This document shows, piece after piece, positions 1 through 64,000 of a DNA stretch of 64,000 nt. Below the pieces are notes generated by a model. That model saw nothing but the letters and a program-made list of their open reading frames with translations, searched no databases and had not been told where the DNA came from. Source of the stretch: Mobula hypostoma (taxonomy: Eukaryota). Numbering within the stretch: position 1 is the stretch's first letter; the number at the start of each line of letters is the position of its first letter. Location of the stretch: assembly GCF_963921235.1 (NCBI RefSeq), contig NC_086097.1, positions 119,352,001-119,416,000 of the forward strand. Direction: 5' to 3'. The position numbers and the translations under genes are program-made.

Positions 1-715
1 CGAGGACAAGACAAGACAAGACTAACACAAATGAACACCAGACAGTACCTATCTAGCTCCGGTGATGGAACTAGACCGAAGTGCAGATGGGGGCTGCAGA
101 CGAGGGCTAGAGGCAAGAGGGGCAGAGAAGGGATTCAGACAAGGGGGTAGGACAGGAATCACAGACCGCCAGGGCCAGGACTAGACTCAGAACTGGGAAG
201 CCGCCAGGACCTGGATTTGGACGTGGTACTTGGATGCCGCCAGAGCCAGGACGTGGACGTGGTACTTGGATGCTGCCGGAGCCAGGACGTGGTGCTTGGA
301 ACCTCCAGGTAGAGGCGAGCTCTAGACTTGGCCGGGGAACAGTAGACAGCAGCTCTTGATTCTCTCTGGCGGGTTAACTGATGGACCCACCTCGGTAAGG
401 AAACTTTGCAGGCTCGCTTTGGCGAGGTAACTGGACTGGGTTGCTCCGGTGAGGAAAGGTGAATTACCAGCACTCGCTTCAGGCGGAGACAAGGCTTGCT
501 CCGGCCAGATGACACTGGCACGCCGTGACTTTGCAGACTTTGCAGACGCTCCCACACCGAACCGCTGAAAGCCGGAGACTATAAACTACCGGTTCAGCCG
601 AGTGTTAATTGCCTTTAATCACCAAACTGAGGAACACGGGAAAACAGGGAATCAACGGTCCGGATCGTAACATAAACATGCTAAATTTAAAGGGACCCCG
701 ATCCGGACCATGACA
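1..715 (-). repeat. 3' LTR (partial)
   Basis: Copy of 1552-2374 with three fewer 36-bp units; preceded on minus by the PPT. Confidence 0.85.
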
Positions 716-899
716 GTACCCGCCTCCCAATGGGAGCCTCTAGGCGACCAACAGATTTGCCTGTATTATCGATGACCCGGGTGGGTGGGGGGGATTTGGC
801 CGGCAGGCAAAACAGAACAACACAACCTTGACTTTCAGGCTGACAAGAGTTTGGAAAAACAGTTTGTGTCTGCTCTGTCCATGTTTGGCGAGAGCATTC

Positions 900-2374
900 T
901 GTCACAATGGTGGGCCATTGGGAGCAAGGGTTGACCCAAATGCAAGACACATCTTGTTTGGTTACTTAGATTTAGTTTATTGTTTTAATCCCAAGAGAGC
1001 AGAGCAGAAGCAGGAATAGCGAACAGGATAAGGACTCAGGACTCTGACTAGGCTGGGACCAAGGGTCTGGACGTGGACTAGGAATCGGCTCCCAGAACTA
1101 GAGGAGACATGAAGAGGCTAGGGTATGGGCTCCGAGCCCGAGACTGGGCAAGGACCCAGTACCTGGGTCTTGCCTCGGGCTAGGACCCAGTACCTGGGTC
1201 TTGCCTTGGGCTCAGACCCAGAACCAGGCATGGACATGACATGGACTAGGGTGAGGGAACATGGAAAACAGAGCCTCGGTCTCGGGAGAGCAGGTACATG
1301 GAACCATGGACACATACACAGAACAGAGAGCCGGGACCCCTCCTTGGGTAGAGGACATAGGGCCGGGACTCACACACAAAACAGAGAGCCGGGACCCCTC
1401 CTTGGGTACAGGACATAGGGCCGGGACTCATGACCCCCTGCGGGGCAACGGCAAGACGGCCTGACTTAACCCACGGAGGCAAGGACAGGACAAGACAAGA
1501 CATGACACCCCAACGGGCAACGGCAAGATGGCCAGACTTACCCCATGGAGGCGAGGACAAGACAAGACAAGACCAACACGAATGAACACCAGACAGTACC
1601 TATCTAGCTTGGGTGATGGAACTAGACCGAAGTGCAGGCAGGGGCTGCAGACGAGGGCTAGAGGCGAGAGGGGCAGAGAAGGGATTCAGACAAGGGGGTA
1701 GGACAGGAATCACAGACCGCCAGGGCCAGGACTAGACTCAGAACTGGGAAGCCGCCAAGGCCAGGACTTGACATGGTACTTGAACGCCGCCAAGGCCAGG
1801 ACATGGACATCGTACTTGAACGCCGCCGGGGCCTGGATTTGGACATGGTACTTGGATGCCGCCGGAGCCAGGACGTGGACGTAGTACTTGAACGCTGCCA
1901 GAGCCAGAACGTGGACATGGTACTTGGATGCTGCCGGAGCCAGGATGTGGTGCTTGGAACCTTCGGGTAGTGCCGAGCTCTTGTCTCGGCCCGGGAACAG
2001 TAGACAGCAGCTCTTGATTCCCTTCAGCGGGTTAACTGACGGACCCACCTCAGTAAGGAAACTTTGCAGGCTCGCTTTGGCGAGGTAACTGGACTGGGTT
2101 GCTCCGGTGAGGAAAGGCGAATTACCGGAACTCGTTTCGGGCGGAGAGAGTGCATGCCCCGGCCAGATGACACTGGCATGCCATGACTTTGCAGACATTG
2201 CAGACACTCCCGCACCGAACTGCTGAAAGCTGGAGACTATAAACTACCGGTTCAGCCAAGTGTTAATTGCCTCTAATTACCAAAGTCGAGGGACATGGGA
2301 AAACAGGGAATCAACGGTCCGGATCATAACATAAACAAGCTAAATTTAAAGGGACCCCGATTCGGACCATGACA
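900..2374 (-). repeat. 5' LTR (~1475 bp) with internal tandem arrays (~30, ~58, ~73 and 36 bp units)
   Basis: TGTCA...TGACA termini. 1552-2374 aligns to 1-715. The left boundary at 900 is inferred from the terminal inverted repeat because the partner copy runs off the window. Confidence 0.75.
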
Positions 2375-4380
2375 GCATGTGGCATGGATAGCAATTCTGA
2401 GATCACAACTCTGGAGATCCTGCCCTTTAACTTATATTTGCTGATATTACTCTACTTCTTTTTGATGGATACAGCAGGTATAGAGTGGGTTTTGAGGGGC
2501 CCAGTGAAGAGTAACATTCTGACCTAAAGAATACATGAATGCCACATGTTCAAGTATACACTCACAACTGAGTGGATACACATGCAGGGGCAGACATACA
2601 CATACATGTGCTCCTCTCTTTCTCGCTCTCTCTCACACATACACAAACACACTCATACCAACATGCACTCAGGTATGAACACACACACACATACACTATA
2701 TTTTTTCCACAATGCATGTACCTTTCCAGAATAGAGCTTTTGGAAAAGACAGCTTGCTGCGTGAGTAGGGTCAACAATGTCATTTTTGTTCCCTTCCCGC
2801 TTCCGTCCTGAACACACGCAAGTCTCTTTATGACCATTTCCACTGACCTGACAGTTTGCTGTAATTTTCATATATTTTAAGAAGATGTTGCACCAAACCA
2901 GACCATAATAGTTTAAGTGATGCATTACCTCTCAGTCTCCAGATTGAACAATCTGCCACTATTGCGCCCTTCTGAGCAGCTCCATGATGTCTCCTTACAA
3001 CTTAAAATTTACTGTCTCACTCTCAACCACATGGCCCGTTTTGGATTATTTATCAATATTTTGATTATGGAACCACTATTAAGTGAAACCAGTAATACAT
3101 ATCATGAGAAGCAAAAGAAGATGCACAAAGTCCTGTAGAGCTCTAGGAAAGCCACTGTCCTTGGTAACTTTGTGAAATGAATCTGACTGCTTGCAATCCT
3201 GGTGTCGTGTAGTCCCTCTCTGGCTACCTATTTTCATTTCCATCACATCGCCTAACGCCACCTGTCTCCAGAAACATCTTCTGCTTAAACTCTTGACATA
3301 CCTTTTATTACCCTTGGATTTGATGATCTGAATTCACACTTGGGCAGTCTCACCTGTTCAACCACACAGTAATATACTGACCCTGAATGTTACTAGCCAT
3401 GCACCATCTTGCAGTGAATCATGTTTCACCCGCCACTCTTATTTTCGCTGTGCTGGAATCCTTTTAAGCAATACATGAAAAATCTCGCTCTTGCTTTTGA
3501 CTTGGTTTCCCATCCACCCATATCTCTGTAACTTTCACCAGCCCTCAAACAGTGCTCCTCCAATTATTGCAGCTTTGCTTCCAAATTTAATCCCTCTCTC
3601 ATTGATGGATATGCCTCCAATTATAAAATGTCTAAGAATTGAAATCCCTACCTTAAACCTGTCTGGCTCATTATCTCTTCTTTTTTAAGATATTCCTTAA
3701 GCTTTCTCTCTTTGAACAAAGTTTTAGTTGAGTTTTCCATCATCTTGTATGTTCAGTGTTGAATATTATTTGAAAATGAACCATAGGGCATCTTACTGCA
3801 TGAAAGCAGCTTACCATCAGGAAGCTACTCTACAGAGTTGAGGTCACACAAAACAGAATGGTTGAGTAACAGTACATCGAAGCTATAAGTTCAGAGGCTA
3901 TGCACCAAAATATTGTTAACTTGTTCTCTGAAGTATTTGGAAGGACTGGCATTAAACTCAACATGCACAAGACCATTGTCCTCTACCAATTAACCATCAC
4001 TGCACAACAGTAATGGTTTGTGGGGTTATCTTGGAAAATTTGGATCACTTCCATATTATGGGACTCACCTCTTGGCCAAGGCAGAGATCAGAGATAAAAT
4101 TGCCTATTGCCTTAAATGTACCAGCACAACATTTGTTCAATGAAGAAATCTCAGACCTGCCTGAGGCTTCTTACAAAACTCATAGTATACCAAACAGCAA
4201 TTATCTTTGCCTTCTTTGTCTCTGAGATCAGTACTGATGACATGTGAACTAATATCCAGGCCACTATACACAACATTGAGGACCTGGTTGCTCTCGGCTG
4301 GATATATTAGGCAGGTCATATCACTTGTATTCCTAATTGCAGACTCTCAGAATATACACTATATCCCATGCTCTGTCTTG

Positions 4381-5842
4381 CATAGAACAGTACAGCGCAG
4401 TACAGTACAGGCCCTTTGGCCCACAATGTTGTGCCAACCCTTAAACCCTGTCTCCTATATAACCCCCCACCTTAAATTCCTCCATATACCCATCTAGTAG
4501 TCTCTTAAATTTCACTAGTGTATCTACCTCCTCCACTGACTCAGGCAGTGCATTCCATGCACCAACCACTCTCTGAGTAAAAAACCTTCCTCTAATATCC
4601 CCCTTGAATTTCCCACCCCTTACCTTAAAGCCATGTCCTCTTGTATTGAGCAGTGGTGCCCTGGGGGAGAGGTGCTGGCTGTCCACTCTATCTATTCCTC
4701 TTAATATCTTGTATACCTCTCATCCTCCTTCTCTCCAGAGAGTAAAGCTCCAGCTCCCTTAATCTCTGATCATAATGCATGCTCTCTAAACCAGGCAGCA
4801 ACCTGGTAAATCTCCTCTGTACTCTATCCAATGCTTCCACATCCTTCCTATAGTGAGGCGACCAGAACTGGACACAATACTCCAAGTGTGGCCTAACCAG
4901 AGTTTTATAGAGCTGCATCATTACTTCACGACTCTTAAAACCTATCTCTCGACTTATGAAAGCTAACACTCCATAAACTTTCTTAACTACCCTGTCTACC
5001 TGTGAGGCAACTTTCAGGGATCTGTGGACATGCACCCCCAGATCCCTCTGCTCCTCCACACTTCCAAGTATTCTGCTGTTTACTTTGTACTCTGCCTTGG
5101 AGTTTGTCCTTCCAAAGTGTACCATCTCACACTTCTCCGGGTTGAACTCTATCTGTGACAATCCTCTACACTATCCACAACACCATCAACCTTTGTGTCG
5201 TCTGCAAACTTGCCAACCCACCCTTCTACCCCCACATCCAGGTTGTTAATAAAAATCATGAAAAGTAGAGGTCCCAGAACCAAACCTCGTGGGACACCAC
5301 TAGTCACAACCCTCCAATCCGAATGACCTCCCTCCACCACCACCCTCTGCTTTCTGCAAGCAAGCCAATTCTGAAAACCTGGCCAAACTTCCCTGGATCC
5401 CATGCCTTCTGACTTTCTGAATAAACCGACCGTGTGGAACCTTGTCAAATGCCTTACTAAAATCCATATAGATCACATCCACTACAATACCCTCATCTAT
5501 ATGCCTGGTCACCTCCCCAAAGAACTCTATCAGGCTTGTTAGACATGATCTGCCCTTCACAAAGCCATGCTGACTGTCCCTGATCAGACCATGATTCTCT
5601 AAATGCCCACAGATCCTATCTCTAAGAATCCTTTCCAACAGCTTTCCAACCACAGACATAAGCTCACTGGTCTATAATTACTCGGACTATCCCTACTACC
5701 TTTTTTGAACACGGAGACAACATTCGCCCCCCTCCAAATCTCCGGTACCATTCTCGTGGACAACGAGGACAGAATGATCCTAGCCAGAGGCTCAGCAATC
5801 TCTTCCCTCGCCTTGTGGAGCAGCCTGGGGAATATTCTGTCT
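4381..5842 (-). mobile_element. CR1/L3 LINE, 5'-truncated, frameshifted RT
   Basis: ORF fragments [61 protein letters not shown]1-type 3' end near 4381. Confidence 0.95.
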
Positions 5843-5916
5843 CGGCCCGGAACGTCGACTGTACCACTTCCTAGAGATGCTGCCTGGCCTGCTGCGTTCA
5901 CCAGCAACTTTTATGT
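5838..5916 (+). mobile_element. Penelope pseudo-LTR fragment starting inside the hammerhead
   Basis: Near-identical to 16728-16805 (GTCTCGGCCCGGAACGTCGACTGTACC...GCTGCGTTCACCAGCAACTTT). Confidence 0.85.
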
Positions 5917-6374
5917 CACATGGTCAAAAGTTTCAGTTGTTCAGACCAAACATCAGAATAAGGAAGAAACGTCATCTAAGTGACTTTGACAATGGAATGA
6001 TTGTTGATGCCATACGGGATGATTTGAGTATCTCAGAAGCTCCTGATGTCCTGGGATTTTCACTCACAAGAGTCTCTGGACAGAGAATGATGCAATAAAA
6101 CAAAAGAAAAATCCAGTGAGCAGCATTTCTGAAGGCAAAAACACCTTGTTAATGAGTGAGGTCAGAGCAGAATGACCAGTCTGGTTCAAGCTGACAGGAA
6201 GGCAACATCTCAAATAACCACACCTTACAACAATGATGCGCAGATTAGAATCTTGAACACACAGCACATCAGACATTGAAGCAGATGGGCTACAGCAGCA
6301 GAAGATCATGAACGTACACTGAGTGACCACTTTATTGGGTCCAGGAGGTGCTTAATAAAATGGACACTGATTGC
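5917..6374 (+). mobile_element. Tc1/mariner-derived MITE, partial
   Basis: Remnant of the Tc1 N-terminal HTH (LSDFDNGMIV..LSISEAPDVLGFS) and a TIR hairpin at 6317-6374; same family as 18055, 32827, 52964 and 60809. Confidence 0.8.
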
Positions 6375-7087
6375 ACTTCGAAGACAGAATGCTGTGCAAC
6401 TTTGAGATGGTGGTGTTCCTATGCACATGCTGTCCTTCTTGGCGGTAAGAGTTTGTGGGAAAGGGAACTTGCGTGAGGACTGGCCACTGCAAAATTCTAT
6501 CATGAGGCCCAAGGTACTGTGTGCAGCAGAACAAGCCTTCCATGTTAATCCTGGATTAAAGTTTTGCATGTGGAGTAGGGGAGGTCAGGTAAGCTTAATG
6601 GTTATGGTCCATTATTGAATGCTAAGGTGAGGAGGAGGGTCTGCGGAGAGTGTTTGGAAGGATAATGGAGATGAAGGATTCCAAATGAATTGTGCCATGA
6701 GCAGATGGGGTTGACACAGGGGTGTGGTGTTGAGGCCAATGTAAATTGATGGCAGGAGGAGCAGATGATCAACTGGGTTACAGTACCGTGGTCTGCAACT
6801 TATGGGCAATGCAATATTTAGAATCTACCCTTAGTTATGCTTCCTAAACATACTCACCAATGTGTATTATTCATTCCTTGAGATCTCATCAGACTAAAGT
6901 AAATATGAATATCTTAGCAATAATGGCAGATGAAGAACTAATGAAAATGTAACTAGCCAATCTCTGTAACAGGCACGTTCAGTCTAGAGGTTTGGTCGGA
7001 GGACATACTTCTGTACGTAATGTGACACATCTTTTATCAAAGGTGAATTTTCTGGCCTTTTTTTCTGAAGGATTTGTACAACATCAT

Positions 7088-7638
7088 AAATACAAGAGAT
7101 TCTGCAGATGTTGGAAATCCAGAGCAATACACACAAAATGTCAAGCAGCAGCTGCGGAGAGGAATAACCAGGTGATATTTTAGAATGTGGCCCTCCATTG
7201 GGATTGAAAAAGAAGGGGGAAGAAGCGGAAATAAGAAGCTGTGGGGGGTGGTGTAGGTGAAGCAGTACAAGCTGGCAGGTGATAGGTGAAGGCAGGTGTG
7301 AAGAAGAATGGGAGAGTGGAGATGAAGTGAAAAGCTGGGGGGTGGTAAGTGGAAGTGGTAAAAGGCTGAAGAAGATGGAATCTAATAGGAGAGGGGGCAG
7401 TGAATCATGGGAGAAAAGAAAGGAAGATGGGCACTAGAAAAGGGAAGAAAAGGGGCACTAAAGAGATTGATAGGCAAGTTTGAAGAAGCAGAAAGGGTAA
7501 AAGAGGACCCAGAATATGGAATAGAAGAAGAGAAAAAGATGTGGGATGGGGGTTGAGAAATTATCAGAAGTTAGAGAAATCAATGTCATGCCATCAGGTT
7601 TGAGGCTACCCAGATGGAATATAATTCCAACCTCAGTA
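7088..7638 (-). mobile_element. Degenerate Penelope-like 3' fragment (pLTR tail plus end of GIY-YIG ORF)
   Basis: Tail ACAAGAGATTCTGCAGATGTTGGAAATCC; 7560-7638 resembles 11665-11745. Confidence 0.7.
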
Positions 7639-10341
7639 AGAATTCCTTAGAAGAGTTTTGGGAAGAAGAACTTACAGCAGACTTGGAGGGAATTGTCTGC
7701 AAAATCACTCTTCCCCTGCACTGTAAGAACAATATATTCTGCAGTTTGGTATCTTAGTAATAACTTTCTATTTAATTACCATGTTTGAGCCAGAACTATG
7801 CAACATCATTTTACCTAGCTTAACAAGAAATCTTCACATGTAAGCTTCCCGGACTAGGCTTGAGATAAAATGCTGCAAAAAACCTGTAAATTGTGTTGCT
7901 AGACATGGTTCCAAATGCAGGGCTACAGGTTACTACAGCAACATAACACCAGGAATTTCCAGAAAAACTCAGATCAGGCAGGAGCTGTGTGGGGTGAGAA
8001 ATAGAGATAAAGGTTAGTGACATGTTATCAGGAATGGAACATTAACTCTGTTACTATTTTCAGAGCTTCTGCCTGACTTGCTAAGCATCTTCTGAATATT
8101 CTGGTTTATTTCAGGTGCTCAACATCTGCAATTCATTGTCAGGCATTCAACAGTACAATAAATTATGCTCAAGAAATTTGAAAGTGACCAAACTGAAATA
8201 GATATGTGGGCTATCTTTAGCGTTATAAAAGCAGAATGACAGCTCAATGAAATAAATTATCAGAGGGTTCCACGGTCACAAATTGAATATGGAATTTCGT
8301 ACATGGTACAAGATTTAGTGAATGTTGTTCAGAAGCATGCAGACAAGAAACCAGCACATGCAGATTAATAGACTCCAGGTGAACCAGTCTCTTACAGATG
8401 TCAGATTTGCATAGCATTACAAAAGGAATATGAAATTAGCCCTGATTGTAAAGGCTTGTTTATTCAGTGGCAAACGCTGAAAATAATGAAGATAAGAGAG
8501 GAATTTCAAAGACACAATCAAGCAAGGAAGATGAAATATACTCCGTCACATAAGGATGAGAATAAGAATTCAAAGAGCAGCATTGTGAGTCTTTGTCATG
8601 ATGCTATTTACAGACTGAGATTAGTCAGTGTCAAAGTGCAAATAAACAAGGTGATCTACCCATTCTGCCCAAGCTGATAGTCAAGCACTCATGTTTATGA
8701 TTCCCATTTGCTCAGACTTGAATCACAGCCTTCTATGATGCAGCTGCTTTATTACACGCTGAGGAAGCTGATGTTGTGTGAGGTGAGAAAAAGCTGAGAG
8801 CTAAAACAGTACTGAAGTAAATCTGATGAGCAAGATGTTCCATTAAGAGATAATATTAAACAGCAAGTGGAAGCTTGGGAAGCTGTCAGGAAAAAAAAGA
8901 GTTGTGAGATGTAAGACCATAAAACATGGGAGCAGAATTAGACTATTTGGCACCTCGAGTCTGGTCCACCATTTGATCATGGCTGATTTATTGTCCCTCT
9001 CAACCTGATTCCACTGCCTCTCTCCAGATTCTTTGACATTCTTACTAATCAAGAACCTTTTAAACTCTGCTTTAATTATACTCAATGACATGGTCTCCAC
9101 AGTGTCTGTGGCAATGAATTAACCAACCTCTGGTGTAAGATTTCCTCTTCATTTGTTTCAAAGGGAGATCCTTCTATCCTAAAGTTGTACCCTGTGATCC
9201 TAGACTATCCCATTATTAGAAATATCTTCACCACATCCACTCGATCCAGACCTTTTAATATTTGATAGGTTTTAATAAGATCTCACCACATTCTTCTAAA
9301 CTCCAGTGAGTACAGGCCCAGAGCCATCAAAAGGTCCTCATACGTTAATCTGATCACTCCTAGGATCATTTTCATGAACCTCCCCTCCCTGGACTCTCTC
9401 TAATGCCAGAGCATCCTTTCTTAGATAAGGGGACTAGAACTGCTCATGATACTCCAAATGTGGTCTGACCAATACCTTATAAAGCCTTGGCATTACAACC
9501 CTGCTTTTATATTCTAGCCCTCTTGAAATGAATGCTAATACTGCATTTGCCTTCCTTACCACCAATTCAATCTGCATGTTAACCTTTAGAATATCCAGCA
9601 CTAAACCCCCCAAGTCCCTTAATCCTCCCATTCCTGAGCTTGCTCCCTCTTTAGAAGAAAGTCTACACCTTTATTCCTTCTACCAAAATGCGTGTCCATA
9701 TACACTTCCTTACACAGTAATCCATCGATCACTTCTTTGCTCTTTCTCCTAATCTGTCCAAGTCCTTCTTCAGACTAGTTGCTTCCCCAACACTACCTGC
9801 CCCTCTACCTTTCTTTGTATCATCTGCAAATTTGTACACAAAGCGATCAATTCTGTTATCCAAATCACTAACATATATCGTGAAAAGCAGTGTACCCAAC
9901 AGAACACACTAATCACCAGCAGCCAACCAAAAAAGGCCCCCTTTATTCTCACTCTTTTCCAGCCTCCAGCCAGCCAATCTTCCATCCATTATAAGATCTT
10001 TCCTATAATACCATGTGTTCCCACCTTAGTTAGCAGCCTATGTGCAGCATTTTGTCAAAGGCCTTCCAAAAATCTAAGTAATTAACATCCACTGATTCTA
10101 CTTCGTTTACTCTGCCTGTAGATTCTCAAAGAATTCCAACAGATTTGTCAGGCAAGATTTCATCTGATGGAAACAATGCTGGCTTTGGCCTTGTTTACTC
10201 TTTATATATGAAAAGACTTTTGGCATCATCCTTTGTATTATTGGCTGGCTGAATGTCATATTTCAATTTTAATATCCTTACAACACACATAAAAATGCTG
10301 GTGAATGCAGCAGGCCAGGCAGCATCTATAGGAAGAGGTAC

Positions 10342-10377
10342 AGTCGACGTTTCGGGCCAAGACTCTTCGTCAGGACT
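10342..10377 (-). ncRNA. Minimal type-I hammerhead ribozyme motif in Penelope pLTR
   Basis: Minus: AGTC-CTGACGA-AGAGTCTTGGCCC-GAAA-CGTC/GACT. Core intact, one stem II mismatch. Confidence 0.8.
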
Positions 10378-10655
10378 AACTGAAAGAAGAGATAGTAAGA
10401 GATTTGAAAGCTGGAGGGGAGGGGGAGGGAATGGAGCTAAGTGCTGGAAAGTTGATTGGCAAAAGGGATATGAGGCTGGAGAAGGGAGAGGATCATGGGA
10501 TGGAAGGCCTAGGGAGAAAGAAAGGGGGAGGGGAGCCCAGAAGATGGGCAAGGAGTTGTAGTGAGAGGGACAGAGGGAGAAAAAAGAAAGAGAAAATAAA
10601 TAAACAAACAAACAAACAAACAAACAAATAAATAAATAAATAAATAGATAGATAG

Positions 10656-11613
10656 TGTTACGTACCCCGTAACTGGGTTGCCAAACCAGCAGAAATGGAT
10701 CACTCAGTTGGAGTCTGGATTACTAGAACTAAGAAAGTTTTATTAAAGAAACAAGCAACACAGTAATTGAAAGGATAATAAATGCAACAGTTCAGCAATG
10801 ATAAACACACATGTGCACAGAATTAAGATAACAGCATCAATCAAGCTCTATCGTTGTCTAGGGGTAAATGACCAATTTCAAAGTGACACAAAGTTCAGTC
10901 CGATTTAATAGTTCAGTTCGCAGTAATCGTTGCCATGGCGATGGACAACGTGGGGGGAGGGAGAGAGAGAGAACGGGAAGGACTGATCATTCAGAACGGC
11001 TTCCACTCACAGACCGGCGATATTGCTCACAAGCAGCTTTCGGGCGGGTCCTTTGTGATGTCACCTGAGATCACCGACTGTGACCCCTCCTCCAGATGCG
11101 GTCGATCCTCTGCAGTGAACCCGGCACCCAGGCAAGGGCGGACACACACCGGGTTCCCGCTGATCGTACCCTTCCACCCTGTGTGTTTATGGTCTGGTAC
11201 TTCCCACCGACTCGTGAGAGGCGCAACGCTTCCAGGGTCTCGTTACCTCAGGTGTCGTGTGTGTGCTGCCTTAGCGAACCTGTCCCTTTTTATCCCCTGC
11301 TGGGGTATCGCCTGTCGATCGCTTCAAACAGTTCAGGGTTCAAAGGGGGAGCCGCTCCAGACAGCTCTCTCTCTCCCGTCCCTTCATTACACATCTCCAG
11401 ATCGCCTGTCCATCACTTCAAACAGTTCAGGGTTCAAAGGGGGAGCCGCTCCAGACAGCTCTCTCTCCCGTCCCTTCATTACACATCTCCAGATGCTGCT
11501 CCATTGTTCCTTATCTCTCCTTCCCCTGAGGGCAGGTGGCAGACCAACTGCTGATGCCACTGACGCTAACCCAGGCCAGCAAACATCTTAATTTTATGTG
11601 TATTCTCGTCACA
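10656..11613 (-). mobile_element. Gypsy-type solo LTR (958 bp) with 4-bp TSD
   Basis: TGTTACG...CGTCACA termini; ATAG at 10652-10655 and 11614-11617. Its 3' end (minus) matches the 3' end of the LTR at 62664-63498. Internal ~93-bp tandem duplication 11309-11494. Confidence 0.9.
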
Positions 11614-14600
11614 ATAGATAGATAAATAAGGGATGGGGTACGAAGGGGAGGTGGGGCATGAATGGATGTTAGAGAAGTCACTGTTCATGCCATCAAGCTG
11701 GAGGCAATCCAGACGGAATATAAGATGTTGTTCCTCCAACCTGAGTGTGGTTTCATCTTGACGGTAGAGGAGGCCGTGGATGGACATATCAGAGTGGGAA
11801 TGGGACGTGGAATTAAAATGTGTGGCCACTGGGAGATCCTGTTTTCTCTGGTGGACAGAGTGTAGTTGTTCAGCGAAATGGTCTCCCAGCCTGCGTCGGG
11901 TCTTGCCAATATATAGAAGGCTGCATCGGGAGCACCGGACGCAGTATGTCACCCCAGCCAACTCACAGGTGAAGTGTCGCCTCACCTGGAAGGACTGTTT
12001 GGGGCCCTGAATGGTGGTAAGGGAGGAAGTGTAAGGGCATGTGTGGCACTTGTTCCGCTTACAAGGATAAGTGCCAGGAGGGAGATCGGTGGGAAGGGAT
12101 GGGGGGGATGAATGGACAAGGGAGTCGCGTAGGGAGCGATCCCGGTGGAAAGCAGAAAGAGGGGGACAGGGAAAGATGTGCTTAGTGGTGGGGTCCCGTT
12201 AGAGGTGGTGAAAGTTACGAAGAATTATATGTTGGACCCGGAGGCTGGTGGGGTGGTAGGTGAGGACAAGGGGAACCCTATTTCTAGTGGGGTGGTGGGA
12301 GGATGAGGTGAAAGCAGATGTGTGTGAAATGGGAGCGATGCATTTGAGAGCAGAGTTGATGGTGGAGGAAGGGAAGCCCCTTTCTTTAAAAAAGAAGGAC
12401 ATCTCCTTCATCCTGAAATGAAAAGCCTCATCCTGAGAGCAGATGCGGAGGAAATGGAGGAATTGCAAGAAGGGGATGGCATTTTTGCAAGAAACAGGGT
12501 GGGAAGAGGAATAGTCTAGGTAGCTGTGAGAGTCCATAGGCTTATAGTAGACATCAGTAGATAAGCTGTCTCCAGAGACAGAAACAGAAAGATCAAGAAA
12601 GGGGAGGGAGGTGTCAGAAATAGACCAGGTAAACTTGAGGGCAGGGTGAAAGTTGGAGGCAAAGTTAATGAAGTCAACGAGCTCAGCACGTGTGCAGGAA
12701 GCAGCGCCAATGCAGTTGTCGATGTAGTTGGGGACAGATACCAGTGTAGGCTTGGAAATTGGATTGATCCACAAAGCCAACAAAAAGGCAGGCATAGCTG
12801 GGGCCCATACGGGTGCCCATGGCTACACCTTTAGTTTGGAGGAAGTGGGAGGAGCCAAAGGAGAAATTATTAAGACTAAGGACTAATTCCGCTAGATGGA
12901 GCAGGGTGGTGGTAGAGGGGAACTGTTTTGGTCTGGAATCCAAAAAAGAAGCAGAGAGCTTTGAGCCCTTCCTGATAGGGGATGGAGGTATATAGGGACT
13001 GGACATCCATGGTGAAAATAAAGCAGTGGGGGCCAGGAAACTTAAAATCATTGAAAAAATTCAGAGCGTGAGAAGTGTCACAAACATAGGTGGGAAGGGA
13101 TTGAACAAGCGGGTGATAAAACAGCGTCAAGGTATGCAGAAATGAGTTCGGTGGGGCAGGAGCAAGCTGAAACAATGGATTTACCTGGACAGGCAGGTTT
13201 GTGGATCTTGGGTAGGAGGTAGAAATAGGAAGTGCGGAGTGTGGGGACTATAAGGTTGGTAGCAGTGGATGGGAGATCCCCTGAGCTGATAAAGTTTGTG
13301 ATGTTGTGGGAGACAATAGCCTTGTGCTCCTTAGTGGGGTCATGATTGAGGGGTAAATAAGAGGAGGTATCCTTAAGACTTTTCTTAGTTGCTTTCTTTC
13401 CTTTTGAAAAGTTCCCCAATCCTTGAACTTCCCAATGTTTGCTACTTTATTTGCTCTCTCTTTTGCTGACTTTGACTTTCCTTGTTAGCCACGATTGCTG
13501 CATCTTTCCTTTAGAATGCTTCTTATTTGCAATTAACTAATCTTGCGCTTTTGAAATTATTCCCAGAAACTCCAGTCATTGCTTCTCTGCTGTCATCCCT
13601 GATATTGTCCCATTCCAATCAACTTTTAGCAAGCTCCTCTCTCATGCCTCTTGGTTTGACTTTGCTCCACTGTAATAATGATACACCTGATTTTAAGTGT
13701 TTCCTTCTCAAACTCTCAGAGTGAATTATTTTATATTATGACCACTGCCTCCTAATGGTTCCTTCAACTTAAACTCCCTAATCAAATCTATTTCATTACA
13801 CAGCATCCAATCCATTAGTGTACTCAACCACTAGCTGCTTGAAAAAAAAAACACCCTCTTGGCATTCTACAAACTCCTTTCCTTGGGATCCAGCACCATC
13901 CTGATTTTCCCAATCTAAAGTAGCTGGATATTGAAATCTCCCATAACCATCATAACATTGCCCTTTTGACACACTATTTTTTAAAATCTCCCTTTGTAGT
14001 TTGTACCCCATGCCTTGGCTGCTGTTTGGAGGTCCATATATAAATCCCACTGGAGTTTCTTAACTCTACCCTCAATCTTCTGATCCTATGTTTCTTCATT
14101 CTTAGGATTTGATTTCAGTTGTTAACAATGTAGCCATCACTCCCCACCTGCCTGCCCTTTCAATACAATGTGTCTCCTTGGATGTTAAACCCCCAGCTGT
14201 GATCTTCATTCAACTACAACTCTGTGATGCCCACACGTCATACCTGTGCATTTCTAACTGTGCTACAAGTTCATCTACGTTGTTCTGCATCCTGCATGCA
14301 TTTAACTATAACACCTTCAGTCCTGTATTCATCTCCCTTCTTTTACAAATCTGTCTCCATGTTGCATAGATTTCTTATCCCTTTCTAAAATTTCTGCTTT
14401 AATATTAATGTTGAAGATTAGTAATCTATCCAGCACTCTCCTTCCCTTTTACTTTATACATATTTTTCCAAGCTAATGAACCCACCCTGGTACTATTTAG
14501 ATTAAAACCCTATCCACAGCCTTATTTATGTGATTCAGCAGGACTCTAGTTTCAGCATGATTCAGAGGCCTAAATTCTGGAAATGTTACTCAAAGGCAAT

Positions 14601-15020
14601 GTTGGAGCACCTTCCTCGAAAAGACTACAGCTATTCAAGAAGATCATCACATCATCACATCCTGAGGACAGTTTAGTTTAGGCAATAAATGTTCTCAACT
14701 TACTGACACCCATGTCCTTGAAATTAATAAAAGAGGAAATATAGATGTTTCTCAGACACTGAACAACTTGACTTCAAATAATTCTGTAGGATTTATTGCA
14801 TTTTCCCAAGGGGTCAGGCACCTATTCTCCTTGTCATTTTCAGAGAGATGTTATCTCCAACATCAGAATACAATATACCCTAATTAGATAGGCTGTCTGA
14901 GGTTTTGTGTTTCAGTGTTTGGAGTCTGTTTTGAACTCTTAACCAATTGATTCAGGCCATGGCTGTCATTGATAATTCATGACAAAAAATGGGGATGAAG
15001 CTGACAGTTCTGAATGATGT

Positions 15021-15550
15021 ACCATAAGACCATAGGACATTGGAGCAAAATTAGCCCATTGGGTCTGCTGTGCCATTCCATCACATCTGATTTATCATCC
15101 CTCTCAACCCTATTGTCCTGCCTTCACTTGATAACCTTTGATACCCTGACTAATCAAAAACCTATTAACCTCCGCTTTAAATATACCCAGTGACTTGGTC
15201 TCCACATTCATCTGTGCAATGAATTCCACAGATTCACCACCCTCTAACTCTAAAGGGACATCTTTGTATTTTGCGGCTGTGCCCTCAAGTCTTAGACTCC
15301 TCCACTATTAGAAACATCCTTGCCATGTTCACTCAGTCTTTGCCTTTCAATAATCAATTGGAATGAGGATCCCTCTCAGTCTTCTAAACTCCAGCAAGAA
15401 CAGACCCAGAGCCATCAAACACTCCTCGTACATTAAACTTTTCATTCCTGAGGTCACTCTCACAAACTTTCAACCTCCTCTGGACCCTCTCCAATGCCAG
15501 CACATCCTTTCTTAGATAAGGGGCCCAAAGCTGCTGACAATATTTGAACT
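15021..15550 (-). mobile_element. CR1 3' fragment
   Basis: CCATAAGACCATAGGAC tail; similarity to 8913-9450. Confidence 0.8.
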
Positions 15551-15559
15551 GCTCACATC

Positions 15560-15993
15560 CTAACTGATTATATCACCGTCCGTTATGGAGGGGTCACTGC
15601 ATAGGATTGGAAAAAGCCGCAGAAGATTGTAACCTGAGCCAGCTCCAACATGGGTACTAGCCTCCTCAGCATCATGCCTCAAAAAGGCAGCATCCATCAT
15701 TAAGGACCCCCATTACCCAGTACGTGCCCTCTTCTTATTGCTGCCGTCAAGGAAGAAGTACAGGAGAGTGCAAACACAGACTCAATGTTTCAGGAACAGC
15801 TTCTTCCCCTCCACCATCAGATTTCGGAATGGACAATGAACCCATAAATACTACCTCACCGTTTTTTCTCTCTTTTTGCACTACCTATTTAATTTATTTT
15901 TTAACATAGTTACTACTTATTTAAATTTAGTAGTTTTTATACATTGCATTGCAATGTACTGCTGCTGCAAAGCAACAAATTTCACAACATACG
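15560..15993 (+). mobile_element. Rex1/Babar LINE 3' fragment
   Basis: Similar to 34970-35300 (CCATCATTAAGGACCCC...AGGAACAGCTTCTTCCCCTC). Confidence 0.7.
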
Positions 15994-16200
15994 CATAGAA
16001 ACATTGAAAATAGGTGCAGGAGTAGGCTATTCGGCCCTTCAAGCCTGCACCATCATTCAGTACGATCATGGCTGATCATCCAACTCAGAAACCTGTAGCT
16101 GTCTTGTATATACCCTGTATATGCCAGTAATATTAAACCTGATTCTGTATACTCCAAGTGCAGTCTGACCTATGCCTAAAAACTCCTCAGCATTATAAAC

Positions 16201-16844
16201 AACACACATCAAAGTTGTTGGTGAACGCAGCAGGCCAGGCAGCATCTCTAGGAAGAGGTACAGTCGACATTTCGGGCTGAGACCCTTCGTCAAGACTAAC
16301 CAAAGGACGAGCTAGTAAGAGATTTGAAAGTGGGAGGGGGAGGGGGAGATCCAAAATGATAGGAGAAGACAGGAGGGGGAGGGATGGAGCCAAGAACTGG
16401 ACAGGTAATTGGCAAAGGGGGATACGAGAGGATCATGGGACAGGAGGCCCAGGGAGAAGGAAAAGGGGGGGCTGAACCCAGAAGATGGGCAAGGGGTATA
16501 GTCAGAGGGACAGAGGGAGAAAAAGGTGTGCCCATCCTCTGAGTTTTTTCTTCCCCCCTCCCCCTTTTCCTTCTCCCTGGGCCTCCTGTCCCATGATCCT
16601 GTCATATCCCCTTGCCAACCACCTGTCCAGCTCTTGGCTCTATCCCTCCCCCTCCTTGGATCTCCCCCTCTCCCTCCCACTTTCAAATCTCTGAGTAGGT
16701 TTTCTTTCAGTTAGTCCTGACGAAGGGTCTCGGCCCGAAACGTCGACTGTACCTCTTTCTATAGATGCTGCCTGGCCTGCTGCGTTCACCAGCAACTTTG
16801 ATATGTGTTGCTTGAATTTCCAGCATCTGCAGAATTCCTCGTGT
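16201..16844. mobile_element. Penelope-derived fold-back element: inverted pLTR pair with 14-bp TSD
   Basis: Arms 16201-~16525 (minus) and ~16545-16844 (plus, with extra tail). TCAGCATTATAAAC at 16187-16200 and 16845-16858. A hammerhead motif in each arm. Confidence 0.9.
16713..16748 (+). ncRNA. Minimal type-I hammerhead ribozyme motif (intact)
   Basis: AGTC-CTGACGA-A-GGGT(CTCG)GCCC-GAAA-CGTC/GACT. Stem I AGTC/GACT; loopless palindromic stem III (ACGT); predicted cleavage after C16744. Confidence 0.85.
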
Positions 16845-17011
16845 TCAGCATTATAAACTTGTTTCCACCAAGCTTTTACATCTCAAATCAAAGGTGACCT
16901 TACAGAGGCAAATTTGATCTCACATTTAGCTATACGTACTTCATATCATCCATATTTCAGCATCTTGCACCTCGATTAAAATGAGCAATAAAATGGGTAC
17001 TGTAGTAAATG

Positions 17012-17238
17012 CTGGCAACACATTAAAAAATGCTTGAGGAACTCAACAGGCCAGGAAGCATCTATGGAAAAGAGTACAGTTGACATTTCGGCCCGAGACT
17101 CAAGTGTCCTGATGAAGGGTCTCGGCCCAAAGCATCCACTGTTTACTCTTTCCCATAGACGCTGCCTGGCCTGCTGAGTTCCTCCAGCATCGGGTGTGTG
17201 CTGCTTGGATTTCCAGCACCTGCAGATTTTCTCTTGTA
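17012..17238. mobile_element. Short Penelope-derived fold-back element
   Basis: Inverted arms meet at ~17101-17106 in the hammerhead region. TAGTAAATG at 17003-17011 and 17239-17247. Confidence 0.82.
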
Positions 17239-18054
17239 TAGTAAATGTTCCACGAGGTAGTACCCTCCATGTCTGTCCCAATCATTATAACCTATTATTG
17301 CGATAATGAAAAAGAGTTTGTTCTGGGTATAGGAAAGTGTGATTGCAGAATGAAAACCAGGAATAGAAAATTATTATCCCCATTCAAATCCAGGTCTGCT
17401 GGGGCCTGGAGGCTGCTAACAGCCTCTCCTGGGGGCTGAAGGCTGCAGACGACCTCTGCTGAGGGCTGGAGGCTGTAGACGTCTTCTCCTGAGGTTAAAG
17501 GACTGTGTTTGTGTGTGTGGAACAGGGCTTGTGTTGCTGTTGTTGCCTGGTATTTTAGTTTTGTTGTTCTTGTGTGTTGTTCTGCCGAGCAAGGTGGCCA
17601 TACTACATTGGTGCCTGTAGCACAGCTTTGTGTGCATCATGCACAAACATTCAGTCTCTTCCAAAAAGGAATAGACAATACTTACTCTGATTACACAGTC
17701 CAATTAGAATAATTAATAATACTTCATTTAAAATGGCACTTTAACACCAAAAGTAGTGGTAAAATTATTTTATATTTTCTGCTTTAAAGATAGTTATTAT
17801 ACTTCTGAGAAGACAAGAACTGAATGTGTGTGAATGAAAGCATTATATAATAAAAGTTTCTCACTTTAGGTTGGAATGGAAGCGAGTTTCTGCATTCCTT
17901 TATCTCAGCTATAAAACTGGACCCAGAAAAACTTTCTGTTCCACCAGTAGTAATGTGAAAGGCTACAAATTTCAATGTCACTACCATTCTTTAACTAAAT
18001 GAGTATTCAAAGCTAGAGCTGACCTTGCAAATGAAATAGGAGGATTGCCAAATA

Positions 18055-18591
18055 CCCTGTGGCCCATTTTATTAGGTTGTTCCTGTACCTAATAAAATGT
18101 TCATTGTCTTCTACTGCTGTAGCCCATCCACTTCAAGGTTCAACGTGTTGTGTTTTCAGAAATGCTCTTCTCACCACAGTTGTAACACACGGTTATTTGT
18201 GTTATTGCTGCCTTCCTGTCAGCTTGAATCAGTTTGACCATTCTGCTTTTACCTCTCTCTTCAAGGTATTTCTTCCAGTCACTGGAGGTTTTTTTTGTTT
18301 TTCACACCATGCTCTGTAAAGTTTAGAGATGGTTATGCATGAAAATTGCAGGAGATTAGCAGTCTCTGAGAGACTCAAACCTCCCCATCGGGCACCAACA
18401 ATCATTCTGTGGTCAAAGTCATGTATATCACATTTTTTCCCTATTCTGAAATTTGGTTTGAACAACACCTGAACTTGTTGATCATGCCTGCATGCCTTTA
18501 TGTATTGAGCTGCTGCCACATGCAGAGCTGATCATATATTTGAATTATCAACCAAGTGTATAGGTGTACTTAATGAAGAGGCCATTGAGTG
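18055..18591 (-). mobile_element. Tc1-derived MITE
   Basis: Degenerate TIRs; ORF remnant DFDHRMIVGARWGGLSLSETANLLQFS. Confidence 0.85.
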
Positions 18592-18694
18592 TATTTCGGT
18601 AATGAATTAAGTCATGTTAATATAGAATTTCCAGATATTACAGCAAATGTTAATTATTTTATGCTGTTGGGTAATTTAGCAATAATCTGGCTTT

Positions 18695-18995
18695 TGTGTT
18701 GGGACGTGGCCAAGTGGTTAAGGTGATCGTCTAGTGATTTGAAGGTTGCTAGTTTGAGCTTTGGCTGAGGCAGCGTGTGTGTCCTTGAGCAAGGCCACAC
18801 ATTGCTCTACGATGACACCGGTGCCAAGCTGTATGGGCCCTAATGCCCTTCCCTTGGACAACATCGGTGGCATGGAGAGGGGAGACTTGCAGCATGGGCA
18901 ACTGCTGGTCTTCCACACAACCTTGCCCAGGCCTGCGCCCTGGAAACCTTCCAAGGTGCAAATCCATGGTCTCTTGAGACTAACGGATGCCTATA
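18695..18995 (+). mobile_element. tRNA-derived SINE with 11-bp TSD
   Basis: A box TGGCCAAGTGG, B-box-like AGTTTGAGC, GTGTCCTTGAGCAAGGC central motif. AATCTGGCTTT at 18684-18694 and 18996-19006. Confidence 0.88.
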
Positions 18996-20879
18996 AATCT
19001 GGCTTTCAAAGAAGATTTATCCAAGTGTCAATTTTCATAGTTTCCTTTCTTTTCTAACTCAGTGTTCACAGAAATAGACAAAATCATCCTACGAGGTGCA
19101 TTGATAGACTGGGAAAGCTTCATTAAAATCATCAAAATTAATAAATATTGAATGCATTTGCAAAAGTCATGGAAATGCATCACCCTTGGAAATAACAGAT
19201 TTTATATACTAAACAATAGCTGGAACTCTCAGTAGGTGTTTGTTGTATTTTTACTGCTAACAATGTGTCAATCTCCATAGCAACAGGAACTCTATAAACT
19301 GTGGCCTCTGTTACTGTGTATAAATTTACAGTGTTAGCTAAAAAGAGTTTTCTGCAAGTCAAGGGGATCTTTTCATTGGCTTATCAAACAATTTTCCAAG
19401 TGTTGCGTTCCTGCAATTACTGCTTCACTTTCAGACAATATATCTTGTTAAGGCCGATTGCTGCCAGTATAAGCACAGGACTCATTTACCAAGATACAAA
19501 CCTATTGTATACATGTATTTTGTTTTGAAATGAAAGGAGACAATTTGGTGTACTGAGAACATGTCAGCCCTCAATAGAATCCCATCAATTCTGTTTCTGG
19601 CATGCTTCTCTGTAACAGCTTCTTCTCTTCCGCCATCAGATTGCTGAACAGTCCACGAACCCTTGAAACACTGCCTCGATATTTCTCTTTGGTGCTGCTT
19701 TTTTTTTTGTAATTTATAGTAACTTTTACACTTTGCACTGTGCTGCTGCTGCAAACAACAAATTTTATCCCATTTATCAGTGACGATAAACTCGACTGGG
19801 ATTCAGAACCATTCTCTCTCACGTGACCATTTACTGCACCCTCCCTCTGGTCTGATTTCCTTTCCTCCCTTCTAAATATCAGGCAATTTACAACTGACAA
19901 TTAACTTACCAACCAGCATGCTTATAGGATATGGGAGAGTTCGGAGCATCCAGCAAAACACACAAGGCTACAGAAGGAAAATGCAAACCCCTCACAAGCA
20001 AGAAGCTCTGAGGCAGCAAATCTGCATGCTGTGTGGTTATCGTATTCGCATTCTGATTTATTTATTCATCAGATGTACATTGAAACACAGAGTGAAATTT
20101 GTCATTTGCATTATCAACCAACACGTAAATCTGTGCTGGGGGCTGTCCACAAGAGTCAGCACACATACTGGCGCCAACATCTCATGCCCACAATGTTCAG
20201 CAGAGCAAGGCAGAACACAACTAGCAACACAACACAGCAACAGGACAGGCCTCCAGCAGACTTTTGGACTTGCAGACAAGGAGCCTCTGACCTTCATAGT
20301 TGACTCTCAGACTTGTAGAATCAGGGCTTTAGATATCAGGCTCTCATTTCCAGACTGATTGACCTTTGGTATTGAACATAGACTAGCCAACGAGAGGATT
20401 CTGAACTCCAGGCCTCGAACTCTGGACTCTTAGTAATGGTGTCATTAGTAGATTCCTGATAAACTCGGAGGGATATTGGCAATTTGATAACTGGTAATAG
20501 GTATATGTACTGAGATACTTGTAACATGTACCAAGATAGACTGAAAAGCTTTGTTTATGTACCGTGGGGTCAGATCATTCCATGTATTAGTACATCGAGA
20601 TGAGACAAAGGGAAAAAAATGCTTGTTACTCTGGATCCAATGCACCATAAAAATAGTGGAATAAACATAAAGAACGCAACAAAAAAGCAATAAACCATAA
20701 AATTTATATTTTATATAAATATAAAAGCAATACTATAAAACACAATGTTCAAGTGACTGAGTAATACAATCTTACATACATAGTATGAGTTTATATACAT
20801 TGCACAGACTGACTGGATGTACATAAAGTGACGCTAGGTGCAGGAGTATTTGTACATAAGTTAATTGACAGAAATTTAA

Positions 20880-22205
20880 AAAACAACAAAATGACTCTTG
20901 GCAAGATGAAGAAGTATTCTAAAGGCAGGATGACACAACTGTGGCTGACAAGGGAAGTCAAAGACAACATAAAAGCCAAAGAGAGGGCATATAATTGAGA
21001 AAAAATTATTGGGAAGTTAGAGGGTTGAGAAGCTTTTAAAAACCAACGGAAGGCAACTAAAAAGTCATAAGGAAGGAAATATGGAATACGATGGTAAGCT
21101 AGGCAATAACATTAAAGAGGCTACCAAAAATTTCTTCAGATATATAAAGGTGAAAAAAGAGGCCAGAGTAGATATCGGACCACTGAAAAATGATACTGGA
21201 GATGTAGTAATGGGGGACAAAAAATGGCGGATGAACTGAATAAATATTTTGCAGCAGCCTTCACTGTGGAAGAGACTAGCAGTGCGTCAGAAGTGCGAGA
21301 GTGTCCATTACTATGGAGAAGTTACTTGGGAAACCAAAAGGTCTGATGGTAGGTAAGTCACTTGGACCAGATGGTGTACACCCCAGGATAATGAAAGAGG
21401 TGGCTGGAGAGATTGTGGATGATCTTTCAAAAATCAGTTGATTCTGGTATAGTTCAGGAGGAATGGTAAATTGCAAATGTCACTCCACTTTTCAAGAAGG
21501 GAGAGAGGCAGAAGAAAGGAGGTTGCAGGCCAGTTAGTCTGAGCTCAGTAATTGAGAAGATGTTGGAGTCAATTGTTAAGGCTGTGGCTTCAGGCTACTT
21601 GGAGGGATATGATAAGATAGGGCAAAGTCAGCATGGTTTCTTTAAGGGAAAATCTTGCCTGACAAATTTGTTGGAATTCTTTGAAGAAATAACAAGCAGA
21701 ATAGACAAAATAGATCAGTGGATGTTGTGTGTTTGGATTTTCAGAAGGCTTTTGACGAGGTTCCACACATGAGGCTGCTCAACAAGTTAAGAGCTCGTGG
21801 TATTACAGGATGTGTAGAGCATTGGTTGATTGGCAGGAGACAAAGAACTAGAATAAAGGGCACCTTTTCTGTTTGCTGCCGGTGACTAGTGGTGTTCCAC
21901 AAGGGTCTGTGTTGGGACTGCTTCTTTTTATGTTATAGGTTAGTGATTTGGATGACAGATTTGATGGTTTTATGGTCAGGTTTGAGGACAATATGAAGAT
22001 ATGTGGAGAGGCAGGTAGTTTTGAGGAAGTAGAGAGGCTACAGAAGGACTTCCATAGATTAGGAGAATGGGAAAAGAAGTGGCAGGTTGAGTCAGTGGTG
22101 AGGATGGAAAATGCAATGTTAGCATTCATATAGAGGTGAGTAGAATACAAAAACAAGGATGTAATGTTAAGGTTTTATGAAGTACTGGTGAGGCCTCTCT
22201 TGGAA
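20880..22205 (+). mobile_element. Degenerate CR1 ORF2 fragment
   Basis: IGQSQHGFFKGKSCLTNLLEFFEEIT; RFEDNMKICG. Confidence 0.9.
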
Positions 22206-22540
22206 AATAGAATCTGATAGGAGAGTGTGGTAGAAGAGGAGAGTGGACCATGGAATAAAAGGAAAGGAAAAGATAAGGACAGGAACATCAGGGATGTGGG
22301 TGATGGGAAAACCAAAACTGTGGGGGAGGAGAACGTGAAGAGATGATATTATCTGGTGAAATATACATAAATAGTGACGATGGAAAATGGTTCCATAAAT
22401 TATAGAAATCAGTGTTCATGTAGTCAGGGTTGTACACTGCCAAAATGGAATATGAAGTGTTTTTCCACTTATCTGCATCTGAATATGGTGCTACAATTAC
22501 AGAGGAAGGGCAGAGCAAATAGACAATCAAATGCAAGCAA
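22205..22540 (-). mobile_element. Degenerate Penelope GIY-YIG C-terminal/3' fragment
   Basis: 22395-22510 resembles 11670-11780. Confidence 0.55.
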
Positions 22541-22596
22541 TATGACAAGATAGATGGAGAGATCAAGAGTTTATCTTTTTCTTTCAGGAGTCTTAT

Positions 22597-23486
22597 GTTC
22601 TATCACCAGACCTGTTCTCCCTGAACAGTGAAAACATTATGAGAACCATACAAGACCTACCTGGAATAGGTTTAGGAGGATACAATATCAACAACCTCCA
22701 CTATGCGGATGATACAGTACTGATAGCAAACAGTGAAGTAAATTTACAGAAACTAGTATCTACCATCAACACAGAGAGCGAAAGACTTAGCCTAACCTTA
22801 AACAAAAAGAAAACTGAAGTAATGGTAATAGCAAAGAAATCTGATAGCCCAAACTGTAGGATCGTATTGGGAAATTAAAACCTGAAACAAGTTCACAACT
22901 TCAAGTACCTTGGACCATGGGTAACATCTGATGGCAAATACGAAACAGACATAAAAGCAAAAATAGCAATGGCAAGAACAGCATTTACAGAAATGAGAAA
23001 CATCCTAACTGAACAAGAAAATAGCAATTGACATCTGCCTTAGAACTCTCAGCTGCTACATTCTTCCTATATTGATGTATGGCTGCGAGTCATGGACCAT
23101 CACAAATGCAATGGAAAAAAGAATCAATGTAGCAGAGATGTGGTTCCTCAGAAGAATGCTATGCATATCATATACAGACAGGATAACCAACGAAGAAGTT
23201 CTACAGAGAACGAAAACAAAACGTACATTACTTTAAAAAAACAGAAAACAGCAATCAAAATTCTTTGGACACATCATGCGAAGAGAGACATTAGAACATT
23301 TAGTTACAACTGGAAAGCTGGATAGAAAAAGAAGCAGAGGCAGACAGAGAATGAAAATGATAGATCGAATATCTTCATGGTTAGAAACAGGGGAGGCAAC
23401 AACTACAATTCAGAGGGTCAGGGACCGTGATGGATGGAGAGACATGATCGCCCACGCTGAACGGCAAGACTCCTGAATGAATGAAT
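22597..23486 (+). mobile_element. RTE-clade LINE, 5'-truncated, with TSD
   Basis: INNLHYADDTVLIA, FKYLG, MYGCESWT, GKLDRKRSRGRQ; (TGAA)3 tail; GTCTTAT at 22590-22596 and 23487-23493. Confidence 0.9.
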
Positions 23487-24188
23487 GTCTTATAACAGCT
23501 GATAGGAGTTGCTTCTGGACCTAGTGACTAAGTCTCCTCAAACTTTTGTACCTTCCTCCCAATCAAAATGGAGAGAAGAGAGAATGACTGAGGTGGATCT
23601 GATCCTAGATTATGTTGGCTCCTTTCTCAAGGCAGCTGTGAGTGTAGGCAGTGTCAATGGAAGGCAGGCTGCTTTTCAGGATAGACTGGGCTGTGTTCAC
23701 TACTGTCACAACCATGGGTCTGCTAGCCCTCACAGGTGGGCTACGGAGCAGGTTCAACAGTCACGCTCCAGAGTATGCATATTCCAGTCAATTAGTGTTT
23801 CAGTGTGGTGACATTTAACTCCCTTCTTCCGATTTCAGTTGTATTCATAATTGACCAAAAACACAGCATTGTTAATGGTCCCTGCTTGCCATTGTCCGAG
23901 TTCCAGGAAAGAAGACTACCATTTAGACTGACACTGTTAAGAAGCAGTTGGCAAGGGCCAATCAAAAGAAGTCAGGTTTAAGTGAAGTGGCCATTGTTAG
24001 AGGAAGCCAGAATAAGACAGGAAATCTGAGGCCTTGAGTCAAGAGGCTTTGGAAAGAAGAGGTGGAACTTAATGTATATTTCTGGTGAGTTTTGTTCTGA
24101 AGAGTGGTTGCTTTTCATTTTTCTGCCACTGCTCCCTTCTTAAAGAGTGGAGTGACATTTGCAATTTTCCAGTCATCCAAAACTATTC

Positions 24189-27146
24189 CATAGAACCATA
24201 GAACCATAGAAACTACAGCACAGAAAAAGGCCCTTTGGCCCTTCTTGGCTGTGCCGAAACATTTTCTGCCTAGTCCCACTGACCTGCACACGGACCATAT
24301 CCCACCATACACCTCCCATCCATGTATCTGTTCAATTTATTCTTAAATGTTAAAAAAGAACCCGCATTTACCACCTCGTCTGGCAGCTCATTCCATACTC
24401 CCACCACTCTCTGTGTGAAGAAGCCCCCCCACAATGTTCCCTTTAAACTTTTCCCCCCTCACCCTTAACCCATGTCCTCTGGTTTTTTTCTCCCCTTGCC
24501 TCAGTGGAAAAAGCCTGCTTGCATTCACTCTATCTATACCCATCATAATTTTATATACCTCTATCAAGTCTCCCCTCATTCTTCTACGCTCCAGGGAATA
24601 AAGTCCTAACCTATTCAACCTTTCTCTGTAACTGAGTTTCTCAAGTCCCGGCAACATTCTTGTAAACTTTCTCTGCACTCTTTCAACCTTATTTATATCC
24701 TTCCTGTAATTTGGTGACCAAAACTGAACACAATGCTCCAGATTCGGCCTCACCAATGCCTTATACAACCTCATCATAACATTCCAGCTCTTATACTCAA
24801 TACTTCAATTAATAAAGGCCAATGTACCAAAAGCTCTCTTTACGACCCTATCTACCTGTGACGACACTTTTAGGGAATTTTGTATCTGTATTCCCAGATC
24901 CCTCTGTTCCACTGCACTCCTCAGTGCCTTACCATTAACCCTGTATGTTCTACTTTGGTTTGTCCTTCCAACGTGCAATACCTCACACTTGTCAGTATTA
25001 AACTCCATCTGCCATTTTTCAGCCCATTTTTCCAGCTGGTCCAAGACCCTCTGCAGGCTCTGAAAACCTTCCTCACTGTCTACTACACCTCCAATCTTTG
25101 TATCATCAGCAAACTTTCTGATCCAATTTACCACATTATCATCCAGATCATTGATATAGATGACAAATAACAATGGACCCAGCACTGATCTCTGTGGCAC
25201 ACCACTAGTCACAGGCCTCCACTCAGAGAAGTAATTCTCTACCACCACTCTCTGGCTTCTTCCATCAAGCCAATGTCTAATCCAATTTACCACCTCTCCA
25301 TGTATACCTAGCGACTGAATTTTCCTAACTAACCTCCCATGCGGGACCTTGTCAAAGGCCTTACTGAAGTCCATGTAGACAATATCCACTGCCTTCCCTT
25401 CATCCACTTTCCTGGTAACCTCCTCGAAAAACTCCGACAGATTGGTCAAACATGACCTACCACGTACAAAGCCATGTTGACTCTCCCTAATAAGCCCCTG
25501 TCTATCCAAATGCTTGTAGATTCTGTCTCTTAGTACTCCCTCCAATAACTTACCTACTACCGATGTTAAACTCACCGGCCTATAATTTCCCGGATTACTT
25601 TTCGATCCTTTTTTAAACAATGGAACAACATGAACCACTCTCCAATCTTCCGGCACTTCACCCGTAGACAGCGACATTTTAAATATTTCTGCCAGGGCCC
25701 CCGCAACTTCAATACTAGTCTCCTTCAAGGTCCGAGGGAACACTCTGTCAGGTCCTGGGGATTTATCCACTTTAATTTTCCTCAAGACAGCAAGCACCTC
25801 CTCCTTTTCAATCTGTACAGTTTCCATGGTCTCACTACTTGATTCCCTCAATTCCATAGATTTCATGCCAGCTTCCTTAGTAAATACAGACGCAAAAAAC
25901 CTATTCACGATCTCCCCCATTTCCTTTGGTTCCGCACAAAGTCAACCACTCTGATCTTCAAGAGGACCAATTTTATCCCTTACAATCCTTTTGCTCTTAA
26001 TATACTTGTAAAAGCTCTTTGGATTATCCTTCACTTTGACTGCCAAGGCAACCTCATGTCTTCTTTTAGCCCTCCTGATTTCTTTCTTTAGTATTTTCTT
26101 GCACTTCTTATACTCCTCAAGCACCTGATTTACCCCCTGTTTCCTATACATTTCATACAACTCCCTCTTCTTCTTTATCAGAGTTGCAATATCCCTTGAG
26201 AACCAAGGTTCCTTATTCCTATTCAATTTGCCTTTAATCCTGACAGGAACATACAAACTCTGCACTCTCAAAATTTCCCCTTTGAAGGCTTCCCACCTAC
26301 CAATCACATCTTTGCCAGAGAACAACCTGTCCCAATCCACGCTTTTTAGATCCTTTCTCATTTCTTCAAATTTGGCCTTCTTCCAGTTCAGAACCTCAAC
26401 GCTAGGACCAGATCTATCCTTGTCCATGATCAAATTGAAACTAATGGTGTTATGATCACTGGAACCAAAGTGCTCCCCTACACAGATTTCCGTCACTTGT
26501 CCTAACTCGTTTCCTAACAGGAGATCCAATATTGCATCCCCTCTAGTTGGTCCCTCTATATATTGATTTAGAAAACTTTCCTGAACACATTTTACAAACT
26601 CTAAATCATCTAGACCCCTAACAGTATGGGAGTCCCAATCAATGTATTTGAAATTAAAATTCCCTACCACCACAACTTTATGTTTCCTGCAGTTGCCTGC
26701 TATCTCTCTGCAGATTTGCTCTTCTAAGTCTCATTGACTATTGGGTGGTCTGTAATACAATCCCACCAATGTGGCCATACCTTTCCTGTTTCTCAGCTCC
26801 ACCCATAAGGACTCAGTAGACAAGCCCTCTAATCTGTCCTGCCTGAGCACTGCTGTAATATTTTCCCTAACAAGCAATGCTACTCCCCCACCTTTCATTC
26901 CTCTGCCTCGATCACATTTGAAACATCGGAACCCTGGAATATTAAGCTGCCAGTCCTGCCCCTCCTGTAGCCAAGTTTCACTAATTTCTATAACGTCATA
27001 ATTCCACGTGTCAATCCACGCCCTCAACTCATCCGCCTTCCCCACAATACTCCTAGCATTGAAATATATACACCTCAGAAGATTTTTACCACCACTCACA
27101 ACCTTTCCATCGGCGGATTTGCTTAAACTTTTAACATCATTTATTT
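24189..27146 (-). mobile_element. Young CR1 LINE covering all of ORF2, inserted into an older CR1 (remnants 24115-24188 and 27147-27322)
   Basis: (CCATAGAA)n tail at 24189. Flanking remnants join colinearly (FQES...DDWKIANVTPLFKKG). Confidence 0.95.
24270..27099 (-). pseudogene. CR1 ORF2 (APE endonuclease + RT), disrupted by 3 in-frame TGA and one late frameshift
   Basis: Four listed ORFs share one frame: [42 protein letters not shown]. Frameshift in the G-run near 24430. Confidence 0.93.
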
Positions 27147-27747
27147 TCTAGTGATTCTTGAAAGATCATTACCGGTGCCTCCACAATCTCTTTTGCTGCT
27201 TCTTTCAGAACCCTGGGGTGTAAACCGTCTAGTCCGGGTGATTTACCTACCTGACTTTTCAGCTTTCCAAGCACTTCCTCCTTAGTTATAGCAGTAACAA
27301 TCACTTCTACTCCCTGGCACTCAAAAGGGAAATATTTGAGGGGGAGCTCTTTCACTCAGTGGGGGGAGGGGGGTCCATGTGTGCAATGAGCTGCCGGTGG
27401 AAGTGGGTTTTTAAGAGAGATTTGGAGAGGTACCCGGGTGGGGGGGGTGGGGCTTAAGCGCTGTGGTCCAGCTGCAGGTCAGTGGGACTAAGAAGAGTAA
27501 TAGTTTGGTATGAACTATATGGGTCGACGTTCTTGCTTTCTTGCTGTAGTGCTCTATGACTCTATTATTCTATGAACCCAAGCTTCTGTTCCTTGCTTGA
27601 AGTAAGTTAGGCAGCAATATCCCATAACACGTGGACTCAATTACCTTATGTTCATGGCATTATTAGGCCAGCAAAACAAGCCTTCTTGTTCGGTTTCACT
27701 TCGGATAACCCTCACATTTGAGCAGCTTTGGATTCCTTATCTAAGAA

Positions 27748-27831
27748 AGCAACACACATCAAAGTTTTTGGTGAACGCAGCAGGCCAGGCAGCATCTTTC
27801 GGAAGAGGTACAGTCGAAGTTTCGGGCCGAG
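27748..27831 (-). mobile_element. Penelope pLTR fragment ending in hammerhead stem II
   Basis: Near-identical to 16200-16282. Confidence 0.85.
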
Positions 27832-27832
27832 T

Positions 27833-28345
27833 CTGGCATGTGCTGACATTGGGGAGGGTTCAAAGGAGATCCACAAAAATAACTCGGCAATTGAAAGGCT
27901 ATGAGGAACATTTGATGGCTGTGAGCCTGTGCTCACTGGAATTCAAGAGAATGAGGGGAGTATCTCATTGAAGCCTATCGAATGTTGGAAGACCTCGATA
28001 GAGTAGATGTGGAGAGGATGTTTCCTATGGAGAGGGAGTCTAAGACCACAGACTCAGAGTAGAAGGACGTCTATTTAGAATGGAGATGATGAATTTCTTT
28101 AGCCAGATAGAATTTGTTGCCACAGGTGTGGAGGAGGCCAAGTCATTGTGTATATTTAAGGCAGAGGTTGATAGATTCTTGATTAGTCAGGACATGAAGG
28201 GATTGCATTTCTGGTTAGATGCTAACTGCCTTTCATTGGCTTTGTATCTGTACTCGGCACAATGACAATAAAGGTGAATCTAATCTAACCTAATGGGCCA
28301 AATGGCCTAATTCAGCTCCTGTATCTTACAGTCTTAAGGTCTTAT
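27833..28345 (+). mobile_element. CR1 3' fragment
   Basis: LGRVQRR..., SLEFKRMRG; CR1-type 3' UTR. Confidence 0.75.
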
Positions 28346-29837
28346 TAAACAAATCCCTGGCTTGCTGATTGAGAGCTATGTGGAAGAGACTACACAGCAT
28401 CAACGCAGGAACCACCAGACTCCAAAACAGTTACATTTCCCAAGCCATCAGGCTGAACAATAGCTCCACCCACTAACCCAAACCAATACCCCAACCATTA
28501 CTACATACACATCACCTAATGCCACTTTATGTACATGCAATCAGTCTATATATATAACCAATACTTGTACAATGTGCTTTTCAGGATTGCGTTTATAGTT
28601 ACATGTATTGTGGTTACTTTTTGATTGTGTTCTCTATGCTTATTGTGTATTTTTATACTACACCAGATCTGGAGTAATAATCAGTTTGTTCTCCTTAACA
28701 CTCATGTACTGAAGAATGACCATAAACAATCTCGAATCTTGAAAACAGTAGACAGCGATCATATCTCAGTTTTAATCCTCACTGTGACATTTTATTCCTT
28801 AATGCTGAATAATGTGTTTTATAATCATAACTCTAATGCTTTTACCAATCTTTCTTTACATTCGCTGCACTGGTAGAGAAAGCCGGGACATTTTCCTTTG
28901 GGAAGCATAACTGAGAAGAAAGGGCAGCTGAGGGCAGCAGCTCACAGCAGAAATTTTCCACACTGGTTGGTCCTTAAAGCTTAATGAAAGCTAAATTGTT
29001 CTGAAGTCATGCTGTGAGCCCATTATGTTCTGCTTTAAAGATCATTAGAGCGAGCCAAGCTTTATAGACTTTAGTTGTGGCATAAACTGTGCTTTTGCCG
29101 GGCTCAGCAGCCATTAATAGGCAGATATTATCGGGTCTCCAGGAGCCTTCAATAGCTTTTCATATCTCCAATTAAATTGTGTCAACAAACAGTCCCAGTG
29201 CAGGAACAGTACCAGCTACTACATATTGCTTTTAACTTTTAGAAGTTCAGTAAGATATAAACGGGGCTTGCCATTCCTTATCAGATCTGTACATAGAATG
29301 GCAACTTTAAAGAGACCCACCAAGTGTTTTAGTGCTCAGTTCTCAGGGCAATCTATTTGCAAAACTTTATTCAACATACATTATTTTCTGCTAGCTCTGT
29401 TAAAGTAAGAGCAGAAATGAGTGTCGCAGTGAAAATAACATAGCTACGGTCCCAGATATTTAATGATGAGTTATATCAAAGAAAATGGCAAAATTGTTTG
29501 TGCTGCAATAACATCCCACAGACAAGAACTTCAGACTAAATTTCTATTTACCAGCACATTGGTGATTGATGTGAAAACAAGAACACATTTTAAGTTAAAC
29601 TGAAGTAATATTGTTTGTCCATGAATTTCGAAGAGGGTACAAACAATCGCAGCAAACATTTTATGTTCATTACTAGTCAAAGATATTATTCAATATGTCT
29701 TGCCATTGAGACTTACACTGAGAACACCCAGAGAAATGGATGGGACTGCCACAGGGTTGTGGAGCTAATGTTTTCCTGTTTCCATTTGCAAATAAGCTAT
29801 ACCTGCATAAACACACTGTTCTAGTTTATTGCAGCTC

Positions 29838-30140
29838 CAGAATCAGAATCAGGTTAATTATTACTGTTATATGTCATGAAATTCATTGTTTTGTGGCAGC
29901 AGTACAGTGCAATACATAAAATATACTATAAATTACAATAAGAAATATAATAAATGCATATAATAAAATTTAAATAAATACTACAAAAAGAAAGGAAAAA
30001 TAATGAAGTAGAGTTCATAGGTTGACTTACCATTCAGAAATCTGATGGCAGAGGGGAAGGAGCTGTTCTTAAAGCGTTATATGTTCATCTTCGAGCTCCT
30101 GTACCTCCTCCCTTCTGGTAGCAATGAGAAGACGGCGTGT
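29838..30140 (-). mobile_element. Rex1/Babar 3' fragment
   Basis: (AGAATC)n tail; GGGAAGGAGCTGTTCTT motif shared with ~56240. Confidence 0.7.
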
Positions 30141-30909
30141 CAGAACGTGGCAATGTTTTTCACATACCTGTTTAAAAAGAAGCTTTGGGAAAAGAAAGGA
30201 ATTAAAACTCTGTTAAGTTTTAAGAGTTGCAAGTTGAAGTATTCTTCGGCTTACACCCAATTACAAAATTTCTGTTGTAAGGTTATCTTTCTTCATTCTC
30301 ATGAAGCTTAAGTGCAGTTTTCACCATGTGCAGCATTCACAAGGATAACACAGAAATTGCAGAGTGGAATTTCATAGTGTATATTTTATTGTGATGTCAA
30401 TTTTTGGCATACTCAACTAATGTGGTATCTTGTTACAGAGACACAAGAGAAAGCACATGCTTAAATCTGGTCTCAAGACACTGACAGTTCCTCTCCCCCC
30501 CATCCCACCCCCAGCCACAGATGCTTCTCAATCCACTGAATTCCACCAGCAGTTTGTTTGCGGCAGTTTGTTACCTATGGCAGCTTTGAAAACCTTCAGC
30601 GTTTTGTAAACTTGCTTCTGAAAAATGTCTTCTTGTAATCTACATATGCTGTTTTGTCTATAAAAGAATGATCAACAAAAGTTTGATCACATAATTAAGT
30701 TGAAAAGTAGATACTCTTGTACACATGTTATAAAGCTGGTTAAATAATATCCATTATTTGTGGAAGAGAGGTATAGGGCTTGTTTTGTCATGCATTGTGT
30801 TGTGTTTTGTTGTATTCTTGCGTTGTTCTGTGGAGCAGTGTGGGCATACTATATTGGCACCAAAATGTGTGGCAACACTTGTGGGCTCCCCAACAAATCA
30901 TTATGTTGA

Positions 30910-31440
30910 CCATAAGATCACAAGACATAGAAGCAGAATTAGGCTATTCAGCCCATCATTTGCTATTCTCTGCTATTCCTTCATGGCATATTTATTATCC
31001 CTCTCAACCCCATTCTCCTACCGTCTCCCTGTAACTTTTGACACCCTTACAAATCAAGAATCTATCAAACTCCTCTTTAAATATACCCAGTGACAGCTTC
31101 CACAGCCACATGGTAATGAATTCCACAGATTCACCACCCTCTGGCTAAAGTAATTCCTCATCATTTCTGTTCTAAAGGGATGTTGTTCTATTCTGAAACT
31201 GTGCCCTCTGGTCTTAGACTCCCCCATCATAGAAAACATCCTCTCCATGTCTACTCTATCTAGGCCTTTCAATATTTGACAATGTTTTAATGAGGAGCGC
31301 CCCCCCCCCCCACCATTCTGCACTCCAGTGATTACAGGCCCAGACTATTCATAATACTTAAAGTGTGGTTTGACCAATGCCTTCCAAAGGTTAAGCATTA
31401 CATCCTTTCTTTTACATTCTAGTCCTCTTGAAATAAATGA
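30910..31440 (-). mobile_element. CR1 3' fragment
   Basis: LKGLDRVD...TRGHS...FSQRVVNLWNSLP. Confidence 0.85.
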
Positions 31441-32418
31441 AAATTGGGTTGGTTGTTAACGCAAACAACATATTGTTATAATCTACATGTCATTATACAT
31501 ATGATGAAAAAAATGAATGAAACAGAATAACTTATTTAGACTGTTCAAGTTAAATTTTCTCAAGCCTACCTCTGATTTACTTTGTTTAAACATTATGCAG
31601 TTAATGCAGAGTGCCAGTTTTTCTTGTGTTCACACAATATCCAATTAGTTGAACTGTGAGAATATATTGCATGTAAAAAAAAATTCAAGTCACAAACAAT
31701 GGCTTTAACTTACTCCGCTTTGTACCAAGACTGTATGAAAACATTTCACAAAGTAACAACAGCATCACAATCACAATCTATTTTAATGGTTTCAGGTACT
31801 ATTTATAAAGAAAGTGTGGACACAGCAATATAATTGGTCCACTCAGGGATGTCTACACAATGAGAACTCATAAATTTCACACTGCGTGGTTTATCTCCAC
31901 AACCTGATGTCATAATATAGAGTTGTATACTGCTGGTGGCCATTAAGCGTAAAATAGGTAAATTCTTCACAAATTTTGGAACACTGTACACGTGTCTGTA
32001 CAAACCTGAATAACTTAAAGCAGATGTGATCACTGACTCAAGCAATGTTGGAAATCTGTGCATGCTGAGGAATAATTGGCAGCATATGCATGGGTGTTGG
32101 CAGTGCATTTCAGAGACCTCAGTGGGAGAGATGCACATCTGCAGTGACATTCTGTGCAATAAGTATCCTTGGTCACACATAAGGTGAAATGAATTGGTGG
32201 TAGGAAGAGATGGCTAGTGAGAACAATGCATTTTGTTTTGCCTAAGAGCTTGGTTGTGCACAGTAAGATATTCAATAGTTTTCCATCTGTAATCAAAAGC
32301 TATGCAACGCCTTTCAATGTGTACATTACTTCATGTACTTACAGAATTAATCTTGCTCCAATGTTTTCATATATCACAGAAATACAAATGCTCATTCAAC
32401 CACTTTGGTCAAAGGAAC

Positions 32419-32488
32419 CACACACACACACACTCTCACACACACATACATACACACACACAAACACACACACACACATACACACACA

Positions 32489-32531
<43 letters not shown>

Positions 32532-32750
32532 ACACACACACATACACACACACACATACACACACACAAACACACACACACACATACACACACACACACA
32601 CACATACACACATACACACACACATACACACACACACACATACATACACACAAACACACACACAAACACACACACACACAAACACACACATACAAATGCG
32701 CGCACACAAACACATATGCACGCACGCGTGCACACGCATACACACACATA
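32419..32750. repeat. Compound (CA)n microsatellite, ~330 bp
   Basis: CA repeats interrupted by TA/AA/CG units. Confidence 0.98.
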
Positions 32751-32826
32751 CTTAAACACTCCACCTTCTTTGCTAATAGCTTTATTTTTAATTACTTTCA
32801 TTAAGTGTATTATTCTTTTTTCCATA

Positions 32827-35425
32827 CACTCAGTTGTCACTTTATTAAGTACACCTGTACAGCTATTCATTAATGAAGATGTCTAATTAGCCAATCATGG
32901 CAGCAACTCAATCATAAAGACCTGCAGATATGGTCAAGATGTTCAGTTGCTGTTCACACTAAACATCAGAATGGGGAAGAGATGTGATCTAAGTGCCTGA
33001 CCATGGAATGATTGTTGGTGCTAGATGGGGTGATTTGAGTATCTCAGAAACTGCTGATCCCCTGAGATTTTCACGCATAACAGTCTCAAGAATTTACAGA
33101 AGATGGTGTAAAACACACAAAAAATATCCAGTGAGCATAGTCCTGTTGGTGAAAATCTCATGTTAATGAGGGAGATCAGAGGAGAATGGCCAGACTGGTT
33201 CAAGGAAACAAAAAGCCACAGTATCTCAAATAACCATACATTACAACAGTGGTGTGCAAAAGAACATCTCTGAATGCACAACACAATGGATCATCTGGCT
33301 GTACTTCTGCTCCCTGAGTATAGGCAGAGACTGAAGACTGCAGCATGAGTAGTGAGGACCAAGGAGGTATGGAGAAGTGAAGCACAAGAGCAGCTACAGG
33401 ACTGCTTTGAATCAGTGGACTGGATTGTACTCAGGGATTCACCTTCAAACCTGGATAAGTATGCTGCAGTTGTTACCGACTTCATTAAAACCAGTGTGGA
33501 TGAGTATGTGTCTACAAAGACTCACTGTACGTTCCCAAGCCAAAAGCCGCAGATGAACCAAGAGGTACATTGTCTGCTGAAGGCTAGATCTGTGGCATTC
33601 AAGTCTAGCAACCCAGGCCTGTACCAGAAAACCAAGTATGATGTGTGAAAGGCTATTTCAAGGGCGAAGAGGCAATTTTGAATGAGGTTGGAGGTGACAT
33701 CGGATGCACAGTAACTCTGGCAGGGTTTGCAAGACATTACTTCCTACAAAGCGAAACTCAATAGCATGAGTGGCAGCGATGCTTCACTACCAGATGAATT
33801 CAACGCCTTCTATGCACACTTTGAAAGGTAAAACACAACTACAGCTGTGAAGATCCCTGCTGCACCTGAAGACCCTGTGATCATCATTTCAGAGGCCGAT
33901 GTTTGGCTGTCTTTAAAGAGAGTGGACCCTTGCAGGGTGGAAGGTCCCAATGGAGTACCTGGTAAGGCTCTGAAAACCTGTGCCAACCAACTAGCGGGAG
34001 TATGCAAGGATATTTTCAACCTCTCACTGCTATGGGCAGAAGTTCCCACTTGCATCAAAAAGGCAACAATTATACCAGTGCCTAAGAAGAATAATGTGGG
34101 CTGCCTTAATGACTGTCACCCGGTAGCACTCACATCGACAGTGATGAAATGCTTTGAGAGGTTGGTCATGACTAGACTGAACTCCTGCCTCAGCAAGGAT
34201 CCGGACCCATTGCAATTTGCCTATCGCCACAATAGGCCAATGGCAGACACAATCTCAATGGCTCTCCACACAGCTTTAGATCACCTGGACAACACAAACA
34301 CCTATGTCAGAATGCTGTTCATCATCTATAGCTCAGCATTTAATACCATCATTCCCAAAATCCTGATTGAGAAGTTGCAGAACCCGGACCTCTGTACCTA
34401 CCTCAGCAATGAGATCCTCGACTTCCTAACCATAAGACCACAATCTGTGCAAATTGGTAATAACATATCCTCTTCGCTGACAATCAACACTGGGCCACCT
34501 CAAGGGTGTGTGCTTAGCCCACTGCTTTACTCTATATCCACCCACGACTGTGTGGCTAGCTTTAGCTCAAACATCCTCTATAAATTTGCTGACAATACAA
34601 TCACTGTTGGTAGAATCTCAGATGGTGACAACAGGGCATACAGGAGTGAGATTATGCAACTAGTGGAGTGGTGCTGTAGCAACAACCTGGCACTCAACGT
34701 CAGTAAGATAAAAGAACTGATTGTGGACTTCAGGAAGGGTAAGATGAAGGAACACATAACAATCCCCATTGAGTGATCAGAAGTGGAGAGAGTGAGCAGT
34801 TTCAAGTTCCTGAGAGTCAAGATCTCTAAGGATCTAACCTAGATAAATACATATCGATGTATTTATAAAGAAAACAAGACAGCGGCTATACTTCATTAGA
34901 AATTTAAAGAGATTTGGCATGTCAACAAATACACTCAAAAACATTTATAGATGTTCCGTGGAGAGCATTCTGACAGGCTGCATCACTGTCTGGTATGGGT
35001 GGGGGGGTGGGGGGGGGGCTACTGCACAGGACCAAAGGAAACTGCAGAGGTTTGTAAGTCTAGTCAGTTCCGTCTTGGGTACTAGCCTACAGGGAACGGT
35101 GTCTCAGAAAGGCAGTGTCCATTATTAAGGACCTCCAACACCCAGGGCATGCCCTTTTCTCACTGTTATCATCAGGTAGGAGATACAGAAGCCTGAAGAC
35201 ACATACTCTGTGTTTCAGGAACAGCTTCGTCCCCTCTGCCACCCAATTCCTAAATGGACATTGAATCCTTGGACACTACCTCACTTTTTTTAACATGCCG
35301 GTGAGAATAAACTTGATTCTGATTCTAACTGATTTTGAAGTGGATGGGGTACACAGGACCATGAGCGTACACTCAGTGGCACATTATTAGACCCAGGAGG
35401 TACCTAATAAAGTGATTTTTACCTG
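32827..35425 (+). mobile_element. Tc1-derived MITE split by a Rex1 insertion (32827-33285 and ~35330-35425)
   Basis: TA-CACTCAGTTGTCACTTTATTAAGTAC start. After the LINE tail the MITE resumes (TTGAAGTGGATGGG) and ends in the TIR hairpin. Confidence 0.85.
33286..35326 (+). mobile_element. Rex1/Babar-clade LINE, 5'-truncated; 309-aa RT fragment at 33847-34776
   Basis: PVALTSTVMKCFERLV, DPLQFAYR, YSSAFNTI, GPPQGCVLSPLLYS, KFADN, KELIVDFRK; (GATTCT)n tail. Confidence 0.9.
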
Positions 35426-35742
35426 TATATTTGATTATTAGTGGTAGTTATAGTATTATATGTTCACTGAAGCTGGCTTTTAACACCTTGCTTACTATCA
35501 TGGTCAAGACCTGGATAGAGGCCATTCTGTTTCATGGAATTATAATGGAGCTGATGCTTTAAATTATTAGAAATCACAGGGCTGCTGGCAGTCTGTGTCA
35601 TTACAAGAGTTGGAATGAAAACCAAACACGTATGACAGGTCAGATCACATATGATCCAACCTGTTATTTTGTTTCTCTATCTACATTTGCTGCCTGACCT
35701 GCTGAGTGTTTCCATTATTTTTTGTTCTAGTGCATGTTCAAG

Positions 35743-35950
35743 AGATTCTGCATATGTCGGAAGTCCAGGGTAACACATAGAAAATGCTGGAGGAATTCAG
35801 CAGGCCAGGCAGCATCCATTGAAATGAAAAAACAGACAATATTTCAGAACAAGACCCTCCAACAGTTTTGTCCTGAAACATTGACTGTTGATTCCCCTCC
35901 ACTGATGCTGCCTGACCTGCTGAGTTCCTGTGGTATTCTCTGGGTGTTGA
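35743..35950. mobile_element. Degenerate Penelope-derived fold-back element
   Basis: Inverted arms meet at ~35862 in hammerhead remnants. CATGTTCAAG at 35733-35742 and 35951-35960. Confidence 0.75.
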
Positions 35951-37129
35951 CATGTTCAAGCAATATTTTTGATCAATATTTTTGTGATAGGATAGGGGAA
36001 GAAAGATTTTCCCCACAAGAGAATGCATCATCTCATTGTCATAGAAATTATGCATTATATTAAGTATCTTGAGGATCTTCAACGCCTAATTAGTTTTTTT
36101 TGGATAGTTAAGATCAATAGTATTAACACAGGATTCTGAGAAAAAGGTGCTAAACTTGCAGCATTAATCAATCTGTACACTTTCAACATTTTCTATTTTC
36201 TAACAAGCACAGTAGGTGGCCTTTGGATGATGTTAGCGCTCTGCATCAACAGTGTTCCTCCCTCTGCCAATATTATTGTGACAAGAAGGGACTGGAATCA
36301 GGAGAAACAATCTTAGGAGTTGCAGCTTGACATAAGTTTGATTAGTAACATGCAGGTCAGCAGGCTCAGTGTAATTATAGAGCAGTTTGATAAAGCTCTA
36401 CTTTGACTTGAGCCATCGACCTGCTAGTATGTGCTTTCCAGCTCCCCTTTTCCATTAACTATGAAGCAATTAATGGTAGGCAGCTGCTTACGTTCAAAGT
36501 ATGTGTGTATTGATACCAGGTTTAATTATGTGGAACCTCTGTAACAAGTTACATGCTTGCCGCAAAGAGAAAATGTTTATGGGTTTAAAACGGGAGGGTT
36601 TATTTGATTCATCTTGTTGTAAACTAAGCATACAGAGTGGAAGCAGTTCTGACTGAGTTAATTACACATGTTATTATTGAGATTGCTTCTGGCACAGCAC
36701 ACTTCCTCTGTAGAATCTGATGCATGTTCCTTTCAATAAACTGCCCAACGCTGAAACTGAACTTGCTGATGATACAAGAATCAAGGCATGCTCTCAAAGT
36801 GTTCCACATGAGATCACAGGGGATTATTGGTACCAAATTGTACCAAAACTCATTTCAGTATGATCAGCAGGAAAATAAAGAAATGAAACAGGGATTTGAG
36901 GTTTTGTTGAGAATTAGTCTATATTGTAGGTAGCATAACAACTGCAGTGATCTGTATCTTGTAAGGCTGGGGCTGTTTGTCTTTGAAAACTGCAAGATCT
37001 TAGAACTGGGGAAGACTTTTTCATTTCAGCGGCAAACTAATCAATTCTGGCATGGAAAAAGAGTAGTAAATTTTCATAAGTTGTGAGACAAATTGTATTT
37101 CCCACCATTAGCCTTTCAAAAAAGCAATA

Positions 37130-37902
37130 CCATGGATTTGTGTTAATTGGGCCATTGATTATTTGGGAAAGCTCATCGGTTAATTTGGGACAACTCTTAC
37201 AGATCAAATCGAATCGCGTAAACAACTGAGATATCTTTTATTTATTTGGGACACTATGCCACTTAATTGGGACAGGAGACTGTTGTCGAAGTTTGTAACC
37301 GGTATCTGTCACATGCACTTGTGTTGCTGTTAAACACTGCACTGTGCTTAGAGCAAACGGTTTTTAAATAGCGTCAATGTGCGTGATTGTGTTCAAAACT
37401 CAGTGATTTTTGTCAGTGAGAGTTGCTGAGAAATAAACAGTAAGACAAGTTGGAACTGTTTTGTTCAATGCATTTTCAAGTATTCAGGCTTACAGATGCC
37501 AGAAAGGGCCAGGAGTGAAAATGAAATGATATCACTACTTCAACAAGTTATTGACAATCATCTTGAATATTACAATGAAAATGAAGTTGCAATTGTATGA
37601 AGGCAGTCCATTATCTGTACAAAGTGTCTATGCTGATTTTCTTCATTTAAAATCAATCAAAAGAACACATAAATTCTTCCATCGATAACAACAGGAGCTA
37701 CAGTTTTGTATTATGGAAGTAGTATGGTTAGTGTTCTAATTTTCTTTGCGTTGCATATAAATGCATACTTTGTTACTGTTAAATGGTAATTTGTCTTTTT
37801 GTATGTTTTTAATTATTTTCATGAAACCAGCTAATTGGGGCAGCTCCTTAATTGGGCCAAAATGTGCTGTCCTGACAAGTCTTGATTATCTGGAATCCAC
37901 GG
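37130..37902. mobile_element. pogo/Tigger-like MITE with TA TSD
   Basis: TA-CCATGGATT...AATCCACGG-TA imperfect TIRs; repeated TTAATTGGG sub-terminal motifs. Confidence 0.65.
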
Positions 37903-39094
37903 TATTATCATTCAGCTAGTCCAGAGGAGGTTATATGCTGTATCTTATTGTAATTTATGTTTTTTTTATGCATTGCACTGTTCTGCTGCCACAAAACAAC
38001 AAATTTCATGACATATGCCAGAAATATTAAACCTGATTCTAATTTTGATTCTGAACTCCACATAGCTTCTTTAATCATGTAAAAAGATGACAGATTCATA
38101 GTGTCATAGAGCACTAGAGCACAGAAACAGGCCCTTTGGCCAGCCTAGCCCATGCTGATCTATTAAACTGCCTCATGACATTGACCTGCTCCTGGACCAT
38201 AGCCCTCCAAACCCCTCGCATCCATATAGTTATCCAAACGTCTCTTAATTGTTGAAATCGAACCCGCATCCACTGCTTCCACTAGCACCTCATTCAATAC
38301 TCCCCCTTGATCATGCAAAATTCCTCATCGCAGTTATCTAGGAATTAGTGAGCTGTCCCAAGCGTCCTCTTATGATTGTACGCACAATGTGCCGATCTCT
38401 TCTATCACAATCCCTGGCTACCACCAGGAGTACTTTTCACTATGGGCATGACAGAGTGGCATTCAGAAGGGAAGTGGTTGCCCTCAAGTCTTAACATTGA
38501 CTTTAGTCCTGTGAAGTCTGCCAGCATTGAGCCAGCAAGGTGAAGGAAATCTTCAGGTAACAGTACTGATTATCCTACCACACCTACCATCCACCATCAG
38601 GTGCTGTTGAACAACACTTGAAAGAAGCATGACACCAAGTTTAGTTTGGTGTCACCTTAAGGCATGTGATTGCATCTGCATGCTGGGTCCAGGACAAGTG
38701 ATCCAGTATGTTAATATGAATGAATTTAAAGCGCTAACTTATCTTATTATTGCAGTTTGGCAATACAGTTCATCACTCGCTCATGCACCGGGGAGAGTGG
38801 TGCACAGCAGTGGATCAGATAAAAAAAATGAATACAGCCCCTTCCATTCAGTGCACTCCAGAACAAGTTCAACATTGAAGGGAGATGTCTAATGAACTGG
38901 TGTCTGAAGCTCCACCTCTCAGGTGTCTGACTCCTGTGTTGCAGCATAGATGGACAAGGGGTGAAGGACAGCAAAAGCAGAGGCATAAGCACACAACAAC
39001 AGTAGCGGGGTAAGCGCATTCTTCCCTTCATATCCTTTCAACTGTTCATATGATCATTACTGATTTTTCAACTTCTGTGTCACTCTACCACTAA

Positions 39095-39645
39095 ACAATG
39101 TTAGCATTTCTTTCAAGAGGAGCAGAATATGAAAACAAGGATGTAAGGCAAAGGCTTTATTGCTCAGACCATACTTGAGGTACTGTGAGCAATTCTGGGC
39201 CCTTCATCTATGAAAGGACGTGCTGGTATTGGAGAAGGTCCAAGAATGATACCGGGAATGAAAGGGATAGCGTTGAGGAGGATTTGAGGTCTCTGGATCT
39301 GTACTCACTGGAGTTTACAAGAATGAGAGGGGATCTCATTGAAAACTATGGAATAAGATAGAGTGGACCAGAGGGCATAGCCTCGGAATAAAAGGATGTC
39401 CCTTTAGAAGAGATGAGGAGGAATTTCTTTAGCCAGAGGATGGTGAATCTATGGAAGGCTGCGGAAACCAAGTGACTGGGTATATTTAAAGCAGAGGTTT
39501 ATAGATTCTTGTTTAGTAAGGACGTCAAAGGTTATGGGGAGATGATAGGAGAATGAGGTTGAGAGGGATAATAAATCATCCATGATGAAATGGCAGAGCA
39601 GACTTGATAGACTGAATGGACTAATTCAGCTCTGTGTCTTATGGT
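39095..39645 (+). mobile_element. CR1 3' fragment
   Basis: Similar to 27833-28345 and 50000-50540. Confidence 0.8.
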
Positions 39646-39899
39646 CTAAACTCATTTCCCTTAATATCTCTTATTATCTAAAGATGCATAATTTCTGTTT
39701 CGATTGGGTCTCAAAAGTTGTCTTGGAGAGAGTATTTGAAAGAGTCACTATTCTTCTGACAAGGTTTTTTTTTATCTCTCTCCTAAATGGACAATTAGTT
39801 ACTCTGAATGTAAATCAAAAGAAAAATCCTACTGACTGCAATTTTCCTCTTTATCCGCCTGTCCTTTTTCACAGCCTCACTTCACTATGCATCTAATTG

Positions 39900-40110
39900 T
39901 ATACTAACTTCCCCATCCTCAGCCCTATCACAATGGTTCCCATCCTCCTGCCAAATTAGTTTAAACAATTCCCAACAGCTTTAAAAATTCTGCCCACCTG
40001 GATATTGGACCCCCTCAGGTTCAGGTGTAAACCATCCTTTTTGTAAAGATCGCTCCTCCCCCAGAAGAGAATCCCAAAGATCCAGAAATTTGAAACCTGC
40101 CCCTACACCA
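39900..40110 (-). mobile_element. CR1 ORF1 SGNH-esterase C-terminal remnant
   Basis: Minus translation LFWGRSDLYKKDGLHLNLRGSNI...LN* contains the DxxH block typical of CR1 ORF1 esterases. Confidence 0.7.
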
Positions 40111-40506
40111 ATTTCACTACTAATCTACACTCACAAGTCTACAAATGAAGACCAATTGACAGAAGTTATTAGATTCTCTCATGATAACACTGACACCAGA
40201 ACCATAGTCCAGGGAAATGGACCTTACAGCCAGTAATCTGGGCCACACCCTCCAAATAATCTGGGCCACACCCTCCAAGGACCTGCCTCTCGGTTTTATT
40301 TTTGCACTACCTTACTTTCCCTGTTCTATTTTCTATTTATGGTTTATAATTTAAATTTTTAATATTTACTATCAATTTGTACTCCAGGGAGCACGAAGAG
40401 CAGAATCATTTATCGCTGTGATGATTGTACGCTCTAGTATCAATTGTTTGGTGACAATAAAGTATAAAGTAAAGTAAAGTAATCGTTGTCAGGTAGAAGA
40501 AAGTAT

Positions 40507-41420
40507 GAATCAGAATCAAAATCAGATTTAATATCACTGGCGTATGTAATGAAAATTCCTTTTATCTTGCAGCAGTACCTTGCAATTATAATAAAAAAAG
40601 AACTATAAAATACAATAAGAAATAATATTAAGAGAAAATTAAATTGAATAAGTAATGCAAAAAAGAGCGAAATATGAAGGTAGTGTACATTGGGTGATCA
40701 GAATCCTTAATGATGGATGCTGCCTTCTTGAGTCATTAACTTTTGAAGGTGTCTTCAATGCTGGGAAGGCCAGTTTCCGTGCTGGAGCTGAGTGAGTTTG
40801 CTACCCTCTGCAGCTTTTCCCGATCATGTACAGTCACTCCTCCATACCAAATGGTGGTGCAACCAGTTTGAATGCTCTCAACAGTACGTCTGTAGAAATT
40901 TGCAAGCGTCTTTGGGGTCATACCAAGTCTCCTCAAACTCCTGATAAAATAAAGCTGATGTTGTGCCCTCTTTGTAATTGCCTCAATGTGTTTGACCCAA
41001 AATAGGTCTTCAGAGATATTGATACCCAAGAACTTGAAACTGCTCACCCTTTCCCCCATTGATCCCTCAATGGTGACTGGTGTGTGCTCTCTTGACTTTC
41101 CCTTCCTAAGGTCCACAATCAATTCTTTGGTCTTACTGACATTGAATGCAAGGTTGTTGTTGTGACACCACTTAACCAGCTGATCTACCTCACTCCTGTA
41201 TGCCTCCTTGTCACCATCAGAGATGCTGCCAACAATAGTTGTTTCACCAGCAAATTTATAGATGGTGTTTTAGCTGTGCCTGGCCACACAGTCATGGGTG
41301 TAGAGAGTACAACAGGGGGCTAAGCACGCTTGAGGTGTTGATCTTCAGCGACATGTTTTTTCCAATCTGCACAAATTGTGGTGATTTTGATGATGAAATT
41401 GAAACCTGGTTGTTGAGGTA
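40507..41420 (-). mobile_element. Rex1/Babar LINE fragment
   Basis: FKFLGINISEDL, QLYFIRSLRRLGM, FYRRTVESI; AATCAGAATC tail. Confidence 0.88.
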
Positions 41421-41499
41421 CCAATATAACCTGTATGAACTTCAATTTATATTGCTTTTATAATCTCAGATTCAGATTCATTAATTTATTTATTGCACG

Positions 41500-42110
41500 T
41501 TTGTTGTCCTCCATTGGTTGGAGTTGACAATGGATGTTGCAAGCTAGCTGACTACTTCATATGTATGACAGTATACAAGCAAGCCAGGGCAGTACGCCAT
41601 GGACAGCAAGTTGTTGCCTGTGCAGCAGGCTCCCCCTCTCCATGCATCTGAAGAATTCACAGGAACGGCAGGACTGATACAGTTTAGCACCAGCAGTATT
41701 GCAGGATTTTCTAGTCAGCATTGAACTCAACTTTGGACTGCCTTAGGGACTCCAGCTCTGGATTTTCCCTCAGATTTTACTCCAGAAGTCTTCCCCATGA
41801 GTGGGTATAGCCACCTGCAAGGCGGCAGAGGTTTAAGATCAGAGCTTTCTTCTCCTAGATGAACTATCAACTATGGCTGATGAGCCACATCTACCCAAAG
41901 TGACTAGTTTAAAAATGCTAGTAACCCATCTTTGCCCCTTCTCCTGTCAGTTAATGGTTCCACCAGGCTTACTAGCTAAGCCACACATGAAGGTCAGAAG
42001 TTGGACTTGGTTGACAGAGGCTAATTGAGACACAAGGCATTGGGAGCATTTACTAGGTAGTGTGAGCTTGTCCACACCACCTCCCCTGGCTATGACAGCC
42101 TTAAGGAACC
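41500..42110 (-). mobile_element. Non-autonomous retroelement sharing a 3' segment with the SINE at 18695
   Basis: Minus GGTGCTAAACTGTAT...GCATGGAGAGGGGGAGCCTGC resembles 18820-18900. Confidence 0.5.
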
Positions 42111-42569
42111 TTATCACATGTACACCACAAAAAAACAATGAAACTCATCATTTGCATAACAACTAACTCAACCTAAGGATGTGCTGACGGCAAGTGTCGA
42201 CACACTGTGTGCTGACAATGATCAGCAAATCAACGTAGAACACAATGAAACAGGGGAAAAAAAGCAAGCGATGAAACTACAACAGCAAATCAAGCCTCAT
42301 TCCTTCCTACCAGCCATCCACACACACATGGATAGTCCTCCAAATCTCGGACCTCCAGTTTCCAGTTTTGACAATTGGACTTCAATCTCCAGATATCTGA
42401 TCAATCTTTGGGTTTCAGTCTTGGGTATTAACTCCTGGACTAGTCATTAATAGGACCCTGAACTCCAGGCCTTGATCCATGAGTTTGCCAACTCGCTGGC
42501 CCTCGTGCCTCTTGTTCACACCAATATTCAATGCCAGATCCCACCAACCTGGAAGCCCCTAAAACCATG

Positions 42570-43022
42570 TTAACACTTTTATTCCCGGGATCATTACCCT
42601 GAACCTTCTCTGGACCCTCTCGACTACAATGCATCCTTTCCTGGACAAGGGGTTCAAAACTGCTCACACTACTCCAAGTGAGGTCTGAACAATACTTTAT
42701 AAAGCCTCAGGATTGTATCTTTGTTTTTATATTCTGATCATTTTTATATGCTAACATTGTATTTGACTTCCTGATTAACGGTTCAACCTACAAGCTAACC
42801 TTCAGGGAATCCTGCATGATGATTTCCAGGATGAAACCTATGATTCACACCTATGATTTCTGAATTTGCTTCTCATTTAGGAAATAGCCTACATCTTTAT
42901 TCCTTCTACTAATATTCATGACCATGCACTTCATTACTTTTGGTGTACATATTCTATCTACCACTTCATTGCCTGTTCTCCTAATCTGTCTAAGTGCTTC
43001 TGCAGACTCTCTGTTTCCTCAA
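42570..43022 (-). mobile_element. Degenerate CR1 RT fragment
   Basis: Similar to 9360-9790. Confidence 0.7.
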
Positions 43023-43620
43023 CAAGACCAAATCTCGGAAGCTAGTTTGATATCACTGAGTAAATAATGGAACAGATTAATCGTTAATGGTGAAGTGGGC
43101 CGATAAGTAAAGGCATGACTAGCTTTGCCCATAGTCCTTTGATTGACCATGTTTATGATTCTGCTGGAGGATCTGGAAGAAGCAAACACTGTAGGTCAAT
43201 TGCATCAATAGCAAATGTATTCTAGATCAGGCAGAAATAAATATGAGTCAGGAATTCAACTAAATTTTATCTGAGTTTCCAACATCCTTTAAGAAAACTA
43301 CCATCATCCAGGTACCTAAGAAAAACAAAATAATGTGTCTTAACAACTAGCGATGATAAAATTAGCTTTATTTGTCACATGTACATTGAAACATAGACTG
43401 AGATGTGTTGTTTACATCAAATCGAATCAGTGAGATTTCTTCTTCTTCTTCATCCCGTCACATTTACTGGGACATAGGCCATCAATAGTAGATCACTAGA
43501 GTCCTCTGTCCTGGATCAGTCTTTCAAGTTGTCCCCAGGTGTAGCCCATCTTTGAAGGTCCTTCCTCCCCCAGGGATGAGGTCTTTGGAGCATCTGTTGG
43601 TGTTTCTGTTGTCCTGGATG

Positions 43621-43850
43621 TGTTGGGCATGTGGCCAAGTGGTTACAGTGTTCGTCTAGTGATCTGAAGGTCGCTAGTTCGAGTCTCAGCTGTGGCAGCG
43701 TGTTTGTGTCCTTGAGCAAGGCACTTAACCACACATTGCTCTAGTGTCTGTGCGAGGAGTGGTGTGGTGCCCCACACAGACTTCAAATCTGCGCCTTGTA
43801 AGACATGAAAATGCCCAACGCAGGTCTCTCATGGTCTGAGTCGACATCCC
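43621..43850 (+). mobile_element. tRNA-derived SINE nested in an oppositely oriented (AAG)n-tailed element (~43437-43910)
   Basis: Same head as 18695 (A box TGGCCAAGTGG, B box GTTCGAGTC); TSD C[C/T]TGGATG at 43613-43620 and 43851-43858. Confidence 0.8.
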
Positions 43851-44059
43851 CTTGGATGCAGTGGCTAGTCCCATGCCCTTTCGCAGTCGGGCTTAGAACA
43901 ATTCATGGCAGAGCCAGCATGGCATTACCATAATTCACCTTAAGGAATTTATTAACTCACTGATCTTAACCATAAGTCTTTGGAATGTGGAAGGACACTG
44001 GAGCACCTGGAGGAAAACCATGCGATCACATATGATCACGGGAGACAGCAGTGGGAATC

Positions 44060-44790
44060 AAACCTCATTTTAACTGCTGCTCCACAAGATTGCATCTTTA
44101 GCCCCCTACTCTACTCACTGTACACTCATGATTGCCTGGCCAGATTCTGCTCTAACTTCACCTTCAAGCTTGCAAAATATCCCTGTGGTGGGCCAGGTCT
44201 CAATTAATGAATTGTTGGAGTACAGGATGGAGATGTAGGGCATAGTATCATGGTGTCATGACAACAACCTTTCCCTAAATGTGGGCAAAGCTAAAGGTTT
44301 AGTAACTAACTTCAGGAAGGGGACTGATGCTTATACTCCTGTCTACATGAACAGTGTTGAGGGTGAGTGGGTTCAGAGCTTTAAGTTCCTAGGAGCTCCT
44401 GGCCGAACTACATAGACAGTGTCTCCATGAAAACTCACCAATGCCTCTACTTCCTTGAGAGGCTAATGAAATTTGCTACGTAGCTATCGACCCTCACCGA
44501 TTTTAATCTTTTCATCCTATCTGGATGCATCAAAGTCTGGTATGGCAACTGCCCTACTTGTGAACACAGAATATGCAGATAGTAGAGGACACAGCTCAGC
44601 ATATCTCCAAAATTAGCCTGCTCTTCATGAAATCTGTTCATAATTCTCACCTCCTCAGTAAATCAGCCAGTATAATCAAAGACCACACTCACTCTGAAAC
44701 TTCTCTCTTGCCCCACTCTCTCATCAGGTAGTAGATATAAAAGCCCAAAACCACCAGGCTCAAGGAGTCTGTTATAAGACTGTAGATTGG
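44060..44790 (+). mobile_element. Degenerate Rex1/Babar fragment
   Basis: APQDCIFSPLLYSLYTHDC. Confidence 0.8.
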
Positions 44791-46694
44791 TTTCCTAGTA
44801 CAATAACATGGATTTTTGACCTCAGAATCTGTTAAGTTAGCTTATTAATACTGTCAGTTTCAACCCATTATATCTGGACCTTTATTGAATTTCCTTCTTT
44901 GACACAGGTTCAACATTTTGGAACTTCCCATCTAACAGCACGGTTATCACCTTCATTATGATTTACTGCTTCAGATTTTTTAGTTTGTTTTAATTATAGA
45001 TTAGATGGCAAATATCATAATCACACATATGCTTTAATGATGGTATAAATTGCATTTGATAATTCCTTTCAAATTCATGCAGTAAAGTGGACAATTATCA
45101 TAAAGTTTTATTATCAAGGCAATCTGAAATTTGTTACATTTGGTTGGAACCAGAAATCTGAAGTGCATCATAATCATCAGGGAACTTTGTTTATATGTGT
45201 TACTTAATTTCAAATGAATTCACCTCCAGCATAAGGTACTATCATCTCATTCCCATCCCCCAGAGTGCCAAATTTCTTGGCTTTTCCCTTCTCTGTCTTC
45301 CAGTTTATCAGCTGTAAATTTATTGAAAATGTCATTTCGTACCAAAGTAAGTTCAGTCCTATATCATCCATATTTGGATCTTTATCACATATTCTTTTAT
45401 TTTCTGTATTAAAAAAGGAAATCATGCATGATCATGGGATTACCATCTCACATTATTAATGTCCTGTTGCTGATTTAAAGTAGAAACGTTATTGTTCTGT
45501 TTCTATTAGAAGTAGAAATTATTCCATAGATACAACCGTAGATAATATTATGCATGATTGTGCAAAGCCTGAAGATTTTCTCACTAAATTTCCTTCTCTT
45601 AGGACTACTTTAACCAGGGTGTTGATCCATTAAAGTTAACTTCATTAATATCTATTTAACTAAGAGGATAATAATTTGACCTAAGTATTTTAAATAATTT
45701 CTGGCCTATATATATATATATATATATTTCAATTTAACTACAGCCTGACAAAATGTACTTAAAATCCAAACAACTTGGCATCCTGGTTGTTCCCAGTTAC
45801 TTACATTAATTTATTTCTGTACAACACAATAATTTGCAATATTTGCTTTGTTTAATGGCATGGATTTTTCTCAGCTTGCCTGCTCTATGTTTGAGATACT
45901 AAGAAGAATAAACTACATGGTAGAAGGCCGCTACCTCAAATCTTGCATCAAGAACAGAGTGATTTTCACTTTTCTCCCTCCATCCCATCTCCCATTCGCC
46001 CCTCCTTTTCTAAACTACCTCATTACATCTAAGATGTACATTTGCTCATTAAATAGAATGTAGCACATAGGAGGAGTGCAGAACAGAAACAGGCACTTTG
46101 TCCCTCAATGTTGTGCTAAGCTAATTAAACTGGTAATTAAAACATATGGAACTATTCTTCTCTGTGAACATAAGCTCACATGCCTCCATTCTCTATATAT
46201 TTGGATACCTATCTAAGAACCTCTTAAACCCCTCTATTCTATTTGCTTACACTACCACCCCCATCAATGCATTCCAGGCACCCACTAATATGTGCAAGAA
46301 ACTTGCACCACACATCTCTTTTGAAGTTTACACCTCTCATATGAAATACATGCCTTTTAGTATTAGACATTTCAACCCTGAGGAAAAATAAAATCCAGCT
46401 AGCCAGAGTTATATAAAGCTACAACATAACTGCTTCACTCTTGAACTCAATGCCTGATCTAATAAAGGCTCGCATGCTCTTCATCCTGCTGATGAAGGAT
46501 CTCCTTTGCTTTTTGAGAAGGTCACAGTTTAACACTGCCTCTTAAACAGATTTCTGTCCTTATGATTTCTGTCCTAAATGACCAACCATTTTCTCAAGGC
46601 ACTGGAATTCTTTCTGTTCCTCAAAATATTCATTAACCATCCTCATATTCTCATATGAATAGAATTGAGATACATCCTCAAATATCAGTTCCAT

Positions 46695-48620
46695 TCTATT
46701 CCCCTTGGTTCAGTCCCTTCTCATCTACATCCACAACATTCCTCATGCCCTCGATCTCCTCAGTGCCTTTCCATTCCCTGCCCTGACCGTCTTATCTTCA
46801 CTATGGATGTTCAGTGCCTATACACTTCTGTCCTCCATCAGGAAGGCCTCAAAGCCCTCCACTTCTTCCTTGACAAAATGCCAATCAGTCTCCCTCCATC
46901 AGAAACTTCCTCCATCTGGCAGAACTAGTCCTCACCATGAGCAGTTGTCCTTCGGCCCCTCTCACTTTCTCCGGACTCAGGGGGTAGCCACAGGCACTCA
47001 AATGGGCCCAGACTATTCTTACGTCTTTGGTGGTTATGTAGAACAGTCTACGTTTAAAGCCTCCCCCGCATATACTCCCCAACTCTTCCTCTGCTATGTT
47101 AACTGCGCTGGTGCTGCTTCATGCTGAACTCATCAATTTCATTAACTTTGCCTCTCACTTCCACACTGCCCTTAAATTCACTTGGGCCATCTCTGACACC
47201 TCCTTCCTCTTTCTTGATCTTTGTGACCTCTGGAGACAAACTGTCAACCAACATCTTTTCTAAAACTACTGATTCCCCTGTTTATTTTGACTATACCTCT
47301 TCCCACCCTATCTCCTATAAAAATATATTCCCTTTTCTCATTTTCTTTGACTCCACTACATCCCAGGATGTGACTTTCCATTCCATGACATCAAAGATTA
47401 CCTCCTTTTTTAAAGAACAAGGGTTCCCTCCCTCTACTGTTGATGCTGTCCTCACCTGCATCTCCTCCATTTCCCATTCATCCATACTCACCCCATTCTC
47501 CCACCATTGTAATAGTGATAGAGTCCTTCTTGTCCTTACCTACCATCCCATCAGCCTCTGCATCCAACTCATTCTCCTCTGTAACTACCACCATCTCCAA
47601 AGGGATCCTACGATAAACCTATCTGTACCTCTTGCCCCACCCTCTGTTTTCTGCAGGGATTGCTCCCTCCATAATTCCCTTGCTCATTTGGCCCTCCCCT
47701 CTAATCTCCTTCCAGGCACTCATTCCTGCAAGTGGCTTAAGTGGCAGACTTGCCCATACACCTCCTCTCTCACCTCCATTCAGGACCCCAAACAGTCCTT
47801 CCAGGTGAGGCAACACTTCACTTGTGAGTCTGTTGGGGTCATCTATTGCATCCGGTGCTCGGTGTAGCCTCCTCTACATCGGTGAAACCCGACGCAGATT
47901 GGGGGACCGCTTCGTCAAGCACCTCTACTCCGTCCGCCACAACAAACAGGATCTCCCGGTAGCCACCCACTTCAACTCTGCTTCCCATTCCCATTCAGAT
48001 ATGTCCATACATGGCCTCCTCTACTGCCATGATGAGGCTAAACTTAGGTTGGAGGAGCAACACCTCATATACCGTCTAGGTAGTCTCCAGCCCCTTGGTA
48101 TGAACATAGAATTCTCCAACTTCCAGTAATTCCCTTCCCCTCCCTTCCTCTATCCGTATTTCACTCTACCCCTCCCCCAGCTCCCTCATGGTTTCACCTC
48201 CTTCTTCTACTACGCATTGTTTTCAGGGCTATGACGTCAATGCTTCCCCTCCCCCATCCCTTTGTCTTTCAAATTACTGGTCTTTCAACTGAAGCTATAA
48301 GCATTCTTCAAATCCTTCCCCATCTTTCATTCTTCAGTCCTGACGAAGGGTTCCAACCCGAAACGTCGACTCATCATTTCTAACTGATTCTGCCCGACCT
48401 GCTGAGTTCATCCAGTGTACTGAAAGTGTTGCTTTTGGCTTCACCTATCACCTTGTCACTAACCTCCTTCCTCTCTCCCCAACATTGTATTCTGGCATTG
48501 ATCCCTTTCCTTCTCAGTCCTCCTCGTGAAGGCTCTTGTCCTGAAAAGTTGACTGTTTACTCTTTTCCATATAAGCTGCTTAACCTGCTGAATTCCTCCA
48601 GTGTTTTGAGCATGTTCCAT
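46695..48620 (+). mobile_element. Penelope-like element(s): degenerate RT plus better-preserved GIY-YIG and two successive pLTR ends
   Basis: IFTMDVQCLYTS, GVATGTQMGP, LVLTYHP, YCIRC..CSLLYIGETRRRLGDRF...LEEQHLIYRLGSLQP. Confidence 0.9.
48336..48371 (+). ncRNA. Minimal type-I hammerhead ribozyme motif (intact, variant stem II)
   Basis: AGTC-CTGACGA-A-GGGT(TCCA)ACCC-GAAA-CGTC/GACT. Confidence 0.85.
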
Positions 48621-48814
48621 TGACAATCTCACCTCTTTCTTTAAATTGGTATCATCCCATTTCGAATTATGCCTCGTAAAGGTTCAAGGTACAATGTAAT
48701 TTCAGTCAGGTAGGAATGCATACAGCAATCTGCCAATTCTGCTGATGATAGAAGAACAGGTAAGGCTGTCCATAAACACAAGAAGTTTTGCAGATGCAAG
48801 AGTATACCATAAGT

Positions 48815-50543
48815 TTCTTGAGGATACCAAAGTTTCTTCAGATATGTAAAGAATAAAGGAGAATGGAGAGTAGATATTGGACTCCTGGAAAATGATGCAG
48901 GTGAGATAGTCATGGGGGACAAGGAAATGGCAGACAAACTGAGTAAGTGTTTTGCATCCATCTTCACTGTGGAAGAAACTACCATTATGCTGGAGGTTTG
49001 AGAGTGTCCTGGAGTAGACGTAAGTGAACTAGGGAGAAGGTGTTTGAGAAATTGAGAAGGCTGAAGATAGATAAGTCACCTGGACCGGATAGGCTACACC
49101 CCAGGGTTCTGAAGGAGGTGGCTGAAGAGATGTGGAGGCATCAGTAATGGTCTTTCAAGAATCAATGGATACTGGAATGTTTCTGGAGGACTGGAAAATT
49201 GCAAATGCCATTCACTCTTCAAGAATGGAGAGAGACAGAAGAAAAGAAATTACAGGCCAGTTAATCTGATCTTAGTGATTGGGAAAATGTTGGATTCTAT
49301 TTTTAAGGATGTGGTCTCATGGTACTTGGAAGCACATGATTAAAAAAGGCCAATATCAGCGTGGTTTCCTTAAGGGGAAATCTTGCCTGACAAATCTGTT
49401 GGAATTCTTTGAAGAAATAACAAGCAAGATAGACAAAGAAGAATCAGTGGATGTAGTGGTACTTGAATTTTGCAAGGTGTTACACATGAGGCTTCTTAAT
49501 AAGTTAAGAGCACATGATATTACAGGAAAGATATTAATATGGATAGAGAATTGGCTGATTGGCAGGAGGCAAAGAGTGGGAATAAAGGGAACCTTTTCTG
49601 GTTGGCTGCCAATGACTAGTGCTGTGTTGGGACTGCTTCCTTTTACCTATATGTCAATGATTTTGATGAAGGAATTAATGACTGGGGCCAGATTTGCAGC
49701 TGATATGAAGATAGGTGGAAGGGCAGCTAGTGATGAGGAAACAGAGAGGCTATAGAAGGACAAACAGATTTGGAGAATGGGCAAAGAAGTGGCAGATAAA
49801 TACAGTGTCCAGAAGTGTATGTTCATATGCATAGTTAGAAAAAATAAAAATGTAGACTGTTTTCTAAATGGAGAGAAAATTCAAAAATTTGAGGTGCAAA
49901 GGGATTTGGGAGCTCTCATGCACGATTCCCTAAAGGTTAGTTTGCTGACTGAGTTGGTGGTAAGAAAGACAAATGCAAAGTTGGCATTCATTTTGAGAGG
50001 ATGTAATGTTAAAGCTTTATAAGGTGAGAACTCATTTGGAGTATTACGAGTGGTTTTGGGCTCTTTATCTAAGTAAGGATGTACATACATTGGAGAGGGT
50101 TCAAAGGAGGTTTACGAAAATGATTTTGGGAATGAAAGGCTTGTCATATGAGAAGTGTTTGATGGCTCTGAGCTGGTACTCACGGGAATTCAGAAGAATG
50201 GCGGGGGCGGGTGGCATCTCAATAAAATCCTATCTGATGTTGAAAGGCCTCAGTAGAATAGATTTAGAAGGATGCATCCTACGGTAGGTCATTCAAAGGC
50301 CAGATGACACAGCCTCAGAATAGAGGGACGGAGATGAGGAGTAATTTCTTTAGCTAGAGAGTGGTGAACCTGTAGAATTCATTGCCAAAGGCAGTTATGC
50401 AGACCAGGTCTTTGGTGTATATTTCAGGCAGAAGTTGATAGATTCTTGATTAGTCAGGGCATGAAGGGATACATGGAGAGGGCAGGAGATTTAGGCTCAG
50501 AGGGAAATCGATCCATATATCTGCTCCTATATCTTATGGTCTT
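48815..50543 (+). mobile_element. Degenerate CR1 ORF2/3' end
   Basis: GFLKGKSCLTNLLEFFEEIT; LERVQRRFTKMI. Confidence 0.9.
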
Positions 50544-50647
50544 CTGCTGGAAATGCACACACAAAATGCTAGGGGAACTCAGCAAATCAGGCAGTATCTG
50601 CTGGAAGGCATAAACAGTCAACATTTCGAGCCAAGACCCTTCATCAG
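50544..50647 (-). mobile_element. Penelope pLTR fragment beginning at the hammerhead core
   Basis: Minus CTGATGAAGGGTCTTGGCTCGAAATGTTGACTG (50647-50615). Confidence 0.75.
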
Positions 50648-52963
50648 TGCAGATGCCTTGTTATTTAAATTAATCGTTACCTTTTGATTAACATTGTAAC
50701 ACTGCTAAAGGATCTCAGTAAGAGTAAGCATTCAAACAACAATATTTTCCGCAATATAGTTTATTCCACAAAGAAGCTATGTAACGATCTTGTATTAACA
50801 ACTGAAGTGATGGGTTATATTGTCTTGTAAAATTCCTCAGCAAATGTGAAGCTGTGTTGTAGTCCAGTTGGAAGTTTGTAATTTAGGCTCATCAAATAAC
50901 ATAATTATGAGTGCAGTATCACACCTCATTAAGAAGAATTTTTAAAAACGTGGCGTTTTTCTACTATGTGATCAACCTATCTCCCATCCACAGGCATGGG
51001 TTTATGAAGTGATCTGCTCCTGGTCCAACTTCATAGTTGCACAGACAGTAGTGGCTCTGCCTCTCAGTTCCAGTGACTCTGCTCCACCCTGACCCTCAAT
51101 ACTGAGAGTGCAGAGTGTGTTCTCTCTGTCTGCAATTTGTGTGAGTTTCATCTAGGTGCTCCGGTTCCCTCTGATGCCTCAATTCCTATGTCAGTAGGTT
51201 ACAGCGCAGCAAGAAGTGCTTCTGCACCATTCAATTACACTTTTGAGACCAATTAACTTACTAACCTGTACACGGTCAAAGTGAGAACACAGGATCTCCT
51301 TACAGACAGCAGCGGGAACTGAACCCAAGTCAGCGATGCTATAATCACGTAGTGTTGGGTAGTAGCATCTGGAAGTAGTTCATGTAAATGGGAGAATTAG
51401 ATAGAATTAGAACAAATGGGCAAGCATTCATTCAATCATTAAATTATTTGATATAAAATATTAAATAAAATATCCATATAAATTAATCCAAATCTTTAAC
51501 ATGAACTTAAAAGGCTGAAGGACCTATTCCATCCAGGATGACGTTCTTCTTTTTCATATCTCTATTTAATGTTATTAAATCATATTAAATTGATCCAATA
51601 TGACTTCCTATTTTAACTCAATATGACACTTAGCAATTAATTTACATCATTTATCATCTTGACCTTTATTAGAGAAGCTTTCCTTTCCCCGTGTGAATTG
51701 AAATAGATTTAATAAAGGGTGATTTTCCTTCACCCTGGAACACCTTGATAACATTTGCCATTTGCTCTACCATTTGCTATTCTTCCATTCTGTCCTTATT
51801 ATTTATAATAAATTGCCATGTTTGCTTATCTGTAGTCATTCTGCCTGCAAGGATCCAGCATAACCCAAGTGCATTCATTTTCTCATTTCAGCTTCCACCT
51901 GTCTCAGACTGTGTTGGAACTTCAACCTCTCTCACATGCATTATGATTAAAACTATTGGAATAAAGGACAGATGTAATTTTCTAACTCCGTCCACATCTA
52001 GACAAATCCTTGGAGTTGTTTCAGAATTTTATGATTCTATTTTCTCCAAATTTTCTTTTCCAATAACAGAATACAGTAACATTTATTTTAATTGCTTTTA
52101 CAATCACAAGTTTACATTTCCCTGCTTCTTTTCCTGTCTCTAGGTGGATTTTTATTTCCACTGAAGTCAAGAGAGCTGCTGTCATCTATTTTAGTCTGCC
52201 TCACAAGTCAAGATCTACTCCTTGTGTTTTTCCACGTATTGAATTCATGTATTGATTCTCTGTTGCAAGGCAATTTACTCGCCTGTAATGTCCACTGAAT
52301 CCTTAATAGATTTCATTACCTTTCCTGTCATCCAGCTACTCTTCTTCATCCAGTTTTCCTCCTCGTGGCCACTTCTGCAGCAGTTAATGTTTCGACTTGG
52401 TACAAGGTAGTGATCACAATACTTCTTTCTTCAGCACTAGTGTTCTCTTCCTCGAGAAGATGTCTCAGAGTTTGCTGGAAAATATCAGAATTTCTCCTTG
52501 TTGACGCTGATACTTCCCTGAGCAGTCGTCTGCAGCTCTGGAAGTTTCACACAAACGCTAAAAGCCCAGGGGTGCACTTAAATTTTAACCACCAAGTTCT
52601 GATGCCACTGAAGTCTGGCCCCAGTGAAGCTCCAGCAATTTCAACCTCTTGTGCAGGGATATCGCTCAAAAAATTTGTCCCACTTTGAGCTTAGGACCAG
52701 AGCAGCTACCCTATTGATATTAATGGGAAATTTCAACTGTGCAAATCGATTTTTAAATCTAAATGTTTAAGTAATAATCTTATATTATTAATAACATGTC
52801 TCTGGTTTTTTCTAACTTTATACTCTAATTCTTAGAGACACTTGATTTCTCATGTTCTTTTGACAGCTAATTAAGGAAAGTGATTTTAATGTTTATCAAA
52901 AACTTTTCTCACCTGCCAGATCACAGACATAATGATACAGTCCACCTAAAGTGCAGATAGATA

Positions 52964-53320
52964 CATTCAGTGACCACTCTATTAGGTACTTCTTATACAT
53001 AATAAAGTGTCCACTGAACATTTATTCATGGTCTTCTGCTGCTGTAGCCCATCCACTTCATAGCTTGACAATTTGTGGATTCGGAGATGCTCACCATTTG
53101 TTAACATGTGGTTATCTGATTATTGTTATCTTCCTGTCAGTTTAAAGCAGTCTGGCCATTCTCATCTGACCTCTCTCATTAACAAGATATTTTCGCCCAC
53201 AGTACTGCTGCTCACTAGACTTTTTTTTGTTTTTTTGCACCATTCTCTATAAACTCTAGATACCGTTGTTTGTGAAAATCGCAGGAGATCAGCAGTGTCA
53301 GAGATATAGAGACCACTCTA
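52964..53320 (-). mobile_element. Tc1-derived MITE, partial
   Basis: TIR hairpin 52964-53020; body matches 60809-61180. Confidence 0.8.
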
Positions 53321-55060
53321 TATACGGTACCAGCGGCCTGGAGCCTTACCTGGCGCAAGTCAAACTTACCACATAGCATAACAAGTGGAGACCCTCCGAA
53401 ACGGCGGTGAGCCTTGCCCTCGCACTGGTGGGGGATGCCTAGTGGCCCCTCCTCGACCCTACACTGAATGAGCAGCATAACTCCTGGGCCCTCGTCACAG
53501 CACTGGAGTGTAGTTTCGAGCAGAAGCCATTGGTGGAAACAATGATGAAATAATTGTGCAGCAGACAGCGTCATAAGGTAGGAAACATGGGGTGAATGCA
53601 GCACATCACCGCCACTGTGCGCGGCATGGCTACCTCCATTGGCCTCCCACGGCCCAGGAAGAGCTTGCCCTCCACGCCTTTGTAAGGGCGCAATGCCAGA
53701 GTGCCTTTGGTAGCATGTGCGCCTGACATCAGCATTATCGCTGGGCCTCGGAGAGGGCTGAAGAAGCTTTAGCCCCTCAAGGTGTTCCAGCGTCACCCCG
53801 CATGCTGCGAGCTAGAGTTTGTGTCACCGAGACAGAGGAGGAAACATTCAAGGAGAAGCCTGTCTCGCAGGTCCTACCAGTGTCAAGCCGGCACCACTGT
53901 ATGCCATAGAGTAATTTCTGCTACCGGTGAGGCGAGGTGAGCCATGTAGCCCAGGACTACCCCACACCAACACCTCACCAGAGCTCTGTGCTGCCATTGG
54001 GAAGCACTGAGTGGGCATCACTGTCTGAGAACTCCAGCAGAATCCCTCCATTGTTGCCTCTCCGGGTGGGCCGTTCTTGTGAAGAACAAGGCTTATACGT
54101 GGACAGCATGGGGGAAGGCATCAGATGCTATACATTGGTAGATACAGGGTTGGCTTTCACTATCATCTCTCTGGGTGTCCTCCCCAGCACAGACCAGCCA
54201 TCTCCGCCAGGCTGAACAATGACGGCAGTCCACCTGGCTATGGTCACCGGCGACCGTGCGACGATGCGAGAGGGCAGAGGAGGCTGCGCATCGCAGTGGG
54301 GAAAAGCACAGTGGAGCAGGAGGCGTGGCTCGCTGACATCCAAGCGTCCTGCTTCATTGGCTTGGACCTGCTGTCTCGCTGGGGAGCCTGTGTGGATGCG
54401 TCGAGGGCAACTCTCCACCTCGGCACTGAATCCGTGGCTCTCCGGCAGGGCACTTCCAGGATGGGGACCCGGCGGGTGCACCAACAATCACCACTGGTCT
54501 CCCAGCAGCCCGCCACGGTGTACCACACCCCATAGTCACCCAATGCAACACAGCAGATCCAGGGGTAAGTGGCAGGGGCAGCACTTCAGCTGGCAACCAG
54601 TGGCGAGGTAGACCTCCTCACCATTGACCAGCAGCTGAACAGTGAACAGGTGAGCGATCCTGTGCTGGCCCAGTGAAGGTATGGGTAAACGTGGGACAGC
54701 GGCCGGGGTGGACAGAGGTCTCTGCCCTGGATCCAAAGATCAAACCCTCTACTTTCATGGGGCTTGCTGGAGGAGAGCGATGGGTTGTTGTTCTGGCGCT
54801 GGCAGTCTTCTGAAAGCGACAGACATCTCCTGCAGCTTGTGGTTCCCCGGGGGCTTCACGTGACAGTGTTGTAGCCAGTGCATGGGCTGGTTGGGGCCAG
54901 CCATTTTGGGGTCACAAATACGTAAGATAAGCTGTGCGAAAGTTGCTATTGGCTGGATAGAGACAGGACTTGGAGCTGTTCGTGCTCTGTTGAAAGGCTA
55001 GAGGGGCTGGGCCGCCGGTCTAGTGCGTTAATGCAGCAGGACATGGGGACAGGATGCCAG
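53321..55060 (+). mobile_element. Decayed Gypsy internal region (gag, Zn knuckle, protease, integrase Zn-binding) lacking RT/RNase H
   Basis: gag-like NKWRPSETAVSLALALVGDA; knuckle CYR*GEVSHVAQD (~53920); protease LVDTG (~54141); integrase-like LQLVVP..H....SHFGV...CYW (~54830-54950). Confidence 0.75.
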
Positions 55061-55404
55061 TATAGGTCTAATGAGGGTGAGGCCAAGCTGACAGAGAAGC
55101 TGACCTGAAAATTCCTGTCTTCTATCTGGCTATCCTGGCTACAGGACACAATTATGCAAATATTTACCTCATAACACTATATTCGTAACTCTACTTTATA
55201 AATCATGGGCATTCAGAGAACACGCAGCACAATTCGCAGCCCTTCCTATGATTATCAATAGCCAGATAACAAAGTCGGAATATGAAGAGGATTACTGCCT
55301 TGAAAAATAAAAGTTAATCTTCACATGAAGATAATGATGAGAGGGATTGCATTTTGTTGAAAGGGCAGAGGATTCTGACTACACACTGTGCATTATGTGC
55401 CAGT

Positions 55405-58400
55405 CAAAGTTGAAAGTAAATTTATTATCAAAGTACATACAGTATTTGTCCCCATTTATAACCCTGAGATTCATTTGAATGTGGGCATTCACAGTAAATG
55501 CAACAAACATAGTAGAACCAATGAAAGACTGCCCCAACAGGACAGACAAACAACCAATGTGTAAAAGACAACATATGATGCAAATACTAAAAGAAAATAA
55601 ATAATAAGTAAATAAACAATAAATGTAGAGAACTTGAGATGAAGAATCCTTGAAAATGAGTCCATTCTTTGTGGGACTATTTCAGTGATGGGGTCAATGA
55701 AGCTGAGTGAAGTTATCCACTTTAGTTTAAGAGGCTGATGGTTGAGGGGTATTAACCATTCCTGAATCTAGTTGTGTGGGTTTTAAAGGAACCGTGCCTT
55801 TTTCCTAATGAGAGAGCATAGCCTGGTTAGTGAGTGTTATTGATGACTGATACTACTTCCTTGTGACAGTGCTTCTTGTGGATGTGATTATTTGTAGGGA
55901 GGGCTTTATCTCTGATGAACTGGGCTGTATCCACTACATTTTGTAGGTTTTTACATTCAAGGGCATTGATACAACCAGTCCATATATTCTCCAGAATCAG
56001 GATCAGGTTTATCATCACGACATGTGTCACGAAATTTGTTAGCTTAGCAGCAGCAGTTCAATGCAATACATAATATAGAAGAAAAGAAAAATAAATCAAT
56101 CAATCAATCCATCAATCAATTACAGTATATATATATATTGAATAAATTATAAATCATGCAAAAAACAGAAATAATATATATTTAAAAAGTGAGGTAGTGT
56201 CCATGGGTTCAATGTCCATTTAGGAATTGGATGTCAGAGGGGAAGAAGCTGTTCCTGAATCGCTGAGTGTGTGCCTTCAGGCTTCTGTACCTCTTACCTG
56301 AAGGTAACAATGAGAAAAGGGAAGGCCCTGGGTTCTCGAAGTCCTTAATAATGGACACTGCCTTTCTGAGACACCACTCCTTGAAGATGCCCTGGGTACT
56401 TTGTAGGCTACTACCCAAGATGGAGCCGACTAAATTTACAACACTCTGCAGCTTCTTTCAGTCCTGTGCAGTAACTACACCCCCCTCCCCTCCACCATAC
56501 CAGACAGTGATGCAGCCTGTCAGAATGCTCTCCACGATACATCTATAGAAGTTTTTGAGTGTATTTGTTGACATACCAAATCTCTTCAAACTCCTAATGA
56601 AGTATGGGCACTGCCTTGCCTTCCTTCTAATTGCATTGGTATGTCGGGACCAGGTTAGGTCCTCAAAGATCTTGACACCCAGGAACTTGAAACTGCTCAC
56701 TCTCTCCACTTCTGATCCCTCTATGAGGATTGGTATGTGTTCTTTTGTCTTACTCTTCCTGAAGTCCACAATCAGCTCTTTCGTCTTACTGATGTTGAGT
56801 GTCAGGTTGTTGCTGCGACACCACTCCACTAATTGGCATATCTCGCTCCTGTACGCCCTCTCGTCACCACCTGAGATTCTACCAAAAATGGTTGTATCAT
56901 CAGCAAATTTATTGATGGTTCTCGAGCTATGACTAGCCATACAGTCAGGGGTATAGAGAGAGTAGAGCAGTGGGCTACGCACACACCCCTGAGGTGCACA
57001 AGTGTTGATTGTCAGCGAGGAGGAGATATTATCACCCTCCACACAGATTGTGGTCTTCCGGTTAGGAAGTCAGGACCCAATTGCAGAGGGAGATACAGAG
57101 CCCCAGGTTCTGTAAACTTCTCAATCAGGATTGTGGAAATGACGGTATTAAATGCTGAGCTATAGTTGATGAACAGCATCCTGACATAGGTGTTTGTGCT
57201 ATCCAGGTGGTCTAAAGCCATGTGAAGAGCCATTGAGAATGCGTCTGTTGTTGACTCATTGTGGCGATAGGCAAATTGTGGTGGGTCCAGGTCCTTGCTG
57301 AGGCAGGAGTTCAGTCTAGACATGACCAACCTCTCAAAGCATTTTGTCACTGTAGATGTGAGTGCTGCCAGGAAATAGTCATCAAGGCAGATCACATTAT
57401 TTTTCTTAGTACTTGTATAACTATCGCCTTTTTGTAGTAAGTGGCAACTTCTACCTGTAGCAGTGAGTGATTGAAAAGATCCTTGAATGCTTCTGCCAGT
57501 TAGTTGGTATAGGTTTTCAGATCCTTACCAAGTGCTCCATAGGGACCTTCCAACTTGCGAATGTTCACCCTCTTTAAAGACAGCCTAACATCGGCCTCTG
57601 AGACAGAGATCATAGGGTCATCAGGTGCAGCAGGGATCTTCAGAGCTGCAGTTATATTCTCCCTTTCAAAGCAGGCATAGAAGGCGTTGAGTTCATGCGG
57701 TGTTGAAATATCACTGCCATTCATGCTATCGAGTTTCACTTTGTGGGAAGTACAAACCCCACCAAAGTTGTCCTTCATCGTTTGTCGTACACCTGATGTC
57801 GCCTCCAACCTCAGTGGAAATTCCACCACTTATCTATAAAAGTTCGTCAAAATTTTAGCCGACGTACCAAATCTTCTCAGACTTGTAAGAAAGTAAAGAC
57901 ACTGTCATGCCTTCTCCATAATAGTACTTATTATGACAGATCCTCTGACACGATAGCACCGAGGAGTAAAAGGTTCAGCCCTCTTCACCTCTGATCTTCC
58001 AATGAGGACTGGCTCGTGGGCCTCCAGTTCCCTCCTCCTGAAGTCAACAATCAGCTTCTTCATGTTGCTGACAGTGAGTGAGAGGCTGTTGTTGTGACAC
58101 CACTCAGCAAGATTTTCAATATCCCTCCTGTATGCTGATTTGTCACCTCCTTTGATTTGGCCAGTGACGGTAGTGTCATCAGCAAACTTGAACATGGCAT
58201 TGGAGCTATGCTTAGCCACGCAGTCATAAGTGAAAAGTGAGTAGAGCAGGATACTAAGCACACAAACTTAAGGTACACCTGTACTGATGCAGATAAAGGA
58301 GGAGATTTTGTTGTCAACCTGAACTGACTGGAGTCTGCAAGTGAGGAAGTCAAGGATCCAATTGCGCAAATAGGTATTGACGCCAAGGCCAAAGCCTTGA

Positions 58401-58480
58401 AGTTTATTGATTAGTTTGGAAGGGATGATAGTATTGAATACAGAGCTGTAGTCAATAAAGAGCATCCTGATGTATGTATC
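55405..58480 (-). mobile_element. Two nested Rex1/Babar LINEs (inner 55993-57820; outer 55405-55992 plus 57821-58480)
   Basis: Two separate RT cores (KFADDTT at ~56900 and ~58180) and two 3' tails (55405; AGAATCAGGATCAGG at 55993); the outer halves join colinearly. Confidence 0.85.
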
Positions 58481-58798
58481 ATGATGCACTTCATTGTATG
58501 CATCAGTATTAAGCTGAGCCCTCAGCTACCTGGTTACCACAAAACTCTCCAATGTACCAAGCACTGCTTTGAATAATTATGAAAGATAAGCAGTGAATGG
58601 ATATATAATAGGATCCATGAAAGCCTCAAAGTTGTAGAAACACAGTAGCTATGGGTAGTAGTGGCTTTCTTCGATTGAGGCAATTTCTATCATCGGAAAA
58701 TGGAAGTGCTATCTAGAGTTCCGAAACAAAAATCGATATAACTACTCAACCGACAAATCTAGAAAAAATGATAAATATGCAAATATAATGCCAACGTA

Positions 58799-59025
58799 GT
58801 GATACATGCATAATACTGGAGGAACTCAGCAATTCAGGCAGCATCTATGGAGTGGAATATACGGTCGATGTTTCAGGCTGAGACTCTTCATCTGGACTGG
58901 AGGAGTCTCGGCCTGAAACATCAACAGCTTACTCCTTTCCATGGATACTGCTTGAACTGCTGAGTTCCTCTAGCATTATGTACGTGTCACACTGGATATC
59001 CAGTATCTGTAGAATCTCTCGTGTT
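58799..59025. mobile_element. Penelope-derived fold-back element
   Basis: Inverted arms meet at ~58900 beside hammerhead remnants. Imperfect 15-bp TSD TATAATGCCAACGTA (58784-58798) / TACAAAGCCAACATA (59026-59040). Confidence 0.8.
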
Positions 59026-59299
59026 TACAAAGCCAACATAACAGCTTTCTTTTGGCATGGGGAGTTATGAAATCCTCTTAAAGTAATGGCTGTCATTGGT
59101 GCTGGCATTATGGATAACAAGCACCATGATTTATAATCCATTCTCAGTCACAATTACTTTGTTGCTGCAATTCACATGGGCACTTCAGTTGAGCAAATAT
59201 CCTCTGGGAAAAAGTTAACTTCTGGGCTGACTCTGAGCTTCAGTGCATTGAGCCTGTTGCAGAAAGAATAGTGAGGGCTAATTACTAGTACGTTTGTAA

Positions 59300-59936
59300 A
59301 TAGGGATGTAGGCGGGAGGAGAGATAGCAGTGCGCCTGTGCGTGCACAGCCCTCCGGTGAAAAATGATATTGTATCTGTTAAATAGGGGCCATGGACAAT
59401 TCTGATTTGATGGAGAATGGACATGAAAGCACAGAGGAACATCTGGAGAAATTTCTGAAATGCTCGTTTGCTGCTGTTATTACTGCGTGGTCAGGAATCT
59501 TTCAGAGAGTAGGTCTCAAAATCCCCGGCTTTGCCTGCTGTTGGCGACTAAGGCTGAGGTCGAATCGTTCTGACAGAGATGGCGCTCAGTACTCGGTGTT
59601 GGAGAGCTGATCAGAGCTCGAAGTTTTCGGATGACTCAGAGTCGGACTGTGGTCGGCATGGCAGGGAGAGTTTTTCTTCCTTCTCCCGTCTGCATCGATG
59701 TGGGACATTTGAGAGACTTTGAACTTTTACTGTGCTCATGGACTTCTTCATCAAGTTATGGTATAGTTGCGCTGTTGTAACTATATGTTATAATTATGTG
59801 GTTTTGTCAGTTTTTCCAGTCTTGGTCTGTCCTGTGTTTTGTGATATCACACCGGAGGAAATATTGTATCATTTCTTAATGCATGCATTACTAAATGACA
59901 ATAAAAGAGGACTACGTGTCTTCATAATCTAAATCT
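59300..59936 (+). mobile_element. Unclassified non-autonomous retroelement
   Basis: CpG-richer block ending ATGACAATAAA...AATCTAAATCT, a 3' end like the Rex1-type tail at ~28260-28290. Confidence 0.45.
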
Positions 59937-60808
59937 AGATTTTCTTAATGTGGCAACCGAGAACTGCAGACAAAGCCTAGAAATATAGATATGAAATGCT
60001 GCAGTAATGACATCTAAGTTTCAGGAACTTCATTCATATATTGTGTACCCATTGTTGTATTAGAGAATTGGATTTATTACTAGACCTGTGGATAACCATT
60101 TTACTCTGTCACCATGACCTAGTCTGTTACTTCATTAAGGCTGGTTCGGTTGAGTTGAACTCTGACCGTTGCAATTTACTTGAAAAAGTTTCATCACCAT
60201 ACAAGGAGACATCGTCAGTGCTCTGTTGATTAAGTCTTCCTGTAGCCACCATTCTGTTGCCTGAATGTAGTTCAAATGGTAATGTTGTCAACTGAGAATC
60301 AAAAAGATGTACTGAATTCGTGCTCAGGTAGATCAGCTTTGACTGGTCTCCTGGTGTGGATCAATTTTTAACCAATCACCCACTAGTTCAAACACTAACT
60401 CTGCTTGACCTTTCGGTTTTCTCCTACAGGCCCTAGTCCCATCACAATGAAGAGACAATAAAGATGCTGACGGAGCTTTATTCACTGCATATGGTCTGTC
60501 AGACGGCGACATCATTTATGAAGTGCCCTCGTAGCTCTTTAGAGGTAACAATGCATTCACTGCAAACTGTCTGGAAGATTAGATAACAGTGAGGAAGAAG
60601 CAATAGTTGCTAGTTACCGTATACTCTCTCTCTCTCAGGCATTTGAACATTGCCGCTCAATAACATTGAATTCCTGTCATTATTACACTCACACAAAGAT
60701 ACTGATGAGAGAGATTTATAATTTGATGAATTAGTCTCACAGTATCCAATCCAATGATCCTTTCACCAACAGACAAATGACATAAAGTATTGCTGCTGTG
60801 GAAATGTA

Positions 60809-61876
60809 CACTCAGTGGCCATTTTATTAGGTTTCTCCTGTACCTAATAAAGTGGCCACTAAGAGCAAGTTCGCAGTTTTCTGCTGCTGTAGCCAACCTA
60901 CTTCAACTTTCGACATGTTGTGCACTCAGAGATGCTCTTCTGCACACCACTGCTGTAACACGTAATTATTTGAGTTACTGGCACATTCCTGTCAGCTTGA
61001 ACCAGGCTGGCTATTGTCCTCTGTCCTCTCTCATTAACAAAGCATTTTCACCCCCAGAACTGCTTCTCACTGGATTTTTTTTTTGTTTTTTTGTAATTTT
61101 CTATGTAAACTCTACAGACTGTTGTATGTGAAAGTCCCAGGAGATCTGCGGTTTCTGAGGTACTCAAACACCCCGTCTGGCACCAACAATCATACCTTTG
61201 TTAAGGTCACATGTGTCATATCTCTTCCTCGTATTTCTGATGTTTGGTCGGAACTGTTAGAGTGTATTCTGGAGCTATGGTATAAAGCAAATACTAGTTT
61301 CAATGGTGGCCTATCTTCAGACCTGAACATAGATTATAGATTGAGTTTAAAATGCACGCAGATTAGTGGTGTTCTTGGAGCTGCAGTTTGGAGTCAATTG
61401 CAAACAAAGAAACACTCTATTAATCTGAGGTGTCTGCATATGCATGAATGCAGCCCAGAGTCTATAGGGATTAATATTCATCTTGGGTGCCTGGAGTGTT
61501 GCTGTGAAGATTGATTTGTTTGAAAATTATATGGAATTCAAAGGAAGCATTGTGGATAGATTGTAACTATAGAATTGTCCTACTGTTACCTTTGATCCTT
61601 AACATATAAAAATGTCATGTAATATTGGGCCAGGCAGGCCTCTTCTACATTAATGTCTCCAGTATGATGCTTGCTGCTTGTTTTGCTGAATAAAGACGTC
61701 TATATCCATCAGCTTTGGTGTCTCTCTGGTGACTTCAATCAGTCACAACAGGAACAATGACTGAACCTCATGATGTCTGCATGCTTTTATGCGTTGAGTT
61801 GTACATGATTGGCTGATTAGGTATTTACATTAACGAGCAGGTGTACAGTTGTACCTAATAAAGTGGCTACTGGGTG
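60809..61876 (-). mobile_element. Complete Tc1-derived MITE with TA TSD, interrupted by a solo LTR
   Basis: TA-CACTCAGTGGCCATTTTATTAGGT ... ACCTAATAAAGTGGCTACTGGGTG-TA. Confidence 0.9.
61255..61750 (+). mobile_element. Solo LTR (496 bp) with 5-bp TSD
   Basis: TGTT...AACA termini; GGAAC at 61250-61254 and 61751-61755; TATAAAA (~61605) followed by AATAAA (~61689). Confidence 0.88.
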
Positions 61877-62663
61877 TATATCAGATGTCATATTGGACAT
61901 GGGTTATATAACTTAGAGCCGGTGATGCTAGAAAACTATCATAATTTGTCATTGCTCAAATTATTTGTCAAATTTTTCATCACTAATTCCATAACGAGTA
62001 GGTGTAGCTAACAATGTTGCCACATAGTGTAAATTCAGTTTAAAAATCAAAAATCCACAAGAAGACAAAAATAAAAAGCAAACAAATGTTGACCACTCCA
62101 GTAATGTCCTTTTCATCTGCAACTGTTGTGTAATGTGACTGCTAATGGTTGACATTTGACTCCTAAAATACCTCAAAACATTGTGTGCTTCAGATAAAGG
62201 CAATGATGCTGAGATACTATACATTCTAGGATGCACTGGGACATATTATCAGTGTTGTAACCTGGGGTCATCGGGTGTTTTGGGTCTTTCAACATCAGAC
62301 ACTCTCGCCCAGGTGACCCAGCCAGTGTTGATCAGGCCCTGGCTTGTGTACCAGAAGCATTTGTCCATGGGTCATACCTCTTGATCCATGACAACCTAGA
62401 GCTTCTGTGATGGTTCTGGTGGCTCTTTACTTTTGCAGCCCCCGTAATGCTAAGGAGAGGGTAGGTTCTGCACAGCGAGCAGCCAGCAAACCTTTACACC
62501 TCACCTCTATAGGCTCGCATCATGTCCTCCACAGTCCAAGAGCTCCTTTTTGCTGTGCTCACGAGGAACAGATATCAATATATATGATTTATTTTGTAAT
62601 CTAGCAAAAGTAATTCAAAATTTCAATCATTTGCTTGAACCTGGCATGAAGGTTTAAGACATA

Positions 62664-63498
62664 TGTGATGGGGTCCAGAAATACCCCTATGATCTGTGCT
62701 TTTGGAAAAAGAGAGAGGGAGTTGTGGAACACAGACACCTTGTTAAAAGAGAGAGAAAGAAAGAGAGAGAAAGAGGCGAAGACTGCTTTGAGATGGTGTT
62801 ACAGTTATTCGACAGCATGTTTACACTTTTGCAAGGACACTAGCAGCTTCCAAGTTCTTACAGAAAGAGAAGAGAGGAGCTGCTTGATGGACAGATGGTA
62901 TTCAGCATAGTGAGATAAATAGAAGGTCAGCTGTTAGACCTACAGACATATGGTTTTGGACACTAAATGAGCTTTGTTGTGCCCACGAAAAGGTGAGTTT
63001 TGGGAGGATCGATCAGGCAGATCGATCAATGGTTCTTGCAGTGTGAAAAGGGTGTGACTAGTGGGGAATTATTCATGTGCCAACCCTCGCCTGGGTTGAT
63101 AATTCTACCACAGAAGAACGGTCCCCTTTGTTGTGGTCACAGTCGGTGACTTCGAAATGATTTCAGAGGACAACGGGAAGATCAACAGCGTCAGCTCACC
63201 TGAAGACTCAAATCTCGCCCCCTCACTCTCTCTCCACCACTACTCAACTCAATACCATGAACTGAACTGAACTTTACTCATCATCGCAAGACTATTTATC
63301 CCTAGACTTGAAGAAGCTTGGTTTTCATATATTTTCACACTTACTTATATATAATCATTGCTAACCTGCTTTATATATATTATTTTATATTACTGTATTG
63401 CGTAGTTACTGATAAATATCATTAGTTAATAGCAATACTGGATTCCAAAGTGTTTTCCATTTCTGCTGGTTCTATAACCCGTCACGGGGTACGTGACA
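62664..63498 (+). repeat. 5' LTR of a Gypsy retrotransposon (~835 bp)
   Basis: TGTGATG...CGTGACA; followed by a PBS and gag. The left boundary is inferred. Confidence 0.8.
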
Positions 63499-63502
63499 AA
63501 AT

Positions 63503-63521
63503 TGGGGGCTGTGTCCGAGAT
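63503..63521 (+). promoter_or_regulatory. Primer-binding site, tRNA-Pro-like
   Basis: TGGGGGCTGTGTCCGAGAT versus canonical Pro PBS TGGGGGCTCGTCCGGGAT, 4 nt after the LTR end. Confidence 0.8.
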
Positions 63522-63622
63522 ATGAACAAATTGGTGGGAGCCATTCTAAAAATTGTGGAAGGCTTGTTTGAATTGACTGGGGGAAATCCCTTTTGATTTG
63601 GTTGTGTGGAAAAACAGCACAA

Positions 63623-64000
63623 ATGGATGTTAGGAAATTTCTGTCATCGCCAAACCCTATGGTTTTGAAGAGAGCTAAAAAGGATGAGTTGCATAAAATT
63701 GTTGAGAAACTGGAACTTAAGACTGTAAAGAAGGGTATGACTAAGGTAGAAATTCAAAGAAAAATAGTTGAATATTATATTTCGACGAAGCAATGTACTG
63801 AGGATGTGTTGAAAATGTTTGCTGAAGGTAAAGTATTTACTGAGACTGAGCTTCAGCTTCAGTTGGAAAAAATAAAAATGGAGCGTGAGTTGCAACTGAA
63901 ACAGGTCGAGGCAGAAGAGGCAGAAAAACAGAGAGAGTTTGAGAGGGAGACCTGGCAGCTGGGAGGTCCAGTGTCGGACCCAGCTGATTTTTACGGCTTG
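63623..64000 (+). CDS. Gypsy gag N-terminus, open to the window end (126 codons)
   Basis: MDVRKFLSSPNPMVLKRAKKDELHKIVEKLELK...LQLEKIKMERELQLKQVEAEEAEKQREFE (coiled-coil-like), 100 nt after the PBS. Absent from the ORF track because it has no stop. Confidence 0.75.
   Translation, partial: MDVRKFLSSPNPMVLKRAKKDELHKIVEKLELKTVKKGMTKVEIQRKIVEYYISTKQCTEDVLKMFAEGKVFTETELQLQLEKIKMERELQLKQVEAEEAEKQREFERETWQLGGPVSDPADFYGL

What the first reader, a model, noticed from the sequence alone, without database searches (positions are those of the whole stretch)
16187..16858. 644-bp fold-back retroelement carrying two inverted hammerhead ribozymes and a perfect 14-bp TSD
Seen: two ~300-bp inverted Penelope pLTR arms with no coding sequence. 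Hammerhead motifs lie at 16262-16297 (minus, two core substitutions) and 16713-16748 (plus, intact). The ~35-nt tail is on one arm only, and TCAGCATTATAAAC flanks both sides. Known: Penelope-like elements carry minimal hammerheads and often insert with an inverted pLTR. Inference: this is a single, recent, non-coding insertion. If transcribed through, it would form a long dsRNA hairpin in which the ribozyme is sequestered by its own antisense arm.
Basis: partly seen in the sequence, partly recalled or inferred. Interest (0 to 1): 0.75.

Follow-up and report, generated by a model that had tools for sequence, protein, structure and literature searches.

The report
Dead two-armed Penelope insertion in ray
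This 644-base hairpin-shaped insert is an old, protein-less stub of a Penelope-like jumping gene, left in the two-armed head-to-head layout already described for this class, so it is real but ordinary.

Summary
A 644-bp insert (16201-16844) lies between two perfect 14-bp repeats. It has two head-to-head arms, each with a minimal hammerhead motif, and a 35-nt tail on one arm. The arms are the 3' end of an RT/GIY-YIG Penelope-like element (Neptune-type linker) whose remnant lies 5 kb away; the closest named relatives are from rays. One insertion event is supported: no target DNA at the centre and no second TSD. 'Recent' is not. The arms differ at 27 of 272 aligned sites, with changes split evenly between them, and a second organism 2% diverged in the flanks has the same tail-TSD junction. 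The layout is published, and it recurs three more times in this window with other breakpoints; this scan has also noted it before in this genome and others. No evidence of transcription was found. Such minimal hammerheads are reported inactive as monomers, so sequestration by the antisense arm explains nothing extra. Most likely mechanism: both nicked target strands primed reverse transcription, one at each end of the tail, and the two cDNAs were joined. Side observation: 5' ends cluster in the 5' half of the hammerhead.

The parts
16187..16200 (+). left target-site duplication, 14 bp
   Evidence: identical to 16845-16858, not extendable, only 2 occurrences in the window
16201..16526 (-). left arm: 5'-truncated 3' end of a Penelope-like element, without the tail; reaches 37 nt further 5' in the element than the right arm
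   Evidence: 249 of 289 identical to the ORF-linked copy at 10281-10654; arm alignment; an organism B family contig stops matching at 16526
16262..16297 (-). minimal type I hammerhead motif, decayed: C3 to U (16293), loop II G to A (16278), 15.2 C to U (16269)
   Evidence: helix III self-duplex +1.2 kcal/mol against -3.1 for the right motif
16527..16528 (.). head-to-head junction: 2-nt filler (up to 4 nt unassigned against copy A), no target DNA, no inverted overlap
16529..16844 (+). right arm: 5'-truncated 3' end of the same element, with tail; 17-nt and 2-nt deletions and a 9-nt gain in a pyrimidine run relative to the left arm
   Evidence: 224 of 255 identical to copy 10281-10654; family contigs carry the 17-nt segment (loose end at 16656)
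16713..16748 (+). minimal type I hammerhead motif with intact core; predicted cleavage after 16744
   Evidence: sequence; exact match of the motif pattern; stems I and II in the monomer fold; descriptor from PMC4209133
16810..16844 (+). 35-nt tail, on this arm only
   Evidence: 374, 380 and 325 contigs of runs X1, X2 and X5 leave the reference behind 16845, marking the family's 3' end
16845..16858 (+). right target-site duplication, 14 bp
   Evidence: tail-TSD-flank junction in contigs of organism A (0 differences in 229) and organism B (2 in 247)
10281..13106 (-). context: decayed Penelope-like element of a related subfamily; RT and GIY-YIG remnant 11566-13106, a 958-bp TG...CA insert at 10656-11613, 3' end with hammerhead to 10281
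17012..17237 (.). context: second fold-back (F2), tail on right arm, 11-bp TSD with 1 mismatch
35743..35950 (.). context: third fold-back (F3), tail on left arm, perfect 10-bp TSD
58799..59028 (.). context: fourth fold-back (F4), tail on right arm, 12-bp TSD with 2 mismatches

Best explanation
It is one old, dead-on-arrival insertion of an endonuclease-bearing Penelope-like retroelement (PLE, Neptune type) in a ray genome, so truncated that only the non-coding 3' end was copied, twice, head to head. Mechanism: (1) The element's GIY-YIG endonuclease cut both strands of an AT-rich target with a 14-nt stagger (inferred from the TSD). (2) Each free 3'-OH primed reverse transcription of element RNA: the bottom strand at the tail end (16844), the top strand at the internal start 35 nt upstream (16201, equivalent to 16809). 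This is inferred from the anatomy; cutting and extension of both strands and two start sites flanking the tail were shown in vitro for an Anolis PLE (PMC11167929). (3) Both cDNAs read through an uncleaved hammerhead, stopped after about 326 template nt and were end-joined with a 2-nt filler (lengths and junction shown; joining inferred). (4) Gap filling made the TSD. (5) Both arms then decayed neutrally (shown). The hammerheads are passengers of the element's end and have no role at this locus (inferred). I give the identity, single event and old age about 0.9, and the two-primer route within that about 0.6.
For: The arms are 86% and 88% identical to the 3' end of an ORF remnant. Relatives of that ORF carry RVT_1 (21 of 49 hits), and 2 of 49 carry both RVT_1 and GIY-YIG. 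One TSD bounds both arms, and the centre has only 2-4 unassigned nt. All 4 fold-backs in the window have a TSD of 10-14 bp and a tail on one arm only, with different arm lengths. Neither arm contains all of the other: the left has 37 extra nt at the 5' side and the right has the 35-nt tail, so copying one cDNA cannot give both. Arm differences are split 7:7 and 12:13. Organism B has the same right junction and differs at 22 of 1090 positions in two contigs, against 27 of 272 between the arms (p = 3e-8). The layout is published (PMC8557442 Fig. 2 legend; PMC3846280; PMC4209133).
Against: The empty site was not seen: no such joint among the 15 listed of 1854 joints. The organism B contig has only 26 letters on the element side, under the tool's 31-letter bridging rule, and its left junction and centre were not among the listed pieces. 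Reads had to be at least 90% alike to the window, which biases the 'family majority'. Some arm-specific letters could be minor subfamily variants, for example the three linked transversions at 16693-16699, so the arms may have differed at birth. The remnant's own GIY-YIG hit is below Pfam's cut-off (E = 0.007), and its RT fragment has no Pfam or meaningful PDB hit. In vitro the two strands showed no difference in start site (PMC11167929), so the one-tail rule (4 of 4; p = 0.06 if random, my arithmetic) is not explained by those data alone.
Confidence: 0.85

Rival explanations
1. Same element and single event, but the inverted arm arose by self-priming (snap-back) of an antisense template or of the first cDNA, not by a second target primer.
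For: Proposed in PMC3846280 from palindromes at inverted junctions. In F3 and F4 the arms abut or overlap by a few nt. An earlier scan note on this genome (e1-7809460) says turning points follow short inverted matches.
Against: This junction and that of F2 show 2-4 and 6 unassigned nt with no inverted overlap, though decay may have blurred one. Snap-back of a cDNA cannot supply both the tail and the 37 extra nt. The arm reaching further 5' is the tail-less one in 2 of 4 fold-backs and the tailed one in 2 of 4.
Confidence: 0.2
2. The two arms were copied from two different source RNAs by a protein dimer, so they differed at birth and the insertion is younger than the arm divergence suggests.
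For: A dimer is predicted for the Anolis PLE protein. The TSD is perfect. Pooled TSD divergence in the four fold-backs (3 of 47) is lower than pooled arm divergence (83 of 530).
Against: That difference is not significant (p = 0.13; 0.25 without CpG-type sites), and the TSDs were chosen for best match. At all 14 assignable sites the opposite arm holds the family majority letter. Organism B shares the junction, so it is not recent in any case.
Confidence: 0.12
3. The whole fold-back is a non-autonomous unit that is itself copied from a hairpin RNA (a MITE-like or retrozyme-like family).
For: pLTR sequences alone can support mobilisation in trans (PMC3846280). The family is extremely abundant: 198,056 contigs of run X1 were laid on 2.1 kb.
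Against: The four fold-backs have four different junctions and arm lengths. Joints from other copies link the arms at other points, such as 16258/16766, 16271/16715 and 16297/17109 (short sides, weak). No editing signature: of 14 polarised changes, 0 are A to G and 1 is T to C on the plus strand (read). No tandem array.
Confidence: 0.04
4. Two independent insertions, or a later inverted duplication, happened to give the palindrome.
For: The family is dense (16 arms or copies in 64 kb), and the arms differ by 10%.
Against: Neither arm has its own flanking repeat (read). No target DNA lies between the arms. One TSD bounds both. The same pattern appears in 4 of 4 fold-backs.
Confidence: 0.02
5. 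The locus is a functional hairpin RNA (siRNA source or editing substrate) with a ribozyme switched off by its antisense arm.
For: The predicted hairpin is very stable and removes the hammerhead fold. The right motif is intact.
Against: The arms carry mismatches and three indels, with no sign of maintained pairing. No host exon was recognised: 1 of 139 non-repeat frames hit Pfam, and that was an RT. Single minimal HHRs showed no cleavage in vitro.
Confidence: 0.02

Closest known systems
Inverted or complex insertions of EN+ Penelope-like elements (Craig et al. 2021, PMC8557442 Fig. 2; Pen2a_Av in Arkhipova et al. 2013, PMC3846280)
   Same: 5'-truncated copy with an adjacent inverted 5'-truncated copy, head to head; 30-40-bp tail at one end only; whole unit flanked by one TSD; HHR in the terminal repeat.
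   Different: Truncated so far that no ORF remains. TSD is 14 bp against 8-10 bp in the rotifer examples. No palindromic overlap at the junction.
Dual minimal hammerheads on opposite strands 100-700 bp apart (Cervera and de la Pena 2014, PMC4209133)
   Same: Two minimal type I HHRs on opposite strands about 415 bp apart, attributed to truncated PLEs; extra nucleotide before stem II; palindromic positions 15.2-16.2.
   Different: That observation was made in Schistosoma. Stem II here is 4 bp rather than 7-8.
Poseidon PLE of Anolis carolinensis (PAc; Frangieh et al. 2024, PMC11167929)
   Same: Two reverse-transcription start sites flanking the tail; both target strands cut and extended; AT-rich target; uncleaved RNA as template.
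   Different: The ray element has the CX4CxxC linker of the Neptune type; no biochemistry exists here.
Non-LTR retrozymes (Li et al. 2026, 10.64898/2026.07.22.740005)
   Same: Non-coding, type I HHR, derived from PLE pLTRs, similar unit size.
   Different: Retrozymes are direct tandem repeats with at least two same-strand HHRs; this is an inverted pair with one HHR per strand.
L1 twin priming (recalled; search listing only, PMC2837659)
   Same: Both target ends prime cDNA, giving an inverted, truncated insert within one TSD.
   Different: In L1 the two parts cover different stretches of the RNA; here both cover the same stretch.

Membership tests
EN+ Penelope-like element insertion | Sequence belongs to an element encoding RT plus C-terminal GIY-YIG endonuclease | tested here: met
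   Arms 86-88% identical to the 3' end of the remnant at 10281-13106. Its relatives carry RVT_1 (21 of 49) and both RVT_1 and GIY-YIG (2 of 49). The remnant's own GIY-YIG hit is weak, E = 0.007.
EN+ Penelope-like element insertion | 5' truncation with an adjacent inverted 5'-truncated copy, head to head | tested here: met
EN+ Penelope-like element insertion | 30-40-bp tail at one end | tested here: met
   35 nt, 16810-16844; 4 of 4 fold-backs one-tailed
EN+ Penelope-like element insertion | TSD flanking the whole unit | tested here: met
   14 bp, perfect; empty site not observed
EN+ Penelope-like element insertion | Minimal type I hammerhead motif in the terminal repeat | tested here: met
   Motif read against the descriptor of PMC4209133; not detected by Rfam models
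EN+ Penelope-like element insertion | Arms lie within a formal pLTR (repeat shared by both ends of a full-length copy) | not testable with these tools
   No full-length copy in the window and no genome held; the arms are shown only to be the element's 3' end
Neptune clade | CX2-5CxxC linker upstream of GIY-YIG | tested here: met
   CX4CxxC read by eye in the translation of 11566-12198; criterion from PMC8557442, which says Nematis shares it
Neptune clade | RT phylogeny groups with Neptune | not tested
   No named reference RTs were at hand; no tree was built
Non-LTR retrozyme | Direct tandem repeats with at least two consecutive same-strand HHRs | tested here: not met
   Inverted pair, one HHR per strand
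Non-autonomous fold-back family (MITE-like) | Many copies of uniform length sharing one internal junction | tested here: inconclusive
   Four different junctions in the window; genome-wide count of this junction not possible
Active hammerhead ribozyme | Self-cleavage | not testable with these tools
   No assay; published minimal HHRs need a dimer or the PLE protein

The most novel reading that the evidence does not exclude
These ORF-less two-armed inserts are fossils of a coupled two-primer reaction: one PLE protein dimer primes both target ends on one RNA, one at each tail boundary, and the hammerhead fold is the main barrier where both RTs stop. This would explain the one-tail rule (4 of 4), the closeness of the two 5' ends in every fold-back (within about 40 nt in element coordinates, though arm lengths range from about 85 to 326 nt), the equal 326-nt run of both arms here, and the clustering of 5' ends in the 5' half of the hammerhead (6 of 10 events in 17 nt). 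The abundant copies in ray genomes would then be a ready dataset for deciding how PLE inverted ends form.
Probability: 0.3. Interest if true: 0.45.

Novelty: new member of a known kind. Interest (0 to 1): 0.13.

Why it matters
The single locus matters little: it is one dead copy among very many. How PLEs make their inverted ends and tails is still called unresolved (PMC8557442). Clean, ORF-less, TSD-bounded examples like this one discriminate between models: this copy cannot come from snap-back of a single cDNA. A genome-wide tally in rays could test two-primer against self-priming models, and test whether the hammerhead fold limits reverse transcription.

Tried and rejected
Whole-genome search: no genome is held for this window, so copy number of the central junction and the empty site in an assembly could not be tested. 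Rfam: 38 matches up to E = 10, none a hammerhead family, all below gathering score; the miRNA-family matches reflect the hairpin only. Two motif scans of metagenome contigs and one of viral contigs found 0 matches. Empty-site joint: not among the 15 listed of 1854 joints; uninformative. Transcription: run X10 (RNA by guess only) has zero depth in most unique-flank bins, for example 16873-17014; contigs show presence, not absence, so this is not counted as evidence. Depth of family bins (up to 8.6 million against 14-21 in the lowest unique bins, run X1) is no copy number. PDB sequence searches of the two ORF fragments gave nothing meaningful. Pfam scan of 139 non-repeat reading frames (137 taken from the 150 longest of 196 candidates, plus 2) found one RT fragment and no host exon; short exons would be missed. 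TSD-versus-arm divergence as a test for two templates: not significant. In one search the stem II pair that I queried was mis-indexed by one base, so only the stem I and inter-arm probabilities are used. The idea that arms end at the ribozyme cut site was rejected: all 8 fold-back arms extend 5' of it. Absolute dating was not attempted, for lack of a rate.

Full report
Observation. The 14-mer TCAGCATTATAAAC lies at 16187-16200 and 16845-16858, is not extendable, and occurs nowhere else in the window. The 644 bp between are two head-to-head arms: left 16201-16526 on the minus strand, a 2-nt filler, and right 16529-16844 on the plus strand. They match at 245 of 272 aligned positions, with indels of 17, 2 and 9 nt, and fold at -498.3 kcal/mol, z = -38.8. 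The right arm carries 35 extra nt at its 3' end (16810-16844); the left arm carries 37 extra nt at its 5' end. The right hammerhead motif (16713-16748) has all elements of the minimal type I descriptor of PMC4209133. The left one has three changes: C3 to U in the core, one at position 15.2 that destroys the ACGU palindrome used for dimeric helix III (self-duplex +1.2 against -3.1 kcal/mol), and one in loop II. Rfam does not detect either motif.

What the arms are. Both arms are homologous to 10281-10654 on the minus strand (249 of 289 and 224 of 255 identical). That stretch is the 3' end of a decayed ORF at 11566-13106, separated from it by a 958-bp TG...CA insert in a microsatellite. The ORF remnant has a weak GIY-YIG hit (E = 0.007). 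Of 49 relatives of its RT-side fragment, 21 carry RVT_1 and 2 carry both RVT_1 and GIY-YIG. The best named relatives are from Mobula hypostoma (84-89%) and Hypanus sabinus, so the host is most likely a myliobatiform ray (inference). A CX4CxxC motif precedes the endonuclease (read by eye), which PMC8557442 gives for the Neptune and Nematis clades. A second remnant at 46669-48415 also runs from ORF to hammerhead. No tree was built.

One event. Only 2-4 nt at the centre cannot be assigned to either arm, neither arm has its own flanking repeat, and one TSD bounds both. Three more fold-backs in the window have the same build: 17012-17237 (11-bp TSD, 1 mismatch), 35743-35950 (10 bp, perfect) and 58799-59028 (12 bp, 2 mismatches). 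Each has a tail on one arm only and its own junction. Contigs of organism A are identical to the window in both listed flank pieces, so A is probably the source and is no independent support. Several hundred contigs per run leave the reference behind 16845, marking the family's 3' end.

Age. The arms differ by 9.9% (8.1% without CpG-type changes). At 14 of the 27 sites the read table names the family's majority letter; in all 14 the other arm holds it, and the changes fall 7 on each arm. Against the ORF-linked copy the split is 12:13, with 2 unassigned. This fits decay after insertion. A perfect TSD is expected in 23-31% of cases at this divergence, so it is no sign of youth. A contig of organism B covers 16819-17065 with 2 differences: 26 tail letters, the TSD and the flank. 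The left flank shares only 4 of 26 letters with the tail, so this is not an empty site. B differs from the window at 22 of 1090 positions in its two long contigs, so the insertion predates the A/B split and, if the arms began identical, is about four to five times as old. Limits: 26 letters is under the tool's 31-letter rule; B's left junction was not listed; the empty site was not seen; the read majority is biased toward sequences like the window.

Mechanism. Both 3' ends of the element face outward and are joined to the two TSD copies, as expected if each target strand primed a cDNA. PMC11167929 showed in vitro that an Anolis PLE protein cuts and extends both strands, starts at two sites that flank the tail, needs no homology to the target, uses uncleaved RNA, and is predicted to be a dimer. 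Here the top-strand cDNA would start at the internal site and the bottom-strand cDNA at the tail end. Each arm has sequence that the other lacks, so snap-back of one cDNA cannot make both. Self-priming on an antisense template (PMC3846280) could, but this junction shows no inverted overlap; F3 and F4 abut or overlap slightly, so that rival stays open. After correcting indels both arms cover about 326 template nt, which hints at coupling but is a single case. Of 14 polarised changes none is A to G and one is T to C on the plus strand (read), so there is no sign of passage through an edited hairpin RNA.

Function. If transcribed, the hairpin would remove the hammerhead fold (stem I pair probability 4e-39; position 16724 pairs with 16286 at 0.999). 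But one transcript holds one sense motif only, single minimal HHRs showed no cleavage, and the Anolis HHR needed protein. No host exon was recognised, and no evidence of transcription was obtained.

Side observation. Of 15 copies or arms aligned to the right arm, 2 are ORF-linked and were dropped; merging the arms of each fold-back leaves 10 events. In 6 of 10 the 5' ends lie at positions equivalent to 16713-16729, the 5' half of the hammerhead, 15-30 nt upstream of the cut site. The binomial chance is 7e-6 to 6e-3 for window probabilities of 0.06 to 0.2. The window was chosen after seeing the data, and alignment ends against a younger subfamily can mimic truncation, so this is a lead only. 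The present insert is an exception that read about 190-220 nt further.

Comparison with what is known. PMC8557442 (passages and section 15) draws the adjacent inverted 5'-truncated copy and the one-sided 30-40-bp tail as typical. PMC3846280 (passages and section 11) gives examples with 8-10-bp TSDs. PMC4209133 (parts 1-2 of 4) reports dual minimal HHRs 100-700 bp apart on opposite strands. PMC11167929 was read in parts 1-2 of 4; PMC8969392 in passages; the retrozyme preprint in part 1 of 5 and passages; a ray genome preprint in passages, with no mention of Penelope in its main text. Supplements were not read, and those of the preprints could list ray or shark families. Five searches listed no paper on this ray family or on truncation at the hammerhead; subscription journals, Repbase and Dfam were not searched. 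The scan's own notes record the same pattern in this genome and in other genomes; these are unchecked and are not counted as support.

Verdict. A real, well-preserved example of a known insertion pattern. Interest 0.13.

Noticed in passing
window 5839, 17099/17106, 27831, 35860-35866, 50647, 58898/58900: 5' ends of family copies cluster in the 5' half of the hammerhead (equivalent to 16713-16729) in 6 of 10 events, upstream of the cut site.
   Followed up: partly
window 17012-17237, 35743-35950, 58799-59028: Three more TSD-bounded fold-backs of older related subfamilies, each with a tail on one arm; arms differ by 19-25%.
   Followed up: yes
window 10656-11613: 958-bp TG...CA insert flanked by CTAT, probably a solo LTR, in the microsatellite of the PLE 3' region; it has an internal tandem duplication of about 95 bp (11307-11494) and a related piece at 63354-63498.
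   Followed up: partly
window 48336-48415 and about 48500-48610: A second decayed hammerhead-like copy follows the PLE remnant's 3' end in the same orientation about 170 nt downstream; a partial tandem or a separate insertion.
   Followed up: no
window 16693-16709: Eight of the 27 arm differences fall within 17 nt just upstream of the hammerhead, including three transversions to G on the right arm.
   Followed up: partly
window 15975-16125: A roughly 130-140-nt abundant SINE-like repeat is nested in the 3' end of another repeat just left of the insert; contigs skip it. It resembles a shark or ray tRNA-derived SINE (recalled, untested).
   Followed up: no
window 24197-27147 (minus), 33738-35291, 55989-57752: Long LINE remnants with RT frames (RVT_1 hits for two tested); about 40% of the window is repeated within the window.
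   Followed up: no
proteins P0003, P0004, P0007, P0026: Database names of host genes (kinase domain 1C, mucin-2, chitinase domain protein, nicotinamide riboside kinase) are attached to isoforms containing PLE ORF sequence: probably gene models that absorbed the element.
   Followed up: no
window 17395-17494: Three tandem copies of a 30-nt unit; similar units occur near 159-578 and 1710-2243.
   Followed up: no

Follow-up and report, generated by a model that had tools for sequence, protein, structure and literature searches.

Related systems

Insertions of EN+ Penelope-like elements (PLEs) with an inverted pLTR have been published (Arkhipova 2013, PMC3846280; Craig 2021, PMC8557442; Schostak 2008, PMC2377424). 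They comprise a head-to-head inverted, 5'-truncated copy, a tail of 30–40 bp on one end and a target site duplication (TSD) of at least 8–10 bp; an inverted pLTR with a 31-bp tail and an 8–10 bp TSD is given in Arkhipova 2013 (PMC3846280). Inverted repeats vary in size between copies. The route by which PLEs arrive at inverted pLTRs is called undefined in print. PLE minimal hammerheads have a bulged base before helix II, a G-C closing pair and a palindromic ACGU replacing helix III (Cervera and De la Pena 2014, PMC4209133); in Schistosoma, pairs of hammerhead motifs lie 100–700 bp apart on opposite strands (PMC4209133).

Non-LTR retrozymes are short, non-coding and pLTR-derived, carry a type-I hammerhead, form direct tandem units with a complete ribozyme each, and occur in the one chondrichthyan sampled (Li 2026, bioRxiv 10.64898/2026.07.22.740005). 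In L1 twin or dual priming, both nicks prime cDNA, inverted pieces from different parts of the RNA lie within one TSD, and microhomology at the inner junction is slight or absent (Meyer 2010, PMC2837659). For PAc (Poseidon of Anolis), the in vitro passages of Frangieh 2024 (PMC11167929) describe both strands as cut and extended, two RT starts as bounding the tail, uncleaved RNA as the main template and a dimer as predicted; reconstituted inverted products are absent from those passages.

The short fold-backs described here (minis) are, as a class of element, ordinary: inverted pLTR, tail and TSD are already published, and the variable size of the inverted repeats is likewise shared. They depart from the published insertions in that each arm retains only the pLTR end, no ORF separates the two, turns are concentrated at the hammerhead, and pLTR arms are, by depth, highly abundant. 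Minis resemble non-LTR retrozymes in size, non-coding nature, pLTR derivation and hammerhead type, but are inverted, with at most one ribozyme per strand. The route proposed below resembles L1 dual priming, whereas in a mini both arms derive from one 3' end and differ in start by the tail. A literature search, with subscription journals, Repbase Reports, Dfam and bioRxiv supplements outside its reach, found no description of these minis in sharks or rays.

Structure of the fold-back elements

The window (the whole 64-kb stretch of DNA analysed) contains three fold-backs of 208–227 bp, one of 644 bp and one old and decayed. All are head-to-head, with a tail-less inverted pLTR arm and a tailed arm; the tail of about 35 nt is confined to one arm in 5/5. 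The two arms of a mini diverge from each other by 20–25%. Minis supply 8 of the 18 pLTR arms of the window.

Mini 1, 17012–17238, 227 bp
17012–17099, minus strand: tail-less inverted pLTR arm (arm proper 17016–17099; 17012–17015 assigned to neither arm nor TSD)
17100–17105: central junction, 4–6 bases belonging to neither arm, without microhomology
17106–17238, plus strand: tailed arm, tail of about 35 nt at 17204–17238
17003–17011 (left) and 17239–17247 (right): TSD TAGTAAATG, 9/9 match
Mini 2, 35743–35950, 208 bp
35743–35865, minus strand: tailed arm, tail on the left side, hammerhead core decayed
35865–35950, plus strand: tail-less arm, base 35865 common to both arms
35733–35742 (left) and 35951–35960 (right): TSD CATGTTCAAG, 10/10 match
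Mini 3, 58799–59025, 227 bp
58799–58901, minus strand: tail-less arm, spanning the whole hammerhead to about −7 (upstream consensus from loose contig ends)
58900–59025, plus strand: tailed arm, beginning at +5, without CTGA box
58784–58798 (left) and 59026–59040 (right): TSD, 12/15 match
Long fold-back, 16201–16844, 644 bp
16201–16524, minus strand: tail-less arm, reaching about −220, young subfamily
16529–16844, plus strand: tailed arm, from −188
16187–16200 (left) and 16845–16858 (right): TSD TCAGCATTATAAAC, 14/14 match
Old fold-back, older pLTR type, 7939–8140, plus strand
7939–8033, minus strand: tail-less arm
8035–8140, plus strand: tailed arm, start near +19

An earlier note on this DNA had given coordinates, arm design and lengths for the three minis and the coordinates of 16201–16844, all of which were reproduced; its estimate of four to five elements at differing decay agrees with the five located. 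The youngest of these is the long one, and the other four, all older, are short. It had also named 7940–8140 as an older element of the same design. The fold-back is genuine and of an older pLTR type (profile matches 7939–8033 minus and 8035–8138 plus, these arms having belonged to the training set of the pLTR profile that matched them), but a search for a TSD there was negative: of 3966 random boundary pairs, 712 and 1881 reached an equal score. Folding z-scores of three fold-backs were −10.4, −14.8 and −8.2, with 0/200 shuffles equally good.

TSDs are present in 4/5 fold-backs, with lengths of 9, 10, 14 and 15 bp. Random pairs scoring equally well (of 3966) numbered 2 for mini 1, 1 for mini 2, 12 for mini 3 and 0 for the long fold-back; under a stricter score, mini 3 reached only P ~0.045. 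At the long fold-back site, the alignment of contig 27 of organism C begins exactly at 16845, and its 84 preceding letters are unlike the tail, as an empty site of the long element might look. All four organisms compared carry mini 1, with no empty allele seen; its boundaries were found in organisms B, C and G.

Source element

10281–13446, minus strand: broken Penelope-like copy with RT-like motifs, CX4CxxC linker, GIY-YIG remnant (13446–11614), 958-bp insert, then pLTR 10655–10281 (tail-less end)
46669–48144, plus strand: second, older Penelope-like ORF remnant, within the partial tandem 46669–48622

Fold-back arms match 10281–10584, in a copy that continues into the ORF remnant 11614–13446 and falls in the same young clade as the long fold-back. 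By sequence, they correspond to the pLTR, the 3' end of a Penelope-like element with RT and GIY-YIG of which the window holds a copy. RT-like motifs were recognised by eye; a Pfam scan of seven frames gave no RT family match and, in one of them, a GIY-YIG match of E 0.0071, below its cut-off. The linker CKRNKCHTC in the 11566–12198 frame has the CX2-5CxxC form before GIY-YIG given for the Neptune (or Nematis) clade (Craig 2021, PMC8557442). The source is probably an EN+ Penelope-like element of Neptune type. The older remnant is followed by two direct pLTR/hammerhead copies (48337–48442, 48523–48622) in a partial tandem.

Hammerhead ribozyme and RNA folding

16713–16748, plus strand: intact minimal type-I hammerhead motif (CTGACGA, bulged A, helix II, GAAAC–GTC; predicted cut after 16744)

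The hammerhead of the window is like the PLE minimal hammerheads in its bulged base, closing pair and ACGU palindrome. Minis differ in having the whole core in one arm only, mutated and masked by the fold-back. The hammerhead claimed earlier for the minis thus stands as a full core in one arm, but in only one, and the core is mutated in 3/3; in the tailed arm of mini 1, CTGATGA is intact and the GAAA box is mutated. Predicted pairing probability of helices I and II is 0.87–0.98 in a lone young arm versus 0.00 in the fold-back, which is thus modelled as masking its own ribozyme within an 85-bp stem. Fold-backs carry at most one hammerhead core per strand and no direct tandem of ribozymes.

None of the eight mini arms ends at the predicted cut (+27/+28), their starts spanning about −7 to +19. 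As no mini arm starts at +28, cleavage by the ribozyme was discarded as an explanation of the turn. Depth falls 5–7 fold upstream of the hammerhead (16705–16733 versus 16676–16704), a fall confounded by private reference changes at 16693–16703. An Rfam scan gave no hammerhead among 21 sub-threshold matches. Sub-threshold Rfam matches resembling miRNAs lie at 35687–35815 and 58844–58945.

Central junctions, 5' limits and arm relationships

All five central junctions, read at base level and all within the window, are unique: with up to 6 mismatches allowed, none of the 26-nt junction words was found a second time in the window. Mini 2 has a 1-base overlap (35865) and mini 3 a 2-nt overlap (58900–58901); in the long fold-back, 16525–16528 are assigned to neither arm. 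The centre of mini 1 is taken from the window sequence, as none of the low-difference contig pieces listed spans it at this locus; those of run X1 lie at 16826–17054 and 17210–17420. The elements had earlier been called a recurrent family; with 5/5 junctions differing and no junction word shared in the window, that name does not hold here. Clustering by central junction, proposed in the earlier note and carried out within the window, brought out no shared junction and, by the uniqueness of all five, favours de novo products.

Counted from hammerhead C3 = 0, the 5' limits of the tail-less and tailed arms are +8 to +10 (inside helix II) and −3 in mini 1, +10 and 0 (at C3) in mini 2, about −7 and +5 in mini 3, at or beyond −2 and +19 in the 7940 element, and −220 and −188 in the long fold-back. 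Minis 1 and 2 have the +10 break in common. The tail-less arm is longer at its 5' side than the tailed arm in 3/5 (mini 3, 7940 element, long fold-back). Among arms without an attached ORF, 12 of 16 end between −8 and about +32. Four solo arms (5839, 27750, 35671, 50545) end in the same hammerhead-proximal hotspot, so the hotspot is independent of a partner arm; those at 5839 and 27750, which are young and belong to the clade of the long fold-back, have no partner and end at +10 and +12.

In the tree, arms group with their partner at the same locus (91/87 and 84/70) instead of with arms of the same side, weakly and with no mini pair starred; AU tests leave clades by side unrejected (p 0.078 and 0.138). 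Variant blocks differ between the arms within minis 1–3. Derivation of the two arms of one mini from different subfamily RNAs was considered; the tree pairs arms by locus and the AU tests are indecisive.

Depth in public sequencing runs

Depth was taken from four public sequencing runs (X1, X5, X9, X13) as summed contig depth, not copy number. At the mini 1 junction base 17100 it is 0.6–1.5% of that at 17081 and 17132, and 0.06–0.2% of that at 17056 and 17160 (four runs). The junction depth of the 17012 element equals about 100–460 single-copy equivalents, again as summed contig depth and not copy number. A small sub-family, of about 100 copies, may thus exist, or one junction may recur. Contigs ending loose at 17106 run on as ordinary C/T-rich pLTR, not as the mini 1 junction; the bridging pieces listed there (n = 5) carry 5–10 gaps each, and 3–7 contigs per run show a 1-base deletion at 17100. 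The 15 joints listed of 1510 are mostly hops between similar reference arms, totals being lower bounds in 3/4 runs. Loose contig ends at 17027 mark a genome-wide tail-less boundary, at which the tail-less arm of mini 1 begins, next to its TSD. At 16736, depth exceeds that of the single-copy flank by a factor of 6e4 to 8e5, which is not a true copy number. Motif scans of viral contigs, metagenome contigs and prokaryote genomes gave 0 matches, as expected for vertebrate DNA.

Origin of the minis

The minis were very probably made de novo at each site and do not descend from a master-copy family. They are best regarded, with some reserve, as independent dead-on-arrival integration products of an EN+ Penelope-like element, the shortest of the series with inverted pLTR, tail and TSD. 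One alternative of the earlier note, a stereotyped product of Penelope integration, is borne out by the unique junctions, by the solo arms that stop at the same hotspot and by a depth across the mini 1 junction of about 1% of that on its arms (four runs).

The full dual-priming mechanism is somewhat favoured. GIY-YIG would nick both target strands 9–15 nt apart, giving the TSD. Each 3'-OH would prime cDNA on uncleaved sense pLTR RNA, the tailed arm arising from a distal start and the tail-less arm from a start about 35 nt upstream. The arms end clustered in or beside the hammerhead fold, 70–105 nt from the tail-less end; both RTs may tend to halt there, from which the size of 210–230 bp would follow. 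The two cDNA ends would then be end-joined, with the 0–3 nt overlap or few extra bases observed at the junctions. The product would conceal its own ribozyme in the 85-bp stem and would normally not be re-copied. In vitro support for dual starts comes from the Poseidon element, of another clade than the source PLE here, and we infer the link from two starts to two arms.

Self-priming, in which the cDNA (or antisense RNA, per Arkhipova 2013) folds back at the hammerhead stem and copies itself, is already proposed in print; it predicts arms identical at birth, which fits the pairing by locus, and turns do lie in a stem-rich region. It requires the tailed arm to extend further 5', as in minis 1 and 2, but in 3/5 (the long element, mini 3 and the 7940 element) the opposite holds, so snap-back from the tailed cDNA is disfavoured unless later deletions intervened; extra bases, not overlaps, are seen at the mini 1 and long-element junctions. 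This origin is unlikely. Later deletion could blur the arm-length argument, and might by itself have made minis from longer inverted insertions like 16201–16844 by loss of the centre. Long inverted repeats are prone to deletion, and length goes with youth among the five, all four old fold-backs being short and the single young one long, a counterpoint to de novo short products. Central deletion gives no reason for stops at the hammerhead, however, and the young solo arms already stop at +10 and +12 without a partner; it is held improbable.

Equally improbable is a retrozyme-like origin, in which transcripts of one or several non-autonomous hairpin families would be inserted anew by PLE RT/GIY-YIG acting in trans. 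The narrow size range, the shared +10 break, the junction depth with its recurring 1-base deletion at 17100 and the unrejected grouping by side would suit such families, but all five junctions differ, the junction has about 1% of the depth of the arms, and the tail-less arm starts beside the TSD at a genome-wide boundary, a position that a copied read-through hairpin RNA would presumably not restore. The retrozyme-like amplifying family offered earlier is also opposed by the lack of a direct ribozyme tandem, by the absence of arm ends at the cleavage site and by helix pairing near 0 in the fold-back. MITEs have symmetric TIRs, a fixed short TSD and a DNA-transposon partner. Size and terminal inverted arms recall them, yet the minis have asymmetric ends, TSDs of 9, 10, 14 and 15 bp and retroelement sequence; the earlier remark that they look like MITEs but have variable TSDs and Penelope sequence is upheld, the arms being PLE 3' ends joined to an RT/GIY-YIG ORF. 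The boundaries of mini 1 in three organisms and the divergence between arms count further against a MITE or an assembly fold-back artefact, either of which is extremely improbable.

Significance

Minis are the simplest products of the step that forms inverted pLTRs, and seem very numerous in rays. A survey of young copies in an assembly could separate dual priming from snap-back, and would show whether the hammerhead serves to halt RT and not to cut. A wider reading, quite unlikely as a whole, is that the hammerhead fold, or PLE protein on it, has the inherent role of stopping and pairing two coupled RTs, that two-armed insertions are obligately tailed plus tail-less (5/5 here), and that some 100,000 ready-made 85-bp RNA hairpins have been seeded in ray genomes, a few being mobilised again as a class of non-autonomous hairpins apart from retrozymes. 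Minis can be mis-annotated as MITEs or miRNA hairpins and, if transcribed, may be a large source of dsRNA.

Anatomy of the fold-backs

Fold-backs are tail-less inverted pLTR arms (pLTR, the 3' end of a Penelope-like element, PLE) joined head to head to tailed ones. A profile trained on 11 arms from the window finds 18 arms there, 10 of them making five pairs. A tail of ~35 nt is carried by a single arm in 5/5 pairs. Folding z-scores of the minis are -8 to -15. Re-inspection confirms the positions that the earlier note gave for the minis and the long element; its 9-15 bp TSD holds for these four and fails for the 7940 element, where both arms are present and no TSD is detectable at the boundaries. 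The TSD of mini 3 (58799) is less firm by a stricter score (P ~0.045).

Fold-backs of the window: 5' limits of tail-less and tailed arm (numbered from the C of the hammerhead CTGA box, C3); matching TSD positions; random boundary pairs, of 3966, scoring equal or better
Mini 1, 17012-17238: +8 to +10, -3; 9/9; 2
Mini 2, 35743-35950: +10, 0; 10/10; 1
Mini 3, 58799-59025: -7, +5; 12/15; 12
7940 element (older), 7939-8140: at or beyond -2, +19; none detectable
Long element, 16201-16844: -220, -188; 14/14; 0

The minis are real and abundant. The left boundary of mini 1 occurs in contigs of organisms A, B and C and its right boundary in organism G, which dates the insertion as old and rules out an artefact of assembly; among the pieces listed, no near-identical contig piece spans its centre. 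One contig of organism C aligns from 16845, where the right TSD of the long element begins; the 84 letters before that point are dissimilar, which would fit an empty site. An older tail-less arm, 35671-35732, lies immediately left of the mini 2 TSD, and mini 2 was therefore inserted beside an older pLTR copy; with 35781-35814 that arm makes a second inverted pair.

Source element

13446-11614 (minus): broken ORF copy, resuming to 10281 past a 958-bp insert
10656-11613: the insert, solo-LTR-like in appearance, in a microsatellite of the Penelope 3' UTR; TG...CA ends, 4-bp TSD CTAT; one end matches 63354-63498
16713-16748: putative hammerhead in a young arm
24388-27147 (minus): LINE, presumably CR1-like, whose long and nearly open frames include endonuclease and RT-like sequence
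48337-48622: partial tandem, two direct pLTR/hammerhead copies 3' of ORF remnant 46669-48144; sole same-strand ribozyme pair in the window, first core intact, second decayed
50545-50656 (minus): solo arm directly after a LINE 3' end

Penelope sequence in the minis, as the earlier note had it, is borne out: fold-back arms match the 3' end of the broken ORF copy, which has, by eye, RT-like motifs and a CX4CxxC linker and, in the one of seven frames with any Pfam match, a weak GIY-YIG match (E 0.0071, below cut-off). Linkers of this type mark Neptune/Nematis in Craig 2021 (PMC8557442). Best-matching named proteins for the Penelope-like frame are predicted ones of Mobula hypostoma and Hypanus sabinus (64-84% identity, 7 matches among 482 candidates), which makes a myliobatiform ray the probable host of this repeat-rich vertebrate DNA. 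Penelope ORF pieces lie inside several named Hypanus/Mobula host proteins (kinase-domain, mucin-2 and chitinase-domain isoforms), probably by gene-model contamination or exonisation. The young arm is predicted to fold at 16713-16748 into a minimal hammerhead with helices I and II (pair probabilities 0.87-0.98) and the features that Cervera 2014 lists (PMC4209133); Rfam does not detect it.

Junctions and 5' stops

Junctions are diverse and stops clustered. Shared central junctions, by which the earlier note would recognise an amplifying family, do not occur within the window: 26-nt junction words, at up to 6 mismatches, are distinct in 5/5 fold-backs. Arms overlap by 1 shared base in mini 2 and by 2 in mini 3; in mini 1 and the long element 3-6 junction bases belong to neither arm. 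Stops lie between -8 and ~+32 in 12 of the 16 arms not joined to ORF, four solo arms included, and the remaining four extend beyond this zone. The common size of the minis thus reflects a hammerhead stop hotspot, not common descent. Four tail-less arms (5839, 17099, 27831, 35865), of young and old subfamilies, break at +10 to +12, at the helix II loop. The solo arm at 50545-50656 reads, in sense order, a 9-nt distal tail piece GCATCTGCA, hammerhead start to tail-less end, and proximal tail piece; these pieces meet at C3 and not where the ribozyme would cleave, so that the arm resembles either a circular permutation or a very small partial tandem.

Origin of the fold-backs

Between its two TSD copies, the top strand reads first an antisense arm that starts at the tail-less boundary, then the junction, and last a sense arm carrying the tail. 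Two target nicks, each priming cDNA on sense RNA, would yield this order. We infer the nick geometry, the cause of RT stalling and the end-joining of the two cDNAs; the template may be a single RNA, a pair of RNAs, or a tandem RNA that offers both of its pLTRs. In Frangieh 2024 (PMC11167929), PLE protein cuts and extends both strands, two start sites flanking the tail; L1 twin or dual priming (Meyer 2010, PMC2837659) leaves inverted pieces within one TSD and little inner microhomology. Tailed and tail-less arms are paired in 5/5 fold-backs (1 in 32 were each end tailed or tail-less independently and with equal chance), a hint of coupling between the two RT starts. Self-priming (snap-back) is the alternative published in Arkhipova 2013 (PMC3846280). 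If a tailed strand snapped back, its arm would have to extend beyond the tail-less one in the 5' direction, as it does in minis 1 and 2; the geometry fails in mini 3, the 7940 element and the long element, unless later deletions intervened.

Were the minis a family with a shared junction, far greater depth would be expected at junction base 17100 of mini 1, since minis hold 8/18 window arms. Contigs of four public sequencing runs (X1, X5, X9, X13; 74,479-154,493 per run) were aligned to 16560-17420 at 80% likeness. Relative to 17081 and 17132, depth at 17100 (the one junction covered) is 0.6-1.5% in the four runs; relative to 17056 and 17160 it is 0.06-0.2%. It still amounts to ~100-460 single-copy equivalents, which would allow for a small sub-family, although this is a summed depth and not a copy number. 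Contigs with a loose end at 17106 run on as ordinary pLTR, and bridging pieces carry 5-10 gaps (five pieces among those listed; 15 joints listed of 1510). A 14-arm tree pairs arms by locus (mini 2 84/70, mini 3 91/87, neither starred); grouping by side, as a family would have it, survives AU tests (p 0.078 and 0.138). Against a family stand the unique junctions and a mini 1 junction depth ~1% of arm depth. Within each mini (17016-17203, 35772-35949, 58800-58990) the arms differ in a block just 3' of the ribozyme; these variant blocks recur in other copies, while other private letters are common to both arms. Two templates followed by arm conversion are possible.

Non-LTR retrozymes, as defined by Li 2026 (bioRxiv 10.64898/2026.07.22.740005), are direct tandems, each unit with a complete ribozyme, whereas minis are inverted and have at most one hammerhead core, mutated in 3/3. 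Ribozyme helices are masked in the fold-back (pairing probability 0.00, computed for the long element and mini 1). No mini arm begins at the predicted cut (+28), which suggests a template uncleaved at that point, in agreement with Frangieh 2024 (PMC11167929), where uncleaved RNA is the chief template for PLE protein. These features speak against the retrozyme-like hairpin family that the earlier note proposed; diverse junctions and stops clustered at the hammerhead favour its second reading, a stereotyped product of Penelope integration.

Relation to known structures

Typical Penelope structure comprises inverted pLTR, tail and 8-10 bp TSD (Arkhipova 2013, PMC3846280); PLEs in general have adjoining 5'-truncated copies in inverted orientation, tailed on one side (Craig 2021, PMC8557442; Goubert 2022); inverted-repeat size differs from copy to copy (Schostak 2008, PMC2377424); and Schistosoma has hammerhead pairs on opposite strands, 100-700 bp apart (Cervera 2014, PMC4209133). 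No published account of the minimal form in sharks or rays was found in searches of the openly accessible literature. The reading that fits best takes minis to be the shortest of the products that Penelope-like integration routinely makes. Fold-back counts could test how inverted pLTRs form.
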